Made by a program: the position numbers and the translations under genes. From Verrucomicrobiota bacterium (GTDB taxonomy: Bacteria; Verrucomicrobiota; Verrucomicrobiia; Limisphaerales; JACDHS01), in the NCBI GenBank assembly GCA_013820875.1, contig JACDHS010000004.1, positions 20,563 through 84,562 on the forward strand: a DNA stretch of 64,000 bases, in the 5' to 3' direction. The notes below the pieces were generated by a model that saw only the letters and a program-made list of their open reading frames with translations, was not told where the DNA came from and did not search any database. Positions within the stretch are counted from its first letter, which is position 1, and each line of letters starts with the position of its first letter. This document shows positions 1-64,000 of the stretch, piece after piece.

Positions 1-183
1 CGCGACTTTTTGGCTGCGCAAGAACATTGTGATTTTTTTCACAAAGTCGGAAAGCCGGGACTAAACACGGCAACTTAAACTGTTATTCGGGTTAAAAAAG
101 GGGCCTTAGCAAACATTTCTGGTTTTTCAGGGGGTTTGACCCAGGTCAAGATTGGCGCAAAGCCCTGATCAACTGAAATTCCC

Positions 184-605
184 GTGGGTAACACAGTGTG
201 CGGGCGTCGTTGCCGCAGTTTCCGAGTGGGCAACACACTGTGCGGACGTCGTTTCCGCAGTTTCAAAATGGACAACACACTGTGCGGACGTCGTTTCCGC
301 AGTTTCCGAGTGGACAACACACTGTGCGGTCGTCGTTCCTGGAGTTTTAAAATGGACAACACACTGTGCGGTCGTCGTTCCTGGAGTTTTAAAATGGACA
401 ACACACTGTGCGGACGTCGTTCCTGGAGTTTTAAAATGGACAACACAGTGTGCGGACGTCGTTCCTGGAGTTTCAAAGTGGGCAACACACTGTGCGGTCG
501 TCATTCCTGGAGTTTCAAAGTGGGCAACACACTGTGCGGTCGTCATTCCTGGAGTTTCAAAGTGGACAACACACTGTGTTGCCCACGTTCCTGGCGACCT
601 AAAGT
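184..605. repeat. 42-bp tandem repeat, about 10 copies
   Basis: Core (C/T)AACACA(C/G)TGTG recurs at 189, 231, 273 ... 567, an exact 42-bp spacing; no unique spacers. Confidence 0.97.
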
Positions 606-1032
606 GAAAAACCCCTTATTTTTCAACAATTCGCCCGAATGAAGCTTTCTCACCTGTCCGCCAAACACGCGAAATCAATAGTACAGAGATCAAGTGTGAG
701 GCATTACATCCGGATAGCTCGCCCTTCCTAAATCGCCAGGAATTGCGTAGCGAGCGCGATAAACTGTGAACAAATCGATATGAATACTTCGGTGGCTATC
801 GTCTTGATCAATGGCTTTGCTATAAAACAATCCAGCAGGTCAGAAAAAACCTAAAATGGTGTGAAAAATGTCGATGCTGCGTCCGGATTGTTTCCGGCGG
901 TGGACCGTCAGATAGCTGAAAGACCGATCACTATGTGCGGCGGAATTAAAACGTCTTTCCGCGTTCCTCCTGGTCAGGGGGGCATCTGAAATAAATTGAA
1001 TTTTCGAAAAGTACATAAATCATACAAATAGA

Positions 1033-1632
1033 ATGAAAAAACTCCTGATTGTTGCCGGTGTCCTGTGCGCAGTGGGTGCTGCATTGGGGGTGGATGTCTT
1101 TCCGAAATATTCCAAGAGTTCCATAACGGCCCAGATTCCTACGAACACGGTTGGGTACATCAAAGACGCAGCTTTTGAGCTGGGAACAAACGTGGTTTAT
1201 ACGTTGAACGGTCAGATTTTTATCAACAGCGCCAACGGAAACATTCAGACCGTTGCCGAGGGATTCAGTGGGGCCACGGATAAAAGCACACCATGGAAAA
1301 CTTTAACAGAGCTGTTGGCCGTTTATCAGCAGGGTGTCACCTCGAATAAGGTGGCGGCGCTCTATACGCCCGATTCTCAGGAGTTCCTTGACGAGATTTT
1401 CACCGATGCAGAAGTAACCACCAGATTTAAGGAGTTTAGCTCTTCAATTACCAACATGCAGGTGCTGATGGGTTTTGACCTTTCGAATGGCTTTTATGCT
1501 ATTACCTCCTTCGGATCCACGGGAAATCCGCCGGACAAAATGCCTTTTTTTTTGTCAAAACCAATGGTCAGTATCGTTTGTCCACTTATGACAGTGATGA
1601 AACAAACGTCTCGAACATTGGAGTGTTCCTAA
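1033..1632 (+). CDS. Secreted hypothetical protein, probably frameshifted at T9 (1545-1553); alternative end 1664
   Basis: MKK plus hydrophobic signal peptide; the shifted frame after the T run reads FVKTNGQYRLSTYD...NLLP*. Confidence 0.7.
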   Translation: MKKLLIVAGVLCAVGAALGVDVFPKYSKSSITAQIPTNTVGYIKDAAFELGTNVVYTLNGQIFINSANGNIQTVAEGFSGATDKSTPWKTLTELLAVYQQGVTSNKVAALYTPDSQEFLDEIFTDAEVTTRFKEFSSSITNMQVLMGFDLSNGFYAITSFGSTGNPPDKMPFFLSKPMVSIVCPLMTVMKQTSRTLECS

Positions 1633-1707
1633 ACACCCATTCGGTTACCAATCTCCTTCCATGACGAGTGGCAGAACGTTACTTGATGTGAGTATCCAGC
1701 TTAGACC

Positions 1708-2778
1708 ATGAGTCCTCGTGGTTTCTTTTTACTGATCCTGACGCTGTTCTCAACCGCTGTCGTTCTCTTCTTCCAGCTTAAAACCGATATTTGGACGAAT
1801 TGGCTCCGCCAGTGCGTTTCTCGAAATTACTCGAACACAGTGGGAGTGATTACGCATAGCGGAGTGACGGAACGGGATGTCGCACCTCCCGATTCCATTA
1901 CCGTCAAAATAGGAAAGGAGAAAAGTGTTTATGCGGTTTCAGTTCGGTATCGTTATGAAGTTGGCGGCAGGGTGTTCGAGGGGGAACGCTTTCGTTACAA
2001 CAGCTTCCCATCATCGGCAGCGGATGCCGTGTGGGCGAAGTCAGTAGTCGCGGATTATCCGATAGACTCGGAAGTGCAGGTTTATTACAACCCGGCAAAT
2101 GCTGCTGATTCGGTAATCTCGCCTGGTTTAGCGGGGCGAGATGTGGTGCTGCTGATGTTTATGATTCCCTTCAACTGCATGATGTTTGGCCTATGGGTGA
2201 TGTCTGTATCCTGGTTGCGACGAAACTTATTCAGTCCTGTAGCCGGCGGGGTCAAGGTGCGGCGCGAAGGTCAGGTGGTGAATGTTTGGCTTCCTCGGTT
2301 TATGCCGTCCCTGATCGTTCTGGGATTCGTTGGTCTTTCTTCTTTCCTATCGGTCTTTGCCCTGGGAACAAATCCCTCATTTTTGACTGCCCTGGTCGTG
2401 TGTGGTGCGATTTTCATTTCAGCCATTGCTCTTTACGCGTGGCTTTGGCGTAAAATTCATTTCGAGGACCAATATTTGATGATAGACCACGGGGCTCGGC
2501 GGATAAGATTACCGAAAGCTTTTGGTCGAAAAGAACGCCTGACGCTTCCCTTTGAAGATGTTGTGGATATTACGACAGAAGCGATTGCGCGTCGCAATCG
2601 AGGGAACATCACTTATACGTTTGCGCCGACATTGCACGCGAGAAATGTGCCAGGAGGACCATTTAAACTTGCGAATTGGCGTGAACGAAAGAGAGCTAAC
2701 TCGTTCACCCGCTGGTTGGGTGAACAGCTTGGACTGAATTCGTCGGGTGATTCTGGATCGCCCGAAAGGGACATCTGA
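1708..2778 (+). CDS. DUF3592-like membrane protein
   Basis: TM helix, VRYRYEVGG...VQVYYNPANAADSVI pattern, further TM helices. Confidence 0.75.
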   Translation: MSPRGFFLLILTLFSTAVVLFFQLKTDIWTNWLRQCVSRNYSNTVGVITHSGVTERDVAPPDSITVKIGKEKSVYAVSVRYRYEVGGRVFEGERFRYNSFPSSAADAVWAKSVVADYPIDSEVQVYYNPANAADSVISPGLAGRDVVLLMFMIPFNCMMFGLWVMSVSWLRRNLFSPVAGGVKVRREGQVVNVWLPRFMPSLIVLGFVGLSSFLSVFALGTNPSFLTALVVCGAIFISAIALYAWLWRKIHFEDQYLMIDHGARRIRLPKAFGRKERLTLPFEDVVDITTEAIARRNRGNITYTFAPTLHARNVPGGPFKLANWRERKRANSFTRWLGEQLGLNSSGDSGSPERDI

Positions 2779-3220
2779 GATCGTTGGGAAAGCGCTCCGT
2801 CTCCCAGTCAACGATTCCGACGAGTCTTGATGCGATGTCGCGTGGATCGGTCACCTGCAGCACCGATGGACTTCCTATACGGGCACGGGGCGCAACATCT
2901 TTGGATCGAACGTTCTCTTTGGACACGGACGCCCTGGAGCCATCAAGTATGTGGATGCTGAATATCTGATGAGTTTTTCGCACCTCTGGGGGATTCCGAG
3001 AAAAAAGCATTTTACGAACTTTTTGTCTCGAATGACCAGAAGTCCATAGAGACAAAGGTGAATTTTTGAAGAACTCATTGAACGACGCTCTGAATGAGCG
3101 ATGGGGCTGCCCGGCAACGCGCAGGGGTCTCCGCTGTGAACAACGGCGGCGAAAACGGGCCCCTCGGATTAGGCGTTTGTTAGCGCAGATTAGCGGTTTA
3201 GTGATTTTTGAACTACCGGA

Positions 3221-4654
3221 TTACTTCTTTGAACCAGCTTTGCGGGCTCGCGCTATTGTCGATTCATACTCCGGGCGCTTTTGCCATTCAGGGAAGTAAC
3301 GTTGATACTCGGGCAGTTCTGTCCAGAAGCGCGGTTCAGGGTCGGCGGGAATCACTTTGCCTTCCGGATAATCTTTTCCGGCCACGCTCGCTTCGACCGA
3401 TTCATTCCACGCGAGCAATGCTTCGTGCAATCGCTTTGCAATTTTCGGTTGTTCGCTGGAAATATCCCGCGTCTCTTTCGGATCGGCTTGCAGGTCGAAT
3501 AGTTGGAACTTTCCTTTCGCAGATTTTTCGATCAACAGCTTGTAATTATTATCGACAAGCGCTGCGCCGCCTTGAAAGCGGAAAGGAATCGGCTTGCTCC
3601 GTTTCTCAACCGCTGTCGCAAACAATGGTCGCAGACTTTCACCATCCACCGGCTGCACCATGGCCTCTTGCGGAAGCTTCGCGACATCCGCAACGGTCGG
3701 AAAAATATCCATCGTGCTGGCTGGGTAAAGAGTCGTTCGCGGCGACTTGATTGCCGCAGGCCATTCAATGATGCCGGGGACGCGAAGTCCGCCTTCAAAC
3801 AGCGAACCTTTAAATCCTCGCAAGCCATTCACAGTATCAGGCTTGATGCTGCCGAGACCTCCGTTGTCGCTGCAAAACATCAGCAATGTGTTGTCGGCCA
3901 ACGCGAGTTCGCGCAATCGCTTCCGCAACGTGCCGATGCTCCGATCCATTGCCACCAATTCGCCATAGTGATCTTGCGACTCCTCGGACAGCGCGGAGAA
4001 AGCAGCTTTGTCCTGGTCAGAAGCCCGGAAGGGTGAGTGCGGTGTTCCATACCAGATGACGGCGAACATCGGCTTGTCACTGCGATGATGGCGTTCGATG
4101 AACTTCAACGTTTCGCCGACGGCGATTTCCGAGGAGTCGCCTTTGAACTCTTCAATTTTTCCCTGGCGGCTCAAGAGCGGATTCAAATCGTAAAAATTCG
4201 ATGTCGAGACCCATTCATCAAAACCGAACGCGCCGGGATGGCGTTCATCGGAAGAGAGAATCGGCGCACCGGGTCCGCGTAATCCGTTGAGGTGCCATTT
4301 CCCAAAATGGCCGGTCACATAGCCCGCTTTGCGGAGTGCCTGGGCGATGGTCCTCTCCTGGAGTCGCAACGCGTAACCGTGACTGAGAACCCCGGTGCGA
4401 TCATTGGAACGTCCCGTCAACACACTGGCGCGAGTCGGCGAGCAGACAGGCGCCCCGGCATAAAAGCGATCGAGACGAAGTCCGTTCGCGGCCATCGCAT
4501 CGAGGTTCGGCGTCTTGAGGACGGGATGATTGTAATAACCTGTTTGGCCCCATCCCATGTCATCGGCCATGACCAGGATGATGTTGGGGCGATCGGCGGC
4601 TTGCGTTATCAAAGCAACGAAGCAGGCAACGATGATCGAAAGGGCAGTCTTCAT
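3221..4654 (-). CDS. Sulfatase (formylglycine-dependent), secreted
   Basis: [15 protein letters not shown] motif, GKWHL, SDNG; signal peptide. Confidence 0.95.
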
Positions 4655-4687
4655 TTCAGCGATGATTGGGAGACGGTTTTACAAAAA

Positions 4688-6229
4688 CTACTCGACAATG
4701 ACAGGAGCCCAGAGTCCCTCCTTCAGTTCCGGTGTTTTTCCCGAAGATGGAAAAGAGTTTTTAACCGCCACACGCAGTTGCCTGGAGAGTTCGTCCATCG
4801 TCGAGGTATGAGCGGCTTTGTTGGCGAGATTGGTTAGTTCCTTCGGATCCGCATCGTGATCGTACAACTCGCGGCCTTGATTGCCTTCATCCCACTCGGT
4901 GTAGCGCCAGCGCGCGGTGCGGAGGCTGTAACCGGAGAATCGATCGGGGCGAGTGCCTTCAGAAGCAATGACTGCCGATCGTTTGCCGCCCTGGTTGCGC
5001 ACCACCTGGGTGAGCGCCCATCCGCGGCCTTTCACGGAAGGATCCTTGAGTATGGGGACGAGGCTTTGGCCTTGGAGGTTCGACGGCGCTTTTACTCCAC
5101 AGAGTTCCGTCAACGTGGGATACAAATCAATCAGACCCACCGGGGACGATGCCACTCCGCCTTTGGCAGTGACGCCGGGCGCGACAATGAACAGCGGCAC
5201 ACGCGCGCTTTCTTCGAAGAGGCTTTGTTTTTTCCACAAATTGTGTTCGCCCATGTGATAGCCATGGTCGCTGGTGAAAACGATGATCGTATTTTCCGAC
5301 AGGCCGAGTCGGTCAAGGGCATCCACCACGCGACCAACCTGCGCGTCCATAAAACTGATGCTGGCATAATACGCCTGCATGGCTTTGCGCCGAATATCAT
5401 CGGGAAGATTCACTTCTTCCTTTCTTCGGCTGGCAAAGGCGGCTGGCGGGATGTCTGCCTCATCCTCTTTTCGACTTCGCACGACTGGCATCTCCGCCTC
5501 GGGATACCAATCGAAATAGGGCGTTTGGGGGGCGGTGTAAGGGGTGTGCGGGCGGAAGAATCCGACCGCCAAAAAGAATGGCCGGTCCTTCTGCCGGGCG
5601 CACCGCTCCAGCACCCATTCGGCTTCGGTGGCAAGTATGCCGTCGGTGTGATGCAGATCACTTTTGGGTGAAGCATACCAGCTCAGTGCGCTGCCAAGAT
5701 TGCCGGGAACCAGGGTGAACATGTGCGGTTGTTCCTCAAGGCGATCGACACCGGCTGGATTCAGTTCGAGTTCCCAGGAAGCTGGGTCGTCGTTGCCGTC
5801 TGTGCCGATGGAGCCCGGCACCCCGTAGTGGTAAAGTTTGCCCAACCGGGCGGCGAAATATCCCGCATGCCGAAAAGATTGCGAGAGGCTGACCTGGGAA
5901 GGAACGGTCTGACGAAAAATCTGCGCGTTGCCGAGGATCCCGGAGCTATTGGGGTAGAGACCGGTGAGCATGGAGTTTCGACTTGGTCCGCACAGCGGGA
6001 AGTTGCAATAAGCGCGGTCGAAGCGCACGCCTCTCCCGGCGAGTTTGTCGAGGTTTGGCGTCTTCGCTCGTGGATCACCATAACAGCCGAGGAAATTGTT
6101 CAAGTCATCGGAGATGATAAAGAGAACGTTTTGTTTCTGCGGAGCGGCAGCCTGCGCCAGACTGGACATCGCGGCTAACACCAGGGAACCAAAAGAGACA
6201 ACAACAAAGCGGAGGATGAATTTCGTCAT
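4688..6229 (-). CDS. Sulfatase (iduronate/choline sulfatase-like)
   Basis: NVLFIISDDL, CGPSR, GFFRPH, SDHG. Confidence 0.95.
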   Translation of the reverse strand: MTKFILRFVVVSFGSLVLAAMSSLAQAAAPQKQNVLFIISDDLNNFLGCYGDPRAKTPNLDKLAGRGVRFDRAYCNFPLCGPSRNSMLTGLYPNSSGILGNAQIFRQTVPSQVSLSQSFRHAGYFAARLGKLYHYGVPGSIGTDGNDDPASWELELNPAGVDRLEEQPHMFTLVPGNLGSALSWYASPKSDLHHTDGILATEAEWVLERCARQKDRPFFLAVGFFRPHTPYTAPQTPYFDWYPEAEMPVVRSRKEDEADIPPAAFASRRKEEVNLPDDIRRKAMQAYYASISFMDAQVGRVVDALDRLGLSENTIIVFTSDHGYHMGEHNLWKKQSLFEESARVPLFIVAPGVTAKGGVASSPVGLIDLYPTLTELCGVKAPSNLQGQSLVPILKDPSVKGRGWALTQVVRNQGGKRSAVIASEGTRPDRFSGYSLRTARWRYTEWDEGNQGRELYDHDADPKELTNLANKAAHTSTMDELSRQLRVAVKNSFPSSGKTPELKEGLWAPVIVE

Positions 6230-6254
6230 AGATTAAAAAGCGCGATGGATTTGT

Positions 6255-8048
6255 TCATTTAATGAGCGTCAGTGTCACGCGACGCAGGTCCATAACAGAT
6301 TCTCCCGGAATCTCCAACGCGCGAAGCATCAGCGGGGCCTGCCCTTTGGTCAGCGCGATTTCGCCCAGTTTCAAGGTGCGGAACTCTTTCATTTGCGACT
6401 CACCAGGTGGGCGGGGAATCGTATCCTGATTCGTGTAAAGTGGGGGATCCCAACCGGGCGCCACTCTGCCAGCGAGGCGACTCTCTTTGAAACTCAGTTC
6501 GATGATCGATCCAGCATCCGCCAACGGGCAGGTGTAATCCACAGTCACCTCGTAGCGGCCAGTCGTCGCGACATCCAGAAGCCAGGCCACGCTGTCGCCT
6601 TTGCTTGTCCAGTTTACAAAATAGGAGCAATTTGGCGCGCCGCTGCTTCGTTTCACATTACCGCCCGGTTCACCATCGCGCGCCGGGAGCATGGTGATTG
6701 GAAATTCCGGGTACCCGGCTGAGATGGGACGCGGATCGACTGCATTTTTGCCTCTGGCCTTCATGATAGAACCGTCTGGGCTGCCAAACATCTCCCGCCG
6801 CCACGCCTTCACTGCGGCGCTCAAACTCGCGGCAATGTCGGGCTCCTTATCCGTCACCGGGGTTGCCTGGCCCGGATCAGCGACCATATCATAAAGCTGG
6901 CCAGCGGAATCCAATCGGTGCCGTTGCGTGCGCACGCTGATGTTATTACCCCACGTGGAGAAAATCATTCGATCAGGCCAGTCACCGCGTCGTTTCAAGA
7001 GCAGGGGGCTGAGATCCCGGCCATCAAGCGGTTTGTCGCCGACACGCCGAATGCCCGTCAACTTCGTCAGCGTTGGCAGCAGATCAATCGCGCCAGTGAT
7101 CTGGGTAACGGTGTGGCCTTTAGGCAGTTTCGCCGGCCAGCGAATGAAGAATGGGGAACGGATGCCGCCTTCGTCAGTCTGGCCTTTCTTGCCTTTCATG
7201 CCGCCGTTCCAACGAAAGCTGTTCGGGCCATTATCGGAAAAATAAATGACGATGGTATTCTTCGTCAGCTTCAACTCCTGGAGCTTGTTGAGGACACGGC
7301 CCACGTTCCAGTCCTGGTTCTCCATCATTGCGAGAGCGCAACGAGTTTCATCAGGCGCCTCCTTGCCGGGATCGGTGGCGTGCTGGGTAATGGACTTGTT
7401 CTTGAACCGTTGCCAATCCTTTTCCGGCGCGGCCCACGGCGAGTGCGGTGTAGTGAACGGCACGTAACAGAGAAAGGGGCGCGTTTTGTTTTGCTCAATG
7501 AATCGCAGTGCGCGATCCGTGCAGACATCAACGATGTAACCTTCGGTGCGGACCATGCGCCCGTTGTCCTCGAGAGGCGCATCGAAGTATTCACCCCAGT
7601 GACCTGAGGTGTGGCCGAAGTATTCGTCAAAACCCCGCGCCATCGGATGATATGGCCACTGGCTTCCATTGTGCCATTTACCAAAAGCGCCAGTGGCATA
7701 GCCTGCGGCCTTGAACGCATCAGCGACGGTCTTCTCATCCAGGTCCAGCCGTTCTTGTCCGGTGGAAACGCCACGCACACCGCCGCGTGGATGGTAACGT
7801 CCCGTGAGGAACTCCGCGCGCGTCGGCGAACAGACCGGGGAAACGTAAAATCGATCGAGCGTCACCCCAGCTTTGGCGATGGAATCAATGTTGGGCGTGG
7901 CAACCTGCCTGTTGCCATTGACGCTGTAATCACCCCAACCAGCATCGTCGGCGAGGAAGATCACGACATTCGGCGGCGTAGCCCCGGAGATAGTTGTTAC
8001 AAACAGGATCCAGACCAATAGTGAACAAGCGGGGAAGATATTTCTCAT
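6255..8048 (-). CDS. Arylsulfatase with C-terminal beta-sandwich extension
   Basis: PNVVIFLADD, CSPTR, GKWHNG, SDNG. Confidence 0.95.
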   Translation of the reverse strand: MRNIFPACSLLVWILFVTTISGATPPNVVIFLADDAGWGDYSVNGNRQVATPNIDSIAKAGVTLDRFYVSPVCSPTRAEFLTGRYHPRGGVRGVSTGQERLDLDEKTVADAFKAAGYATGAFGKWHNGSQWPYHPMARGFDEYFGHTSGHWGEYFDAPLEDNGRMVRTEGYIVDVCTDRALRFIEQNKTRPFLCYVPFTTPHSPWAAPEKDWQRFKNKSITQHATDPGKEAPDETRCALAMMENQDWNVGRVLNKLQELKLTKNTIVIYFSDNGPNSFRWNGGMKGKKGQTDEGGIRSPFFIRWPAKLPKGHTVTQITGAIDLLPTLTKLTGIRRVGDKPLDGRDLSPLLLKRRGDWPDRMIFSTWGNNISVRTQRHRLDSAGQLYDMVADPGQATPVTDKEPDIAASLSAAVKAWRREMFGSPDGSIMKARGKNAVDPRPISAGYPEFPITMLPARDGEPGGNVKRSSGAPNCSYFVNWTSKGDSVAWLLDVATTGRYEVTVDYTCPLADAGSIIELSFKESRLAGRVAPGWDPPLYTNQDTIPRPPGESQMKEFRTLKLGEIALTKGQAPLMLRALEIPGESVMDLRRVTLTLIK

Positions 8049-8223
8049 GCTTTATGTAACGCCGATGCCGCTGGATGCAGGTGGGCGAGTGAATGTTAAG
8101 AGTATCTGTGGTTTAGAAAAGTTACACTCAAGGTATCCAGTCAGCCGAACTGTTTACCCAAACACACGAAAACATCAGGGCAAACCAAACCTTTTCCGCC
8201 GCGGATTTCACCCGTTGAAATGT

Positions 8224-10461
8224 TCATCTTACTTTTGTTTTAAGCTTCTCAACCCGCGCCTGTGAATTGTAATCAGGCACGCCGCCCATTTTTTCGTAAA
8301 CACCGCGTTTGATGAGGACATTGCCTTCGGGCCAGTGGACTTGCAGGTTGCCGCGCGCGATCTGGGAGAGAAACACGCGACCTTCGAGGCGGCCCATTTC
8401 GTTGACGAGTGCAATGGGATCGTTCTGCTGGACGCCGAGGCGGGTGGCATCCTCTACGCTCATAAAAATCGCATCGCGCGGCGCGCCAGTGAGTGGATCC
8501 ACCTCGTCGTAGATGAGGGTGTTGAACTGCTTGCCGCGGCGGGTGCTGATTTCAAATACACCTGATGCGCGAGCGAGATCGGGTAGCGGCACCGGGCGAA
8601 AATGGGCTTTGCCATCCTCGGTTGGAAACTTCCATCCGGCGCACAGGTGCGCCCCTCCGTATTGAACTGCATCACCCGTTTTTTCAAGGTGCTGAATGCC
8701 GTTATAGAATGGAACGATTTCGGCGATCTCTTCGCGCATTCGCCAACCGTTTTCGCAACGGAGCAAATGCGCTTTCTCGGGGTGCACGGTGGCAGCGATG
8801 TCGCGCAGGATTTTCCACTCTGCTTTGGCTTCGCCCACTTGCCGCGGAATCTCCGGGCTGAACGCAATGCGACGTTCGGTGGTTGTTTCAATGCCGCCAT
8901 CGTCTTGTTCGTAGCGGGTTTTGGCGGGAAGCAAAATGACTTCCTCTTTCGCCGCGATAAACATTTGGTCGGTCAGAATGATGTCTTGATGAACGCGCAT
9001 GGGCAGGTTTGCCATCGCTTTGGCGACGTAATCGGGATCGGGCAAGGTGCGAAGGAAATTGCCGCCCAGGCAGTAGAGGAGATCGAGATCGCCCCGGGCG
9101 CTCGCATCCACCATTTCGGTGGTCGGCATGCCGGGCCAGTCTGGAATTGGAAAACCATATTGAGTCGAAAGCGCCTCCGCGTTTGCGGCATTGATCGGTT
9201 TGACGCCTGGAAAAGTCGTGGCGTAAGCGCCCATTTCGGCGCCGCCCTGCACGCTGGAATGTCCGCGAATCGGCATCAAACCGCATTTATCGCGGCCGAC
9301 ATATCCCTTCATTAATCCGAGATTCAACACCATGGAAACGGCATCGCCACCGTAGGAGTGCTGGGTGATGCCCATGCTCCAGATGAGCACGGCATTTTTG
9401 GCATCGCGGATCAGTTCGGCAAATTCCTGCATGGAACTACGCGGCAATCCGGATTGTTTTTCCAATGTGGCCCAGTCGAGACAAGCGGCTGCTGTCTTCA
9501 ACTCTTCCAATCCTTCCGTCCAGGGTTGAGTAAACGTTTTGTCCTCCCATCCATTCTCCAAAAGAATCTTTATCACCCCGTAGATGAAGGCGATGTCGCC
9601 GCCTTGCGAGACCGGGAACCAGTAATCCATGATATCGGTGCCGAACATCGCGCTACCAGCCGTGGAAGGAACCCAATAGCGTTCCATGCCCGGTTCGCGA
9701 TATGGATTCACCATGACCACTTTGGTCCCGAGCTTTTTGGCTTCGTGAAAATACTTTGTTGTAACCGGTTGATCATTTGCGGGATTCGCGCCGAACAAAA
9801 TGATCAGGTCGGTCCCGTACCAATCTTTGTAGGAGCAGGTGGAAGCGGCGACGCCGACTGCATGTTTCATCGCACCCGTGCTGGGTGAATGGCAGAGGCG
9901 AGCCGCGTTATCTACGTTGTTTGTGCCAAGGAAGCGCGCAGCTTTTTGCGCCATGTAATAAACTTCATTGGTCACTCCACGCGAAGTAACGAACAATGCC
10001 CAGCGTTTGGGATCAGTGGCTTTGATTTTTTTCGCAATACGAGAGTTGGCTTCTTCCCAGGAAATGCGGCGAAAACCTTTTTCGTTTTTCTCGCGCAACA
10101 TCGGGTAAGGCAGACGGCCGAGTTCGCGCAGTTGAGCGTTATCGAGTGCCTGCAGTTTGGAGATATCCGCGAGTAAAGAAACGTCCAGTTCGGAAACGGT
10201 GTTGAGTCGAAGCAGGTTCAACCGGGTCATGCAAAGGTGCGTCCCTTTGATGGTCCAATCATGCAACCCCGCCACACCAAGCGCGCAGCCATCGCACACA
10301 CCACGTGTGATGACTTTCCAGGCATAAGGAAGATTGTCCCGATTTTTCCAAATGATCTTCACCATGTCCCGAAAGTGTTTCGGCTTGGTCTGACCGAGCC
10401 CGAACGGGACAGCGGATTTTAACTTGTCAGAGAAACTTTTTTTGATCCGATGATTGGACAT
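8224..10461 (-). CDS. FdhF/YdeP family molybdopterin oxidoreductase
   Basis: CDGCALG, ARLCHSPS, PIRGHSSVQG, C-terminal molybdopterin dinucleotide-binding region. Confidence 0.92.
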   Translation of the reverse strand: MSNHRIKKSFSDKLKSAVPFGLGQTKPKHFRDMVKIIWKNRDNLPYAWKVITRGVCDGCALGVAGLHDWTIKGTHLCMTRLNLLRLNTVSELDVSLLADISKLQALDNAQLRELGRLPYPMLREKNEKGFRRISWEEANSRIAKKIKATDPKRWALFVTSRGVTNEVYYMAQKAARFLGTNNVDNAARLCHSPSTGAMKHAVGVAASTCSYKDWYGTDLIILFGANPANDQPVTTKYFHEAKKLGTKVVMVNPYREPGMERYWVPSTAGSAMFGTDIMDYWFPVSQGGDIAFIYGVIKILLENGWEDKTFTQPWTEGLEELKTAAACLDWATLEKQSGLPRSSMQEFAELIRDAKNAVLIWSMGITQHSYGGDAVSMVLNLGLMKGYVGRDKCGLMPIRGHSSVQGGAEMGAYATTFPGVKPINAANAEALSTQYGFPIPDWPGMPTTEMVDASARGDLDLLYCLGGNFLRTLPDPDYVAKAMANLPMRVHQDIILTDQMFIAAKEEVILLPAKTRYEQDDGGIETTTERRIAFSPEIPRQVGEAKAEWKILRDIAATVHPEKAHLLRCENGWRMREEIAEIVPFYNGIQHLEKTGDAVQYGGAHLCAGWKFPTEDGKAHFRPVPLPDLARASGVFEISTRRGKQFNTLIYDEVDPLTGAPRDAIFMSVEDATRLGVQQNDPIALVNEMGRLEGRVFLSQIARGNLQVHWPEGNVLIKRGVYEKMGGVPDYNSQARVEKLKTKVR

Positions 10462-10478
10462 GGCGTGGAAAACTGCGA

Positions 10479-11348
10479 CTACACTCCTATGGGATGCCAG
10501 GCCGTTTTATACTCCACAGTGTCGAGAATCCAGTAGGGATCCTCTGCTTTTTCACTGAGCCATTCTTTGGCGTTTAGATTTCGTGCTGCGTAGCGTTTTA
10601 GATTGAAAGCAGAGCCGGCTTGAAGTTCTGCACCGATCTCGGAAACACCTGTTCCATCCACAATCGCATTAATATCCATGTGGCTTGCGAGATGGGTGAG
10701 TAATTCAGAACGTTTGCCGCTCAAAACATTGATCACTCCGCCCGGCAAATCGCTCGTGGCGAGAATTTCAGAAAAGGTCAGCGCGGGGAGCGGGTATTTA
10801 TCGGACGAAATCACAATGGCGGAATTGCCGCTCAAAACGACGGGTGCCACCAGCGAGACAAGAGCGATTAGGCTTGGTTCATCTGGCGCCAGCACGGCCA
10901 CGACACCCATCGGCTCGGGAGTGGTGAAATTAAAGTGAGAAGAAGCGACCGGATTCACGCTGCCGAAGATTGGCTGATATTTATCGGTCCATCCCGCGTA
11001 ATGAACGAGGCGATCGATTGAAGCTGTGACTTCTGCCTGGGCCTGGTTGCGTTTGGCACCGGTGGATCGTTCGATCTCCGCTACCAATTCTGCGGACCGG
11101 CTTTCCAACATTTCCGCGGCGCGATACAGAATTTGTCCACGGAGATAAGCTGTTTTCTTCGCCCACCCATCGAAAGCATTGCGAGCGGCCACAGTGGCGT
11201 CGCGGAGATCTTTGCGGGATGCCCAGGAGACGTTATCGAGCGGTTCCCCTTTTGCGGAGTTCGTCGGCAGGACCCGACCGCTTTCGCTCCGCACAAAACT
11301 GCCGCCGATGTAGAGCTTGTAAGTTTTTTTTACGCCGAGACGATTCAT
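10479..11348 (-). CDS. Short aldehyde dehydrogenase-family protein (start reassigned to ATG at 11348)
   Basis: KTYKLYIGG..RSESGR N-terminus, EPMGVV, LPGGVINVLSG, KTAWHPIG C-terminus. Confidence 0.85.
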   Translation of the reverse strand: MNRLGVKKTYKLYIGGSFVRSESGRVLPTNSAKGEPLDNVSWASRKDLRDATVAARNAFDGWAKKTAYLRGQILYRAAEMLESRSAELVAEIERSTGAKRNQAQAEVTASIDRLVHYAGWTDKYQPIFGSVNPVASSHFNFTTPEPMGVVAVLAPDEPSLIALVSLVAPVVLSGNSAIVISSDKYPLPALTFSEILATSDLPGGVINVLSGKRSELLTHLASHMDINAIVDGTGVSEIGAELQAGSAFNLKRYAARNLNAKEWLSEKAEDPYWILDTVEYKTAWHPIGV

Positions 11349-11514
11349 AAGAAAGCGGAGTTCGATAATTCCGCTGTTGGTGCGGAATATAGGAGCTGGA
11401 TGTTTAGAGAACAACGGAATTTCCAAGGCCTCATGGAGAGGAAGCATTGGAAGGAATCTAAACACAATGGCCGCTCGCAAGACTGCCAGCGAGACGCTGC
11501 CAGCACATGGGTCC

Positions 11515-11973
11515 CTATCGAATTTCTGCAATCGCCTGGCGGCAATACCATTTCACGGCATTGGACATGACTGGCTGCAGATGTTCGAGTTCCTCGGAGG
11601 AACACCACCGGATGTCGTGATGCTCTTCAACAGCGCATTGGGCTGCGCTGGAATTCTTCGGGCGCGCCCAGTAAATCATGCCGATATGTTCGTGGGTGTC
11701 GCTGATACGATGTATATCGAGAAAACGCGGAGCGATCAAAGCGCGCGTGCCTGTCTCGGTGGTTGGCGGGCGTTCGCCAATCAGCTCGACTTCAAAACCA
11801 CATTCTTCGCGGGCTTCACGCAGCGCCGCCATCTCGGGATCTTCATCTAATTCGATGTGTCCACCAAGTGGCAGCCATTTATCGAGTTTGCGATGGTGAA
11901 TCAGAAGAATCTTGCCGCCATGAACGACAAAGATGGCGACGGTGAAATCTATTTTCTCATGAATATGGGGCAT
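11515..11973 (-). CDS. NUDIX hydrolase
   Basis: GGHIELDEDPEMAALREAREECG Nudix box. Confidence 0.93.
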   Translation of the reverse strand: MPHIHEKIDFTVAIFVVHGGKILLIHHRKLDKWLPLGGHIELDEDPEMAALREAREECGFEVELIGERPPTTETGTRALIAPRFLDIHRISDTHEHIGMIYWARPKNSSAAQCAVEEHHDIRWCSSEELEHLQPVMSNAVKWYCRQAIAEIR

Positions 11974-11992
11974 GTTTTTAATGGGAATTTAA

Positions 11993-12056
11993 CCACGGAT
12001 GAACACGGATCGATACGGATTCGGAAAAGCACTTTTTCATCCGTGCCGATCTGTGG
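11993..12056. repeat. Short inverted-repeat element CCACGGATGAACACGGAT ... ATCCGTGCCGATCTGTGG
   Basis: 18-bp arms, 14/18 complementary; right arm overlaps the GNAT gene end. Confidence 0.7.
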
Positions 12057-12603
12057 ATAATTTCCAATCCCGCTCGAGCATTGCGTAAACCACGTGGTCA
12101 ACGAAATGGCCATAAAGCCGTTCGGCATCGCGGAGTACGCCTTCCGATTTGAATCCCAGCCGTTCAGGAATCGCACGGCTTTTCACATTGTTCGTGGCAC
12201 AACGGATCTCGACCCTGTTCATCTTCAGTTCAGTAAAAGCGTAATCAATTAGAGCCCGGCAGCTTCTTGTCATGATCCCTTTCCCTTGCAGATCCGCGCG
12301 GAGCCAGTAGCCCATTGCGGTTGAGCGATTCGCAAAGTCGAAACGATGAAAGCTGATCAATCCGGCAAGGTTTCCTTCAAACCAGATGCAGCAATGCAGG
12401 GCTTCCTTCTTTTCACCCTGCTCCCGGCAACTCTCAACGAACTTCAAAGTATCGCCGGCCGCTTTTGTCATATCGAGCCAGGGCAACCATTCTCGAAGGT
12501 AAGCGCGATTCGAATCGGTTAACGCAAATTGTTGTTCGGCATCCGTGCTTTGCACTGCCTTGAGCAGGAGATCGGGAGCAACCTGGAGTGAAAACGTGTT
12601 CAA
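12037..12603 (-). CDS. RimJ/RimL-type GNAT acetyltransferase (likely TTG start overlapping the rnc stop)
   Basis: YLREWLPW, GYWL..QGKGIMT, NVKSRAIPERLGFKSEG. Confidence 0.9.
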   Translation of the reverse strand: MNTFSLQVAPDLLLKAVQSTDAEQQFALTDSNRAYLREWLPWLDMTKAAGDTLKFVESCREQGEKKEALHCCIWFEGNLAGLISFHRFDFANRSTAMGYWLRADLQGKGIMTRSCRALIDYAFTELKMNRVEIRCATNNVKSRAIPERLGFKSEGVLRDAERLYGHFVDHVVYAMLERDWKLSTDRHG

Positions 12604-13295
12604 ACCGTTCTTTCCCGTAGGATGTTCAAGGCGGCGAGAGCGGCTTCGCTTTCCGCAGCTTTCTTGCTCTTGCCGGAGCCGCGGCCGAGTTCGACGCCGC
12701 AGTGAAGGACGACACATTCGAACACCCGATCATGATCCGGACCACTGGAGGAGATCATTTCATACTCCGGCGCTTCCGGTGAATTGGACTGGAGCAATTC
12801 CTGCAATTCGCCCTTGGGATTGTCGAGATTGGGGATATCGCTGACCTCACCAAAGCTCCCCTGGAAGGCGCGCAAGATAAATTCGCTTGCGGCATCAAAC
12901 CCGCCATCGAGAAAGATCGCGCCGATAACAGCTTCAAAGGCATCGGCCAAAGCAGACTCGCGCGCACGGCCCCCGCTGCTTTCTTCTCCACGACTGAGAA
13001 TCAGAAATTCACCGAGATCAATGGCGCGCCCTTGTTCAGCGAGCGCTTTGCCGTTCACCATTTGAGCGCGTGCCTTGGTGAGCGGGCCCTCGTTGAAATC
13101 CGGGAATTTCAAATACAACTCGCGCGTCAGGACCAGGCCAAGAACGGAGTCGCCGAGGAATTCCAGGCGTTGATTGTGTTCGATACTGGGCCCCTGTTCG
13201 TGTGCGACCGATGGATGCGTGATGGCAAGGCGCAACAGGTCAATGTTATGGAACTTGTAACCCAACCGGGTTTGCAATGTTTGAAGATCAGCCAC
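12600..13295 (-). CDS. rnc: Ribonuclease III
   Basis: NQRLEFLGDSVL signature, ADAFEA, C-terminal dsRBD. Confidence 0.98.
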   Translation of the reverse strand: MADLQTLQTRLGYKFHNIDLLRLAITHPSVAHEQGPSIEHNQRLEFLGDSVLGLVLTRELYLKFPDFNEGPLTKARAQMVNGKALAEQGRAIDLGEFLILSRGEESSGGRARESALADAFEAVIGAIFLDGGFDAASEFILRAFQGSFGEVSDIPNLDNPKGELQELLQSNSPEAPEYEMISSSGPDHDRVFECVVLHCGVELGRGSGKSKKAAESEAALAALNILRERTV

Positions 13296-13303
13296 AGGAC
13301 TTT

Positions 13304-13969
13304 TTAAATTTTCGCAGGTTCAACCGATTTTTCCGCCGAGGGAACTTCTGAAGTGGGCGATTCATCCGGCGACGGTACGCTTTCGGGAGCAGAACCTTCC
13401 GGATCTGCGTTTTCCTCCGGGGCGATTCCCACGACATTAGCTGCTTCTTTCGGGGGAGGATTCAATCCGTATTCCAGAAGATTGGAAACATCCCTTTGCA
13501 CTTCTTCGAGTTGATTCAACTGAAGATCCGGGTCGGCGATCGTGAAGAGATCGCCGCTCTTCGGATGTTCGTAAATGAAGATGCGTCGCCCATCGCGCTT
13601 GATCTGCTCTTTAACTTTGAGCAGGCGTTTGCGTTCCAGCATGACGGCGAGAATGAAACAGGCGGCGGCATGTGAAGGATCATTCTGCTCGATCAGCTTG
13701 CGCAGCAATGTTTCGGCGCTCTCTTTCTGGATCGCTTCTGGCGGGGCTGCGGGCGGAACTTCATAAACACCTTGCCAGCGGGAAATCAGGTTGATCTCAG
13801 GGGTGACCGTTTCAGCAAATCTGGTTTTCCAACAGGGTTCACAGACATCGAGGCGCTTCAGTTCGTGTTTCTCATCGAAAAGGAGCGTAAAATAAGGCTG
13901 TTTGTCCGCGAACTTTTGTTCGCAGGTCTGGCACCCGTGAGCGCGTGACTGAATGTTCCAATCGTTCAT
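13304..13969 (-). CDS. Hypothetical protein with CxxC...CxxC N-terminus
   Basis: 221-aa ORF co-oriented with rnc; CQTC and CEPC; acidic tail. Confidence 0.8.
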   Translation of the reverse strand: MNDWNIQSRAHGCQTCEQKFADKQPYFTLLFDEKHELKRLDVCEPCWKTRFAETVTPEINLISRWQGVYEVPPAAPPEAIQKESAETLLRKLIEQNDPSHAAACFILAVMLERKRLLKVKEQIKRDGRRIFIYEHPKSGDLFTIADPDLQLNQLEEVQRDVSNLLEYGLNPPPKEAANVVGIAPEENADPEGSAPESVPSPDESPTSEVPSAEKSVEPAKI

Positions 13970-14109
13970 GCCGTCTGTTCAGAGTCGCAATCGTAATTCG
14001 AAAACAAGAACCAGATTAAGATTACGACGGAAAAGAGTAGGAACAGCCATTCTGCGAAAACAAGTTCAAGTTTTGACAAAAAATGAAACAACACCTTAGC
14101 TGGTCACAC

Positions 14110-15321
14110 ATGAAGCCGTCTCGCCTATTCTTGTTCGCCACACTTTTCCTCTTCCTGGCACAGCCGTTGTTTGCGGCTGAGTTGCCGAAAGTAGGCCTGC
14201 GCGTCGCCTACCCGGAGGTGAAACTTAAACGCCCCCTCTGGCTTTGTGAAGCCCCGGACAAAACCAAAAGAATCTTCGTCGCGCAACAGGATGGCAAGGT
14301 GCTCATTCTGCCTGCCGATCGAACCGGGACGAACACCATAACCTTTCTCGATCTGACCGATCGTAAACCCTGGGAAAAAAATGAAGAGGGGCTGCTCGGC
14401 TTTGCGTTTCACCCGAAGTTCGCGAAGAACGGAAAGTTTTACCTCTATTACTCACAACAAAAACCGCAGCGCAGCGTGGTGAGTGAATTTCGTGTGTCGA
14501 AAGGAAATCCCAACGAAGCCGATAAAGCCAGTGAACGGATCGTGATGGAAATACCGCAGCCGGACTGGAATCACAACGGCGGGCAGATCAGTTTCGGTCC
14601 GGATGGCTACCTCTACATCGCGCTCGGCGATGGTGGTGGGCATAATGATAAATATGGGAACAGCCAGAAGACCGACACCCTGCTGGCGAAAATGTTGCGT
14701 ATTGATGTGGATTCCCGGACCGACGATCTGCAATACGGCATTCCGCGGAGCAACCCCTTTGTTAAGGATAAAGCATTTCGTCCTGAGACCTGGGCGTGGG
14801 GATTGCGCAATCCATGGCGCTTCAGCTTCGATAAGAAAACGGGTGAACTTTATTGCGCTGATGTCGGGCAGAACAAATGGGAGGAGATCAATATTATCAA
14901 GAAAGGTGGGAATTACGGATGGAACTTCCGCGAAGGGTTTGAAGAATTTGGGACCAACGCACCGCCTGCGAACGCAAAGTTCCTCGATCCAATTCTCGAA
15001 TACCCGCACTTCGCGACGCAGACCACCAATCATACGGTTGGCCTGAGTGTGACGGGAGGATATGTCTATCGTGGGAAGAAGATTCCTGAATTGCGCGGCG
15101 TTTATCTTTATGCCGATTTCGTGATGGGAACCATTTGGGGGTTGCGCTACGAGAAAGGCGAAGTCACCACCCATGGAGTGCTTGTTCCCATGCAGAAAGG
15201 ATTGAATCCGCCCCGTCAGATTGCCAGCTTCGGTGAAGACAATTCCGGTGAAGTTTACGTCCTGGCCTACGACCACCGCATCTACGAATTCGAATCGCTG
15301 CAAAAGGTTTCCGCCAAATAG
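14110..15321 (+). CDS. PQQ-dependent glucose/sorbosone dehydrogenase family protein
   Basis: EEGLLGFAFHP, NHNGG, FGPDGYLYIALGDGG, GLRNPWR; signal peptide. Confidence 0.93.
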   Translation: MKPSRLFLFATLFLFLAQPLFAAELPKVGLRVAYPEVKLKRPLWLCEAPDKTKRIFVAQQDGKVLILPADRTGTNTITFLDLTDRKPWEKNEEGLLGFAFHPKFAKNGKFYLYYSQQKPQRSVVSEFRVSKGNPNEADKASERIVMEIPQPDWNHNGGQISFGPDGYLYIALGDGGGHNDKYGNSQKTDTLLAKMLRIDVDSRTDDLQYGIPRSNPFVKDKAFRPETWAWGLRNPWRFSFDKKTGELYCADVGQNKWEEINIIKKGGNYGWNFREGFEEFGTNAPPANAKFLDPILEYPHFATQTTNHTVGLSVTGGYVYRGKKIPELRGVYLYADFVMGTIWGLRYEKGEVTTHGVLVPMQKGLNPPRQIASFGEDNSGEVYVLAYDHRIYEFESLQKVSAK

Positions 15322-15552
15322 TTGCCGCGCTCCGCCTGCCTTCTCACCTACTTTCAATCACCCCCTCCCTTCTCTCCGGGCGCATTTCGATACTGCGACG
15401 GATCCCCCGAGCGGGTGTAAAAGGGCTGAGTTATCACAAGCGAAGCAGCGTGTCGATTTGCTACGTTTGAGACCCGAAGAGAAAATTGGCCCTTTTCCAG
15501 CCGAATATCCCACCAAAATACTCAAAAGTAGAGAAAATGGGCTGTTTATCCA

Positions 15553-15842
15553 TTTTTTCGTTCTGTTTTAGAACCCTGGTTGGCCAACTTGCCGTCAAAA
15601 CAGAACAAAAAAGTAGCAGGGTTGGCCAACCAGGTATCCAAAACAGAACGAAAAAGTAGGTGGGTTGGCCAACCAGGTGTCCAAAACGGAACAAAAAAGT
15701 AGCAGGGTTGGCCAACCAGGTGTCCAAAACAGAACGAAAAAGTAGGTGGGTTGGCCAACCAGGTGTCTAAAACGGAACGAAAAAGTAGGTGGGTTGGCCA
15801 ACGAGGTGTCTAAAACAGGACGAAAAAGTAGCGTGGTTGGCC
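15553..15842. repeat. 43-bp tandem repeat (about 6 copies) preceded by an inverted partial unit
   Basis: GTTGGCCAAC palindrome at 15579, 15621, 15664, 15707, 15750, 15793 and partial at 15836. Confidence 0.96.
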
Positions 15843-15972
15843 CCTTCCCTCGCAGCATTAAAAGTGGGTGAGATTGACTAGGAAACGGAGCGGTTGCGCC
15901 GCGCTCCGTCTGCCACCACCCACTTTTATTCGCACCCCTCCCTGCCCTCCCTGACTTTAGGGTCTTTGCCTG

Positions 15973-16003
15973 TTGACACACTATACATTTTTTGTTTAGT
16001 AAT
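15973..16003 (+). promoter_or_regulatory. Possible sigma-70 promoter of the amidase gene
   Basis: Perfect TTGACA at 15973; only a weak -10 (TAGTAAT region). Confidence 0.3.
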
Positions 16004-16061
16004 AGTGCATTCCCTGTAGTTCTGTGTCCGAACGTCCTTGTCCCTTAACCTTATTAAACCT

Positions 16062-17450
16062 ATGAAGTATACTAAAACTAAACTCTTGGCATTGCTGGTG
16101 ACGACTGTCGCCGCAACGAGTCTGCAAGCGCAGACCACGCCTGCACCACAACCCAACATCTGTAACCGTGCCTGTTGGAGCGCCCGCTCTTCAAGCTGCA
16201 GCACATCGCTCGGCTCCCTGACCCGCGCCATCATCCATCACACCGCTGGACCCAGCGATTACACGACCAATTACGAGACTGGAAAGTCCAGAATGCGTTC
16301 CAATCAGAACTATCACATGGATAGCAACGGTTGGTGCGATATCGGTTATCACTTTTTGGTGAACGCAGCCGGCCATATCTACGAAGGCCGTGTCGGTTCA
16401 ATCGGTTCAAGCGGCGGTTGGAAAAAGGGTGCCCATGATGGTTGCAATTCCAACAGCATGGGCTTCACTGCGCTGGGTTACTTCCACACTCCTTACAATC
16501 ATGCCTTTACGCAAGCGTTGCAGGATGGTCTCGCGGCTGTAATTGCCTGGAGAATGCCAAGCGGTTGGGCTGCGCATGGCAGCGGCACCTATTGCGGAAA
16601 TTCTGTCGGCACCCTGGATGGCCATTACAAGGTTAAAGCCACGGCCTGCCCTGGAACGAACATTATCAATGGACTCGGAAATCTTCGTAACAATGTTGCG
16701 AACCGCAGAACATCCGAAGTCAATAATGCGGCTGTTGTTTCCATGAGTTTCCCAAGCTCCGTAGTCAAGGGGTCAAGCTTCTCCGCAACGGTAACCATGA
16801 ACAATAACGGCACTACCCATTGGGTCGTTGACAATGGCTACAGGCTCGGTTCGCAGAACCCACAAGACAACACTCGCTGGGGACTTAGCCGTGTTAACGT
16901 GGTTGGGACGGTCAGCCCAGGTTATAATTCAGCCTTCACCTTTAATTGCACCGCGCCAACCACCGCTGGCACCTATCCGTTTGACTGGAAGATGGTGCGG
17001 GATGGCGTCCAATGGTTTGGCGCCACCGCAGTCGGAACGATTATCGTGGAAGAGCCAAGTAACGCCGTCATCGTTGATAACCAGGCCGCGACTTATGTTG
17101 GATCCTGGGCAACTGCCAGCTCAGCCACCGATAAGTACGGCGCTGATTATCGCTATCGCTCCACCGCAGCGGTAAGCGAGCCTGCTATCTTCACCGCCAA
17201 CCTCACTTCTGGCAGTCGCAATGTATATGCCTGGTGGACGCAAGGTTCAAACCGCTCCGCAACGGCTCCTTACATTGTCTATCACTCGGGTGGAACCACC
17301 ACCGTCCAAAAGAATCAGCAGGTCAACGGCGGTTCCTGGCAATTGCTGGGTAACTGGACCTTCAATTCTGGTAACAACGATGTCAGGCTCTCCTGCTGGA
17401 CGACCACCGGCTATGTTGTCATAGCTGACGCCGTCAAATGGGGTGACTAA
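16062..17450 (+). CDS. Secreted PGRP-like N-acetylmuramoyl-L-alanine amidase with Ig-like and golvesin-like C-terminal domains
   Basis: IIHHT, GWCDIGYHFLV, IYEGR, GAH, TACPG zinc-amidase motifs; C-terminal VVIADAVKW. Confidence 0.88.
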   Translation: MKYTKTKLLALLVTTVAATSLQAQTTPAPQPNICNRACWSARSSSCSTSLGSLTRAIIHHTAGPSDYTTNYETGKSRMRSNQNYHMDSNGWCDIGYHFLVNAAGHIYEGRVGSIGSSGGWKKGAHDGCNSNSMGFTALGYFHTPYNHAFTQALQDGLAAVIAWRMPSGWAAHGSGTYCGNSVGTLDGHYKVKATACPGTNIINGLGNLRNNVANRRTSEVNNAAVVSMSFPSSVVKGSSFSATVTMNNNGTTHWVVDNGYRLGSQNPQDNTRWGLSRVNVVGTVSPGYNSAFTFNCTAPTTAGTYPFDWKMVRDGVQWFGATAVGTIIVEEPSNAVIVDNQAATYVGSWATASSATDKYGADYRYRSTAAVSEPAIFTANLTSGSRNVYAWWTQGSNRSATAPYIVYHSGGTTTVQKNQQVNGGSWQLLGNWTFNSGNNDVRLSCWTTTGYVVIADAVKWGD

Positions 17451-17470
17451 ACCGTTTTTAAATTAATCCG

Positions 17471-17503
17471 AAAGCCGGAAGAGTTTTCTCTTCCGGCTTT
17501 TTT
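17471..17503 (+). terminator. Rho-independent terminator
   Basis: AAAGCCGGAAGAG-TTTT-CTCTTCCGGCTTT followed by T run, 20 bp after the stop. Confidence 0.92.
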
Positions 17504-17562
17504 GTTTGGTGCGATGGACATAATGCGGTAAAAAATAGGCATCCCATTGCTCATTTTGCGCC

Positions 17563-18702
17563 ATGCCCAAGACTTTGCCCGAAATTGCCCAGTTGCCGAT
17601 CTCTACCATTACGACGCTGGAGTGGGACGTTATTGTCGTGGGAGCAGGGCCTGCGGGTGGAGCCGCTGCGGCATCGCTTGCTTCCAAAGGTGTCAGGGTG
17701 CTGTTGGTTGATCGCAGTAAATTTCCGCGGGAGAAAGTTTGTGGAGACGCTCTTGTTCCAGAGGCTATGGATGCTTTGGAACGGATCGGCCTCAAAGAGA
17801 CAGTGTGCGCTCACTCCATCACGTTGCCCGGCTATACCCTCGTGAGTCCATCTGGGGCGGCGGTGAATTTAAACAGTCCTGTGACCCTCCTGCAACGGAG
17901 AGCGCTGGACACCCTGATTTCTGCCAGGGCCATTGCCAATGGAGCTGTCTTCGCCCAGGGAAAATTCCAGAATGCCGAAGCTCGGCTCGACGGTGATGTG
18001 GATTGCACGCTCAGTGACATGCGGTTCCGTTGCCGGATTTTGATTGTTGCCCCTGGAGCGGACCTAAGCTCTTTAAGATCTTTGGGATTCTCAATCCAGT
18101 TCAACAAACCCGAAGGAGTGGCAATCCGGCGTTACTACCGCAGTTCCGGCGGGCCGGAACGCCCCTACTTTTTTTTAAAAGAAGCTTTTCTGCCTGGCTA
18201 CGCATGGATTTTTCCGTTGGGGGACGATTACTACAACGTGGGATGCGGCACGTTCCTTACCCAATCAAAGAAGATGAACGCTTCTCTGATGAATGCCTTC
18301 GAGCAGTTCCTGGAAGACGATCCGGTGGCCCGGAAACTTGTTCTGCAATCGTCGGAAGCAACCCCTCTGCGCGGAGCTTCGTTGCGTTGCGGAATGCCGA
18401 CCATTGAACATGCGCTGCAAGGAAGAATAATGCTGGCGGGAGAGGCGATAGGAACAACCATTACAGGGTGGGGTGAAGGGGTGAGCAAAGCCATGGAAAC
18501 AGGACTGCTTGCTGCAGAGGTCGCCCAATCAGCCCTGGCAGGAAACGATTTCGGCAAACTCGCGGATTATCCAAAAAGATTGGCAAAAGAGATAAAGCCG
18601 GAAATCGACCGCCATTCGAGAGTAACCTCTTTTTTCAACCGCCGTTGGACGGCAAACCTCCTGGTGAATGCAGCCAGGGCCATCCCAGGGAATTGGCTGT
18701 AG
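17563..18702 (+). CDS. Geranylgeranyl reductase-family flavoprotein
   Basis: DVIVVGAGPAG, FPREKVCGD, GYAWIFP, GEGVSKAMETG. Confidence 0.9.
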   Translation: MPKTLPEIAQLPISTITTLEWDVIVVGAGPAGGAAAASLASKGVRVLLVDRSKFPREKVCGDALVPEAMDALERIGLKETVCAHSITLPGYTLVSPSGAAVNLNSPVTLLQRRALDTLISARAIANGAVFAQGKFQNAEARLDGDVDCTLSDMRFRCRILIVAPGADLSSLRSLGFSIQFNKPEGVAIRRYYRSSGGPERPYFFLKEAFLPGYAWIFPLGDDYYNVGCGTFLTQSKKMNASLMNAFEQFLEDDPVARKLVLQSSEATPLRGASLRCGMPTIEHALQGRIMLAGEAIGTTITGWGEGVSKAMETGLLAAEVAQSALAGNDFGKLADYPKRLAKEIKPEIDRHSRVTSFFNRRWTANLLVNAARAIPGNWL

Positions 18703-18705
18703 CCT

Positions 18706-19776
18706 TTAATCCGGGCGGTTCAATTCCCCATAGGCAGTGCCCGTGACGGGAGCGCCATTGAAGGTTCCTGCTGCTTTCATGCTCCCTTCCCAGAGCACCT
18801 GGGGCTCGACGAATTGCAGATCGTTTTCGGAGGTAAGCGTCAACACGGTATTTTTTAGGCTGGGAATCTTTAGTTCAACTACTTTTTGCCACTTTCCACC
18901 TGAGGCATCTTCATAATATTCCCTGGTTACCAGTTCGCTGGGAAGTTTGTGAAACTGATTGTTATTGGCATCGATGTAGCCGCAATGGGAGCCAATCAAT
19001 TCCTTATCCTTGTAGATGTTGAACAGCATCAGGTCCACGCCGTTATCCAAATTCACGCCAAACCATTTCCACTGGCTAAAATCTTTTTCCCAATCCCATT
19101 TGCCCCATTGATGGTTCAACCATCCGGTACCGGTGACGTTCACCGGATTGTTTCCTGTGCTGAGCGATCCGCTGATAGTTAGATCTGTCAAAGAGTAAGT
19201 ATGAGAAACGCCATTCTTGCCCATCGCAATAAACCCTTCTCCGCCAGTGAGGAACGGATTTTTGTTTGCTTTAATCGTGAGCGCCACGGTCATGCCTTCG
19301 AAATCATAGGAAAAATTATAACGGAAGGGAGCGTCTGCCTGCTTCCACTTCAAGGACAAGGAAGTGACGGAATGAACATTTTCCGTATAATTAAGCGATT
19401 CGTAATAGTCTTTGGTCAGAACTTTGTCCGCGGCTTTGTCATAGAGCGAAACAAGGTGCCTGCCGGTGCTGAGAGCACAAAAAAAGAACGCGTATTTCTT
19501 GCCTGAAGTATCGGCCAACTGCGTGCTCAGATGCCACCACTCGATAGGGTGCTCGTAATGCGCGCCTTCGTCTCGAGGAAATTCGATCGGGCGAGGTTTA
19601 TCGGTGGCGGGGGATGTGCCGGAGGTCACTTGGTTTGTGGTGCTGGCGTGTTCCACCGTCTTTGCCTCCTTTCCGCAGGATGCCAGTAGCAATGGAAGAA
19701 CCAATGCGGGAAATAATGACTTTAGAAGCTTGAGTGACCGCCTCTTCATGTGTCTTTGTTTGTTGGATTGCTTCAT
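18706..19776 (-). CDS. CrtC/AttH-like lipocalin-fold lipoprotein
   Basis: Lipobox LASC, FPRDEGAH, EWWH, GWLNHQWG, WEG, GTAYGEL. Confidence 0.82.
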   Translation of the reverse strand: MKQSNKQRHMKRRSLKLLKSLFPALVLPLLLASCGKEAKTVEHASTTNQVTSGTSPATDKPRPIEFPRDEGAHYEHPIEWWHLSTQLADTSGKKYAFFFCALSTGRHLVSLYDKAADKVLTKDYYESLNYTENVHSVTSLSLKWKQADAPFRYNFSYDFEGMTVALTIKANKNPFLTGGEGFIAMGKNGVSHTYSLTDLTISGSLSTGNNPVNVTGTGWLNHQWGKWDWEKDFSQWKWFGVNLDNGVDLMLFNIYKDKELIGSHCGYIDANNNQFHKLPSELVTREYYEDASGGKWQKVVELKIPSLKNTVLTLTSENDLQFVEPQVLWEGSMKAAGTFNGAPVTGTAYGELNRPD

Positions 19777-19779
19777 AAT

Positions 19780-20643
19780 TTAAGCTTTGCCGATCAGAAT
19801 GCCGAGCATGCCCATGCCATACATTCCACAAATCATTTTGGCGCGAAACCGGAGTTGGCCATACATCTCGCTGCTGTTGGTGCGCTTATAGAAAGCCACC
19901 AGGGACAAAAGCAGCAGCAACAGGTTGAACACAGACCACCCGGCAAACACCGGCGAAATTACGGTCTGCCATGCCAACAGTATGGAATAAGCGATAAGGC
20001 ATCCAAGCGATGCAACCGCCAGCAGCATCGTTCTCCGTTCTCCATGAACCAGGGCCAGGGTGGGAAAACCCTTGATGCGGTCGGCTTCCATATGCGCCAG
20101 AACATGAATGAGTTCAAGGGGAAGGTACAGACCAAAAATGAAGAGCCCCATCAAGGCTTCTCCGCCTGACACATGATTGTCGAGACTCGAACCCGCCAAA
20201 AAGAATAACCCGAATCCCAGTGAGTTAAGGAACAATCGCCAAAACAGTCTTCGCTTTAAAACAAACGGCGGCGCGGAATGAAGCCAGACCGTCACCGCAA
20301 GCAAAGAAACGATTGCGAACGTGGTGAACGAAATCATCCAGGCGACACCGAGCGAAAAGATCAGAAAGGCATAGATACATCGCATCATCTCGCGAGTAGT
20401 TGTTTCATCCCCGGCGACCTTCTCTTTGATCTCATCGAAAAATTCGTTCAATGAATAGCCGTAAGCAAGACAGAGGCAGGAGAGGACGAGACTGGCTCCA
20501 ATGAACGACCAGCTTCTGCCCAGGAAATCATCGGCAAAGAATGCTCCCAGCAAAAAGACGCCGTTTTGGACGGACCAGTCTTTGATGCGCAATAGCTGCA
20601 CGCCGTATCTGAGTTTTTGCGGCATTGGGATGGCAGAGTTCAT
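19780..20643 (-). CDS. UbiA-family prenyltransferase
   Basis: Multi-TM; NEFFD, SAPPFVLK, ADRIKGFPT motifs. Confidence 0.82.
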   Translation of the reverse strand: MNSAIPMPQKLRYGVQLLRIKDWSVQNGVFLLGAFFADDFLGRSWSFIGASLVLSCLCLAYGYSLNEFFDEIKEKVAGDETTTREMMRCIYAFLIFSLGVAWMISFTTFAIVSLLAVTVWLHSAPPFVLKRRLFWRLFLNSLGFGLFFLAGSSLDNHVSGGEALMGLFIFGLYLPLELIHVLAHMEADRIKGFPTLALVHGERRTMLLAVASLGCLIAYSILLAWQTVISPVFAGWSVFNLLLLLLSLVAFYKRTNSSEMYGQLRFRAKMICGMYGMGMLGILIGKA

Positions 20644-20664
20644 TGGAAAATCTTCGATCAGGAC

Positions 20665-22914
20665 TTAATTACTTCGAAACGGCTGCCCGGACAGATACAG
20701 GCTGAGGCGGGAACGCATTTGAGAGGACAATTGTTCCTCATTCAGGGCTTGGGCGAGCGACGCTGCCTCTTCCACTGTTTTAATGGCTTCCGGAAATCGG
20801 CCAGCTTCAGCGTACGCAGCAGCAAGCAGATCCAAAAATCTTGGATTATTTCCACCTCCAATGGCACAAGCGCGTTCCGCCAAAACGACAGCTTCGCGGC
20901 CATTGCGAAGGTTTGCGTTATAATCTGTCGCCAGAGCCCATGCCAGGTTGGCAATCACAGGCACCGTATCTGGTTGCATTGCAAGAATCTGCCGCCACTG
21001 CTCGATCGCCGCGGCTTTGTTGTTCAGTTGTGCCTGAACTTCTGCGAGGCCAAAGCGGGCGTCGATATACTTCGGACTCAAGTGAACAGCTTCCTTGTAA
21101 TGAACCAAAGCAGCATCCAGTTTTCCTTCGCTGAACAGAAGTTGTCCCAGCTTGGTGTGGGCGAAGCTATCCGCTGGCACCCGGCGGATTCTCTCTTGAA
21201 ATGTTTCGATTGCCTTCGTGGTTTGGCCTGTCTCGACCAGCAATTGCATGAAGTTGGCAAAAAATATTGCATCGCCCGGAGCGAGCTGAACGGCGCGATG
21301 AAAAGAAGAAATGGCTTCATTGGTTCTACCCAGCGTAATCAAGGCCACCCCGAGATTGTTATGTGCTTTAAAATCGCCGGCATCCACCTTGATCGCTTCG
21401 AAATAGTGGCCGATGGATTCCTCAGTTTTGCCCAAAGCAAACAACGCTCTGCCCACGTTCACATGCACCATGCTGAGGTTGTCGCGCCGTTTCAAAGCTT
21501 CTCGGAAATGTTGCAATGCTTCGTTATATTCTCCGCGCTCGAAAAGAATCCCGGCCAGATTGTTGTGAGCTGCCCATGAAGCAGGATTTCTCTCGATGTT
21601 ATCTCTCCAGAGTGCTTCCGGATTCGCCATCCTGCTCTGGTGTGTCCATGAAAGCGCAGCCAAAGGGACAGCTAAAACCATAAAGACGATTGCCGGCACA
21701 AACCTGTGCTGCTGTTTCGACATCACGCGGTTCAACCCATGGCAACCACCAGCCACGACCAGGGCAATTGTGCCGGGTAGAGCAAGATACTGAAAATGAT
21801 CTGCCACAGGCGCCATCACCAAAAACGCCATGTTGATCACTCCAATGGTGGGCCCAAGAGCCAACACAAAATAGCCAAGTCCAAACAAACAAGCGCGTCC
21901 CCATGTTTGGCGGTATTTCCAAAAGAGGAAAAACATACCGACGATGGCCAGCGCCGGGAGATACGCCACGGGAGAAGTGACACTCACAACCCAGCGCGGA
22001 TAATGCATCGTCAAACCGACGGGCAGGATGTCTTTGCCAAGGTAGAACCAAAAAGCGCGCCCTGCCGTCAAGGTGCGGATCAGCAGGTTGTCCTCCGTCG
22101 AAAGCACCCCGAATTTGGGGGCGTAATAGTGGTGCGCCACTAATGTTGCTATTCCCGCAGCCAGGGCAAACCCGAAGAAAGGAGCCACACGAATGAGCGT
22201 TGCCCGTTCGATTTTTCCACGTTGCCACCAGGCGCATAACAACAGCACGACCGGCAAAATGACCACTGAGGACTTGCTTAAAAGGCCAAAAAGGAAAAAT
22301 ACGAATGACAGCCAGTAAAAACCTCCTAACTGAACCTTCGCCGGGAACGAAGAACGAGACGCTACTTGATGGGACGGTTCTGATCGCAGGTAGAACAACA
22401 AACTGAGCAGGTAGAAGAACATGGATAATGTATTCTTCCTCTCCGCCAACCAGGTCACAGACGCTATGCAGACCGGATGCATCGCAAAAAGGGCCGCAAT
22501 GACCCACGAACCCGGCACGCCAAGTCGCAGCAGGATTCTCCATAACAACACTGCATTTAGCGCCTGGAGAACGACATTGGTTGCATGCTGTATTTCTTTC
22601 ATCGCACCATGCACCTGCCATTCGATCCAGAACGTCGTCGCCGTCAGTGGAACAAAGTCTCCAAAGCGTGTGCTGAACCAAATGTCACGCAGCCCGCGCC
22701 ATCCTTCCTTCAACAACGGGTTCGCGGCGATGACGTCATCGTCCCAGATGAAACCTGCTTTGTAGGTGGGAATATAAACCAGGAAAGTGAGCAGCAGCAG
22801 GGCCAGGACGCCTGTCCATGTCTCGCGTCGCGAGAGAAAGTGCGACGGCGTTTTCGCCACAGGCAAAGAAATTGGTTTGGAAGTTTTTCGATGCATTCTC
22901 AGGGGTGCAGCCAT
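20665..22914 (-). CDS. TMTC-like GT-C membrane glycosyltransferase with C-terminal TPRs
   Basis: FIWDDD, FAMHP..ASVTWLAERK, ADHFQYL, TPR repeats (AHNNL). Confidence 0.85.
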   Translation of the reverse strand: MAAPLRMHRKTSKPISLPVAKTPSHFLSRRETWTGVLALLLLTFLVYIPTYKAGFIWDDDVIAANPLLKEGWRGLRDIWFSTRFGDFVPLTATTFWIEWQVHGAMKEIQHATNVVLQALNAVLLWRILLRLGVPGSWVIAALFAMHPVCIASVTWLAERKNTLSMFFYLLSLLFYLRSEPSHQVASRSSFPAKVQLGGFYWLSFVFFLFGLLSKSSVVILPVVLLLCAWWQRGKIERATLIRVAPFFGFALAAGIATLVAHHYYAPKFGVLSTEDNLLIRTLTAGRAFWFYLGKDILPVGLTMHYPRWVVSVTSPVAYLPALAIVGMFFLFWKYRQTWGRACLFGLGYFVLALGPTIGVINMAFLVMAPVADHFQYLALPGTIALVVAGGCHGLNRVMSKQQHRFVPAIVFMVLAVPLAALSWTHQSRMANPEALWRDNIERNPASWAAHNNLAGILFERGEYNEALQHFREALKRRDNLSMVHVNVGRALFALGKTEESIGHYFEAIKVDAGDFKAHNNLGVALITLGRTNEAISSFHRAVQLAPGDAIFFANFMQLLVETGQTTKAIETFQERIRRVPADSFAHTKLGQLLFSEGKLDAALVHYKEAVHLSPKYIDARFGLAEVQAQLNNKAAAIEQWRQILAMQPDTVPVIANLAWALATDYNANLRNGREAVVLAERACAIGGGNNPRFLDLLAAAYAEAGRFPEAIKTVEEAASLAQALNEEQLSSQMRSRLSLYLSGQPFRSN

Positions 22915-23115
22915 TATGCAGGGAAAGCCCTATCATATGCAATCTTCTATGCCGTTCGTCGTAAGTATCCAGCTCGGAAGCGTTGTTGTGGGCGAAGCAT
23001 CAGCCGCAACGCGTGAGATTGTTTGTGCATTTATCGGAAGCTCTAAAGCGCTGCATCCCATCTTATGACCGCTCCGGCGGATGCTTCCCACAAACCCAAC
23101 AGAGATAGGACGCGG

Positions 23116-24363
23116 TTACGCCGCGCTCCGTCCCAAACGACCATCCGCCCGGCTTCGGTCATAAGCGCAGCAGACCTCTTCGAATACCTGATCCACTGTG
23201 ATCTGTTGCATGCAAAGGTTGTTGGTGCAACGGGTTTGCCGATTGTTGTAGGCATTCACACAAGGACTGCACGCGATGCCAGCCCAGACAGGAGTGTTGC
23301 GCGGAGTCGGCGCAGCAAACAGTCGGGGGGTCTCCGGTCCGAAAAGAGTTACAACCTGGATCGCAGTCAGCGCGGCAAAGTGAGCAGGCCCACTGTCATT
23401 GGTGACCAAAACCCTCGCCAGCGAATAGGCAATGAGCAATTGACGCAGGGTAGTTTTTCCGGCCAATGAAAAACAGCGGGCGGAGCCTACATCCTTCACG
23501 AGAGCTTCCGCTGCTTCGACTTCGTTCGGGGCACCCGTGAAACCAACGTATGCGCCTGGATACTTCAGCAGCAGTCGCCTGGCGAGCTGGACATAGCGTT
23601 GCATCTCCCAGCGACGCAGCGGAAGCAGATCGCTGGCGTTCGGATTTAACAACAGGATCGGCGGGAGTTCGCCTTGACCTGTTTCACTGGCCAACAACTC
23701 GCGAACCACTTCAATTTCCAAAGGTGCGGCAACAAACCTCGGCAATTCTTCGCCCAACGGCGGCGGGGGCACTGGCAACGTTGGCAATTGTTCCCGCGGG
23801 TGACGAAGCGCTTCGACCAGCAATTGGAACATTTGCGCCGTGTGAAGGTACGGATTGTAAAGCAACCGGTGTGTGAACAGGTCACCGCGATAAGGCCCCG
23901 CTCCAAAAAACGCATGAAACCCAACGCGCAGTTTGGCGCCAGTCAAAAGCGTGAACGCGGCGGACCCGCGAGCAAAAAATTCCATGTCGATCGCAGCATC
24001 GAGTTTCAGCTTTTGCAGACGGACCAGCGCTTTGCCGGCGGAACGTGTCAAAACAGCGGGGCTGCTGTAGGTAATGGGAACGACATTTTCTTCTGGAATA
24101 AGACCGAGAGCATCCAAAATGAACCGGTTGTCATCGAAGCAGGCGACATAAACATTTTCACGTCCGACCATTTCCGTTGCCACGCGAATCGCTGAATAGG
24201 CGAGAACCGTGGAGCCCTGCTCCGCGAGTTTCACAAACAAGATCCGGCGCAGAGGTGGAGGAGAAAACGTTTTCCGACCAAATAATTTTCGAAAAACCGT
24301 TAAGCCAAAGCACAGCGGCACGCCAATATAGCGGTCAATCTTCTGGAGTGCGGCGACTTTCAT
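23116..24363 (-). CDS. Glycosyltransferase family 9 (heptosyltransferase-like)
   Basis: LAGKTTL, VTNDSGPAHFA, LFGP, CSPC. Confidence 0.92.
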   Translation of the reverse strand: MKVAALQKIDRYIGVPLCFGLTVFRKLFGRKTFSPPPLRRILFVKLAEQGSTVLAYSAIRVATEMVGRENVYVACFDDNRFILDALGLIPEENVVPITYSSPAVLTRSAGKALVRLQKLKLDAAIDMEFFARGSAAFTLLTGAKLRVGFHAFFGAGPYRGDLFTHRLLYNPYLHTAQMFQLLVEALRHPREQLPTLPVPPPPLGEELPRFVAAPLEIEVVRELLASETGQGELPPILLLNPNASDLLPLRRWEMQRYVQLARRLLLKYPGAYVGFTGAPNEVEAAEALVKDVGSARCFSLAGKTTLRQLLIAYSLARVLVTNDSGPAHFAALTAIQVVTLFGPETPRLFAAPTPRNTPVWAGIACSPCVNAYNNRQTRCTNNLCMQQITVDQVFEEVCCAYDRSRADGRLGRSAA

Positions 24364-24582
24364 GGGTGAAAAGCCAGATTATAGGAAAACCCGTAGGCAT
24401 CAAAGTTTTTCGTGACCCGCCCAGGCAGAGGGGGTGATTTTAGAACGGTTGGAATGGGCGCGCTTGAGCGCAAACGGAGCGCTTCGTTCAGCTCCACCAG
24501 GTTTGCGTTCGCCTCGCCCGTGAGCAGCAAGCGATAAAACGACATCGGGAGGGTAAAACTTTGATATCGCGGTTCCAACCAG

Positions 24583-24695
24583 CGGCGCGCACGGAGTGCG
24601 ACGCCCTACCTTTTGAATTTGCGACAGACGAGCTGTAAACTGTGGGATTGACGATAAATGCGGAAAGGTAGGGCGCGTCACTCCTGTGCTCGCCG
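24583..24695. repeat. Inverted pair of GTAG-type REP-like elements
   Basis: CGGCGCGCACGGAGTGCGACGCCCTACC (24583-24610) and GGTAGGGCGCGTCACTCCTGTGCTCGCCG (24667-24695). Confidence 0.8.
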
Positions 24696-24821
24696 TTCAT
24701 AGGTAATGTTGGAACGACTGGATTCCCTGTAACAACGGCGACGAAACCTGCCCCGACCCGTAAAACCCTCCCATTCTTACGTTTACAAAGACCAAAACCG
24801 GAAAAATCACCAGTTTTCCCA

Positions 24822-25187
24822 CGTAACCGAGACCAAATCCGTTCGGATCGGGTCTCGGTTAGCGTAACCGAGAGGCAATCCGTTCGGATCGGGACTCGGT
24901 TAGCGTAACCGAGAGGCAATCCGTTCGGATCGGGACTCGGTTAGCGTAACCGAGAGGCAATCCGTCCGGATCGGGTCTCGGTTAGCGTAACCGAGAGGCA
25001 ATCCGTCCGGATCGGGTCTCGGTTAGCGTAACCGAGAGGCAATCCGTTCGGATCGGGTCTCGGTTAGCGTAACCGAGAGGCAATCCGCCCGGATCGGGTC
25101 TCGGTTAGCGTAACCGAGAGGCAATCCGCCCGGATCGGGTCTCGGTTAGCGTAACCGAGGGGCAATCCGTTCGGATCGGGTCTCGGT
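24822..25187. repeat. 41-bp double-hairpin tandem repeat, 8 full copies plus partials
   Basis: AATCCGTTCGGATCGGGTCTCGGTTAGCGTAACCGAGAGGC starting at 24836, 24877 ... 25164. Confidence 0.98.
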
Positions 25188-25544
25188 AATCTTCGTCGGG
25201 AGGCATTTAGTTGGTCGCGAGGATGTCGTCGCCCGACGGAAGCAAGATACTGGACGTCTGTTTCGCATTGAGTGAACTCAATGCCTCGCGCAAAACTTCG
25301 CAGTGCAGAACCCCGAACCATTTTTCCTCTGACCCTCGGTCGAAAAGCGCTTCTAAACAATTTTACTCGGCCAAAAGTCTGTTGAAATCCCGGGCTTAAT
25401 CACATCGATGAGACCGACCGACCGAGTTCGGCTTGATGTGACGTCAGCAAATGGTTTGACTCATCGTGAGCAAAAGCACCGATAGCGTAGATAGCATCAG
25501 GGCAGCTTGAGAGAAAAACGCTGGACGGTTCAAAATCATTCCGT

Positions 25545-25841
25545 ATGAAAAATACATTATTCGCATTATTCGCAGCACTGGCCCTGGTTGGTTGCAGTGA
25601 AGAAAAACAAGCAATCGATAACAGTGCTGAAACCACTAAAGAAGCTCTCGAACAACAGCAGGAAGCTGTGAACGAAGCGGCAGGCGCAGCCAAGGATCAG
25701 GCTGAATACAACGCCGACATCGAGAAAGCTCGGGTCGAGGCGCAACGAGAAGCCAGCGAGGCACAACTGAAAGCAGATAAAGCGAAAGTTGACGCGCAGG
25801 CTGATTACGAAAAGTCCAAAGTGGATGCAACGAATCCATAA
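25545..25841 (+). CDS. Small Ala/Glu/Lys-rich lipoprotein
   Basis: Lipobox LVGC, coiled-coil-like body. Confidence 0.85.
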   Translation: MKNTLFALFAALALVGCSEEKQAIDNSAETTKEALEQQQEAVNEAAGAAKDQAEYNADIEKARVEAQREASEAQLKADKAKVDAQADYEKSKVDATNP

Positions 25842-25852
25842 CGCGCTTCTCA

Positions 25853-25880
25853 AAGCGGCTCAGGTTCATCGCGAGCCGCT
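25853..25880 (+). terminator. Hairpin after the lipoprotein gene
   Basis: AGCGGCTC...GAGCCGCT stem; no clear U tract. Confidence 0.4.
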
Positions 25881-26070
25881 GCTCAGTTCTGGATCAAACG
25901 GCTATTGGCTTTCGCTTACGGAACCAAGCGAATAGCCGGTATGCCGCTCGATCACGAAGATTCATAATCAAAAGAGCCACCTGGTCGCCACACCTGCTCA
26001 GGTATCGCCCCGAAGCGCTTTTCAGAATTGCCTCTTATAGACCTCCCATTTTTCTGAACGAATTTGAGGC

Positions 26071-26154
26071 ATGGAAAATATTGGGTATTGGATGTTGGGA
26101 GCGGGCGTTCTGCTGCTGGTGGTGGCGCTGATATTAAAGCGCTCAAGGGCTTGA
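26071..26154 (+). CDS. Putative 27-aa single-TM small protein
   Basis: MENIGYWMLGAGVLLLVVALILKRSRA*; GAGG just upstream. Confidence 0.45.
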   Translation: MENIGYWMLGAGVLLLVVALILKRSRA

Positions 26155-26460
26155 TTGCAGTAGTAGTCGCGCTGACACGCTAACAGAGCGCAGGCGTCAG
26201 TTCACTCCGGCGGACAGATGCCCTCGTTCTTTTTTTTCAAGGGAGGAATTGCCCGCGAAGCAATCGGGGAGAATTGAGAAATGAAAATTGGGGTGACGCC
26301 GGGCGCGTTAGAGCGGTCGTAGTTGAATTTTGCAATTCGCAATTCCCTCAATGCCGTTACTCAACTTTCTTGGTGTTTCGTCACAATCCTTCCCACTTTC
26401 TTGGGGACAAAAAACAGAAAAACCTTCCCTGCCTGCGATTTTTCCTGACAATCCGCGGCG

Positions 26461-27753
26461 ATGAAACTTCTCGTCATTGGCTCCGGCGGACGCGAGCACG
26501 CTTTGGTTTGGAAATTGGCTCAATCACAGCATGCCACAAAAATGTGGTGCGCTCCCGGCAATCCCGGGATCGCCCTGGAACGCCTCGCTAAAAATCAAAG
26601 CGCAGTGGAGTGCGTCCATATCGGCGCGGAGAATCTCCCCGGCTTGCTGGCTTTCGCGCTGGAAAACAAACCCGACCTGACCGTGGTCGGTCCCGACAAT
26701 CCGCTCGCGCTCGGCATCGTGGATTCATTCCAGGAAAACGGTCTGCGCATCTGGGGCCCGAACAAACGCGCGGCGCAGTTCGAATATTCGAAAGTGTTTT
26801 CGCAGGAGTTCATGGAGAAATATGGAATTCCAACAGCCCGGGCCGGGACTTTTTCAGATCCCATGCTGGCGAAAGAATTCGCGGCATCGCTGGAGGGACG
26901 TTGCGCTGTGAAAGCCGATGGTCTCGCCCTGGGAAAAGGTGTCGTGGTCTGCACGAATGTCGCTGCTGCCGATGCCGCCATAGATGATATGCTGCTGAAC
27001 AAAGCGTTCGGAGCGGCAGGCGCAACGATTGTTATCCAGGAATTTCTCGAAGGAATGGAAATCTCGTTGCACGCTCTCTGTGACGGCAAAACCGCCAAGC
27101 TGTTTCCTACGTCACAGGATCACAAACGCATTTTTGAAGACGACCAGGGCCCGAACACCGGCGGGATGGGCGCTTATTCGCCGACACCTTTTTTAAATGA
27201 AACAGAATTGGCGGAAGTCGGCCGGCAGGTTTTGTATCCATGGCTCAAAGGGTGCGCGGCGGAAGGCATCGATTTTCGTGGCATTCTTTACCCGGGAATC
27301 ATGCTGACCAAAAGCGGCCCCAAAGTAATCGAATTCAACGCCCGGTTCGGCGACCCGGAAGCGCAGATATACCTGACGCGCCTTGAGAATGATCTGGTGG
27401 AAGTTCTGAACGCGAGTGTGGATGGCACATTGGACCAGGTTGATCTGCGCTGGAAACCGGGCGCGGCCGTTTGTGTGGTAATGGCGTCTGGCGGCTACCC
27501 GGCGAGTTCTACAAAGGGGAAAGTGATTTCGGGGTTGGAGGAGTCCGCGCGTTTACCAAACACTAAAATATTCCACGCCGGGACCGCGAGTGTGGATGGG
27601 AACATTGTGACGAACGGCGGGCGCGTTCTCGGTGTCACATCGTGGGCCGAAGATTTGGCGAAAGCGCGTGATGCAGCCTATGCAGCAGTCGCAAAAATTG
27701 AATTCGACGGGGCACAGTTTAGACGCGATATTGCCGCCAAAGCTTTAGCGTAA
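26461..27753 (+). CDS. purD: Phosphoribosylamine-glycine ligase
   Basis: GSGGREHAL, KADGLALGKGV, QDHKR, GPNTGGMGAY, EFNARFGDPE. Confidence 0.98.
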   Translation: MKLLVIGSGGREHALVWKLAQSQHATKMWCAPGNPGIALERLAKNQSAVECVHIGAENLPGLLAFALENKPDLTVVGPDNPLALGIVDSFQENGLRIWGPNKRAAQFEYSKVFSQEFMEKYGIPTARAGTFSDPMLAKEFAASLEGRCAVKADGLALGKGVVVCTNVAAADAAIDDMLLNKAFGAAGATIVIQEFLEGMEISLHALCDGKTAKLFPTSQDHKRIFEDDQGPNTGGMGAYSPTPFLNETELAEVGRQVLYPWLKGCAAEGIDFRGILYPGIMLTKSGPKVIEFNARFGDPEAQIYLTRLENDLVEVLNASVDGTLDQVDLRWKPGAAVCVVMASGGYPASSTKGKVISGLEESARLPNTKIFHAGTASVDGNIVTNGGRVLGVTSWAEDLAKARDAAYAAVAKIEFDGAQFRRDIAAKALA

Positions 27754-27771
27754 GCTTTCATTCTAAAATCA

Positions 27772-28845
27772 ATGAACATCGTTTTCCTCCGCCGACTCCA
27801 AAAGCAGATTTTTATCTTGTCCCTCACGTTCGCCGCGACCTTTTGTGCGTTGGCGCAGGCAAATCAAACTCCCTCTTTCGAGGCTGTTTACAAACTGTTG
27901 CAAGAAAATGTGACTGGCCTCAGCAGTGAAGAACTGAACGCCGCCGTCTTGCGCGGTCTGCTGTCGGAATTGGAGGGACAGGTCTCACTCGTGACCAATG
28001 CTGCTGCAGAAGTATCGGCAGGCAGCAACCTGGTGAGCAAGACTGCGATCTTTGAAAAATCATTCGCTTACCTTCGCATTGCCCGGATTGAAAGCGGGTT
28101 GAGCGAGAAAATTGCCGAACAATACAAACAACTCACCGGCACCAATAAATTCAAGGGAGTGATTCTTGACCTGCGTTTTGCAGCGGGCGACGACTACTCC
28201 GCCGCTGCGAAGACGGCCGATCTGTTTATCAGCACTGAGCAGCCGCTCATCCATTGGGGAGAAAATTCACTCTCTGCGAGCGCGAAGACCATGGCGATTT
28301 CCGTTCCGTGCGCCATCCTGATCAACAGCCGCACTCGTGGAGCAGCCGAAGCCCTGGCGGCTGCGCTCCGTGAGACGAGAGTGGGATTGTTGATCGGCGC
28401 CAATACCGCCGGGCAGGCGAGTGTGTTTAAAGAATTTCCTTTCGCCGACGGACAGGTGCTCCGCATCGCCTCTTCACCGGTGAAAGTTGGAAAAAACAAG
28501 GTGCTGGATGCCAACGGATTGAAACCCGACATTCAATTGGAGATCAGCCTCGCCAACGAGCGAGCGTATTTGCAGGATCCATATCAAATTATATCCCGCC
28601 CCGTTGACCAGGTCAGCCTGACCTTGAATACCAACGAGACGCCATCCATAGAACCGAACCGGCCGCGTATCAACGAAGCCGAACTGGTTCGTCGCAAACG
28701 GGAAGGCCTGAGCACCGACGAAGAATTCCTCGATCAACAACCGGGGAATGCCGTTGAAATCCGAGTCATTCGAGATCCCGCGCTGGCCCGCGCGCTTGAT
28801 TTGTTAAAGGGACTGGCGCTGATCAAAGCCAACAGGGGGATTTAG
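27772..28845 (+). CDS. S41 (tail-specific) peptidase-like protein with altered catalytic motifs
   Basis: ILDLR, LIN..T.GAAE, IG.NTAG, GLKPD, DPALARA. Confidence 0.8.
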   Translation: MNIVFLRRLQKQIFILSLTFAATFCALAQANQTPSFEAVYKLLQENVTGLSSEELNAAVLRGLLSELEGQVSLVTNAAAEVSAGSNLVSKTAIFEKSFAYLRIARIESGLSEKIAEQYKQLTGTNKFKGVILDLRFAAGDDYSAAAKTADLFISTEQPLIHWGENSLSASAKTMAISVPCAILINSRTRGAAEALAAALRETRVGLLIGANTAGQASVFKEFPFADGQVLRIASSPVKVGKNKVLDANGLKPDIQLEISLANERAYLQDPYQIISRPVDQVSLTLNTNETPSIEPNRPRINEAELVRRKREGLSTDEEFLDQQPGNAVEIRVIRDPALARALDLLKGLALIKANRGI

Positions 28846-28849
28846 AGAA

Positions 28850-30379
28850 TTACGGCGAGGCAATAATGTTCGTTGGGATCTGTACTAGATTTGTGGAGTT
28901 CGCCAGCATGACGACGATTGAATCCAGGGCGGCTTTATTCTCCATTTCGGATTGATTGCAGTTATTCAGCATCATCGAAAAGATCAGTCGTTCTCCACTG
29001 GCATTGGTGAGATAGCCCGATAGGGCGGCAACCTTTGGGAGAGTTCCCGTCTTGGCGCGAAGATTCTTTGCAGCGCTGGTGTTTGCAAAGCGACTCATCA
29101 GGGTGCCATCCACTGCAGCAAGCGGAAGGCTGTTGATGAAGGTGTTCGAATACTTGTGTTCAGCCATATACTTAAGCAAGGCCACATTGGCGTTCGCTGT
29201 CACCAGTCCGTCTCGAGACAAACCGGCGCCATCCTCCAGCAACACTTCTTCAGGATTGATATTAGCTTGTATCAAGAAGCTCTCGAGCATCTTTAGCCCA
29301 GCTTTTTCGGTGTTAAGGTGTGGGTTCTCTGTGTATTTGGATCCCACTTGCAGAAGCAGCAATTGCGCATAAAGCCCCTGGGAGTTTTTTAGGGTCTTGT
29401 TAATGATCTCTGAAAGTGGACGCGAATTCACTGAGCAAATTTCCACCATTTGCGAGTAATCCACAGGGCGATCCTGGCGTTCCAGCCAATTCACCGAACG
29501 AGTTCTGCCGCTAACTGTGATTCCCTTTTCAACAAGCCGTTTTTTAAGTTGTTCCGCAAAGAGCGCCGCTGGATCGGGCATTGCCACCGCTTCGGTGGCG
29601 CCCTTTGTATTTTGAACCGAAAGACTGCCGGAGAAATAAATATTTGTGTCGCCAGGTGCACGGTAAAATCGGATTCCAGATCCGTCAGAACTGGTTGTCC
29701 TGGTGCGATTGATTATTCGGACAAGCGCTGTTTCCGGCTGGCCAACGAAAGTGCAGGGATCTCCAACGCGACTGCCAGGTTTGATTGTGTAACGAATCAC
29801 ATTATCATCAATCGAGAGTGCGGAAGCCGCCGCCCCATAGTGATACTGCAAATCTTCCCATTTCCAACCTGATCCGATACCCGAACCCCGGAAGAAACTC
29901 TCATCGGCCACAATGTCCCCATTGATGCGTTTGACGCCACTTGCAGCAATCGCATCCACCAACGATTTCAAAGATCGCGCGTAAGCACCGTAGTTGAACC
30001 GTTGTGAAAATGTAGGATCGCCACGCCCATAAACGATTACATCTCCTGCGACGATGCCCGAGGAGTCAGCTTTGGTATTCGCGTAAACAGAAGTTCTAAT
30101 TCGGTAGTCCGGGCTCAGTTGATCCAAGGCAAGAGCTGTAACATATAACTTCGCGTTCGAGGCAGGTTTTAAGAAATTCGCGGCGTTGTGCTCGAATATC
30201 GTGTTTGAATCACCGTGTTGCACCTTGAGCCCCCAAATAGATTGCAAAAAATGATGCTCCGCAATCTGCATTTTAATGCCCACTGCTGGAGACGAAGGGT
30301 TAAGGAGCGGAGCGGAAGATTGGCTGAGCGCCTGTGCTACCGGTATGATGATTGAGCAAAAAACAAAAAGTCGATTCAT
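28850..30379 (-). CDS. dacB: D-Ala-D-Ala carboxypeptidase/endopeptidase (PBP4, S13)
   Basis: PASNAK (SxxK), GRGDP, DGAGLSR, AKTGT. Confidence 0.9.
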   Translation of the reverse strand: MNRLFVFCSIIIPVAQALSQSSAPLLNPSSPAVGIKMQIAEHHFLQSIWGLKVQHGDSNTIFEHNAANFLKPASNAKLYVTALALDQLSPDYRIRTSVYANTKADSSGIVAGDVIVYGRGDPTFSQRFNYGAYARSLKSLVDAIAASGVKRINGDIVADESFFRGSGIGSGWKWEDLQYHYGAAASALSIDDNVIRYTIKPGSRVGDPCTFVGQPETALVRIINRTRTTSSDGSGIRFYRAPGDTNIYFSGSLSVQNTKGATEAVAMPDPAALFAEQLKKRLVEKGITVSGRTRSVNWLERQDRPVDYSQMVEICSVNSRPLSEIINKTLKNSQGLYAQLLLLQVGSKYTENPHLNTEKAGLKMLESFLIQANINPEEVLLEDGAGLSRDGLVTANANVALLKYMAEHKYSNTFINSLPLAAVDGTLMSRFANTSAAKNLRAKTGTLPKVAALSGYLTNASGERLIFSMMLNNCNQSEMENKAALDSIVVMLANSTNLVQIPTNIIASP

Positions 30380-30465
30380 CGGAATAAATGGTGTGCAATT
30401 TTTACATTATCCTTTCGTCACCATCAACACAGTACGCGATCTTCGTAAGAATTGCGGTTCGCTCG

Positions 30466-30816
30466 TCAGTGTCCAAAAATTTCGAATTCAAACTGCGGAT
30501 TACAAAGATATTGGGTTTTGGCGAAGACTTCAGGAGAAAGACCGTGCGCTTTTTTAAATTCTCGAGAAAAGTGGTTGCTCTTTTTAAATCCCAGAGAAAA
30601 GGCAACCTCCTTCACCATCCTGTCTCCATTTAGCAAGTGCTTAGCATCATCAAGACGTAAGTGATTAAGCCATTCCTGTAGTTTAAGTCCAAAGACATCT
30701 CGAAAATGGCGCTGCAACTGACGTTGTGATATCCCGCACGCCTGGGCTAACTTCGCAGAAGAGTACCTCCCACACCTCGCCAGGCACGGCCAGCTATATA
30801 TCTTGTATGACCACAT
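30466..30816 (-). CDS. AraC-type HTH-only regulator
   Basis: LA..CGIS.RQLQRHF, VKEVAFSLGF..SNHFSREFKK.HGLSP. Confidence 0.88.
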   Translation of the reverse strand: MWSYKIYSWPCLARCGRYSSAKLAQACGISQRQLQRHFRDVFGLKLQEWLNHLRLDDAKHLLNGDRMVKEVAFSLGFKKSNHFSREFKKAHGLSPEVFAKTQYLCNPQFEFEIFGH

Positions 30817-31502
30817 CGCAACTTCGCTCTTGTTCTAGTGTGGGTGGGGTAAAGCACCATAATTAGCATCAGGTAGTAGGGTCAAGTGTATTTCTTCAAC
30901 TAGAAGTTTCCCTTTTAGGATTGAGTTGCCTCAAAAGCTACGGTCAGGGGTGCTGAAAAGCCTCTCAAATCAGCACGCAGCAAAAACTTCGTTGCCTGCG
31001 GTTGAATCAAATGACCCCGCAAAGGATAAAGAAGAACAGGAATAGCTTCATTTCGAAAAAAACGGAAAAGCCATAAAAAACCGACTTCGCTCGTGAAACA
31101 GACCCATTCCCATATTTCCGTCAACGATAGTTTGTCGCGCATAGATACTTCAATTCTCTTGAGAACGGTGACGCACTCACTAGGGTGTGCATCTAGATAC
31201 CAATGCGTGAAACAACTAATACTATTGCGGCATTCACCGGCACGTTGGTCAAACCGGTTCTGACGGCAGCATGCTATAATAGTATGATAACTAACTTCTT
31301 AACCAGAAGCTTCAGTGCCGCCAATGTTGGCTTAATAAAGGCAGCAGGCATTCCGCTTTCTCTTTGTGGTGCGGCGAACCGCAGAAGCGAATGGTATCTA
31401 AGAATTTACTCAGACAACAAATGGGAAGAGTTGGGGACTCTGGTGAGTTCTTGACTGGCTGGTAAGCCTATTTTCCATTTGAGTGTTGAGTAGAGAAAAA
31501 CA

Positions 31503-31754
31503 ATGAAAAAACTGATACAACTCGTAATGGGTGGACTACTGGCATTGGCTTTGCTGGTCGGTCCTGCCAATGCAGCTACATCCTGCTCCGACGGAAAAGC
31601 ATCGTGGACCTGTGAGAGTGGCACCGTTTGCTGCTCTTACACATCTTGGACATGCGGTCTGATCAAAGTAGGCCCGATCTGGATACCGTGGTGCACCTCA
31701 GAGCGGATCAATACTTGTGTTCCGAGCGGATCGCCCTGCCCGATTCCATCATAA
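31503..31754 (+). CDS. Secreted Cys/Trp-rich small protein
   Basis: Signal peptide ending ANA; about 59-aa mature part with 8 Cys and 4 Trp. Confidence 0.8.
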   Translation: MKKLIQLVMGGLLALALLVGPANAATSCSDGKASWTCESGTVCCSYTSWTCGLIKVGPIWIPWCTSERINTCVPSGSPCPIPS

Positions 31755-31793
31755 GCTTCTTTTAAAAGAGAAGATCAGAGGTGGTTTTCTATT

Positions 31794-32759
31794 ATGGAAA
31801 ACCACCTCAATAAAGTAAACTATATGAAGAAGTCTCAAAACAATCGTCGTTGGCTGTTTCTCGGTATTTTCCTGCCCCTAATTATTTTTGCAATAATCGC
31901 CTCAATCAGCATCAAGAAATCCAAACTGGGTGCGGAACAGGCGTTCAATTCCCCAGAAGCGGCTAAGGTTCGTCAAATATTGACCAATTGGAATAGTGGC
32001 GACTTTCATCCGATTACCACGCGGGAGGAAATCAAAGCTGAACTGTCGGAGCGTTTGACCCCAATATCCGACTTCTCTGCCCTTGAGAATACGCAAAGAT
32101 TAGCGCTCCTCGATTCACTCGGCAGCTTTTTTCTTGCATACCATTCTTCGGATTTAACGGACTTTTTCGCCTTTCGCATTCCGGCCTCAGCTCAATCTGG
32201 ACAAAGCTATGTTGCGAATCTTGGAGAGATTAACAAGTACAAGCGATTTCTACCGTCATCCGATGTAATCGATAAAGAGCTAAAAAAGGCGGGCAATGCG
32301 AATTCTGCTGCTGAGCTTGGATATGATCTCTCCAAGCCGCTTTTTGTAATCGAAACCTATCGGGGATTTATAGATACAGCGTCTCGCAAAAAGCAGGGGA
32401 GCACTACTCCCTGTGTTACTTGCTTGACTGCCGTAAATTTTGACACCCTACATTTTCGGTCGGAAGTAGTGACAAGTGTAGAAGCGTTATCTCTGCAGCA
32501 AGTGGTAAGTGGAATGGACTCCATTGGTATGGTCCAGCCATTGCCCGATATTTCATTTCAACCATCCGCCCGTGACGTGATACGGGACACCGGATCAGTT
32601 AGATATGCATCCATGGTAGTCACTGTGCAGGCCGAACGATTTGGCATCAAGGCATTTCCAGTGGCGGTACTTTGGTATTGGGCACCCTCGCTAGGCACAT
32701 GGCTTCCAGAGGAAATGCTCCTTTTGTCCAGGTTGAACGCTGCAGATATAATGTTTTGA
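31794..32759 (+). CDS. Membrane-anchored hypothetical protein with CxxC
   Basis: Single N-terminal TM; PCVTC motif. Confidence 0.75.
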   Translation: MENHLNKVNYMKKSQNNRRWLFLGIFLPLIIFAIIASISIKKSKLGAEQAFNSPEAAKVRQILTNWNSGDFHPITTREEIKAELSERLTPISDFSALENTQRLALLDSLGSFFLAYHSSDLTDFFAFRIPASAQSGQSYVANLGEINKYKRFLPSSDVIDKELKKAGNANSAAELGYDLSKPLFVIETYRGFIDTASRKKQGSTTPCVTCLTAVNFDTLHFRSEVVTSVEALSLQQVVSGMDSIGMVQPLPDISFQPSARDVIRDTGSVRYASMVVTVQAERFGIKAFPVAVLWYWAPSLGTWLPEEMLLLSRLNAADIMF

Positions 32760-32772
32760 GACGCAACAAGTT

Positions 32773-33246
32773 GTGAAGATTAAAATGACTTTTACAATTG
32801 CAATGCGGGCATTTATTGTTTTTGCTGTGTTACTGCTCTCTTTCACTTCGTTGATGAAACTGAACGATGCAATATTTAGTTCCAGCCCGGAGATAAGAAG
32901 CCCGGATCCGGTAATATCTTTCCTTCGACAGAAAGAACTTTACCTGCTTGTTGGTCTGCTCGAATTGGGAGTAATTCTGTATTGCTGCAGCAAGAAAAAT
33001 ATATGGAATAAATGTTTAATTATATTAAGTTTGTCCAACTGCTTCGTCATTTACCGATTTGCTCTTTATTCCATGGATAAGCTTCACTGTTCTTGCGCGG
33101 GAATATGGGCGCAAAGCAATTCTCTAGTACAGAAATCAACGATGGTTGCGTTAATACTATTGCTTATTGGTTCAGCGGCTGGAGTATTTTTCTGCCGCCC
33201 TAAAAAATCTGACGCTCAAATGCTTAGCGAACGATTAGAATTGTGA
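32773..33246 (+). CDS. MauE/DoxX-like membrane protein
   Basis: 4 TM; K after TM1, E in TM2 (GLLEL), CSCAG loop motif. Confidence 0.65.
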   Translation: MKIKMTFTIAMRAFIVFAVLLLSFTSLMKLNDAIFSSSPEIRSPDPVISFLRQKELYLLVGLLELGVILYCCSKKNIWNKCLIILSLSNCFVIYRFALYSMDKLHCSCAGIWAQSNSLVQKSTMVALILLLIGSAAGVFFCRPKKSDAQMLSERLEL

Positions 33247-33307
33247 GTAGCAGACTCAACTCATGAAGGCATCTCTACATTGTCATTTGCAGTAACCTCG
33301 TAGGACA

Positions 33308-35440
33308 ATGATTACACTGAAATCTATTCGAGGCGCCTTCTGCCTGGCATTAGGTTTGGCCCTGGCTATATTTTTTGAGAAACAAGGCCTCAAAGCAGAC
33401 CATTTTATCACAATTTGGGCTCATCGTTTCTCTCAGGCGTTCGAAGACCCAGATACCCAGTGGCTGTTTGTAGTTTTTTGCGTTTCTTATTTCGTAGTCT
33501 TGTCCGCCCTTTTTCGCCCTTCGCAAAAGTCTGCTATTTTGGGTTGGACGCTAGGAGAACTATGGATTGCAGGGCTCCTTCTCGGGGTGCTTATTCCTTA
33601 TGCCAGTAATTATTCAAATGCCTCGCAATCTACTGACGCTTTGATTGTTGTCGCAGGGTTGTGCATTGGCCGCGCCACCATCGTGGTTGCACAATTGATC
33701 ACTCGGTCGGGTTATGCATCCATGCAAGCAATCGTTCTTGCTCTGCTTATGGTCTTTTTGGTAGCCGCCTGTCTTGGACATGGCCAGAGTGGCGATGTTT
33801 ATCATTACCAAGGACAGCCCCGTTGGACCGGTCCCTGGCGGAACCCAAACACGTGCGGATTACTTATGGGCGTTGGATTTGCTCTTTCATTGGGGCTTTT
33901 GCTTAGGGGACGCAGACCGAAAAGTGCTGTTCTGGAAGAGCGACTGGAAACGATTGTTATATTAGCCGCAATTGTGATATTTGGCATTTGCCTCACGATC
34001 ACATTCAGTCGTGGGGCTTGGGTTGGAACCTTTTGCGCAGTCATATATCTCTGCATTAAGCGATTAAGCTCCTCTACGATATCAATCGTTCCGGGTAGAG
34101 AGCGAATGCATAGAAATGGGCTGATATGCTGTATACTCGTTGTTGGAATTGGTGTGGCGGGTTGGAGCGGAACACGTTTGCTCACTCCAGACTCGCGGTT
34201 GGAGAAACGGCTCCAATCGTTTACTAACATCAACGATTTTTCTTGGCGCAATCGTGTTAGCACCTGGGTGGGAATGCTTCAGATGATTAGTGATCGTCCT
34301 GTTTCGGGTTTTGGATGGAAAGAAATGGAGGGTAGCTATATCGATTATTACAGGCCTGTCGGTTTAAACGATGGACTTGCCGTACGGGTAAACAATTACC
34401 TTGGGGCTGCCGCCTCTGCGGGGATAGCGCTCCTTGCTTGTTTGGTGGGGTATATCTGCATTTCTTGGCCCGGAAATCGGCACCCCAGTGATCTCAAGGT
34501 AAAGAGTGGAACGTTCTGGGGCCGGGAGGATTGGCTTTTAGTGGTGGTTCAGGCCGGAGCCATTGTGTTTGTTGTAGGGTTTTGGTTTGACGGAGGGCTT
34601 TTTCAAATGGCCACGGCGGTTCCGTTTTGGTTGTTGCTTCAGATGCACGCGCTTAGATCTAAAGGCGTCGGCGAAAAGGAAATTGGAGGGAAGGATTCTC
34701 GCCCGAGTGCTGGAATTGTGGCGGAATTGTCGGATTCAGCAAAGGCATTGAAAAACTACTATATGCGGTGGCCTAAGACTCTGCGAGTTGTAATAACAAT
34801 ACCGGCAGTTCTAATCGGCATTTGCTTGATCTTACCTCCCCTGCAAATCCTTTTTGCGCGTTTCCATTCGCCTGCCAAGACAGTTGCGGTTCACGGAACT
34901 AACATTTCTGCAAGGGCTCATCTATCCGAGGTTTCCTCGGATTTTCTTACTTGTGTATGGGTTTCTGAGGATCGCAGGTTTTTCACGCATAGCGGTTTTG
35001 ATTGGGAGGAAATCAGAAATGCAAGAGAAGAAGCAAAACGCACCGGCAAGCCACCGCGAGGGGCTTCGACCATAACTCAACAATGTGCTCGTTCTTTGTA
35101 CTTATGGCAGGGGCGGTCTTGGATACGAAAAGGATTGGAAGCTTATTACAGTATTTGGATGGAATTATTGCTTTCGAAGGTGCGAATTTTGGAGTTGTAC
35201 GTCAATGTGATTGAGTTGGGGGATGGAATCTATGGAATTGAAGCGGCGTCACAACATTATTATGGAGTATCTTCCGCTGAACTCACTCGAGAGCAGGCGG
35301 CGATGTTGGTGGCAATTATGCCAAATCCCAAGCAATGGGATCCGCTGAACCCTAACGAGCGTGTGCAGCGTCGTCAGGCTATGATTTTGCAGCGCACGGA
35401 ACACGCGAAGTTTCCGCTCAGCCTGGAGGAGAAAAGATAA
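33308..35440 (+). CDS. O-antigen ligase-like domain fused to a monofunctional peptidoglycan transglycosylase (GT51)
   Basis: GPWRNPN, TFSRGAW, RPVSGFG; C-terminal EDRRFFTHSGFD, RGASTITQQ, RKGLE, LELYVN. Confidence 0.85.
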   Translation: MITLKSIRGAFCLALGLALAIFFEKQGLKADHFITIWAHRFSQAFEDPDTQWLFVVFCVSYFVVLSALFRPSQKSAILGWTLGELWIAGLLLGVLIPYASNYSNASQSTDALIVVAGLCIGRATIVVAQLITRSGYASMQAIVLALLMVFLVAACLGHGQSGDVYHYQGQPRWTGPWRNPNTCGLLMGVGFALSLGLLLRGRRPKSAVLEERLETIVILAAIVIFGICLTITFSRGAWVGTFCAVIYLCIKRLSSSTISIVPGRERMHRNGLICCILVVGIGVAGWSGTRLLTPDSRLEKRLQSFTNINDFSWRNRVSTWVGMLQMISDRPVSGFGWKEMEGSYIDYYRPVGLNDGLAVRVNNYLGAAASAGIALLACLVGYICISWPGNRHPSDLKVKSGTFWGREDWLLVVVQAGAIVFVVGFWFDGGLFQMATAVPFWLLLQMHALRSKGVGEKEIGGKDSRPSAGIVAELSDSAKALKNYYMRWPKTLRVVITIPAVLIGICLILPPLQILFARFHSPAKTVAVHGTNISARAHLSEVSSDFLTCVWVSEDRRFFTHSGFDWEEIRNAREEAKRTGKPPRGASTITQQCARSLYLWQGRSWIRKGLEAYYSIWMELLLSKVRILELYVNVIELGDGIYGIEAASQHYYGVSSAELTREQAAMLVAIMPNPKQWDPLNPNERVQRRQAMILQRTEHAKFPLSLEEKR

Positions 35441-35441
35441 T

Positions 35442-36806
35442 ATGGATCAGCTTTCACAAGGTCAGATTGAATTTGTTCGAAAGGAGAGAGTTTTCAAACG
35501 CGGGATGTCGTTGATCATCATTAATACGATACTCATTCTACTGGCATTGTTGCTGTCGGGATGCAGTCAGCAGGAAGGACGCGTTTTGAATGGTGATGAT
35601 AATACCCCAATTGTGGGAGCAACCATTTATCATAATGGACAGGTCGCCCAGTCAGACAATGAGGGGCGTTTTAAATTGAACAGGCCTGACCTGAATAAGC
35701 CTCTGCTGGTTAAGGCTGTTGGTTTTCGCCGAATATCTGTTCCATTGAAACGATACATTCGTCCCAACGCACGCCTGGAGAGCTTTCAGGCCAAGGCCGT
35801 TTACTTGTCTCACGCAGGTGTCGGTGCGGCCCATTTGCGTAATCCTGTGTTGGACCTGATAGCTGAAACAGATGTGAATGCGGTGGTGGTGGATGTCAAA
35901 GGGCAACGAGGATTATTTAGTTTCTCCTGGGAAATCCCAATAGGTCACCAAATCGGTGCCTTTTCAAAAATCACCATCGAAGATCCGGATGCATTTATTC
36001 ACCAAATGCGCGAAAAGAACATTTACGTGATCGGACGTGTGTGCGTGTTCAAAGACGAGGCATTGGCCAACAACAAGTCGGAATGGGCCGCTATAGATCC
36101 GAAGAGCAACAAGCCATTTCGGGATACTGACAAAATTCCGTGGATGGATCCGTTCCGCAAAGAAGTTTGGGAATACAACCTGGCCATCGCGAAGGCTGCG
36201 GCTGAAGTAGGCTTCGATGAGATTCAATTTGATTATCTCCGTTTTCCCACTGCCCCCGTTAAGTATTCAAAAGAGAACACGAAAGAAGCTCGTGAAGGCG
36301 TCATAAAGGAATTTCTGGCAAAAGCACAAAAAGAACTGCAACCATATAATGTCTATCTCTCTGTAGCCACTTCTGGGATTTCCCTCTGGAAGCAGGGTGA
36401 TGCCGATATTGGACAGGATCTTGCGATTATTGCGCCATTAGTCGATTACATTTCGCCATATATTTTCCCCTCCGACTTACCCGCCGGAGCATTAAATCTG
36501 AAAACGAACGCTGCTGCGGTTCCGGGAGAAGCTGTCACCGCCGCTTTGGAGATGGGAATTCAACGCATCGGCAATCAGCCGGAAAAAATTCGGCCTTGGC
36601 TGCAAAGCTTCAAAGACTATTCGCGTTTACGTCGAGAGTTTAAGGAGGAGGAAATTGCAGAGGAAATTGCAGCCTGTGCTGATGCCGGCACCGCTGGTTG
36701 GATATTCTTCAATCCTGAAAACAAATATCCTTATGTTTCTGGAGCCCTGGAGAAGGCGAAGCAGCATGTTTCGGGTAAAAACAAAATCGCCCAGGTCCAA
36801 CCATGA
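35442..36806 (+). CDS. DUF4015-like putative glycoside hydrolase lipoprotein
   Basis: LSGC lipobox, NAVVVDVK, GFDEIQFDYLRFP, RPWLQ.F. Confidence 0.85.
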   Translation: MDQLSQGQIEFVRKERVFKRGMSLIIINTILILLALLLSGCSQQEGRVLNGDDNTPIVGATIYHNGQVAQSDNEGRFKLNRPDLNKPLLVKAVGFRRISVPLKRYIRPNARLESFQAKAVYLSHAGVGAAHLRNPVLDLIAETDVNAVVVDVKGQRGLFSFSWEIPIGHQIGAFSKITIEDPDAFIHQMREKNIYVIGRVCVFKDEALANNKSEWAAIDPKSNKPFRDTDKIPWMDPFRKEVWEYNLAIAKAAAEVGFDEIQFDYLRFPTAPVKYSKENTKEAREGVIKEFLAKAQKELQPYNVYLSVATSGISLWKQGDADIGQDLAIIAPLVDYISPYIFPSDLPAGALNLKTNAAAVPGEAVTAALEMGIQRIGNQPEKIRPWLQSFKDYSRLRREFKEEEIAEEIAACADAGTAGWIFFNPENKYPYVSGALEKAKQHVSGKNKIAQVQP

Positions 36807-38140
36807 TTCATCGATTTCTCAAAACAGTTTTCTGGGGGATAGTGGCTGTCAACCTGTTGACAGGATGCAGCCAGCACTCAGGAGTAGTGCTCGATGATTC
36901 CTCGCAAAAACCAATTGCTGGGGCGACTATCTTCCACAACGGGAAAATGACGCTTTCAGGAGCGGACGGCGAGTTTGTCTTGAAACGGGTAAATTGGGAA
37001 AAGCCGGTTCTGGTCAAGGCATCTGGATTTCGCCGAACACAAACGAACCTGGCGCGTGAGGAACCGGTTCGCATCTCACTCGAGCCATTTGATGCAAAAG
37101 GAGTTTACCTGTCTTATTATGGTGTGCGGTCTGACACAGTGCGTGGGCGTGTTTTGCAGTTGATCGAAAACACGAGCATCAATGCAGTCGTCATTGATGT
37201 TAAGCCTGACGAAGGGACTCTCAGTTTTCAATGGAGCATTCCGTTAGCGGAAAAGATCGGATCCATGTCGCGTCCCACAATTGATGATCCGGAAGAATTC
37301 ATTGCGGAATTACATGCAAAGGGAATTTACGTCATCGGGCGCATTTCAGTTTTTAAAGATAACCTTCTCGCCAGCAAACGACCTGAGTGGACGATTCAAA
37401 GTGTGAAGACAGGGTCGCCGTATGCGGAACGAGACAAAATGGCGTGGATGGATCCGTTTCGGACTGAGGTTTGGGATTATAACATCTCTGTTGCAAAAGC
37501 GGCTGCTGAGGCGGGCTTTGATGAAGTGCAATTTGATTACGTTCGCTTTCCGGTGAACACAGGGCCAACGGTGGCGACCTATCGAAAAGAGTACAGTGCA
37601 GTAAACCGTGGAGAGGCGATTGTCGGCTTCCTTAAGAAAGCTTATCAGGAATTGCTTCCTTACAACGTCTTTGTCGCAGCCGATGTGTTTGGTATCACTT
37701 GTTGGTATGACGATGAAAGCGGCATCGGACAGCCCCTTAGAGAAATGTCTAAATGGGCCGATTATGTGTGTCCAATGGTGTATCCTTCCGGGTTTACAAC
37801 GGGTTTTATGAATACTGACGAAAAGCCAGTAGCAATCCCTCGTGAAGTTATCTTGTGGTCCATGCAGAAAGCGCTTCCGATCGTTAATGGACAGCACAAA
37901 AAGCTTCGCCCGTGGCTTCAGAATTTCAAGGATTATGCATACGACCGGCGTCAATTCACAGACCGCGAGATAGCGTTACAGATTTTTGCGTCTGACGAGG
38001 CCAACACGAGCGGTTGGTTACTCTGGGACGCAGGAAATAAATACAATCACACGGCCGAGGCGTTGCAGCTTTTAGAAACTGGAAGCGTTTCTAATTTGCT
38101 AAACAAGCCACTAATCGCGGAACAAAAGGTATCTCAATGA
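36803..38140 (+). CDS. DUF4015-like putative glycoside hydrolase lipoprotein (paralog of the previous gene)
   Basis: LTGC lipobox, GFDEVQFDYVRFP, PMVYPS, RPWLQNF. Confidence 0.87.
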   Translation: MIHRFLKTVFWGIVAVNLLTGCSQHSGVVLDDSSQKPIAGATIFHNGKMTLSGADGEFVLKRVNWEKPVLVKASGFRRTQTNLAREEPVRISLEPFDAKGVYLSYYGVRSDTVRGRVLQLIENTSINAVVIDVKPDEGTLSFQWSIPLAEKIGSMSRPTIDDPEEFIAELHAKGIYVIGRISVFKDNLLASKRPEWTIQSVKTGSPYAERDKMAWMDPFRTEVWDYNISVAKAAAEAGFDEVQFDYVRFPVNTGPTVATYRKEYSAVNRGEAIVGFLKKAYQELLPYNVFVAADVFGITCWYDDESGIGQPLREMSKWADYVCPMVYPSGFTTGFMNTDEKPVAIPREVILWSMQKALPIVNGQHKKLRPWLQNFKDYAYDRRQFTDREIALQIFASDEANTSGWLLWDAGNKYNHTAEALQLLETGSVSNLLNKPLIAEQKVSQ

Positions 38141-38946
38141 AAAAGCGTCTAAGACCAGAACTGGCAATGACATTGATAGAACTGCTGGTCGTGATCGCAA
38201 TTATTGCAATCCTGGCTGGATTGCTTCTGCCAGCTTTGGCTAAGAGTAAAGCAAAAGCTCAACAAGCCTCTTGCCTGGGAAATCTGCGCCAGCTAACCAT
38301 GGCGTGGAAGATGTATGCCGACGAGAATGACGGAAGGTTCGTGCCGGTCTTTTACTTTCAAGCAGGAAAAATCAATTCCAACGCCTGGGTCCGGGGCAGC
38401 ATGGACGATGATATATCCACCTATCCGCCGGTCGAACCGGGCATTTTGGATTCCACCAACGTAAATGGATTGCGGTTTGGTGGACTTTACAAATATCTAA
38501 ATTCTCCGCGGGTTTATCGATGCCCAGCCGATAAAAGTGAAACGAATCGCGTTCAAAAAGTGAGGAGTTATTCGATCAACGGTTGGATGGGAGGCACTTA
38601 TGTTGCCGGTCAAAGCAACTATTGGGTTTTTAAGAAGGAAGCCGATCTTGTCAATCCGTCGCCCTCCGCTGCCTGGGTGTTTTTGGATGAGCATGAGCGC
38701 AGCATTAACGACGGCTGGTTTGCTGTAGATATGAAGGGGAGTCGAGGTCTGCTGGACGCTCCAGCGGCTCGGCATAATTTCGGCTACGGCATCACTTTTG
38801 CCGACGGGCATTCAGAGATTTGGAAACTGGAAGATGGACGCAGCCGCAATTGGGAATCACTGCCGATTAGTAATCGTCCGCGCAACCCTGATTGGGAAAA
38901 GTTAAGTGCAGCAACCACCAGCTTAAAGGAAGCGCCCGCAAATTAA
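38137..38946 (+). CDS. Prepilin-type N-terminal methylation / H-X9-DG domain protein
   Basis: TLIELLVVIAIIAILAGLLLPAL; RH...FADGH. Confidence 0.9.
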   Translation: MKKRLRPELAMTLIELLVVIAIIAILAGLLLPALAKSKAKAQQASCLGNLRQLTMAWKMYADENDGRFVPVFYFQAGKINSNAWVRGSMDDDISTYPPVEPGILDSTNVNGLRFGGLYKYLNSPRVYRCPADKSETNRVQKVRSYSINGWMGGTYVAGQSNYWVFKKEADLVNPSPSAAWVFLDEHERSINDGWFAVDMKGSRGLLDAPAARHNFGYGITFADGHSEIWKLEDGRSRNWESLPISNRPRNPDWEKLSAATTSLKEAPAN

Positions 38947-38960
38947 TTTCTTCTGTATCC

Positions 38961-40559
38961 GTGAACGAGATTTCCCAGGATGAAGTAAAAAGTGGTTCCA
39001 CTCCAGCAGAAGGCCGACCTCGCAAGCTGCTGTTCTCTTCTGTCCACTTCATTGAAACCAAGAGCTTATGGATACCAGGTCTCCTGGTGCTCCTGTTTTT
39101 TGGGGCGCTTTTTTGGGCGAAAGCCAAAGATCCTTACAAACGAATCTGGTTCACACTCAAACCGGAAAACTGCCCGAAAGCCAAGGCTGTGGCGGTTCTT
39201 TCGAAACCGATTCGTCCAGTTCCCATAGTGATCTTCGCACATGATCGGGGGGAGACACTGTTGAGCAGCGGTGTGGAACTGCGCCAGATGGCTGAAATGG
39301 GCATGGCCACCATCAACTTTGAGTATGATCAAAACAGCCGGGAAAACTTTAATGCCCAGTTCCTTCAACTTCATCGCTTTCTTCAAAGGCAGTCGTGGGC
39401 CAGAACGAATGATGTAGCCTGGATCGGCGCTGGGCTTGGAGCAGAATGGATGCTTCAGTTCGCGCTCGAGAACCAGACGCTTCAACCGCAGATGATGATT
39501 CAATTGGGAGGAAAGTGGTTTCCCGATTTAGGTGCCGCAACTACCCAATCCAATTTCCTCAAATCGCGGGTTTCGTTGTTTCACGGCGAAAATGACAATC
39601 TCGTCTCGGAGACCGAAGTGACGCGCCTGCGGGATTTTTTCGTGACGAACGGGGTCACTGCTGACTTGCGGATTGTGCGAGGGCAACAACATGATTTCGA
39701 ACCAGACCGAACATTGTTCTTCCGGGTGCTTGGTGAGCATTGCTTACAAGTGCTTGGTGGCGGCAATGCATTGGGAACATATCGTTCCATTGCATTATGG
39801 GATAAAAATGCAAAACCACTTCTGCTCTATTGGATTCCGGCAATCGCCTGGATTGGACTCTGGATTTATGTGAAGCGACGAAACCGCTCCCCTGCGCCCG
39901 GCGTTCCCTTGGCCTGGTGGGAGAACGGGTTGCGTTTCCTCGCAGTATTTCTCATGGTCCTGGCGTTGGGACGAAGTGCCATTCATCTACTCACGCCTCG
40001 ATTCCAAGTTAGTCCATGGACTTTGTCGATCGCTGAAAAGTTCCTGATAATTCCAAAATGGAGGGAGGATTTCGATGCTGTAAAGCATCAATCCTACTGG
40101 TCGGACGAGCGTCTCAAAACTCTGCTAACCCACGTTGAATTATCGAATTACAATCGCGAGTTAATCAATTGGAGAGTGGATGATCCAATCTATCGCGAAT
40201 TCGTTTTGTCGCCGATCATTACCGGGGATGACAAAGAACTGAATTGGCGTCGTTCACTCTGGGAAAGTTTTTATCCGCGCATTCGAAAGGAAAATTCCAT
40301 TTTCTCTGCGGCGCGAATCATCGTCCGCCACCTGCGAGAACGTGTGACTATCTCGGGGGAGCAATATGATTATGGGATTGAAGGGATCTGGCTCAACCAG
40401 ATTACCGATGCAACGGGATTTGAAATGATCTACGTGGCTGCAATGCGCTCGGCAGGAATTGCGGCGCGCCTGAACACGGCAGGACGCGCCGAATTTTGGG
40501 ACGATGTCTCCTGGCAACTCGCGCCACGGCCTGCGATTGAGCAGTTGGATAAACTGTAA
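38961..40559 (+). CDS. Alpha/beta-hydrolase-like plus transglutaminase-like membrane protein (start uncertain)
   Basis: WIGAGLGA, FHGEND, C-terminal VAAMRSAGIAAR. Confidence 0.65.
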   Translation: MNEISQDEVKSGSTPAEGRPRKLLFSSVHFIETKSLWIPGLLVLLFFGALFWAKAKDPYKRIWFTLKPENCPKAKAVAVLSKPIRPVPIVIFAHDRGETLLSSGVELRQMAEMGMATINFEYDQNSRENFNAQFLQLHRFLQRQSWARTNDVAWIGAGLGAEWMLQFALENQTLQPQMMIQLGGKWFPDLGAATTQSNFLKSRVSLFHGENDNLVSETEVTRLRDFFVTNGVTADLRIVRGQQHDFEPDRTLFFRVLGEHCLQVLGGGNALGTYRSIALWDKNAKPLLLYWIPAIAWIGLWIYVKRRNRSPAPGVPLAWWENGLRFLAVFLMVLALGRSAIHLLTPRFQVSPWTLSIAEKFLIIPKWREDFDAVKHQSYWSDERLKTLLTHVELSNYNRELINWRVDDPIYREFVLSPIITGDDKELNWRRSLWESFYPRIRKENSIFSAARIIVRHLRERVTISGEQYDYGIEGIWLNQITDATGFEMIYVAAMRSAGIAARLNTAGRAEFWDDVSWQLAPRPAIEQLDKL

Positions 40560-40574
40560 TCGGGTGTTCTTGAA

Positions 40575-41759
40575 ATGAAAAAGATACTCAGAGAAGCCTT
40601 TGTAATTCTGATTATTGGAATCCTTGGAAGTTCTGCCACTCTTCTTGCACGCGAGCCTTTCGTTCCAGGCAAACTCGAAGAAATTGACACCACGATCAAT
40701 GAAGCCATAGCCAAAAGGAAACTTCCAGGAGCCGTTTTCTGGCTGGAATCCGATGGGCAATCCTATCAGCGGGTGTATGGGCACCGAATGGTTGCTCCTA
40801 TCAAGGAGGATCTCGCCGAGGATACCATTTTCGATGCAGCATCCCTTACGAAAGTCATCGCTACCACGCCAGCCATCATGGTGCTGGTACAGCGCGGCTC
40901 GGTGAAACTGGATGAACCTGTTAAAACTTATCTCCAGGAGTTCCAGGGAGATGGGCGCGACTCTATCACCGTGCGACACCTTCTGGCGCATACGTCTGGG
41001 CTGACTCCCGGATTCGATCCCAAGCTTGTCTGGGAAGGTTACGCGGGAGCGATCCAGATGGCTTGCCTCGAGCGGCCAGGTTCATCGCCCGGCACAAAGA
41101 TTCGCTATAGCGATGTGAATTTCATTCTCCTGGGCGAAATCGTTCAACGTGTCAGTCAAATGCAATTGAACCATTTTGTTATCCGGGAGATTTACCGTCC
41201 ACTGCAGATGTGGGACACCGGTTACCTTCCTTCCGCAAAAAAGAGGGCACTGGTTGCGCCGACCGAAAGAGGTTTGCACCAGGGGATCGTACACGATCCA
41301 ACCGCCCGAAAAATGGGGGGAGTTGCTGGTCATGCCGGCGTTTTTACCACTGCCACCAATCTAGCGCGATTTGCCCGTATGCTATTGAATGATGGCGAGC
41401 TGTCCGGCGTGCGTATTTTCAAGCCGGAAACAGTCCAACTCATGATCCAGACGCATACACCCGATTCGCTGACACAAAAGAGAGGTTTAGGATGGGATAT
41501 TGATACCGGCTTCAGCCATCCTCGCGGCGCCTTGTTCCCGATTGGATCCTATGGTCATACTGGTTTTACAGGCACTTCTATTTGGATAGATCCTTTCTCG
41601 AAAACTTTTTGGATTCTTTTGTCGAGCCGACTTCATCCCAATGGTTCCGGAAACATCATGACGCTGCAACGCGAGCTCGGCACTCTCTCCGCAGAAGCAA
41701 TCACCCATTTTGATTTTCAACATTTGAAACCGGTCAATCACTCAGTGGCAACCGATTGA
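40575..41759 (+). CDS. Serine hydrolase, beta-lactamase class C-like
   Basis: ASLTK, LLAHTSG, YSD, HTGFTG. Confidence 0.92.
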   Translation: MKKILREAFVILIIGILGSSATLLAREPFVPGKLEEIDTTINEAIAKRKLPGAVFWLESDGQSYQRVYGHRMVAPIKEDLAEDTIFDAASLTKVIATTPAIMVLVQRGSVKLDEPVKTYLQEFQGDGRDSITVRHLLAHTSGLTPGFDPKLVWEGYAGAIQMACLERPGSSPGTKIRYSDVNFILLGEIVQRVSQMQLNHFVIREIYRPLQMWDTGYLPSAKKRALVAPTERGLHQGIVHDPTARKMGGVAGHAGVFTTATNLARFARMLLNDGELSGVRIFKPETVQLMIQTHTPDSLTQKRGLGWDIDTGFSHPRGALFPIGSYGHTGFTGTSIWIDPFSKTFWILLSSRLHPNGSGNIMTLQRELGTLSAEAITHFDFQHLKPVNHSVATD

Positions 41760-41853
41760 TCGGTTCCCTTCCTGGGCAGGACTCGGCTTGACTTGGATCA
41801 CACGCGGAAAAAATTTCTCTAGGCTCTGTGCGCCGCTGTGGCAGATTCGGTGC

Positions 41854-42897
41854 ATGTTGACGAAGGAAAGCATCACAGAGGCGCTGAAGACTGTTAAATA
41901 TCCGGGTTACTCCCGCGACATTGTTTCATTTGGACTAATCAAAAATGTGGCGTTGCACGAAGGTGACGTGGTCGTTTCCCTCCAGCTTTCCACCCCCAGC
42001 AATGATGTCGCCGCACAATTGAAGCGCGAAGCGGAATTAGCCCTGCAGAATCTTCCGGGAATCAAGACGGCAAAAGTGGATGTCATGATGCCGAGCGCGC
42101 AACAAGTCGCCGCTGCCACCAATACGATGGCAGGGCAAGCGAAGGTTCCAGGTGTCAAACGAATCGTCGCCATTGCCTCGGGCAAAGGTGGCGTCGGTAA
42201 ATCAACCGTTTCAGTGAACCTGGCCTGCGCGTTGCAACAGCTCGGGGCCAAGGTGGGTTTGCTCGATTGCGATATCTACGGGCCGAGTATTCCGCTCATG
42301 ATGGGGGTTCACGAAAAACCGCAGGTCACGGACGATGAACGCCTGATCCCGCCGCAGAATTACGGGGTCAAGCTGATGAGCATGGGCTTCCTGGTGGAAG
42401 GTGATCAACCGGTCATCTGGCGTGGGCCAATGATTGTAAAGACGATCCAACAATTTTTGTTTGTCGTTGATTGGGGTGATCTCGACTACCTCCTCGTCGA
42501 TTTGCCGCCCGGCACCGGCGATGCCCAACTGACGCTATGCCAGACGGTGCCGCTCGACGGTGGCGTCATTGTGACCACCCCGCAGGAAGCTTCGCTCGGC
42601 GTCGTGCGCAAGGGCGTCGCCATGTTTGAAAAGGTGAATGTGCCGATTCTTGGGATTGTGGAGAATATGAGTTACTTCACCACGCCTAATGGTGAACGGG
42701 TCGAAATCTTCGGCCACGGCGGCGGACGCTACGAAGCGGCCCGCAAAGAAGTTAATTTCCTCGGCGAAGTTCCCATCTTTACCGAAATCCGCATCGGCGG
42801 CGATGAAGGACGCCCGATCACGGTAAAAGATCCAAAGAGCGCCCCGGCGCAATGCTTCATGAAGGTAGCTGAGGAACTGCGGAAAATTCTTGGGTAA
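41854..42897 (+). CDS. mrp: Mrp/ApbC Fe-S cluster carrier ATPase
   Basis: SGKGGVGKST, WRGPM, DLPPGTGD, ENMS. Confidence 0.95.
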   Translation: MLTKESITEALKTVKYPGYSRDIVSFGLIKNVALHEGDVVVSLQLSTPSNDVAAQLKREAELALQNLPGIKTAKVDVMMPSAQQVAAATNTMAGQAKVPGVKRIVAIASGKGGVGKSTVSVNLACALQQLGAKVGLLDCDIYGPSIPLMMGVHEKPQVTDDERLIPPQNYGVKLMSMGFLVEGDQPVIWRGPMIVKTIQQFLFVVDWGDLDYLLVDLPPGTGDAQLTLCQTVPLDGGVIVTTPQEASLGVVRKGVAMFEKVNVPILGIVENMSYFTTPNGERVEIFGHGGGRYEAARKEVNFLGEVPIFTEIRIGGDEGRPITVKDPKSAPAQCFMKVAEELRKILG

Positions 42898-43097
42898 TCC
42901 GGCAGTTGCTTGCTTAACCGCTGATCTTCGCTAATAGGCCCCAATGGGAGTAGCGGAGCGAAACAAAGGATTTCACCCAACAAACGGTGCCCCCTTTTCT
43001 TCCATTCCCACTGCCGAGAAACCGGTTTAAGATCCCGGCACTGACGCCTTGCCTCAAGTGACTTCAAAAGGAAAAGCTGAGTTTGGGCGCAAAATGA

Positions 43098-43430
43098 CGA
43101 AAAAAGGGATTTTTGACACCCAACACACCTTGCTGAGGGTCAAAAAAGCCTTTTTACGACCTCCGCAAGGTTTGCGGACAGTCAAAAATCCCTTTTTTGA
43201 CACCCAGCAACCTTTGCTGACTCCCCAAAAACCCTTTTTCGACACCCAACACACCTTGTTGAAGGTCAAAAATCCCTTTTTGCGACCTTCGCAAGGTTTG
43301 CGGACAGTCAAAAAACCCTTTTTGAGGAGTGCGCAAGGTGTGTTGACAGTCAAAAATCCGTTTTTTGGCGGCCAACACACCTTGCTGACTCCCAAAAATC
43401 CCTTTTTTGCCGGTCCGCAGACCCTCCACG
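43098..43430. repeat. Degenerate 42-bp quasi-palindromic tandem repeat, about 8 copies
   Basis: T tract after the A5-CCC block starts at 43151, 43193, 43235, 43277, 43319, 43361, 43403. Confidence 0.93.
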
Positions 43431-43482
43431 GGAAGCCTGAAAAACATTTCAAAACTCCGCCAACTGCCGGTTTAATTAAGGA

Positions 43483-44349
43483 TTACATAGCGGCTGTTTG
43501 GAATTGCGGATGCCTTTGCAGTTTCTCCCAGTTTTCTTCAGAAATAGGGAGTTGCCGATAGAGAGCTTCAAACATGGGTTCTGCGCTGGTGGAACGTCTC
43601 GCCTTTTCCAGCCAGGCGCGGTCCAGCGGTTCGTTAATCAAATTCAATGAATTGGCAGCAATGGTGGTTTCTTCCTTCTCACCCGTCGCATGGCCCACTC
43701 CAACGAAAAACCCTGCCAGCAACAAGGTGACACGAAGCATCGTGCTGCGGGAGTAGGTTGGCATTGCACACGGCCGATTTGAGTCCAGTAACTGGAAGAG
43801 GTCAGTAAAAAGAGGCAATGTCCACATTGCGGGGTTGCGGGCGGGAGAAAAGGCATCGAACAGAATGACATCCGGCTTCAAAAGGAGCTTCGCGCCGGGA
43901 GTTTTCAGAAAGGTCGGAAAATCGCCGAGGCGCAGTTGCCAGTTCACATTCTTTTCGCCATTCAGAAACTCCACGTCATGTGTTTGGATTAATTGCCGCA
44001 CCGGTTCTTCATATCCCGCGAAATAGCCGAGTTCCTCTTTTTTCTGCAGGGAAAATTGCAGCGGTTCCAGCGTGTAATCGAAGCTGATGACGCGGAGCCT
44101 GGCCAGGCTTTTGCGGGCCGCGCGGAGAATAGTGAGCACATTGGCGGCGGCCCCCAAGCCGATATCCCAGATGACGAATTCTCCCTGGTGCTTTTCCAGG
44201 CGGTCGAGGAGTTTGATTTGTTGCAGATAAAGCGCTTCCGCTTCTGCCACGGGACCAATCACAGGATGGAACGTTTCACCGTATTCCGTCGAGTGCAGGC
44301 TCCACGCACCGCTCGTGAGCTGAACCAGTTTGTAAGTGCCGCTTTGCAC
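43483..44349 (-). CDS. MnmC/MnmD-type SAM-dependent methyltransferase (probable GTG start)
   Basis: ETFHP..G, DIGLG.AAN, FDAFSPARNPAMW, TYS. Confidence 0.85.
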   Translation of the reverse strand: MQSGTYKLVQLTSGAWSLHSTEYGETFHPVIGPVAEAEALYLQQIKLLDRLEKHQGEFVIWDIGLGAAANVLTILRAARKSLARLRVISFDYTLEPLQFSLQKKEELGYFAGYEEPVRQLIQTHDVEFLNGEKNVNWQLRLGDFPTFLKTPGAKLLLKPDVILFDAFSPARNPAMWTLPLFTDLFQLLDSNRPCAMPTYSRSTMLRVTLLLAGFFVGVGHATGEKEETTIAANSLNLINEPLDRAWLEKARRSTSAEPMFEALYRQLPISEENWEKLQRHPQFQTAAM

Positions 44350-44356
44350 AGAAAGC

Positions 44357-45298
44357 TTAAGAATCGGCGAAGCGCTGGAGGAAGTCGGTGTAGGCCAGCT
44401 CAATGCCTGTCTCCAAATCCATTTTGGGCCTCCAACCGAGCGCAAAAAGACGTGAACTGTCCATCAGCTTGCGTGGAGTCCCGTCGGGCTTGGAATCGTC
44501 CCAGATAATTTCGCCAGTGAAATCGATGATACGTTTCACAAGCTCGGCCAATTGCTTGATTGTCAGTTCCTGGCCCGAGCCGACGTTGATGAATTCTTCC
44601 TCACTGTAGTTCTCCATCAAAAAGACTGCCGCACTGCCCAGGTCATCCGCGTGCATGAATTCACGGAATGGCGAACCAGTGCCCCAGCAGGTGACGGCTG
44701 GCAGGTTGGCGACTTTAGCTTCATGAAATTTGCGGATCAACGCTGGCAATACATGGGAGCTCTGCGGATGGTAATTGTCATTTGTGCCATAAAGATTGGT
44801 CGGCATGACAGAAATGAAGTCGCAGCCATATTGGCGTCGGTAAGCCTGGCACATCTTGATCCCGGCGATTTTAGCTACTGCATACCATTCGTTGGTTGGT
44901 TCCAAGGGCCCAGTGAGCAGGTATTCTTCTTTTAGCGGCTGCGGAGCCAGTTTCGGATAAATGCAAGAGCTGCCGAGGAACAAAAGCTTCCTGGCTCCAT
45001 GCAAATAGGCGGTGTGGATGAGATTGTTCTGAATTTGGAGATTTTCATAAAGGAACTGGCCCGGTAACGAATCATTGGCCAGAATGCCCCCTACTCTTGC
45101 GGCTGCAACAAACACATATTCTGGTTTCTCATTCTTGAAAAAGGTTTGAACTGCTGCCGTATCCAACAGGTCTAATTCAGCATGGGTGCGACCGATTACA
45201 TTGGAAAAACCCTGTTTTTCAAGTTCGCGCCATATGGCACTGCCTGCCAAACCGCGATGGCCGGCCACGTAAATTCTGGAATTACGCGAGATTTGCAT
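44357..45298 (-). CDS. fcl: GDP-L-fucose synthase
   Basis: GHRGLAG, FLGSSCIYP, YAVAK, PTNLYG, KPDGTPRK. Confidence 0.97.
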   Translation of the reverse strand: MQISRNSRIYVAGHRGLAGSAIWRELEKQGFSNVIGRTHAELDLLDTAAVQTFFKNEKPEYVFVAAARVGGILANDSLPGQFLYENLQIQNNLIHTAYLHGARKLLFLGSSCIYPKLAPQPLKEEYLLTGPLEPTNEWYAVAKIAGIKMCQAYRRQYGCDFISVMPTNLYGTNDNYHPQSSHVLPALIRKFHEAKVANLPAVTCWGTGSPFREFMHADDLGSAAVFLMENYSEEEFINVGSGQELTIKQLAELVKRIIDFTGEIIWDDSKPDGTPRKLMDSSRLFALGWRPKMDLETGIELAYTDFLQRFADS

Positions 45299-45485
45299 AG
45301 TAAACGTCGCAGCTAACGGCATTTTCGCGTAAATGCAAGCATTCGGGGGCGAAAGAGTGGTTTGGGATCACTTAAGCGGCCTTGATTGCCAAACATTGTG
45401 CCGGGGAGTGCCTTATTTTTTAACACTCGTTTGGTCAAATCAGTTTGCAGGCGCAAATTCCTGTGTAAAACATCACTGTTGACTT

Positions 45486-45501
45486 TGGCACTGAGATTGC
45501 T
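45486..45501 (+). promoter_or_regulatory. Sigma-54 (-24/-12) promoter
   Basis: TGGCAC-TGAGA-TTGCT matches TGGCAC-N5-TTGCW, about 105 bp upstream of the pilin gene. Confidence 0.85.
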
Positions 45502-45607
45502 AAAACGGACATTGCGGTAGACAGAAGGCAATAAGTGAACAAACGTCCTAATTATAAAACCGTCTTCTGTTACGTTCACGCCGCAGTAAACAGAAAAGGT
45601 AAATACA

Positions 45608-45988
45608 ATGAAAATCCAAATGAGTCGTAAGTCGGGCTTCACACTGGTTGAAATCATGATCGTCGTCGCCATCATCGGTCTGTTGGCCGCGATCGCGATT
45701 CCGAACTTCGTGAAAGCTCGCACCACCGCCCAGCAAAATGGTTGCATCAACAACCTCCGCCAGATTGACGGTGCCAAAGAACAATGGGCTTTGGAAAAGA
45801 AAAAAGCTGAAGGTGATCCGATTACTCAAACCGAAGTGGACGAGTACATCAAAGGTGGCACACCTAAATGCCCATCCACTGGTGATACTGCCAGCTATGA
45901 CTATGGTGATGTAGGCGCAGATCCTACATGCGAAAAATCAGGTGAAACTGCCGCGCATGTGCTGCCTAATCCGCAGGTCACCCCATAA
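45608..45988 (+). CDS. Type IV pilin (probable major pilin)
   Basis: G|FTLVEIMIVVAIIGLLAAIAIP class III signal peptide. Confidence 0.92.
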   Translation: MKIQMSRKSGFTLVEIMIVVAIIGLLAAIAIPNFVKARTTAQQNGCINNLRQIDGAKEQWALEKKKAEGDPITQTEVDEYIKGGTPKCPSTGDTASYDYGDVGADPTCEKSGETAAHVLPNPQVTP

Positions 45989-45999
45989 TAGTCTTTATG

Positions 46000-46040
46000 G
46001 CAAAAAGGCTTAGGAGCAATCCTAAGCCTTTTTTGCTTTT
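46000..46040 (+). terminator. Rho-independent terminator/attenuator after the first pilin
   Basis: AAAAAGGCTTAGGA-GCAA-TCCTAAGCCTTTTTT. Confidence 0.9.
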
Positions 46041-46080
46041 AAGACGGTATGGAAACAGCTTTAATCCATGTAAGCCTATT

Positions 46081-46443
46081 ATGCGTGTTTTTAACAAGGT
46101 TGAATCGGGTTTTACGCTGGTCGAAATTCTCATCGTGGTAGCGGTCATCGGACTGCTTATCTCGATCGCAGTGCCGAACTTCGCGAAAACCCGCAAAGTC
46201 GCTCAAGCGAACATCTGCGTGGAAAACTTGATGCAAATTGAATCGGCCAAACAAATGTGGGCTCTGGAAACACTCAAGGCCGATGGCGACCCCGTCGAAC
46301 CCGATAACTTGATTGGCATGACTCTTTACATCAAAAAGACACCCGAATGCCCGAGTGGCGGGGAGTATGATTACAATGTGGTGGGGACGAATGCGTTCTG
46401 CAGCTTTGGAAATCAAGTCACTCCTCCTCACGTTTTGGAATGA
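46081..46443 (+). CDS. Type IV pilin paralog (minor pilin)
   Basis: G|FTLVEILIVVAVIGLLISIAVPNF; same Cys pattern as the first pilin. Confidence 0.9.
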   Translation: MRVFNKVESGFTLVEILIVVAVIGLLISIAVPNFAKTRKVAQANICVENLMQIESAKQMWALETLKADGDPVEPDNLIGMTLYIKKTPECPSGGEYDYNVVGTNAFCSFGNQVTPPHVLE

Positions 46444-46551
46444 TAAACTCACACCTGGGGATTCGTCTTCAGGTTCTTTTGTTTCAGATTTGAACGAGTC
46501 TTTTTGCTCATTGTCTATAAAGTGCAATTCTAACACATTTTCGGTTTAGCT

Positions 46552-47307
46552 ATGGCGGAAGTCATTAAAGTCGAAAAGTTGACAGTAGAATTTCCCGCTG
46601 GCGGAGCAGGGCAGCAAACCAAGGTCGCCGTTAAAAACTTGAATCTGACGGTGTCCTCGGGAGAAGTCTTTGGTTTCCTAGGACCAAACGGCGCGGGAAA
46701 GACCACAACCATGAACGTCCTGCTCGGGTTCGTTAACCCGACCAGTGGTTCGGCTTCCATCTTCGGGGTGGATGTCCGCCAGCCGATTGCCCGGCAGCGC
46801 ATCGGGTATCTTCCAGAGTTGACCTACTATTACAAATTCCTGACTGCTGAGGAATTGCTGCGTTTTTATGCAAAAGTATTCCGAATTCCCAAAGACCAGG
46901 TAGAAAGTCGAATTGATGAGGTGTTGAAGCTGGTGGAGTTGGAGCATGCCCGGAAACGATTGATTAAAACGTATTCCAAAGGGATGCAGCAACGGGCCGG
47001 CCTGGCCCAGGCGTTGATCAACGATCCTGACCTGCTTATTTTGGATGAACCAACCAGCGGTCTCGATCCGATTGGCCGGATGAAGGTTCGGGAGATTATT
47101 CAACGACTTAAAAACGAAGGGAAGACCGTGTTCTTCTCCTCGCACGAACTGGGTGAGGTCGAAACCGTGTGTGATCGCGTGGCCATTTTGAACCAGGGAG
47201 AATTGAAGGTGACAGGCCGCGTTGATGACCTGGTAAGAGAAAATCAAATGAATCTCGAGAAAATTTTCCTCGAAATGATCGGCTACAAAAGTCCAGTCAC
47301 AGTATGA
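46552..47307 (+). CDS. ABC transporter ATP-binding protein
   Basis: GPNGAGKTT, YSKGMQQR, ILDEPTSGLDP. Confidence 0.96.
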   Translation: MAEVIKVEKLTVEFPAGGAGQQTKVAVKNLNLTVSSGEVFGFLGPNGAGKTTTMNVLLGFVNPTSGSASIFGVDVRQPIARQRIGYLPELTYYYKFLTAEELLRFYAKVFRIPKDQVESRIDEVLKLVELEHARKRLIKTYSKGMQQRAGLAQALINDPDLLILDEPTSGLDPIGRMKVREIIQRLKNEGKTVFFSSHELGEVETVCDRVAILNQGELKVTGRVDDLVRENQMNLEKIFLEMIGYKSPVTV

Positions 47308-48083
47308 TGAATAATGCGTTTGCCCTGGCCGGTATCGTCATTAAAGAACTGTATCGGCGCAAAGATTTCTACGTTCTCTTTATTCTCACAGCCCTGCTGA
47401 CCCTGTTGCTCGGCTCGATCAATTTCTTCAACGAGCAAAATATCGCTCGCTATGTAAAAGAGTTTTGCCTGCTTTTGATCTGGATCGCCTCGCTCGTCAT
47501 CGCGGTGACTACCACCGCGCGACAGATCCCGGCGGAGCGCGAGCAACGAACGATTTTTCCGCTCCTGGCAAAACCTGTTTCACGAGGGGATCTGATTTTC
47601 GGCAAGTTTCTCGGCTGCTGGATTGCTTCCGGAATTGTTCTGGTGGTGTTCTACGTTTTCTTTGCGGTGATTACCGGTGCTCGTGAGCATCACATTCATG
47701 TCGCCGCGTATTTCCAGGCATTTTGGATGCATTGGATGATGCTTGGGGTTGTGGTGGGAATGGTTCTGCTGGGTTCAATCGTGTTTGCAGCGCCATCTTC
47801 CAACTCCACCATTTCGTTTGTTGTCATCCTCGGAATCCTGTTGGTCGGACGGCACCTGAATAAAGTTGCCGATAGCCTTGCCGAACCAACCAGTTCGATT
47901 CTTTACACCGTTTACTACGTCATTCCTCACCTTGAATTTTATGACCTGCGTGACCTGATTGTTCACAATGCCGGCTCAGCTCCCTGGTGGGCCGTCGGAG
48001 TGGCGACGATCTATGCGATGGTTTATGCCGCTCTGTTTCAGTTTGTGGCATGGATGACGTTCCGACGAAAAGCTCTGAATTAA
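47304..48083 (+). CDS. ABC-2 type permease
   Basis: 6 TM, EREQRTIFPLLAKPVSR..GKFLG. Confidence 0.92.
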   Translation: MMNNAFALAGIVIKELYRRKDFYVLFILTALLTLLLGSINFFNEQNIARYVKEFCLLLIWIASLVIAVTTTARQIPAEREQRTIFPLLAKPVSRGDLIFGKFLGCWIASGIVLVVFYVFFAVITGAREHHIHVAAYFQAFWMHWMMLGVVVGMVLLGSIVFAAPSSNSTISFVVILGILLVGRHLNKVADSLAEPTSSILYTVYYVIPHLEFYDLRDLIVHNAGSAPWWAVGVATIYAMVYAALFQFVAWMTFRRKALN

Positions 48084-48085
48084 AA

Positions 48086-48973
48086 ATGGCTTCACCACGG
48101 CTCATTTTACTGCTGCTCCTGGCGAGCGCGTTCAGTCTCTCCACAGTGCTGGCACAGTGGCACCAGAACTGGGCTGGCAATCGTTCTGACAACGGGAGCG
48201 CTTTGGCGGTGGTCATGGGCGATAGTCGTCGTATTTTCGCAAATCACTTTTTTACCAAGGCAGACGTTTATTTCCACAGCGGTTATTACCCGAGCATCTT
48301 TGATGCGCCCAAACAGCAGGAACGTTCGCACATGGAGGAGGATCTTACCCAAACCCACGATGACGAGGATGAGGATGATCACCATGCGCACGATGAGAGT
48401 TGTGATCATGGGGAGGAACATGGTGAAGCAGAGTTCCTCGATAAGCCGCGGAATATCATCGATGCGTTCGGTCGAAATTTTTATATCACCAGTCATTCCC
48501 ATTTGGCCGAAGGGGAGCAGCGCGAAATGTTGCCGTGGTTGAAAATCGCGGCAGAACTCGATCCGCAAAAAGTGCAGACTTACACCGTCGCTTCCTACTG
48601 GTTGCGGAGTAGATTGAACAAACCGAAAGAAGCAGAACAGTTCCTGCGGGAGGGTTTGCGAGTCAATCCGGACAGCTACGAGATTCTATTCGAGTTGGGG
48701 CGAATTCAGCGTGAGAACTATACCAACCCTGATAATGCGAGGAATCTTTGGGAATTGGCCCTGCTGAAATGGAGGAAACAAGAATCGGCCGGTCTGAAGC
48801 CGAACGAGTTCAATTACCAACAGATTATCGGGTTCCTTGGAGCTTTGGAAGAACAGCAGGGAAATGTTGTCAAAGCCATTGAGTATTTTGAGGCGCTAAA
48901 GGAAGTGTCACCGGCGAAAGCAGACATCGAATTACGCATCGAGAAATTAAAAGTCGCGAGCGAACCTCAATAG
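48086..48973 (+). CDS. Exported TPR-like protein with His/Asp-rich insert
   Basis: N-terminal hydrophobic segment, HDDEDEDDHHAHDESCDHGEEH, helical repeats. Confidence 0.8.
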   Translation: MASPRLILLLLLASAFSLSTVLAQWHQNWAGNRSDNGSALAVVMGDSRRIFANHFFTKADVYFHSGYYPSIFDAPKQQERSHMEEDLTQTHDDEDEDDHHAHDESCDHGEEHGEAEFLDKPRNIIDAFGRNFYITSHSHLAEGEQREMLPWLKIAAELDPQKVQTYTVASYWLRSRLNKPKEAEQFLREGLRVNPDSYEILFELGRIQRENYTNPDNARNLWELALLKWRKQESAGLKPNEFNYQQIIGFLGALEEQQGNVVKAIEYFEALKEVSPAKADIELRIEKLKVASEPQ

Positions 48974-49068
48974 GTGGTTGAACTTGCGAAGACGCAGAGA
49001 GCCAACGTTTCGGGCAATCGTTATTTATAGCAGCCCCCGTTCCACCCATTCTCAGACAGGCCTAAGAC

Positions 49069-49833
49069 CTAATCAGCAGTAGCTTCGCTTTTTGCGAAGA
49101 TACGGTTGGCTTCCTCGAGGCTTTCTTTAGACCCGATGTCGTACCAGAGACCGGGAACTGTCCAGGTATAAAAAGGTGTGCGCGGATAGAGCCATTGGAC
49201 AAGGCGCCCCGGTTGATCGGGATTATTGCCTTCGGCGATGTATTGCTTAATCAGCGGCAGCGTATTCTTCGGATAGTAGTAAAGAGCGATGGCGCTCAAG
49301 GTGCTGGTTGGATCCTTTGGTTTTTCTTCGAAGAATGTGATGCGCCCTTCGCCGTCCACATTGATGGAATTATACTTTTTAACTTCATCAAGACTGCCGA
49401 CATCGTACACGCCGACAACGGGAGCATTTTTTTCCCGGCAAACGTTTCCAAAACCCTCCAGGGCTTCGCTAAACAAATTATCGCCAGCGACCACAATCAA
49501 ATCGTCATCCACATTTTCTTTGGTGATGACAAGGTGCAAATCGCCGATTGCCCCGAGTTTGTTGGTATCGTCGGTTGACTTATCATTGACGATAGTAAAA
49601 TCGAGCTTCGTCGCTTTGGTGGCGCGATAATTATCGGCCCATTTCTGGAAGTGATCGGCGAATTTGTTGTTGGTGACAACATAAACGCGGTCGATGCCGC
49701 CGATGGGCTCAATATTGTCGAGGACATACTCGATCATCGGCTTGCCCGCGACCGGCAGGAGCGGTTTCGGTTGGTTTTGGGTAAGGGGATAAAGGCGGGT
49801 AGCGTAGCCAGCGGCCAGGATCAAAACTTTCAT
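49069..49833 (-). CDS. Sugar-phosphate nucleotidyltransferase
   Basis: LAAGYATRLYPLT..PKPLL, WYDIG. Confidence 0.93.
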   Translation of the reverse strand: MKVLILAAGYATRLYPLTQNQPKPLLPVAGKPMIEYVLDNIEPIGGIDRVYVVTNNKFADHFQKWADNYRATKATKLDFTIVNDKSTDDTNKLGAIGDLHLVITKENVDDDLIVVAGDNLFSEALEGFGNVCREKNAPVVGVYDVGSLDEVKKYNSINVDGEGRITFFEEKPKDPTSTLSAIALYYYPKNTLPLIKQYIAEGNNPDQPGRLVQWLYPRTPFYTWTVPGLWYDIGSKESLEEANRIFAKSEATAD

Positions 49834-49840
49834 GGTCTCC

Positions 49841-51616
49841 TTAAATATTGTTTTCGAAAAGGCTCGGAGCGATTTCGCGGGCGAGAATTTGCGCCCTGGC
49901 TAAAATTTCCACACCGGAATCACATTGCAAGGCATAGTCCGCAAGTTTCCTGGCGTCCTCCATCTTGAGGCGCCGGATAAGAAACTTGATTTGGGGAACG
50001 GTCGGTGGAGCCACGCTAAGTTCGTCCACCCCCAACCCAAGTAATAATGGCACCAGCACCGGATCGCCAGCCATCTCACCGCAAACCCCGACCCAGATGC
50101 CGTTCTTGTGTGCGGCTTCCACCGTCATCCTTATGAGTTGCAGAATCGCTGGATGCGTTGGTTCGTAAAGATGGGCGATCTTTTCGTTTAAGCGATCGAC
50201 GGCGAGCGAGTATTGGATCAGGTCGTTGGTTCCGATGCTGAAAAATTTGGCGTGTTTGGCCAGAACATTGGATGCGACTGCGGCCGAGGGTATCTCGATC
50301 ATCGCACCAACTTCCATATCGGGATTGAACGGAACATTCTCGCACTTCAATTCCGCTTTGTATTCTTCCAGCAACGCATTGGCTTTATTCAACTCGTCCA
50401 GACAGGAGATCATCGGATACATCATCTTGATGTTTCCTTCGACACTGGCGCGGAGAATGGCGCGAAGTTGAACACGGAAAAGGTCTTTCTGTTGCAGGCA
50501 AAAGCGGATCGCCCGCCAGCCCAGAAAAGGATTCATCTCCTGCGGGATCTGGAGGTGAGAAAGAAATTTATCGCCGCCCAGGTCCAGAGTGCGGATGACG
50601 ACTGGCGCCGGTTTTAGTGCTGCTGCCACAGAACGATAGGCTGCATATTGTTCTTCTTCTGTCGGCAGAATCTCGCGGTTGATGAACAGGTATTCCGTGC
50701 GGAACAAGCCGACTCCTTCGGCGCCGCAAGCCTTCACTGCGACGGCATCGGTGGCCTGCTCGACATTCGCGGAAAGAATGATGTGTTTACCATCCAGCGT
50801 GACGGCGGGTTGATCGTGGATGCCCTTCAGGTGTTCCTGAAGATCAACCTGTTTGCGCTCAAGTTGCCCGTATTCGAAAAGGGTTTGGTCGCTGGGATCA
50901 AGAATGACTACTCCGTTGTAACCGTCGAGCAACGCATATTGGCCCGTTTCAAGGCGTTTGCTGAGATCCTGCAACCCCACCACAGCCGGGATCTGCATGG
51001 AGCGGGCCATGATCGCAGTGTGGGAAGTTTTGCTGCCGCCATCCGTGCCGAACCCAAGAACCATGTTACGGTCCAGCAATGCAGTTTGGGAGGGGACAAG
51101 GTCTTCAGCGATAATGATGCAAGGTTCTTTCAGGTGGCGAAAATCAATGCCATCGAGCCCCATTAAATTATTCAGAATCCGCTCCGAAACATCGCGAATA
51201 TCCGCCACGCGCTCGCGCAGGAAGTCATCTTCAATCTTGCTCAACGTTGCCGCATATTTTTGCGCAAATTCGGAGAAGGCATATTCCGAATTTACTTTTC
51301 CTGTTTGAATGGCTCGGGTGACTTCCTCGATCAACAACGGATCTTCGAGCACGAGCAGATGCGCATCGAAAATCGTGGCATGTTCCGCACCAACCCCTTC
51401 CTGGACCTGCCGTTGCACATCGAGGATCTGCCGGCGGGTTTCAGCGAGCGCGCGTTCGAGGCGTTCCATTTCTTTGGGAACCTGTTCGTCAGAAATGGAG
51501 TAATGCGGAATGGACGGCTTATTCTCCCGGAGAACGATGATCTTTCCGCGACAAACGCCTGCTGAAACGGGAATACCCTTGAAGCTCTTCTCTCCAGCTT
51601 TGACGTGCTCGCGCAT
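49841..51616 (-). CDS. ptsI: PTS enzyme I (PEP-protein phosphotransferase)
   Basis: TSHTAIMAR, GVGLFRTE, RTLDLGGDK, SIGTNDLIQY, CGEMA. Confidence 0.97.
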   Translation of the reverse strand: MREHVKAGEKSFKGIPVSAGVCRGKIIVLRENKPSIPHYSISDEQVPKEMERLERALAETRRQILDVQRQVQEGVGAEHATIFDAHLLVLEDPLLIEEVTRAIQTGKVNSEYAFSEFAQKYAATLSKIEDDFLRERVADIRDVSERILNNLMGLDGIDFRHLKEPCIIIAEDLVPSQTALLDRNMVLGFGTDGGSKTSHTAIMARSMQIPAVVGLQDLSKRLETGQYALLDGYNGVVILDPSDQTLFEYGQLERKQVDLQEHLKGIHDQPAVTLDGKHIILSANVEQATDAVAVKACGAEGVGLFRTEYLFINREILPTEEEQYAAYRSVAAALKPAPVVIRTLDLGGDKFLSHLQIPQEMNPFLGWRAIRFCLQQKDLFRVQLRAILRASVEGNIKMMYPMISCLDELNKANALLEEYKAELKCENVPFNPDMEVGAMIEIPSAAVASNVLAKHAKFFSIGTNDLIQYSLAVDRLNEKIAHLYEPTHPAILQLIRMTVEAAHKNGIWVGVCGEMAGDPVLVPLLLGLGVDELSVAPPTVPQIKFLIRRLKMEDARKLADYALQCDSGVEILARAQILAREIAPSLFENNI

Positions 51617-51887
51617 GAAAAATTGATTAAATCGGATTAACTGAGTTGAACACTAATTCTTCCGGCGCCAGCAGGCAATGCCGGAACAAGTCCAAATTAA
51701 AACTGTGACTCTTCTACACCCATGTGCAAATTAAAAGTTAGCGCAGCAATTCACCAGATCATCGAATAAAATGAGTGGCTATCCCATCAGAAACGCTGGA
51801 AATCATCATTTTGCCGACAGGTAAAGCCGCTACCAAAACCATTCGTTCCCCGATTGAAAGAGTGTCGCACTCTGCTATATGGAACTT

Positions 51888-52661
51888 ATGAAACGGGCAC
51901 TCATAATTTTCTTCGCGCTGACAGTTTTCAACAGCGCCCACGCGGAAGTTCAATTCAAGACAGTGGAATACAAGCAAGGTGACGCCGTTTTGGAAGGGCT
52001 CCATGTGTATGACGATGTTGCCACAGGCAAACGCCCGGGGGTGCTCGTTGTCCATCAATGGAAAGGGTTGGGCGATTACGAAAAGAAACGCGCCGAGATG
52101 CTGGCGAAGCTCGGATACAACGTTTTCGCAGCCGATATTTATGGAAAAGGGATCCGTCCGAAAGAAACAAAAGATGCCGCTGCCCAGGCTGGTAAATTCA
52201 AGAAAGATCCCGACCTGATGCGCGAACGAGTGAACGCTGCTTTCGAAGTGTTGCAGAAACATGCACTGACCGATTCCAGGCGAACGGCGGCAATTGGATA
52301 TTGTTTCGGCGGCACTGTGGTCCTGGAACTTGCCCGGAGCGGTGCTGATGCAAATGGTGTGGTGTCATTTCACGGAGGTCTGGGCACTTCGCAGCCTGCC
52401 GGTGAAGGCATGAAAGCAGAAATACTCGCTCTGCACGGTGCTGACGATCCGCATGTGCCTGTAGAAGAGGTCACAGCCTTTGCCAAAGAAATGCGGGAGG
52501 GAAAGGCTGACTGGCAATTGATCGCTTACGGAAACGCCGTTCATTCCTTTACCGATTGGAACGCTGGCAATGACAATTCCAAAGGCTCAGCCTACAACGA
52601 AAAAGCCGACAAACGTTCATGGGAAGCGATGAAGCTGTTTTTCGCGGAGTTGTTCAAGTGA
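51888..52661 (+). CDS. Dienelactone hydrolase family protein, secreted
   Basis: GYCFGG, HGADD, AVHSFT. Confidence 0.93.
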   Translation: MKRALIIFFALTVFNSAHAEVQFKTVEYKQGDAVLEGLHVYDDVATGKRPGVLVVHQWKGLGDYEKKRAEMLAKLGYNVFAADIYGKGIRPKETKDAAAQAGKFKKDPDLMRERVNAAFEVLQKHALTDSRRTAAIGYCFGGTVVLELARSGADANGVVSFHGGLGTSQPAGEGMKAEILALHGADDPHVPVEEVTAFAKEMREGKADWQLIAYGNAVHSFTDWNAGNDNSKGSAYNEKADKRSWEAMKLFFAELFK

Positions 52662-52754
52662 TGTGAGTGCATATTGCTGACAGGGCAATGCGATGTAATG
52701 TTTGAAAGCTATGTGCGCCTCGCCGCGCGCAGTCGAAAAACTCGGGAAAACCAC

Positions 52755-52783
52755 TTGCGCCATGTTGTAAACATCGTTAGTTT
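52755..52783 (+). promoter_or_regulatory. Sigma-70-type promoter of tRNA-Lys
   Basis: TTGCGC-17 bp-TAGTTT followed by GC-rich discriminator CGCCGCGC. Confidence 0.55.
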
Positions 52784-52823
52784 TCGCCGCGCTTTGACCC
52801 GAAAAGGTCTAAGTTCCTCAAGT

Positions 52824-52899
52824 GGGCTGGTAGCTCAGTTGGTAGAGCAGTGCCCTTTTAAGGCATTTGTCCAGGGTTCGAGTCCCTGCCAGCCCACCA
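52824..52899 (+). tRNA. tRNA-Lys(UUU)
   Basis: 76-nt cloverleaf: GGGCTGG/CCAGCCC acceptor stem, loop CT-TTT-AA, TTCGAGT T-loop, encoded CCA. Confidence 0.97.
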
Positions 52900-52912
52900 T
52901 TTCTTTTTCCGT

Positions 52913-53158
52913 ATGGCTTGGGTTTACATATTGCGAGGCACTCGTGGACGATATTATATCGGCGCGACGGACAATTTTGATCGTCGATTTGCTGAACATT
53001 GCAACGGAAAAGTCCACACCACCGCACGCTTGGGATTCCCTCTGGAAATTGTGTGCAAACGCGAATTGCCGTCTTTCTCGGATGCTTTGGTCCTCGAACG
53101 GGAGTTGAAGAAATTAAAGAATCCAAGATTCGCAATCTCTCGGTTGCAATCTGGTTGA
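52913..53158 (+). CDS. Small GIY-YIG nuclease family protein
   Basis: WVYIL...YYIGAT...RR..EH...ALVLERELK. Confidence 0.9.
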   Translation: MAWVYILRGTRGRYYIGATDNFDRRFAEHCNGKVHTTARLGFPLEIVCKRELPSFSDALVLERELKKLKNPRFAISRLQSG

Positions 53159-53162
53159 CGTT

Positions 53163-53235
53163 GTTGGTAGAGCAGCCCCGATTTTCGGGGTTTGTCCAGG
53201 GTTCGAGTCCCTGCCAGCCCACCATTTCTTTTTCC
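53163..53235 (+). pseudogene. Partial tRNA-Lys duplicate with rewritten anticodon arm
   Basis: Identical to 52838-52910 except the 15-nt anticodon arm; lacks the 5' acceptor strand. Confidence 0.9.
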
Positions 53236-53288
53236 ATGACGGTGGTTTACAACGAAGATTGCCATCAGGTGCCGCCTGGATGTCGAGT

Positions 53289-56200
53289 TCAGTCTTCTGT
53301 TCGCGTTCGGTAGTATTGGTGAGGCAAACTTTCGAGGCGGGGATCACTGAAGTGCCTCGGTGCATTGGTAAATGTATTCGTCAGAAGCGGAATCCAATCG
53401 AGCAGGTCGCTGGAGCCTTCCAGAATGAATGTTTGCCCTGAGACGCCCTCGATGCTGAAGCCGAATCCATTCGTTCCGAAACCAAATTGGCCATCGTTCA
53501 AAAGGATCAGCGGCGGAGTTGCTGCCGTTTGAAGAACCTCCTCCAGGAACCAACTGGACGAGTTCCCGTTGATAAACCCACGCGCACGGAGCATGGCACC
53601 GGGCGAACTCGATACACCGCTCCACTGCCAACCGCCCGGAATCCGTGTTCCTGTTCCCACACTGGTCCATACCGCTTGATCAGAAGAAATTTCCAAAGTG
53701 GCTGCTTCAACTTCAGAGCTAATTCCACCTCGCAGCCACTGGATTTCCGAATCATTGCGGCTCAGACTATGAACGGGCGGAGCTGTGTAGCTAAGCCGTC
53801 CAATGTTTTTGCGTGCTCGTCCGTATAAGGTTGTGAAGCTGCCACCAACGAGAGTTTTTCCATCGGCCTGAATGGCCAGAGAGAACACTGCCGAGTTGGT
53901 TCCAGCCACATCCATGTCGAAGGCGGTATCCAAACTGCCATCGCTATTAATACGTCCCAGTCCGTTTCGAGATCCTCCGGCCAGATTGGAAAACGCTCCT
54001 CCCACTAAGATTTTTCCATCTGCTTGCGCAACCAACGCACGGACGTAAGAATTGGGCTTCGGAGCAAAGGCAGTATCCAGAATACCGTCGGAATTGAACC
54101 TTACGAGGTATGATAGAGCTGAGTTGCCATTGTAGCTGAAGAGTCCACCGACAATCACCGCGCCGTCTGGCTGGAGTGCTAATGTGAACACCCACTGGTC
54201 CGATGATGACGAGCCCCATGTGTATATGTGGTCAAGGTTGCCACTGGAATCGAACCGGACTAGATGATGAGTTGGACCCAGGTTGCTCGGAAGGAAGCGA
54301 CCTCCGGCAATGATTTTTCCGTCCGTTTGAACCTGCATCGACTCCACTGCGGATAGATAGGTAAGAAAATATGGACTGGACCGGCTAAAAGAAGAATCCC
54401 AACTGCCATCCGAATTCAGGCGAATCAAAGGATAGACAGGCACTGGAGGTGTGGAATTCGGAGCATAGCCTACTAGAATTTTTCCATCAGGCTGAAGCGC
54501 CAGGCAGGAAACAGTCCCGTCAATATACGGAGCATAAGACTGATCGAGAGTGCCATCTGCATTCAAACGGCCGATAGACGTGCGCGTCTGCCCCGCCAAA
54601 TTCGTGAACGAGCCTCCCACCACGATTTTCCCATCGGTTTGCACAGCCAGAGCGCGGACGCCGCCGCCACTCACGCTCACATTGAAACTATCGTCACGCC
54701 TGCCGTCGGAATGAACGCGGGCGACACGGTTGCCGGGTGAGTTGGTGAAGTTGCCACCCATCACGATTTTACCGTCGGGTTGTATGGCCAAAGCATTGAC
54801 GGAACCGTCTGCGTCTGGATTAAAACTATCCGCATACCTGGGCCAGACATGAATGGTTTGACTTTGCATACTGCCGAGGGAATTCGTGACCACTACATGG
54901 TATGTGTCTCCGGTTGGCAAAGGTGCAGACACGTTGAGAGAGAAATTCGTCGCACTGCTTATAAGCACTCCGTTTTTGTACCATTGGTATGACAAAGGAC
55001 CGCTACCTGTTGCGGTGACACTAATAGTAGCGCCAGCCGTTATGGGTATCCAAAGGTCTCCCGTTTGAGCGGTGATCACTGGCGAACCAACCGAACTCTC
55101 GAGCACACTGGCAGAACCGTTATTATAGCCACCAAGCACAACGGCTCGGGCCCGAAGGGTGGCCGAAGAAGGAATATCAACACCTGTTGCTCGCCATCCC
55201 CCTGCAATTCGTTCGGCCGCAGGCAGGGCTGACCAGGAGGCACCGCTCCAATATTCAAAGCTGACCCGGTTTGCCTCTGGACTACTGCCGCCACGCAACC
55301 AGGTGATGGTTGAATTCTCAAGGGCAAGTGTTTCAGTGACTCTCGATGAACTGTTCAGACGCCCAATGTTTGAGCGCGATATTCCCCACAAATTTCCGAA
55401 AATGCCGCCTGCAAATACTTTTCCATCTTTACGTGGAGCCAAGCAGTGTATGTCGCCCGTGAAACTTGGATTGAAAATGGCGTCCACCGTTCCATCTGGA
55501 TGCAATTGGGCAACCCCCATATGAGTTTGTCCTCCCAAGGTGCCGAATGCACCAGCCAACAGAATCCTTCCATCTGCCTGGAGAATAATCGAACGAACCG
55601 TGTTGTTTGCTTCGGGCCGAAATGCCAGATCCAGAGAGCCGTTTACGTTGAGTCGGCCAATTCGTTGGCATGACTGTCCTCCCAGCGTGGTGAAATGGCC
55701 GCCGACAAGAATTCTCCCATCTTTCTGCACGACAATTGATCGAACCTCGCCATTGGCATTCGGGTTGAAGCTTCCGTCCAGTGAACCGTCTGAGTTGAGG
55801 CGGCCAATTCGCTGGCGTGACTGCCCGCCGAGGTTGCTGAACTGTCCACCGACCAGGATTCGTCCATCAGGCTGCAAAGCAATGCAGTTTACAATTGTGC
55901 CGAAGTTCATTACAGGATTGAAAGCGGCATCCAACGAACCATCCGCATTAAGGCGTCCGATCCCCTTTCTGGCCTGACCGGTGAGAGTTGCGAAGGAGCC
56001 TCCAACGAGGATCTTGCCGTCCGATTGCACGACACAAACATTCACGTTGCCATCTGCTCCTGGATTGAATTCCGTATCAAGGCTGCCGTCAGCATTCAAC
56101 CTTCCAATCCGGCTCCTTGATTGCCCCGCCAAAGTTGTAAACGCGCCTCCCACCAGGATCTTCTCATCTGGTTGAACGTTCAGGCAAAATACGCTGTTGT

Positions 56201-58022
56201 TGGCTCCTGGGTTGAAAGTTGTATCCAACGCGTCATCGGGACGAAATCGACCTATGAAATTTCGCTGTGAACTGGCGAGCACTGTGAATTGTCCACCGAC
56301 CAGGAGACCGCCGCCCGGTTGCAACGCCATTGCATAAACGCCTGAGTTGGCTCCGGGATTGAATGAGTCAGCTCCGAAAGAACTCAAGAGCGCTGGTTGA
56401 CTTCGGATGCTGCCAAGTGAGCTGCTTACCAACACTTCGAACGCATTCGCCGCGTTCTGAGCGCTTGGTGGGCTTGCCGTCCAAAATGAGCGTGTTGCAC
56501 CGGCCAAAGCCGCTCCGTCTCTGAACCACTGATACGAAAAGGGACCGGTTCCGACAGGTGCCACGTTGAATCGCACTTGAGCAGTGGTTCCCACAAATCG
56601 GTCACTGGGCTGGCTGCTCAGAGCGGGTGAACCAATCCCACTCTCGACGAACCATTCGGATCCACTGCCGTAGCCACCCCGCAAATAAGCCCGGGCTCGA
56701 ATCGTAGCATTGGACGGCAGGGCAAGACCGGTTAATTGCCATCCACCTGACACTCGTTCAGGAACAGAAAGATCAAGCCAATCCAGACCATTCGTGGAGT
56801 AAGCAAGGGAGGCACTGCTTGCTTCCGGGCTGCTGCCACCGCGCTGCCAGGAGATTGTAGAACCCTCTAAAGTGAGGCTTTGAACCGCAGGCAAATTATT
56901 GTTCAATCGTGCGATCCGACTTCGAGATGAGCCTCCAATTGAAGTGAAATTGCCACCTGCCAATAGTTTTCCGTCCGCCTGAAGCGCGAGGCAATAGACC
57001 GCAGCGGAGGCACTTGGATCGAAGGTGTCCAGAGTGCCATCCAGATTCAACCGCACTATATTCGAGCGTGACTGACCGCTGACACTATCGAAGCTACCGC
57101 CTGCCAGAATCATGCCGTTCGCCTGCACGGCGAATGTGCGAACATCGCCGTTTATTTCCGGATGGAAGTCGGCGTCAATGGATCCGTCGGTGTTCAGGCG
57201 ACCGATATGTAATCGTGTAAGGCCTCCAAGAGTATTGAATTTGCCGCCTGCGAGAATTTTCCCGTCTGCTTGCAAGGCGAGGCAGTATACCGCCTCGTCG
57301 GCTTCTGAATCAAAATCGTCGTCGAGTGAGCCATCTGGATGGAAGCGCGCGATCTTGTTCCGCCCGCCCTGGGCGCTCGTAAAGTTTCCGCCTGCGATAA
57401 TCTTTCCGTCTGGCTGCAGGGCCAGTGAATAGACGGAGTCGTTGATTGCGGGACTAAAGCTTTCGTCGAGCGAGCCATCTTCGTTGAGGCGTCCAAGATA
57501 GGCGCGCGCCACGCCCGAGAGCGTTGTGAACGAGCCACCCACGAGGATCTTTCCGTCAGGTTGTGTCGCCATGACATAAACGTTTGTGTCCGCTCCGGAA
57601 TTAAAGAAAGGATCCAGGCTGCCATCCGCATTCAGTCTGGCGATACGACTGCGGCTTTTGCTTGTAAGGTTTGTGAAAGCACCGCCAACAAGAATTTTTC
57701 CGTCAGGCTGCACACTGAGACAATAGACAGGAGTGCTGGCTGGGCTGGTTATTCCCGGGCTGAAAGTTGTGTCGAGCGAATCGTAACCATAATCGAAATG
57801 AAACCGCCCGAGCCCATTACGGGTCGAACCTGCCAGACTTCCAAAAGCTCCGCCAACCAACAAGTTGCCATCCGCTTGCACTGCGAAGGCATAAACCGTG
57901 TTGCCTGCTCCTGGATTAAAACTGTCAGCAGTTTGGGAATGAAGTGGCGCAGCGAAGCTGAACACGAAGAGCATTATAAGACAAAATGCTGAATTAATTC
58001 TAAAGTGATGGACTGGTTGCAT
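53289..58022 (-). CDS. Large secreted delta-60 repeat / Ig-like domain protein (start reassigned to ATG at 58022)
   Basis: Many QPDGKILVGG.F...RLN.DGSLD.FNP repeats in three blocks; GPxSYQW Ig-like domains; LEGSSDLLDW C-terminal domain. Confidence 0.92.
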   Translation of the reverse strand: MQPVHHFRINSAFCLIMLFVFSFAAPLHSQTADSFNPGAGNTVYAFAVQADGNLLVGGAFGSLAGSTRNGLGRFHFDYGYDSLDTTFSPGITSPASTPVYCLSVQPDGKILVGGAFTNLTSKSRSRIARLNADGSLDPFFNSGADTNVYVMATQPDGKILVGGSFTTLSGVARAYLGRLNEDGSLDESFSPAINDSVYSLALQPDGKIIAGGNFTSAQGGRNKIARFHPDGSLDDDFDSEADEAVYCLALQADGKILAGGKFNTLGGLTRLHIGRLNTDGSIDADFHPEINGDVRTFAVQANGMILAGGSFDSVSGQSRSNIVRLNLDGTLDTFDPSASAAVYCLALQADGKLLAGGNFTSIGGSSRSRIARLNNNLPAVQSLTLEGSTISWQRGGSSPEASSASLAYSTNGLDWLDLSVPERVSGGWQLTGLALPSNATIRARAYLRGGYGSGSEWFVESGIGSPALSSQPSDRFVGTTAQVRFNVAPVGTGPFSYQWFRDGAALAGATRSFWTASPPSAQNAANAFEVLVSSSLGSIRSQPALLSSFGADSFNPGANSGVYAMALQPGGGLLVGGQFTVLASSQRNFIGRFRPDDALDTTFNPGANNSVFCLNVQPDEKILVGGAFTTLAGQSRSRIGRLNADGSLDTEFNPGADGNVNVCVVQSDGKILVGGSFATLTGQARKGIGRLNADGSLDAAFNPVMNFGTIVNCIALQPDGRILVGGQFSNLGGQSRQRIGRLNSDGSLDGSFNPNANGEVRSIVVQKDGRILVGGHFTTLGGQSCQRIGRLNVNGSLDLAFRPEANNTVRSIILQADGRILLAGAFGTLGGQTHMGVAQLHPDGTVDAIFNPSFTGDIHCLAPRKDGKVFAGGIFGNLWGISRSNIGRLNSSSRVTETLALENSTITWLRGGSSPEANRVSFEYWSGASWSALPAAERIAGGWRATGVDIPSSATLRARAVVLGGYNNGSASVLESSVGSPVITAQTGDLWIPITAGATISVTATGSGPLSYQWYKNGVLISSATNFSLNVSAPLPTGDTYHVVVTNSLGSMQSQTIHVWPRYADSFNPDADGSVNALAIQPDGKIVMGGNFTNSPGNRVARVHSDGRRDDSFNVSVSGGGVRALAVQTDGKIVVGGSFTNLAGQTRTSIGRLNADGTLDQSYAPYIDGTVSCLALQPDGKILVGYAPNSTPPVPVYPLIRLNSDGSWDSSFSRSSPYFLTYLSAVESMQVQTDGKIIAGGRFLPSNLGPTHHLVRFDSSGNLDHIYTWGSSSSDQWVFTLALQPDGAVIVGGLFSYNGNSALSYLVRFNSDGILDTAFAPKPNSYVRALVAQADGKILVGGAFSNLAGGSRNGLGRINSDGSLDTAFDMDVAGTNSAVFSLAIQADGKTLVGGSFTTLYGRARKNIGRLSYTAPPVHSLSRNDSEIQWLRGGISSEVEAATLEISSDQAVWTSVGTGTRIPGGWQWSGVSSSPGAMLRARGFINGNSSSWFLEEVLQTAATPPLILLNDGQFGFGTNGFGFSIEGVSGQTFILEGSSDLLDWIPLLTNTFTNAPRHFSDPRLESLPHQYYRTRTED

Positions 58023-58168
58023 AGTGGATTCCCTGCTTTTGAAAACTGAAGTCCAGAGCTTTGAAAGGCAAGGCCGAACCGGCGCAAAAACCCGACTTAT
58101 CGGCGGGGCTCGGCATCTTACTCCATGGAGAAATTCACATTCAGATAGGCCGTTGCAAATGGCCGGAT

Positions 58169-58531
58169 TTACATGATGAAAACCTGCTTGCCACTCCGGA
58201 CAGATTGCAAGGTGGCGCGGTTGGACTTTAGGATTTGAATGGCCGTTTCGTTGGGAAGTTGAAACTGGTTCAAGCTGTAGCTGACCAGGGTATCGCCGTT
58301 CTGCGCTGTTACACACGCTGTATCTTCCACCTCCACTCCCTCCAAGGCTTGATGCCTGGCCGCACAGAAACCTTTGCCTGTGGGACCGACGATCCATTCG
58401 ACTGCATTGACCAGATGAGTCAGCGCATCCTGGATCAAGCCGCCGCCGGTTTCATGGTTGTTGTAATAGACGTCGCGGTAAGCCGGGCGAAGGCCGGGAT
58501 CCCAGGCGTGGCTGTGAACATCAACGATCAT
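58169..58531 (-). pseudogene. Chimeric remnant: amidohydrolase N-terminus joined to Gfo/Idh/MocA oxidoreductase fragments
   Basis: MIVDVHSHAW then GGGLIQDALTHLVN...EVEDT; no Rossmann N-terminus. Confidence 0.7.
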
Positions 58532-59640
58532 GAAAGCTTTCCTCGCGCGTCCACCGTGATCTTGCGCAACGAACCATCCGCTTCCAGCCACCAGATTGCA
58601 TCCTGCAAATTGACACAGGGACAAATGTGATTGGGAATCACGGAAACGCGTTCGCCGACTTTGGGCCGTTTCTCGCAGCGCGACACATCCACCTGGCCAT
58701 GCTCCTCGCTCAACGCTGAAATGCGGGCGGCTGGATACTCTATAATGTGACCATGCCCGCTCTCCTTCGCTGGCCCACAGAGATCGCTTGTGAAAGTTTT
58801 CGACCCTCCATCAAGGACAACCTGGCTTTCCACCGCGTCACTCACCACCGTGCAAATGATTTGCGCCGCGCAATCTTCCAGCGGGCAATAGCCGCCCCGG
58901 ACGATGTTCATATCATTGAAGACATACGTGCCCGGACGAATTTCTGTATATTCCTTGACCAGGTGGGATTGAAAAGCCGTGGGCGTTGATCCGCCGGAAA
59001 CGATCCCCGCCGACAAACCGCTTTTTGCCCAGAGATCAATGGCTTCCTGGAGTTTCACTGACACTGCAGCAAGAGGTGCTGCTTGTTGCTCAACCGATTG
59101 CCCAATGTGGCCGGGATAACACAGGATTCCATCCAATCGCAGACCGCGGCTCTGATCGATCAACTGGGCAAGCGCCAGCGAATCGGACGCAGTCGCCACG
59201 CCGACGCGTTTCATCCCGACATCCATTTCCACGAGCACACCAATCGTGCTGTTCGCAGATTGCGCCGCGGCGGCCAGGGCTTCCACACCAAAGGAACTAT
59301 CCGCCACCACGCGCATCGTCCGGGAGTGAGCCAGTTCCGCGAGGCCTTTGCATCGGGCCAGATCCACGGCGGGATAAGCCATCAACAGATCTTCTGCTAC
59401 CGCCTGCAGTTGCTCGGCTTCTCCGACTTTGGCAACGGTCAGCCCAATCGCGCCTGCCTCAATCTGCAAACCGGCGATGAACCGGCTCTTATGGGTTTTT
59501 GTATGCGGACGAATGCCAAGATTGTGCTGCGACGCGTAGGTGGCAAGTCTTTGGATATTGCGGCGAACGATCGCTGCATCCAGGACTAGTGCTGGGGTCG
59601 GTAACTCCGCGAGGTTCCTCGCTTGATCCAAGTCTTTCAT
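58528..59640 (-). CDS. Fold-type III PLP enzyme (D-threonine aldolase / DSD1 family)
   Basis: RPHTKTHK, SGGSTP, EIRPGTYVFND, SEEHG, PNHIC. Confidence 0.92.
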   Translation of the reverse strand: MKDLDQARNLAELPTPALVLDAAIVRRNIQRLATYASQHNLGIRPHTKTHKSRFIAGLQIEAGAIGLTVAKVGEAEQLQAVAEDLLMAYPAVDLARCKGLAELAHSRTMRVVADSSFGVEALAAAAQSANSTIGVLVEMDVGMKRVGVATASDSLALAQLIDQSRGLRLDGILCYPGHIGQSVEQQAAPLAAVSVKLQEAIDLWAKSGLSAGIVSGGSTPTAFQSHLVKEYTEIRPGTYVFNDMNIVRGGYCPLEDCAAQIICTVVSDAVESQVVLDGGSKTFTSDLCGPAKESGHGHIIEYPAARISALSEEHGQVDVSRCEKRPKVGERVSVIPNHICPCVNLQDAIWWLEADGSLRKITVDARGKLS

Positions 59641-59847
59641 TTTATGATGTTGATGGCGTTGCTGGGCGGGGTTGCGGGAGCTTTGCTCATATCAAGTAGG
59701 TACCGATTCCAACATGGGAGCAACTTCCGTTCAACACCAAAGTACAAATAGAAAATCCGTGGAATCCCAAAAAGCAGTTAACCTAAATCCGGCAGGTTCA
59801 ATACCGCTGATCTACGCTAATGACCGCTAATCAGAGGGGGATTGCAT

Positions 59848-59973
59848 TTTGGACTGCGCTGGCAGAGCGCAGCGGCGACAGCGCTTTCGGGCGTATTAAG
59901 CACCAGGAAATTGAAAACTCCGCATTGGGCGTCCGAAAGCGGTGTCGCGCTTCGCTTGCCACCGCAGTCCAAA
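59848..59973. repeat. Inverted pair of GC-rich palindromic interspersed repeats
   Basis: TTTGGACTGCG...GACAGCGCTTTCGG versus CCGAAAGCGGTGTC...CGCAGTCCAAA. Confidence 0.85.
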
Positions 59974-60029
59974 TTCGTCTCCTCGTGACCGGATAAAATA
60001 TCGGTTGTCCCAGCAACCTTGTCCCAGAC

Positions 60030-60281
60030 CACGTTTTTGAAGGTTTCAAAACTTTTTTTCTGGCTCCAAAATTATGCGCGGAGATTTTTAAGCTCCATAT
60101 TTGGTTCCAAAATTATGTGCGGAAGTTTTTAAGGTCCATTTTTGTCTCCAAAATTATGTGGGAGCTTTTTGAAACTCTTTTTTTGGACGCAAAATTAATT
60201 TTAGAAGTGTTTAAGGTCCATTTTTCGCCCCAAAATTAATTTTGGAACTTTTTAAGGAGCTTAAAAACATTCAAAACACGT
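60030..60281. repeat. Degenerate AT-rich 41-bp tandem repeat, about 5-6 copies
   Basis: AAAATTA at 60068, 60109, 60150, 60191, 60232. Confidence 0.9.
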
Positions 60282-60512
60282 CACAAGTCGCTTTAAATCA
60301 GATACTTGCCCGGGTTTTGTTGGTTCCTCGCTGTTTTCGGTGGAATTACCCTTCAGAAATTCCAGACTTCCTCTCTTCCCCTGGAAAATTCTCTCTGCTT
60401 ACGCCGTTTTCCGACATCTTTGCGCAGGAAATCTCCCTTTAGGGTTAAACTTCGTTCAACGGGTTTAGGGGTTGATTGCGCACATCAACTATGTACCTAA
60501 TTGTGCAGACAA

Positions 60513-61670
60513 ATGGATTTTACAGCGATCCCAACCACTAATCGAGCAGCGGACATGTTGCCGAAGCATGAGCAGTTGCGTGCCCATCTCTTGCGGGAGT
60601 TGAGCGAAGGCCGACTGCGGCCTGGGGACGCTCTCCCGACGGAAGTGGAATTGGCGGCTTCATTTAGTATATCGCGGAATACGGTTCGCCAGGCACTGGC
60701 TGAATTAGAGCGCAGCGGCATCATTCGCAGGATCCCCGGGCGCGGAACCTTTGTGCATGATGCGGCCATTCAAAAGCTGCGATCCGGGCTGGATATTTTT
60801 GCCCTGGTTATTCCCGAAACGCGGACGGGTTATTACCCATCGCTGCAGCGCGGTTTTAATGAGGGTGCGAGTAAATTGCGCAACCAGGTGATCGTCTGCG
60901 ACACGGATAATGATCCCTTCCGGCAAGCGGATGCCCTGCTTCAATTGATGGACCAAAATGTCGCCGGGATCGCACTGGTGCCGACAATCACTCCGACCAC
61001 TCCGGTTTATCAAATCCGCCCGCTTCACGAGCGAGGAATCCCGGTCGTTTTCTGTCATCGCAGGGTGGAAGGGATTTCAGCTCCATTGGTGACTTTCTCA
61101 GGGTTGGAAGTGGGGCGCCTGGCTGGGAAGGCGATGGTTGAACGCGGCCATCGCCGGGTAGCATTCTTCAGTGCGCATCGAGCAGGATTGGGCGGGCAAT
61201 ACGAGCAGGGCTTGCGCGAGGCATTGCACGTTTGTGGAGGAGAGTTGCAGGAAGAATTTATCCATTATGATTACGCCACAAAAAAGGCCGATGACCATGA
61301 GCGATATTTTCAAACGAGCCTTGAAAAGCTGGTCCAACATCCTGAGCGTCCCACTGCCATCTTTTGCGCCTTCGACTCCGAAGCGGAACTGGTTTACCTG
61401 CTGCTCAACCGCATGGGAATCAAAGTGCCGGAGGAACTTTCCATCGTCGGTTTCGGCGGTGCCTGGCGCGAAGGAGCGATCACGCGTCGCCTGACTTCGG
61501 TGACAGTGGACGAAGAAGAACTGGCGCGACGGGCGGTGCAGTTGTTGGAAGAGATGCGAAACAGGGAACGGCCGCTCAACGATATGACGGAAATACTCAT
61601 GGCGGTGAGTCTCAGCAACGGCGAGACGCTCGGCGCGGTGCCGGGTGATGCGTCGGTTCGCAAAGAATAG
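60513..61670 (+). CDS. GntR-HTH / LacI-type effector domain regulator (AraR-like)
   Basis: LPTE.ELA..F.ISRNTVRQAL...GRGTFV; periplasmic-binding-fold C-terminus, VPEELSIVGF. Confidence 0.93.
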   Translation: MDFTAIPTTNRAADMLPKHEQLRAHLLRELSEGRLRPGDALPTEVELAASFSISRNTVRQALAELERSGIIRRIPGRGTFVHDAAIQKLRSGLDIFALVIPETRTGYYPSLQRGFNEGASKLRNQVIVCDTDNDPFRQADALLQLMDQNVAGIALVPTITPTTPVYQIRPLHERGIPVVFCHRRVEGISAPLVTFSGLEVGRLAGKAMVERGHRRVAFFSAHRAGLGGQYEQGLREALHVCGGELQEEFIHYDYATKKADDHERYFQTSLEKLVQHPERPTAIFCAFDSEAELVYLLLNRMGIKVPEELSIVGFGGAWREGAITRRLTSVTVDEEELARRAVQLLEEMRNRERPLNDMTEILMAVSLSNGETLGAVPGDASVRKE

Positions 61671-61735
61671 GATGCGAGCGCTTCTGTCATTATCAATTGT
61701 TCGCTACATGATGCTGGTTTCGACATGGCGCGACG

Positions 61736-61870
61736 TTGATCGAACGCGGCATTTACCATTTCCCAGTGATCGTGAAACAAGGCAGCATCAGTTTCGTCCA
61801 CACGGATGCTGATATAGATGAAACGCTGGAAGCGACTGACGACGCGCTCCGCGAACTCATTAAGAAGTAA
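61736..61870 (+). pseudogene. C-terminal stump of a class III (GSA-aminomutase-like) aminotransferase
   Basis: LIERGIYHFP...GSISFVHTDADIDETLEATDDALRELIKK*. Confidence 0.6.
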
Positions 61871-61899
61871 TTACGACGTCAACCTGTGGTTTAATACAT

Positions 61900-62985
61900 A
61901 TGCGACCGATGATAGATGCGCACCTGGATCTAGCCTGGAACGCGCTTTATTTTAACCGTGATCTTTTGGCGAGCGTTGCTGAAGTTCGACAATCCGAGAG
62001 CGGCATGACCGATCACCATGCGCGCGGATCGAACGCGGTCACGCTGCCGGAACTTCGGCGGGCAAATATTCCCGTTTGCATCGCGACCTTGATAGGGCGG
62101 AGCGGTCCGGACAAACCGCAGCGTCAGCAGTTCAATCGCACGGACCTTGATTACGCTACCCAGGCGATCGCCTATTCGCATGCCCAGGGACAATTGGCCT
62201 ATTATCGTCTGCTCGAAACACAAGGTCATCTGCGCTTCATTACCACGCGCGGGGAATTAAAGACGCACTGGGATTCATGGATGGCATCCCCGGTCACGAC
62301 GCCTCTCGGAATCATTCTCGGGATGGAAGGGGCCGATTCCATTCTCAACCCGGAGAATGTGGAGGCCTGGTGGAAACAAGGATTGCGGTCGGTCGGCCCC
62401 GTGCATTATGGCCGGAGCCAATATGCGCATGGAACAGCGACGAATGGGCCGCTAAGCGAATCGGGGATAAAGCTGCTGAAAGAATTCATGCGCACGGGGA
62501 TGATTTTGGACGTCACACACCTCTGCGATAAATCCTTTTTCCACGCGCTGGAGATTTACAACGGTCCGATGCTTGCGAGTCATCATAATTGCCGCGCGCT
62601 GGTCCCTAATGACCGACAACTGGCGGATGAACAAATTAAACTTTTAATTCAACGCGACGCGGTGATTGGAACAGCGTTTGATAATTGGATGCTGCACCCA
62701 GGCTGGAAGCGCGGTGAAACGAAACCAGAAGTGGTCGGCATCGAAGCAGCGGCGGATCACATGGATCATATTTGTCAACTCGCCGGCAACACGCAGCATT
62801 GCGCTTTCGGTACCGATCTGGATGGTGGCTTCGGCACAGAACAAACCCCCGGCGACCTCGACACGATCACCGATGTTCACAAACTCGAACAGATCCTCGC
62901 TCAACGCGGTTACAAGGACAGCGACATCGATGGGATTTTCTTTGGCAACTTGCTTAGGTTCTTCAGTGCTGCCCTTCCTGAGTAA
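61900..62985 (+). CDS. Membrane dipeptidase (M19)
   Basis: DAHLD, MEGAD, LDVTH, ASHHN, GTDLDG. Confidence 0.92.
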   Translation: MRPMIDAHLDLAWNALYFNRDLLASVAEVRQSESGMTDHHARGSNAVTLPELRRANIPVCIATLIGRSGPDKPQRQQFNRTDLDYATQAIAYSHAQGQLAYYRLLETQGHLRFITTRGELKTHWDSWMASPVTTPLGIILGMEGADSILNPENVEAWWKQGLRSVGPVHYGRSQYAHGTATNGPLSESGIKLLKEFMRTGMILDVTHLCDKSFFHALEIYNGPMLASHHNCRALVPNDRQLADEQIKLLIQRDAVIGTAFDNWMLHPGWKRGETKPEVVGIEAAADHMDHICQLAGNTQHCAFGTDLDGGFGTEQTPGDLDTITDVHKLEQILAQRGYKDSDIDGIFFGNLLRFFSAALPE

Positions 62986-64000
62986 TTCGAACTTCACGCG
63001 TTTCCCTGACGGCTCGAAGGGCGCCGCTCGTAAAAACCAGCGGATAAAGCCGCTCGTAATACCACAATTTAGCGAAATAAAAACCGATGGGGGCCGGTTG
63101 GGGCCATTCGCCGCTTTCCACTTTTCGGATTAAGTATTCGGTCCCGCGTTCTGCTGCTGCGAGCGTGGCAGTCTTCGTTTGTATCGAGAGAATCGGAATT
63201 CTTAGAACTGCAGAGATCGACTCTACCGCGAGCGCTGTTTCTTCGGTGGACGATGGAATATTCGTGGAACCGCCCCAACCGCCGTCCGCATTCTGCGCCG
63301 AAAGCAGCCACTGCAGCCCGCGATCGAGTGACCGTTGGAGCATCGGGGATTGTGTGTCCAGAGCGCTTAACGCCAACAGCACGCGCGATGTTCCGTAAAC
63401 CGGATTTTCATCATCGGGACTGGCTTGATTTCCAAACCAGAGCGGAACCCAGGAGCCGTTCTCATTTTGCACGCGTTTGAGGTAAGCCACTGCTTTGGTA
63501 ATGCCTTGGCGCAATTTCTCTAGGAATGTTGCATTCAGATGGGGTGACCACGCGTAAGCCGCCCGAATGAAATGCGCTGTGATGTCCTGGCTGCTTCGAT
63601 CGAATGGCAATGCGCCCCATCCGCGACAGAATGTCGGGATTCCGCCATCGCGATTCTGGACGCCCAGAAGCCATGTTAGACCGGCAGTAGCGGCATCCAA
63701 AGTTCCCGGGTGCGCGTGACGCAAGTGGAACAATGCAAGCACTGCACCAGCGGTGTCGTCGGAATCGGGAACTCCGCCCGGCAACTCTGTCCAAGCCCAA
63801 CCACCAGGTTTGGCGTGAGTATAGGGATGTTCAATCTTGTGTTGTTCGCCGATTAGAAGTGCAGCCAGTGCAGCGGCATCTTTCTCATCCAATACTCTGC
63901 TGGTTTCACTTTGAAGCGCATTGATGGCGAGTGTCGTTACCCACGTGGAAAGATTCGAATCTATAGGCCAACTGCCATCCGCGCGGACGGATCTCTCCAG
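62963..64000 (-). CDS. Squalene-hopene cyclase-like prenyltransferase, 5' part beyond the window
   Basis: DSDDTA motif, QW repeats (QNRDGG, QNENGSW, QNADGGW); frame open to the window end. Confidence 0.88.
   Translation of the reverse strand: MERSVRADGSWPIDSNLSTWVTTLAINALQSETSRVLDEKDAAALAALLIGEQHKIEHPYTHAKPGGWAWTELPGGVPDSDDTAGAVLALFHLRHAHPGTLDAATAGLTWLLGVQNRDGGIPTFCRGWGALPFDRSSQDITAHFIRAAYAWSPHLNATFLEKLRQGITKAVAYLKRVQNENGSWVPLWFGNQASPDDENPVYGTSRVLLALSALDTQSPMLQRSLDRGLQWLLSAQNADGGWGGSTNIPSSTEETALAVESISAVLRIPILSIQTKTATLAAAERGTEYLIRKVESGEWPQPAPIGFYFAKLWYYERLYPLVFTSGALRAVRETREVRITQEGQH

Follow-up and report, generated by a model that had tools for sequence, protein, structure and literature searches.

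The window analysed here, a stretch of 64,000 nt from the genome of a soil Verrucomicrobiota bacterium (G000, 5.7 Mb), contains five intergenic tandem arrays with almost the same period, which raises the question of how arrays of different sequence came to share one unit length. Tandem Repeats Finder (TRF) was run on the window, and the gene context was determined from ORFs and Pfam. All five arrays of the preliminary description were recovered and no further array with a period above 12 bp was found in the window; the TRF bounds were slightly narrower than the earlier ones, because the latter included degenerate end units. The arrays fell into five different k-mer families and none of their ten pairs was among the significantly similar unit pairs, in agreement with the lack of mutual similarity reported before. 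The mixed gene context was also found as described: the genes flanking array 2 are tandem, those flanking arrays 3 and 5 divergent and those flanking array 4 convergent, ordinary housekeeping genes adjoining the arrays. Super-periods of 84 and 126 bp and a sub-period of 21-22 bp were detected in array 4, and a super-period of 82 bp in array 5 (TRF). All genomes used are short-read metagenome bins, in which neither unit counts nor the apparent upper limit of about 11 units can be relied on.

Table 1. Arrays and adjoining repeats in the window. Family index and number of arrays genome-wide are given for each array.
Feature	Positions	Strand	Description	Basis
Array 1	190-578		42 bp x 9.3, 92% matches; family index 2, 25 arrays	TRF
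Terminal palindrome of array 1, GTGGACAACACAcTGTGTTGCCCAC	562-586		last unit becomes an inverted copy of its own start	sequence inspection
Tail arm of array 1, CCCACGTTCCtGGCGACCTAAAGTGAAAAACCCCTTATTTTTC...	579-690	+	also adjoins arrays from three other unit families	
Leader arm of array 2	15350-15577	+	7-23 genome copies	17 family-3 left flanks aligned
Array 2	15578-15842		43 bp x 6.2, 88% matches; family index 3, 24 arrays	TRF
Short tail arm of array 2, CCTTCCCTCGCAGCATT	15843-15932		8-11 genome copies	right-flank alignment
Leader arm of array 3	24550-24821	+	5-15 genome copies	
Array 3	24822-25187		41 bp x 8.9, 96% matches; family index 5, 16 arrays	TRF
Arm of array 4 ("right arm" in family orientation, TCCCTTTTTTCGTCATTTTGCGCCCAAACTCAG…)	42900-43109	-	5-13 genome copies	family-4 flank alignment
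Array 4	43110-43407		42 bp x 5.6, degenerate, 71% matches; family index 4, 24 arrays	TRF
Other arm of array 4 (…GCCGGTCCGCAGACCCTCCACGGGAAGCC)	43408-43445	-	common to family-4 left flanks	
Dispersed repeat adjoining array 5, high-copy, non-tandem	59750-60000		35-40 genome copies	
Array 5	60057-60257		41 bp x 4.4, degenerate, 70-73% matches; family index 16, 4 arrays	TRF
24-nt dispersed motif GGTTCCTCGCTGTTTTCGGTGGAA	60322-60345	+	65 bp from array 5	copy counts

A genome-wide TRF search of G000 yielded 270 arrays with a period of 40-43 bp (3 of 40 bp, 109 of 41 bp, 114 of 42 bp and 44 of 43 bp; mean 41.74, standard deviation 0.74), which together occupy 62.8 kb, or 1.1% of the genome. After collapsing, 244 of the 483 TRF arrays had such a period, the next classes, 7 bp and 8 bp, having 29 and 33 members. 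The period distribution was not flat: the 40-43 bp peak dominated it in G000 and recurred in its relatives, and the sharing of a period beyond chance, claimed from the window, holds genome-wide and lineage-wide. Clustering by sequence divided the 270 arrays into at least 43 loose families, 17 of them singletons, or 94 strict clusters.

The arrays had been described as non-coding, which the census bore out: the period is no multiple of 3 in 156 of the 270 arrays, and in 245 the overlap with crude gene calls is below 10%, which makes them intergenic by these calls. Neighbouring genes were tandem in 87 cases, divergent in 46 and convergent in 26 (2392, 614 and 643, respectively, for all intergenic regions of G000), and the orientation of the arrays relative to these genes was unbiased (31 same, 26 opposite). 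No Rfam family reached its own threshold, and literature searches returned no described element with the shared-period property, as the preliminary description had supposed. Arrays 1 to 5 belong to a single class of minisatellites that is restricted to this lineage, is intergenic and non-coding, and has units of 41-43 bp.

Four related genomes belonging to two genera showed an identical period peak, with 30 arrays in 883 kb (1 of 40 bp, 17 of 41 bp, 10 of 42 bp and 2 of 43 bp): 17 in 299 kb of G001, 6 in 318 kb of G002, 4 in 205 kb of G004 and 3 in 61 kb of G005. Every unit in these genomes differs from the units of G000. The 198 kb from a third genus (G003) and the 774 kb (377 kb + 398 kb) from 14 genomes of other families were free of arrays, and 80 further Verrucomicrobia gave 3 weak arrays in 1.24 Mb. 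The class recurs only in the closest related genera, and the arrays follow this clade (g1 and g2), not any single element. Empty orthologous sites had been proposed as a check, and one was observed: an array of G004 lies between genes whose G000 orthologues are only 179 bp apart. In G001 and G005, arrays near roughly corresponding or orthologous genes carry unrelated units; such coincidences were no more frequent than array density predicts.

Every array forms the centre of a small mosaic element, present at dispersed sites and composed of a leader arm, the tandem units and a tail arm. Leader and tail are conserved over 50-300 bp and variably truncated, and the elements occur in many copies, in either orientation and in any kind of intergenic region. 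A match to the flank of another array was obtained for 390 of 470 array flanks, mostly within 300 bp of the array, and common array-proximal arms joined 32 of the 43 families. Of the 27 arrays in small families, 14 had arms in common with other families. Loci with one or two units coexist with loci of 6-9 units in the same arms, and inspection showed that edge units are degenerate forms of the inner units, as in ordinary minisatellites. These dispersed multi-copy families, embedded in conserved arms, replace the independent local origin that had been envisaged for each array.

The window arrays illustrate this architecture. Four different unit families (f1a, f1b, f2 and f27) adjoin one and the same tail arm, that of array 1, whose genome copies drop from 21 to 7 across 601-700 (copy-number profile). 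Next to the tail arm of array 2 comes a small element with inverted repeats (…AAAAGTGGGTGAG … CCACCCACTTTTAT…), and identical end motifs flank other family-3 copies. A homologue of the array 3 leader was found inside two copies bounded by terminal inverted repeats (TIRs), C69:59472 and C74:12880. This leader also contains a 31-nt repeat at 24580-24610. The GGTTCCTCGCTGTTTTCGGTGGAA motif near array 5 is present in 51 copies in G000 and in 9-60 copies in the other four array-bearing genomes, and lies within 300 bp of 11 of the 270 arrays (about 2 expected).

Sequence inspection identified the TIR CCTAAAAACGGCAGTT and 5-bp target duplications (ATAAA, GTAAA, GTTAA, TCCAC and ATCAA) around array-bearing copies. 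A TIR-like 16-mer occurred within 300 bp of 33 of the 270 arrays (3.6 expected), but TIRs and duplications were limited to a minority of the arrays: 11 TIR pairings enclosed arrays, and 8 distinct elements were recognised, all in families 1 and 5. One MITE backbone was found with different arrays. No transposase was present inside any TIR pair. The MITE-type TIRs and target-site duplications that bound some copies indicate that transposition in trans spreads at least part of the class. The TIR family was ruled out as the general vehicle of the arrays by its distribution, which differs from theirs: families 0, 3, 4 and 6 have almost none of this TIR, and its hits number 142 in G000, 67 in G008 and 23 in G010 and are at background level in G001, G002, G004 and G005. 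The co-distributed HUH nuclease envisaged in the preliminary description was not found either, Y1 transposase domains being present in 28 of 31 genomes of the order, with arrays or without. The search for a dedicated array-building enzyme gave no candidate.

Comparison of the units showed that 39 of 903 family pairs are similar (4.5 expected) and that most pairs have no detectable similarity. The units of five families could be aligned over 42 columns with no internal gap, the dyad symmetries occupying fixed positions. Judged by eye on this alignment, GTTTCCGG is shifted by +2 in f27 relative to f1a, and the f27 unit is 2 shorter after it. Periods are mixed within six loose families (two or three periods) and four strict clusters (at least two periods), and no period outside 40-43 bp occurs among the 270 + 30 arrays. 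The unit families are related partly by descent.

The palindromic core claimed for each array exists on average: over the 270 units the longest perfect stem had a mean length of 5.9 (4.4 when shuffled), and stems of at least 7 occurred in 88 units against 8 of 270 shuffled. Single units, however, fold unexceptionally; the best, that of array 3, is a hairpin (TAACCGAGA…TCTCGGTTA) with a DNA fold of -7.6 kcal/mol (z -1.75), the unit folds of three of the five window arrays were no better than those of shuffles, and many stems consist of A and T only. At least one dyad was detected in 56 of 73 units (214 of 730 shuffled) and two dyads in 23 of 73 (22 of 730 shuffled), spaced by 20-21 bp in 13 of these 23 against 2 of 22. 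In the dyad columns of the five-family alignment, 71.6% of the cells were paired, a value reached by 0 of 500 shuffles, compared with 63.4% after shuffling and 27-45% after sliding, and both sides had changed in 21 dyad cells versus 9.6, scores which are inflated, the structure being taken from one aligned family and the rows being related. A/T steps showed a 10.5-bp harmonic of 1.25x in the G000 families (p 0.042), 1.28x in the relatives (p 0.049) and 1.26x combined (p 0.013), a weak signal with p of about 0.04 per data set for one of eight harmonics, chosen a priori. The idea of phased docking sites thus receives modest backing from this harmonic and from the dyad spacing.

The inverted partial unit at one end, described earlier for all five arrays, was seen at the right end of array 1 (562-586) and at the left end of array 2 (15554-15574) and is frequent but not universal in the genome. 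The latter copy forms the last 21 bases of the leader, in a long palindrome centred on GGTTGGCCAACC. Folding gave -9.1 kcal/mol (z -1.1) for 540-600 and -12.5 kcal/mol (z -1.8) for 15535-15620. By a strict test, 45 of 176 testable arrays had a terminal inverted partial unit, confined to one end in 42 of the 45, and none was found in the distant-flank control.

Taken together, these data make it somewhat probable, in our judgement, that the arrays belong to mosaic elements of a non-autonomous kind, in which a putative phase constraint keeps the minisatellite at about four helical turns. Unit number would change through slippage or unequal exchange, and unit families would diverge by substitution and by mutually cancelling indels, which would keep the unit near four helical turns and the dyad sites fixed in it, often half a unit apart. 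If unit length and dyad positions are preserved through such changes, the period would be inherited and also actively constrained. The constraint could most likely be due to the presentation of the same helix face by successive units, for phased bending or for a structure-reading DNA-binding factor as candidate means. In other respects the elements may be selfish DNA.

Inheritance from one ancestral 42-bp minisatellite element, with array-sweeping indels being rare and with neither function nor constraint, would account for the excess of similarity between families, their gap-free alignment, the common arms, the unbiased orientation and the absence of a strong context preference. We consider it quite unlikely: period shifts have become fixed within families, yet all arrays stay at 40-43 bp; similarity has been lost in most family pairs, while the period varies with a standard deviation of just 0.74; and the compensating +2/-2 shift between f27 and f1a, the dyad positions and the 10.5-bp phase have been maintained. 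A lineage-specific process with a molecular ruler, in which arrays of any sequence would come to one period de novo, with the dispersed families as a secondary outcome, is unlikely as well. Such a ruler might be an integrase-like enzyme making staggered cuts that duplicate about 42 bp of target, or hairpin-primed or template-switch synthesis. It would explain the narrow period across so many families of G000 and the unrelated units of four genomes in two genera, the singleton families, the different arrays on one MITE backbone and on one tail arm, the inverted partial unit at a single end, and a feature that follows the clade and not one element; the unrelated units beside orthologous genes in G001 and G005 would fit local rebuilding too. 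Against it are the lack of a candidate enzyme, with Y1 HUH domains occurring irrespective of arrays, the descent links among units, the arms shared even by small families, the degenerate edge units and the one- or two-unit loci within the same arms.

Transcription of the arrays, followed by cutting into hairpin RNAs of ~42 nt, or their use as terminators or attenuators, would let a processed RNA set the period. The enrichment of short inverted repeats and the hairpin of array 3 agree with this, as do the transcription or promoter activity of BOX and BrickBuilt elements in their hosts, as far as these are covered in the respective reports (PMC3049150; PMC4596501). It is nonetheless improbable given the unbiased orientation, the occupation of convergent, divergent and tandem spacers alike, the Rfam result and the ordinary, often A-T only, stems. 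That short-read assembly or binning made or distorted the arrays is hardly credible: 80 of the 270 arrays touch contig ends, and arrays 2 and 3 each mark a break in the independent Logan contigs of the holder run, none of which bridges either; yet five bins show the identical period class, arrays 1 to 5 contain unit variants in an ordered series and are bounded on each side by unique sequence, and the summed depth of array words in the Logan contigs (215-722 versus 14.5 for unique sequence) fits high-copy families.

Several known systems resemble a phase-constrained mosaic element in part. REP/BIME clusters with RAYT transposases and the MIRU of mycobacteria are short clustered repeats of intergenic regions that contain palindromes; MIRU units, 40-100 bp long, stand in tandem at scattered intergenic sites. 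Successive BIME units have alternating orientation and require a RAYT, whereas the units of the present arrays are direct and Y1 domains do not follow them; MIRU units maintain reading frames, unlike the majority of the periods found here (156 of 270 not multiples of 3). The boxB module of BOX is 45 nt long. BOX elements of Streptococcus pneumoniae consist of boxA, boxB repeated n times and boxC, and are likewise composite, non-autonomous and intergenic, with a middle module in variable tandem number that is surrounded by other end modules in related species, as outlined in PMC3049150. They have a single middle-module family, however, with no convergence of many families on one period. The best-known phased protein docking platform of this array type is sopC. 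This centromere of plasmid F has 12 direct 43-bp repeats, each containing an inverted repeat of 16 bp to which SopB binds, in the summary of PMC3177203. Unit length, direct head-to-tail order, about 10 units and one dyad-symmetric site per unit are similar; sopC is one plasmid locus beside the sopAB operon, whereas the present arrays occupy hundreds of chromosomal loci with many different dyads and housekeeping neighbours. The BrickBuilt MITE of Porphyromonas gingivalis has a leader, an array of 23-nt units, a tail and small TIRs, with arms variably present, according to the outline of its structure (PMC4596501). It shares with the present elements the intergenic, spacerless array, the unlike leader and tail arms that may be full, partial or absent, the small inverted-repeat ends, the many dispersed copies and the variable unit number, and is presented there as a single family from one species, with 19 copies and a 23-nt unit (PMC4596501). 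The class described here, with ~270 arrays in at least 43 families, units of 41-43 bp throughout, several kinds of arm and a period that recurs in two genera, is likened to BrickBuilt by architecture, not by sequence.

Tandem Repeats Finder (TRF) was run on the window and recovered exactly the five arrays reported in the preliminary description; no other tandem repeat with a period above 12 bp was found there. In all five the units follow each other head-to-tail without spacers, and the unit of array 3 is a hairpin in itself. The arrays lie beside ordinary genes, coding for a glucose/sorbosone dehydrogenase (GSDH), an amidase, a heptosyltransferase, PurD, a Mrp-type ATPase, a methyltransferase, a D-serine-dehydratase-like enzyme and a GntR/LacI regulator; the ATPase (P-loop, PF10609) belongs to the Mrp/NUBPL Fe-S type and lies to the left of array 4. 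As had been described, these neighbours are tandem, divergent and convergent. On one or both sides of each array the genome copy number per base is above one for 100-250 bp.

Positions of the arrays and of other features mentioned in the text (window coordinates unless a contig is named)
Feature	Position	Description
Array 1	190-578	42 bp x 9.3 (TRF)
Array 2	15578-15842	43 bp x 6.2 (TRF)
Array 3	24822-25187	41 bp x 8.9 (TRF)
Array 4	43110-43407	42 bp, degenerate; super-periods 84 and 126 bp (TRF)
Array 5	60057-60257	41 bp, degenerate; super-period 82 bp (TRF)
Palindrome	562-586	right end of array 1
Inverted partial unit	15554-15574	immediately left of array 2
CCTAAAAACGGCAGTT-type end	C37:129-144	at window flank
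Array-less MITE, ~180 bp	C53:21551-21731	G000
Array-less MITE, ~180 bp	C227:193-373	G000
Dispersed repeat	59750-60000	non-tandem; adjoins array 5; 35-40 genome copies
31-nt repeat CAGCGGCGCGCACGGAGTGCGACGCCCTACC	24580-24610	G+C-rich
Small element, ~75-100 bp	15858-15932	inverted ends GATTAAAAGTGGGTGAG / CTCACCCACTTTTAATC
24-nt motif GGTTCCTCGCTGTTTTCGGTGGAA	60322-60345	
Amidase_2 gene	16038-17450	protein with Amidase_2, Ig-like and Golvesin_C domains
DUF5122 gene	53289-58397 (-)	1702-aa protein, 18 DUF5122 beta-propeller repeats and an Ig domain
Skipped segment, 103 bases	23008-23112	start of the heptosyltransferase gene region
Loose contig ends	23131	beside the skipped segment
7/8-bp array	C19:21157-21250	G000
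7/8-bp array	C39:4474-4576	G000
Weak 42- and 63-bp arrays	JBBIJZ010000001.1, 1-1293	distant Verrucomicrobiales bin L089, near ptsI

Other repeats of the window were also recorded. The CAGCGGCGCGCACGGAGTGCGACGCCCTACC repeat has about 15 copies in G000, the genome holding the window, and exact or near-exact matches of 30-35 nt at four loci of the related genome G002. The small element with inverted ends directly adjoins array elements on either side and is also found left of several copies of family 3, the unit family of array 2. The Amidase_2/Golvesin_C protein belongs to a large paralogous family, whose gene has dozens of partial DNA matches in the related genome G001, with several grouped on a single contig.

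TRF analysis of the whole of G000 (5.70 Mb in 239 contigs, the window being C37:20563-84562) yielded 483 non-overlapping arrays, 244 of which had a period of 40-43 bp; the next commonest periods were 8 bp (33 arrays) and 7 bp (29 arrays). The distribution is the opposite of flat, which confirms the shared period noted for the window and extends it to the genome. When every locus having a 40-44 bp TRF row was counted, 270 arrays were obtained, together 62,784 bp or 1.10% of the genome; the median array has 6 units (maximum about 11), and median matches are 90%. Periods were 40 bp in 3 arrays, 41 in 109, 42 in 114 and 43 in 44 (mean 41.74, standard deviation 0.74). Clustering of the 270 consensus units by k-mers gave 43 loose families, with sizes of 32, 29, 25, 24, 24, 16, 14, 12, 11 and onward, 17 of them singletons; strict clustering gave 94 clusters. 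The five window arrays belong to five different k-mer families.

The arrays are intergenic: 245 of the 270 overlap gene calls by less than 10%. Gene context was read from crude longest-ORF picks, by which divergent spacers are moderately over-represented (46/159 arrays vs 614/3649 of all spacers), with no avoidance of convergent ones. Orientation is random, with 31 arrays co-oriented with the flanking tandem genes and 26 opposed to them.

G000 also contains a second class of tandem repeats, comprising 62 arrays of 7- or 8-bp units (median 7 copies, maximum 17), 17 of which have GATGGAGT-type units. They lie away from the 42-bp arrays and recall the heptamer repeats of cyanobacteria; such repeats also occur at contig ends of two G001 loci, L010 and L017.

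Relatives, all of them metagenome bins, were analyzed as partial DNA samples (about 3 Mb outside G000) with the TRF settings used for G000. Arrays of 40-44 bp were found in G001, from the same genus, g1 (17 in 299 kb), and in three genomes of a second genus of the family, g2, namely G002 (6 in 318 kb), G004 (4 in 205 kb) and G005 (3 in 61 kb). There were none in 198 kb of G003, from the third genus of the family (g3), in 377 kb from six other families (G007, G008, G009, G023, G027, G030) or in 398 kb from eight further families (G006, G010, G014, G015, G016, G020, G021, G029). Around ptsI of 80 other Verrucomicrobia (L029-L108, 1.24 Mb) three weak arrays were detected, with at most 3 copies and 60-81% matches. 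The periods of the 30 arrays of G001, G002, G004 and G005 were 40 bp in 1, 41 in 17, 42 in 10 and 43 in 2, none of their units is related to a G000 unit, and the 25-110 bp range otherwise contained just one 33-bp array in this sample. Since the same peak is present in four relatives and arrays are absent from g3 and the other families sampled, the array class characterises a small clade (of the sampled genera, g1 and g2) rather than any single genome or repeat family.

The weak arrays of L089 have periods that are multiples of 21 and are, bar one 2-copy case in L062, the only such arrays outside the focal family in the sample. Near orthologous genes in G001, G002 or G005, an unrelated array was seen for two window arrays and a few others. 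Array density alone predicts about 4/22 coincidences within about 2 kb, and the observed rate matches this expectation, so that no positional conservation is claimed. A search of metagenome contigs for strain-level relatives returned proteins only 57% and 27% identical.

The arrays are carried by dispersed elements with distinct conserved leader and tail arms, which are variably truncated (families reach 32 copies). In family 1 the flanks of about 20 loci can be aligned for 95-170 bp past the array; in family 3 the leader measures 100-225 bp and the tail about 45 bp, and family 4, that of array 4, has arms of 50-175 bp. Arm profiles are colinear in families 0, 3, 4, 5 and 6, and flank alignments were obtained for 1, 3 and 4. 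When flanks of 1.5 kb were compared, 390/470 had a match in those of other arrays; most of the signal comes from the 300 bp nearest the array, and it also crosses families. A single network joins 32 of the 43 families through common array-proximal arm segments. One tail arm (…GAAGCTTCATCCGGGCGAATTGTCGAAAAATAAGGGGTTTTTCACTTTAGGTCGCC.GGAACGTGG) adjoins four different unit types, including that of window array 1. Within the same arms, 51 loci with one unit and 37 with two were counted among 280 internal loci.

Inverted repeats CCTAAAAACGGCAGTT… together with 5-bp direct duplications enclose some of the family-1 and family-5 copies. By eye, such duplications were seen at five array-bearing copies (ATAAA, GTAAA, GTTAA, TCCAC, ATCAA) and at four array-less ones, and one copy was mismatched. 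The array-less copies form a MITE family of about 180 bp that shares these ends and the 5-bp target duplications. The terminal inverted repeat (TIR) lies within 300 bp of 33/270 arrays, compared with 3.6 expected; as a 16-mer with up to 2 mismatches it occurs 142 times in G000, 67 in G008 and 23 in G010, and at background elsewhere, including the array-bearing G001, G002, G004 and G005. The proportion of arrays nearby and the background level in those four genomes exclude the MITE family as the general vehicle of the arrays. No transposase was found between TIR pairs, those more than 1 kb apart enclosing ordinary genes only, in bins that may lack IS copies. Some elements have thus moved by transposition in trans. 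For the remainder we infer the same from the dispersed near-identical copies, the random orientation and one empty orthologous site, a 179-bp spacer of G000 where G004 has an array.

The GGTTCCTCGCTGTTTTCGGTGGAA motif was considered as a common terminus and rejected, as it lies near only 11/270 arrays and 0/30 in relatives. It is abundant in all five array-bearing genomes and identical across genera (G000 51, G001 60, G002 23, G005 21, G004 9), and is also found outside them (G010 15, G007 9, and G009 and G023); it is absent from G003 and 18 other genomes, and a reversed control gave 0 everywhere. In G005 it forms inverted pairs about 292 bp apart, and its distance to a contig end is often about 100 bp. 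The motif could represent either a terminus of a different mobile element or a conserved site of regulation.

Several known systems do not account for the arrays. CRISPR arrays consist of identical repeats with unique spacers between them, whereas here whole units of 41-43 bp repeat at 71-96% matches with no spacers. The unit length of MIRU is by definition a multiple of 3; the periods listed for the 270 arrays mostly are not, which excludes MIRU-like or other in-frame coding repeats and upholds the preliminary description of the arrays as non-coding. REP/BIME are defined by palindromic units alternating in orientation. Here the units are direct throughout and only an end unit is inverted, in 45/176 arrays genome-wide and in none of the controls; an inverted partial unit had been attributed to one end of every window array, and it was seen at arrays 1 and 2. 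A link to HUH/RAYT proteins through co-distribution was also rejected, the Y1 domain (PF01797) being present in 28/31 genomes of the order whether or not they have arrays.

Two sets of observations bear on why so many families share one period. Among family consensus units, 39/903 pairs are more alike than shuffles (4.5 expected), and the units of five families, comprising three family-1 subtypes, family 27 and family 2 (array 1), fit 42 columns without internal gaps, their mean identity being 70%. From these similarities we argue that the period is probably in part inherited. We also argue that it is constrained. Two or three different periods are present inside six loose families and four strict clusters, so that indels do sweep through arrays; nevertheless, none of the 300 arrays of G000 and its relatives is outside 40-43 bp. 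In family 27, GTTTCCGG stands two columns later than in family 1 and the rest of the unit is two bases shorter, apparently a compensated pair of indels. Inverted-symmetry sites (dyads) occupy fixed columns in the five families, with 71.6% of cells paired vs 63.4 ± 1.9% in shuffles (0/500 reach it), the structure having been drawn from one aligned family and the rows being related; pairing falls to 27-45% when the structure is slid, and changes on both sides of a dyad number 21 cells vs 9.6. A set of 73 mostly independent units, 43 representing the families of G000 and 30 taken from relatives, has one dyad or more in 56 (vs 214/730 shuffles) and two separate dyads in 23 (vs 22/730); the two are 20-21 bp apart in 13/23 units vs 2/22 in shuffles. 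Against a tract-preserving shuffle, the fourth harmonic (10.5 bp) alone among the components of the A/T-step signal is enriched in G000 and relatives alike, 1.25x in the former (p 0.042) and 1.28x in the latter (p 0.049), or 1.26x combined (p 0.013). One quarter of the mean period is 10.4 bp, a normal helical repeat. The bounded periods, the compensated indels, the fixed dyads with their spacing and the 10.5-bp harmonic together are the basis for a constraint.

The dyads, the period bound and the A/T phase, although modest signals, taken together suggest a need for consecutive units, and often half units, to lie on one face of the helix, as would be demanded by phased bending or by cooperative binding of a dimeric protein. 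Purely neutral inheritance of the period would agree with arrays that show no bias of orientation or context, but the bounded periods are hard to reconcile with it. Less likely than the constrained elements, though possible, is a special builder of the arrays that measures with a molecular ruler: the trait follows the clade rather than one element, singleton families exist, one backbone carries different arrays, and inverted partial units occur at one end of arrays and never in controls. However, no candidate enzyme was found, Y1 HUH domains being present in 28/31 genomes, and the unit similarity and gap-free alignment are signals of descent, so that many families are not independent inventions. 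The interpretation in the preliminary description is therefore partly supported: the shared period is real, while the HUH nuclease link and independent invention of many of the families do not stand.

A role of the arrays at the RNA level is disfavoured by their strand symmetry, by the unremarkable folds of single units, computed as DNA, and by Rfam, which at gathering threshold matched only a tRNA elsewhere; in E-value mode the hits to array 3, far below threshold, were to miRNA-hairpin models of plants and animals, and array 1 had none. The window sequence is present in one DNA run (X1, probably the source sample) and not in two sister runs, and no RNA run was listed with it. An assembly artefact is unlikely, although no contig of Logan, an independent assembly of run X1, bridges array 2 or 3 and short-read assemblies are broken by the arrays, with 80/270 at contig ends. 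The class occurs in five bins, and array words are found in Logan contigs at a summed depth of 215-722 vs 14.5 for unique DNA. Because of these breaks, unit numbers are not trustworthy. One X1 Logan contig (depth 15.9) skips 103 bases near the heptosyltransferase gene; either strain variation or a repeat may be the cause.

A more specific reading, which we put forward as possible though rather doubtful, is a trans-acting four-turn ruler in these two genera of soil Verrucomicrobiota, that is, a DNA-organising protein or a repair/recombination activity that would read shape and not sequence. Arrays with a repeat of 41-43 bp and with their dyads facing one side of the helix would be created or selected by it; the hundreds of sequence-unrelated intergenic arrays would be platforms for phased docking or bending, and carrying them would give mobile elements an advantage. 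If helical phasing or a measuring enzyme imposes the period, these genomes are a natural experiment with hundreds of replicates, which would bear on the way in which bacteria read or write the shape of DNA as opposed to its sequence. The arrays would also give rich strain-typing markers for an abundant, uncultured soil group.

Bacterial elements bearing minisatellites, such as BOX, BrickBuilt and MIRU, are known as single families, and searches of open-access papers and preprints gave no report of dozens of unrelated families at one unit length in one genome or a whole clade. A ParB-type partition centromere is excluded by the setting of the arrays, 270 loci beside ordinary genes and not one or a few beside a parAB-type operon. 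The likeness to sopC of F is in form only, with units of about 43 bp here and a dyad in most of them (56/73 vs 214/730 shuffled): sopC consists of 12 x 43 bp with a 16-bp inverted repeat for SopB per unit (PMC3177203), and it is the textbook case of the phased same-face design suggested for the arrays. BrickBuilt (PMC4596501) and BOX (PMC3049150) share with our elements the design of leader, tandem module and tail, with variably truncated arms. The arrays are best filed as a composite MITE-like element with an internal minisatellite, of the BOX/BrickBuilt type; what is new with respect to that type is the presence of dozens of unit families, all of about four helical turns, across a clade.

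Follow-up and report, generated by a model that had tools for sequence, protein, structure and literature searches.

GIY-YIG enzymes are hydrolytic nucleases and cannot rejoin DNA through a covalent intermediate. REP/RAYT and IS200/IS605 are hairpin-recognising HUH transposases, and integrase-borne islands use tRNA genes as safe sites, leaving behind a working tRNA and a displaced partial copy. Among GIY-YIG proteins, SsnA is a 94-aa single-domain enzyme that binds a hairpin in single-stranded DNA and cuts a few nucleotides upstream of it, and ssnA genes are flanked by NTS/SRM hairpins, as described by Chenal et al. 2025 (PMC11893778). In the same account, the mutants Y6A, Y17A and E64A are the basis for the roles given to the catalytic residues, the role proposed for SsnA is that of a modulator of transformation and not of a mobile gene, and REP/RAYT and IS200/IS605 are cited in the discussion (PMC11893778). 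Its Supplementary Data 4 reports cd10448 homologs in some Verrucomicrobia, Chthoniobacter flavus being marked YES and Pedosphaera parvula NO, but does not name the gene concerned (PMC11893778). SegB, for its part, is described as a free-standing GIY-YIG homing endonuclease of the tRNA gene cluster of T-even phages (PMC2330249), and tandem amplification of tRNA genes together with segB through homologous recombination is reported to give an advantage to its phage (PMC13096335). Our literature search found no description of a tRNA-linked cassette that combines a GIY-YIG gene with a hairpin.

Here, we analysed a window of 64,000 nucleotides from a Verrucomicrobiota genome. It contains a locus that is best explained as one member of a family of cassettes, each made of a single-domain GIY-YIG gene and a conserved GC hairpin, and lodged in tRNA genes of Verrucomicrobiota. 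Our preferred reading, to which we assign a probability of roughly 0.55, is that the cassette is selfish and needs no integrase, recombining via its homology to the tRNA. An analogy can be drawn with both the Ssn hairpin-directed ssDNA nucleases and the SegB-driven amplification of tRNA genes.

ARAGORN called tRNA-Lys(ttt) at 52824-52899 and no other tRNA in the window. It lies on the plus strand, as do all other features given below except the plug, which has no strand. Rfam RF00005 scored 73.9 bits at this position. Run on the whole host genome, ARAGORN returned 44 tRNAs, with this intact tRNA-Lys(UUU) as the only one of its kind. A putative promoter/leader block of the tRNA gene was found at 52747-52794. 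It is 79% identical over 48 nt to the same-genus genome G001, where it lies directly upstream of tRNA-Lys, and constitutes the sole left-flank match between the two genomes. Since a sigma-70 consensus scan found no promoter at these positions, the promoter role is one that we infer. The tRNA is followed by the trailer TTTCTTTTTCC (52900-52910), and the cassette-free tRNA-Lys of G001 has a nearly identical one, tttctttttc. The GIY-YIG gene then occupies 52913-53158, its ATG standing 13 nt past the CCA of the tRNA.

This gene is the only ORF between the two copies of a 73-nt direct repeat (52838-52910 and 53163-53235, spacing 325, 89% identity), the first of which takes in the trailer. All eight mismatches between the copies fall inside 15 nt, TGCCCTTTTAAGGCA versus CCCCGATTTTCGGGG, that is, tRNA positions 28-42. 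Both the repeat around the 81-aa GIY-YIG gene and the restriction of the difference to the anticodon-arm segment had been noticed in the original prediction, and both held. The downstream copy opens with a tRNA 5'-half remnant, GTTGGTAGAGCAG, corresponding to positions 15-27 (53163-53175). Comparison of the repeats and folding identify a hairpin plug, CCCCGATTTTCGGGG, in place of positions 28-42 (53176-53190). The copy then resumes with positions 43-76 and the trailer (53191-53235; repeat and alignment A1), comprising variable loop, T arm, 3' acceptor strand, CCA and trailer, with 100% identity to the intact gene. Compared with a cloverleaf tRNA, it misses positions 1-14 and has positions 28-42 replaced, and hence has neither 5' acceptor strand nor anticodon loop. 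ARAGORN called no tRNA at 53163-53235 and Rfam gave no tRNA match there, a mascRNA match, at 25.1 bits, staying below the gathering score of 42.5. These features argue against the earlier suggestion that the copy is a tRNA decoy.

Abutting the end of the repeat, ATGACGGTGGTTTACA (53236-53251) is identical at 12 of 16 positions to the start of the nuclease gene, ATGGCTTGGGTTTACA (52913-52928), an echo that had also been pointed out previously. This ATGACGG echo is best read as the vestige of where a second GIY unit began in tandem. A profile search for the tyrosine-integrase domain (PF00589) alone found none on the contig of the window, and the four PF00589 matches of the host genome were all on other contigs. 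The view of an integrase-less, tRNA-tied unit was supported. A promoter/terminator scan of 52400-53600 found nothing. Altogether, the locus is best explained as a reduced family member with the layout tRNA, GIY gene, plugged copy and vestige.

The 81-aa protein matched Pfam PF01541 with 53.9 bits (cut-off 22.6, E 2.2e-14), residues 1-71 making up its single domain. In an alignment of 45 sequences Y5, Y15, R25, H29, E62 and K66 were invariant, and we presume that Y5, Y15, R25, H29 and E62 have the catalytic roles assigned from work on I-TevI and UvrC. An AF2 model reached a pLDDT of 93.1 and agrees with the beta-beta-alpha-beta-alpha fold of the superfamily, and its best Foldseek matches were 1zg2 (UPF0213), 7wme (HIGLE) and Slx1. 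Matches with a probability of at least 0.75 were exclusively GIY-YIG structures, and the probability against I-TevI was 0.30. The model therefore suggests a protein closer to structure-specific nucleases than to I-TevI. Sequence and fold matches agree on a GIY-YIG fold of the SLX1/UPF0213 type, with UPF0213 BH0048 as the nearest solved structure by sequence and an identity to 1zg2 of ~33% over the fold alignment. The group I intron endonuclease profile TIGR01453 gave 18.8 bits against a cut-off of 56.05, over residues 2-33 only, and a DNA-binding domain like that of homing endonucleases is absent from the protein. PADLOC and PHROGs searches returned no family match, and the only cluster names obtained were 'GIY-YIG nuclease family protein' and 'putative endonuclease'. 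The gene is under purifying selection, dN/dS being 0.03-0.20 in seven of the eight computable relative pairs, and the remaining close pair gave 0.65. In our preferred reading, the protein would be an active nuclease, with the hairpin as its putative recognition site.

Members of the cassette family were found next to tRNA genes of many soil Verrucomicrobia. We assembled a genome set of 80 loci, whose proteins are 47-74% identical to that of the window, and a metagenome set of another 80. In the genome set, a complete tRNA preceded the gene on the same strand in 74 of the 80 loci (Lys-UUU in 44, Met-CAU in 30), and in 63 of the 80 the tRNA ended 5-24 nt ahead of the ATG. Four of the six loci without a called tRNA had a partial or plugged copy directly upstream; one of the other two had a partial copy farther upstream and the last was at a contig edge. 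In the metagenome set, a tRNA lay within 25 nt of the gene in 58 of the 74 loci having at least 100 nt upstream, and the 15 loci without a called tRNA mostly had partial or plugged tRNA sequence adjoining the gene. A downstream tRNA copy was present in 60/74 loci of the genome set and 50/55 of the metagenome set, and a CCCG..CGGG hairpin in 55/60 and 45/50 of these copies, respectively. The original prediction had set as checks a search for GIY-YIG genes flanked by tRNA repeats and the association of the palindrome with GIY-YIG loci; by these counts, the palindrome is strongly tied to this GIY-YIG clade.

The commonest layout elsewhere is a plugged copy, the intact tRNA, the GIY gene and a second plugged copy (pTGp, 50 of the 160 loci). 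The window has the shorter form made of tRNA, GIY gene and plug (TGp, 33 loci), and the remainder are arrays and mini-units. The full form, with the intact tRNA between two plugged copies, had been overlooked in the original prediction. Two loci (L039 and L079) read promoter-[1-27]hairpin[43-5x]-spacer-intact tRNA-GIY-[2x-27]hairpin[43-76], the numbers being tRNA positions. At L079, hairpins occur after three different CAG sites of the dead tRNA copy, and L114 carries six tandem 78-nt plugged units. The order is reversed, from plugged copy through GIY gene to intact tRNA, at L049, L136, L139 and L140. Tandem arrays, in line with the tandem duplication first proposed for the window, occur in 15 of the 80 genome loci, which have two or three GIY units or vestiges (11 aa in the case of L101), the full or shortened second units coming after the plugged copy. 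The nuclease may drive such duplication, and the palindrome may be its target or an immunity mark, as the original prediction put forward.

As single-stranded DNA, the window hairpin folded with -6.6 kcal/mol (z -3.7 versus shuffles). It is present once in the host genome. The 160 related loci contain 267 hairpins, of which 226 stand in the exact context GAGCAG-hairpin-TTGGT. GAGCAG represents tRNA positions 22-27 and TTGGT positions 43-47, the hairpin taking the place of the anticodon arm. Hairpins come immediately after CAG in 250 of the 267 cases, and every match to the fixed hairpin pattern is on the strand of the GIY gene. The 5'-half remnant of the relatives ranges from GAGCAG (6 nt) up to positions 5-27. 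The stem is conserved, with compensatory forms such as CCCCGAC..GTCGGGG and CCCCGC..GCGGGG, and the loop varies. Retention of the TTT anticodon in the plug had been given weight in the original prediction. Because the family consensus, CCCCGAAAGCTTTCGGGG, has a variable loop and the plug of the window is a short form of it, this TTT is a coincidence, and the hairpin of the closest relative, CCCCGCAACGCGGGG, lacks it. A P-nucleotide-like origin, in which the hairpin arises de novo from its flanks, was considered and rejected because the palindrome is constant over loci and not derived from the flanks.

How might such a cassette spread? In its commonest form, an intact tRNA and the nuclease gene lie between two complementary plugged tRNA halves, and this bracketing places the working tRNA inside the unit. 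The nuclease would recognise the hairpin of its cassette once this is extruded, single-stranded or as a cruciform, at a heavily transcribed locus, and would cut near it. The break or nick could then stimulate homologous recombination via the tRNA-derived arms, which would provide near-universal homology for the same tRNA gene on another chromosome or in another lineage, and no integrase would be required. Recombination across tRNA-derived repeats could also yield the short form, the tandem arrays and the gene-less mini-units. Because the unit and the sole tRNA-Lys(UUU) gene of the genome are interleaved, the cassette would be constrained against loss. A bolder formulation, which we put forward tentatively and regard as somewhat doubtful, is that of a new class of prokaryotic mobile elements. 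Cassettes bounded by hairpins would interrupt a single-copy tRNA gene in its anticodon arm, bring an intact replacement tRNA and a minimal GIY-YIG enzyme, and move without integrase or transposase through hairpin-directed cleavage of single-stranded or cruciform DNA and host recombination via the tRNA-derived arms. The host would be addicted to the tRNA of the element, and the 18-nt palindrome would be a site-specific insert after CAG.

The data show the anatomy of the unit, its recurrence, the conserved hairpin and catalytic residues, and purifying selection on the gene; mobility, nuclease activity and its substrate, and the direction of events are what we infer here. Several observations speak against the selfish reading: no movement was seen, the cassette is single-copy, no close relative and no phage carrier were found, the SRM and a homing-type DNA-binding domain are absent, one pair has a dN/dS of 0.65, and the tRNA label is faithfully kept. 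Besides, the selfish reading gives no account of how the intact tRNA escapes beside a plugged neighbour copy. No relative of more than 74% identity turned up in the genome and metagenome collections, and no empty site with conserved flanks was seen. The cassette-free tRNA-Lys of G001 was considered as an empty site; its left flank shares 48 nt with the window and its right flank none, and since the flanks are not syntenic, it is not a true empty allele. A single DNA run among the sequencing data contains the stretch (share 0.95) and is probably its source. The contigs from four sequencing runs contained no circles or joints, and the cassette-specific unitig depth was 9.25 versus 15 for the flanks, a depth that is not readable as a share of cells.

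A rival explanation, which we consider fairly unlikely, is that a domesticated host nuclease of the Ssn/SLX1-like type and its binding hairpin are vertically inherited at tRNA-Lys and tRNA-Met loci, partial copies and arrays being by-products of recombination, whether nuclease-stimulated or plain, at a strongly transcribed locus and not of a mobile element. Control of recombination or transformation, or tRNA gene dosage, are possible host roles. On a tree of 73 proteins, the tRNA label changed 2 times versus 23.7 in shuffles, and the window protein was the sister (98 SH-aLRT) of a protein encoded at the same tRNA in a different genus of its family. Such fidelity, together with the purifying selection in seven of eight pairs, is just as compatible with long vertical inheritance and a host function. 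The single copy in the host genome points the same way, as do the lack of a match among 50,697 phage records and the outcome of the plasmid search, six distant matches (<60% identity) in other genera. So do the modulator role proposed for SsnA (PMC11893778) and the benefit that SegB-driven tRNA amplification is described to bring to a phage (PMC13096335). However, the distribution is patchy. Among 401 high-quality genomes of the phylum, 8 were positive at E<=1e-12; in the family with most genomes the count was 4 of 35; and 9 of 41 relatives had a match at E<=1e-3, the same-genus genome G001 being negative. Truncated, frameshifted and stop-containing copies and vestiges exist, and other GIY clades (32-39% identity) are found at tRNA-fMet and tRNA-Asn, where they have hairpins of their own and different plug positions. 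PADLOC did not recognise the protein. An exact swap of the anticodon arm for a conserved palindrome in redundant copies is unlike passive decay.

It is far less probable that the plugged partial tRNA acts as RNA, where it would signal 3' processing, stabilisation or termination of a transcript shared by the tRNA and the GIY gene, or mimic a tRNA as a decoy. The 13 nt between CCA and ATG contain no terminator, which makes co-transcription plausible; the copy retains T arm, 3' acceptor strand and CCA; and in the fMet clade the duplicated segment takes in the tRNA's own terminator. Yet, no terminator-like site was found in 52400-53600, and no tool calls a tRNA in a copy devoid of 5' acceptor strand and anticodon loop. 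The upstream plugged copies of the pTGp layout and the six-fold plugged units cannot be 3' signals of the gene. As for the RNA run, the coverage in its contigs is confined to tRNA-like parts and comes from other organisms.

We give hardly any credence to the repeats being attL and attR of an element moved by a tyrosine or serine integrase, whether such an island has decayed or is mobilised in trans. Integrase insertion classically leaves the 3' part of a tRNA directly repeated, as found at both ends here, and L123, L127, L149, L150 and L165 show displaced tRNA 3' fragments after AT-rich repeats typical of island ends, but PF00589 is absent from the whole contig, the unit measures only 325 bp, a conserved palindrome interrupts the repeat as it does not in integrase att sites, the linked gene is never an integrase in the 160 loci, and 5' and 3' plugged halves are both found.

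If the selfish reading is true, tRNA genes of many uncultured soil bacteria would harbour a kind of selfish DNA that has not been described, for which ~325 bp suffice, encompassing an 81-residue nuclease and an 18-nt palindrome. The newly found hairpin-directed GIY-YIG nucleases of the Ssn type would then be linked, beyond dispersed repeats, to a precise site in the genome, and more small nucleases with defined hairpin sites would become available as ssDNA tools. Pseudo-tRNAs, odd 'tRNA-Pro/Met' calls and broken tRNA copies beside 'GIY-YIG nuclease family protein' genes would find an explanation. It would also provide a testable model for how nucleases without rejoining activity spread via universal tRNA homology.

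The instance in the window is a modest, partly decayed member of the family, and it compares with known systems as follows. Unlike integrase islands, it has no integrase, a 325-bp unit and a palindrome inside the repeat, and the family has plugged copies on both sides. Unlike I-TevI and Seg homing endonucleases, its enzyme has no C-terminal DNA-binding domain joined to the catalytic domain. With REP/RAYT and IS200/IS605 it shares a small palindrome, a conserved 5' flank, one nuclease gene, clustered occurrence and insertion beside a short specific sequence, here CAG; in contrast to them, its enzyme is GIY-YIG and not HUH, and the hairpins are only in tRNA copies. As with SegB, a GIY-YIG gene lies among tRNA genes, and the tandem tRNA and nuclease repeats match the arrays of the 15 loci; but SegB loci are devoid of a hairpin plug, the cassette had no phage or PHROGs match, and SegB is a larger, multi-domain phage enzyme. 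Stand-alone SLX1-like/UPF0213 proteins (1zg2, 1ywl), Slx1 and HIGLE are, like the window protein, minimal GIY-YIG enzymes without auxiliary domains. Slx1 and HIGLE cleave branched DNA, an activity that would suit cleavage of an extruded palindrome, and the cited part of the source describes no tRNA link or hairpin partner for SLX1/UPF0213 proteins (PMC1564403). Unlike Ssn, the SRM motif HGTCWYN(0-2)YYVSBRHN(0-5)WNVSBRGN(0-2)RNCYNB occurs in 0 of 81 loci (within 400 nt of the gene, both strands), and the hairpin, rather than being dispersed over the genome in hundreds of copies as NTS is, is present in one copy and located in tRNA copies; the word tRNA is absent from the main text of the Ssn paper (PMC11893778). 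Like Ssn, the cassette encodes a single-domain GIY-YIG protein of about 80-95 aa (here 81) with conserved Tyr/Tyr/Glu, and its gene has a conserved hairpin-forming inverted repeat at one or both sides. And where the Ssn enzyme is described to cut a few nucleotides upstream of its hairpin (PMC11893778), a conserved GAGCAG precedes the hairpin here.

The cassette opens with a tRNA-Lys(UUU) gene at 52824-52899 (Rfam 73.9 bits), the only tRNA called by ARAGORN in the window. A 73-nt stretch at 52838-52910 is repeated 325 nt further on, at 53163-53235, with 89% identity between the copies, and the sole ORF between them (52913-53158) encodes an 81-aa GIY-YIG protein (Pfam E 2.2e-14). All eight mismatches between the copies fell within the 15 nt of tRNA positions 28-42, which read TGCCCTTTTAAGGCA in the native tRNA and CCCCGATTTTCGGGG in the copy, where a GC hairpin, or plug, replaces the anticodon arm. 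This confirmed the original prediction of a repeat around the gene with a single altered block. The downstream copy begins at tRNA position 15, without the 5′ acceptor strand, and neither ARAGORN nor Rfam called a tRNA at 53163-53235. An echo of the nuclease start had also been noted 3′ of the copy, and indeed ATGACGGTGGTTTACA is identical to the start of the GIY-YIG gene at 12 of 16 positions; this ATGACGG echo is best read as the vestige of a tandem GIY unit. As for the noted absence of an integrase, no tyrosine-integrase domain was matched anywhere on the window's contig. The stop codon of a 1702-aa ORF on the reverse strand (53289-58397), made of many ~50-aa repeats (LVGGxFTxxxGxxRxxIxRLNxDGSLDxxF) and containing repeat family D2, lies 38 nt from the vestige. 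In sequencing run X1, cassette-specific unitig word depth over 52881-53220 was 9.25 vs 15 in both flanks, a value not readable as a share of cells; the same run also holds a 324-nt contig with a related cassette from another organism.

The protein model was confident (AF2, pLDDT 93.1), with UPF0213 BH0048 (1zg2), the HIGLE catalytic domain and Slx1 as top structural matches and I-TevI as a weak one (probability 0.30). Y5, Y15, R25, H29, E62 and K66 were invariant in a 45-sequence alignment. For seven of the eight computable pairs, dN/dS was 0.03-0.20; one close pair reached 0.65, and the comparison of the window with the related locus L036 was saturated. Neither PADLOC nor PHROGs offered a family for the 81-aa protein.

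Small GIY-YIG genes with tRNA repeats recurred in the order-level, genome and metagenome sets, and the window unit belongs to a large family. Among order-level relatives, 9/41 genomes, the window's own counted, had a match at E≤1e-3. Six of the nine matches outside the own genome were small genes on tRNA-derived sequence: Lys at L007, Met at L008, fMet-like at L009 and L014, Asn at L011, and a partial fMet-like copy at L013. Partial tRNA copies were present at all six, and a GC hairpin occupied the anticodon-arm region at all except L013. The fMet-like loci and L011 belong to other GIY-YIG clades (32-39% identity) with TCCCG..CGGGA hairpins, located in the 3′ strand of the anticodon arm for fMet vs the 5′ strand and loop for Asn; L011 also shows two gene-less mini-units upstream of its gene. 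As for the other three matches, L010 and L015 each correspond to a domain within a very large protein, and L012 is a small gene from a different subfamily (34% identity) within a recombinase-like ORF. This insert (1461-1752 of L012, contig G004:C351 of a relative's genome) has a perfect 13-bp inverted repeat at its ends, CACCCCGTGAGAT / ATCTCACGGGGTG, with the nuclease gene in the loop of the palindrome; it interrupts, between two codons, an ORF whose sequence resembles an integron-type tyrosine recombinase.

The genome set, that is, the best 80 of 120 relatives (47-74% identity, almost all Verrucomicrobiota MAGs), had a full same-strand tRNA upstream in 74/80 loci, 44 Lys-UUU and 30 Met-CAU, ending 5-24 nt before the ATG in 63 of the 80 and 87-355 nt before it in 11. 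Of the six loci without a called tRNA, four carried a partial or plugged copy directly upstream, one a partial copy further upstream, and one was cut by a contig edge. In 60 of the 74 loci with a full tRNA, its 3′ part was found again at most 130 nt past the stop codon, with a CCCG..CGGG hairpin in 55 of these 60. The metagenome set (best 80 of 322) gave a tRNA within 25 nt in 58 of the 74 loci with enough upstream sequence and farther away in one, the remaining 15 showing mostly partial or plugged tRNA sequence adjoining the gene; a downstream copy was present in 50/55 loci, in 45 cases with the hairpin.

The hairpin consensus is a perfect 18-nt palindrome, CCCCGAAAGCTTTCGGGG, with a conserved CCCCGAA/TTCGGGG stem, four variable central bases and compensatory stem variants (CCCCGAC..GTCGGGG and CCCCGC..GCGGGG). 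The window carries a shortened form of it, CCCCGATTTTCGGGG, and the closest relative among those listed (protein 74-75% identical) carries CCCCGCAACGCGGGG. Therefore, the TTT in the window hairpin is a coincidence and not, as originally proposed, a retained anticodon. Both sets together comprise 160 loci with 267 hairpins, 226 of which stand in the exact context GAGCAG / hairpin / TTGGT (CAG before in 250, TTG after in 255), and all fixed-pattern matches lie on the strand of the GIY gene. Since tRNA-Lys and tRNA-Met share GGTAGAGCAG before the anticodon arm and TTGGT after it, these common flanks may account for the use of both tRNAs. In a decayed tRNA-Met copy (1150-1330 of L079), hairpins follow CAG at three separate sites, and the downstream copies of L068 and L127 contain one hairpin nested within another. 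The palindrome thus behaves as an independent insert, which suggests that it is itself inserted site-specifically.

Writing p for plug, T for intact tRNA and G for GIY gene, pTGp was the commonest layout (50/160), followed by the window's type, TGp (33/160); the others contained several p units, tandem G units or contig-end truncations. In L039, the order is promoter, tRNA positions 2-27, hairpin, 43-49, 32 nt, intact tRNA, 10 nt, GIY gene, positions 22-27, hairpin and 43-76, an arrangement also seen in L079 and 86 further cases. The two plugged pieces complement each other as halves of a single plugged tRNA, overlapping by GAGCAG-hairpin-TTGGTTC. At several loci, the spacer leading up to the intact tRNA is a diverged duplicate of what precedes the plugged half. 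The order was reversed in L049, L136, L139 and L140, with the plugged tRNA following the promoter and the intact tRNA coming after GIY. L114 carries six tandem 78-nt plugged units (tRNA 1-27, hairpin, 43-54 and a 22-nt leader; 800-1960) upstream of an intact tRNA-Met, and downstream a second, different CAU tRNA with its own plugged 5′ copy. Two or three tandem GIY units or vestiges were present at 15/80 loci of the genome set (best 80 of 120), such as L101 with its 11-aa vestige. Every layout could be derived from the others by recombination between tRNA-derived repeats; TGp, for instance, would arise from pTGp by deletion between both copies of positions 1-27. As a separate matter, displaced tRNA-Lys 3′ fragments starting in the anticodon arm follow AT-rich "agcaacaaa"-type repeats at L123, L127, L149, L150, L165 and L021 (contig C228 of the same-genus genome G001), and look like the ends of integrase-type islands that entered this same tRNA on the upstream side of the GIY cassette.

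On a 73-protein tree, which leaves out eight rows with ORFs <65 aa or >100 aa, the Lys/Met label changed twice vs 23.7 times in shuffles (0/500 as low), hence lineages keep to one tRNA. Lys and Met cassettes occur together on several contigs or MAGs. An even sample of the phylum gave an E≤1e-12 match in 8/401 genomes of at least 90% completeness (4/35, 1/31 and 2/2 in the three families with matches), and the same-genus genome G001 had no cassette match. This distribution fits gain and loss; it also fits a cassette that has long been inherited vertically and is readily lost through recombination between the repeats. Within the own genome, ARAGORN called 44 tRNA genes, Lys(UUU) only once; there was one hairpin copy and one small GIY-YIG gene, two further PF01541 matches lying within open frames 314 and 583 aa long. 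Neither cassette nor hairpin has proliferated there. On another contig of this genome, a tRNA-Met(CAU) gene at 7402-7477 is preceded, at a distance of ~165 nt, by a tyrosine-recombinase domain (C127:6725-7237, E 4.6e-49).

The anatomy, the recurrence and the conservation of hairpin, flanks and catalytic residues are established. They may well reflect a selfish element whose putative nuclease recognises its own hairpin in the form of extruded DNA and cleaves close by. Such a break would stimulate recombination through the tRNA-derived arms, which would provide portable homology to the same tRNA gene elsewhere. Several points count against it. Fidelity to the tRNA is strict and the GIY gene is under purifying selection; no movement was observed, the relatives compared showed no empty allele with shared flanks, and the contigs of four sequencing runs had no joints. 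Moreover, the cassette is single-copy in its own genome, no carrier turned up among phages and no close one among plasmids, and the published Ssn motif is absent from the related loci. The selfish reading therefore has a serious rival in a nuclease that serves the host and is maintained vertically together with its putative binding site.

In the full-text literature searched, whose coverage excludes subscription journals, we found no description of small GIY-YIG genes accompanied by tRNA copies that carry a hairpin plug. The main text of the Ssn paper (PMC11893778) does not contain the word "tRNA", and a tRNA-mentioning passage of a 2006 GIY-YIG survey (PMC1564403) concerns a TrmH fusion. The proposed mechanism has published precedents. 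SsnA, a single-domain GIY-YIG nuclease of 94 aa, recognises its hairpin in ssDNA only and cleaves a few nucleotides upstream of it, cleavage is influenced by the bases immediately 5′ of the palindrome, and ssn genes are hairpin-flanked (PMC11893778). SegB is a GIY-YIG nuclease in a phage tRNA cluster, where it drives the tandem amplification of tRNA and segB by homologous recombination (PMC13096335).
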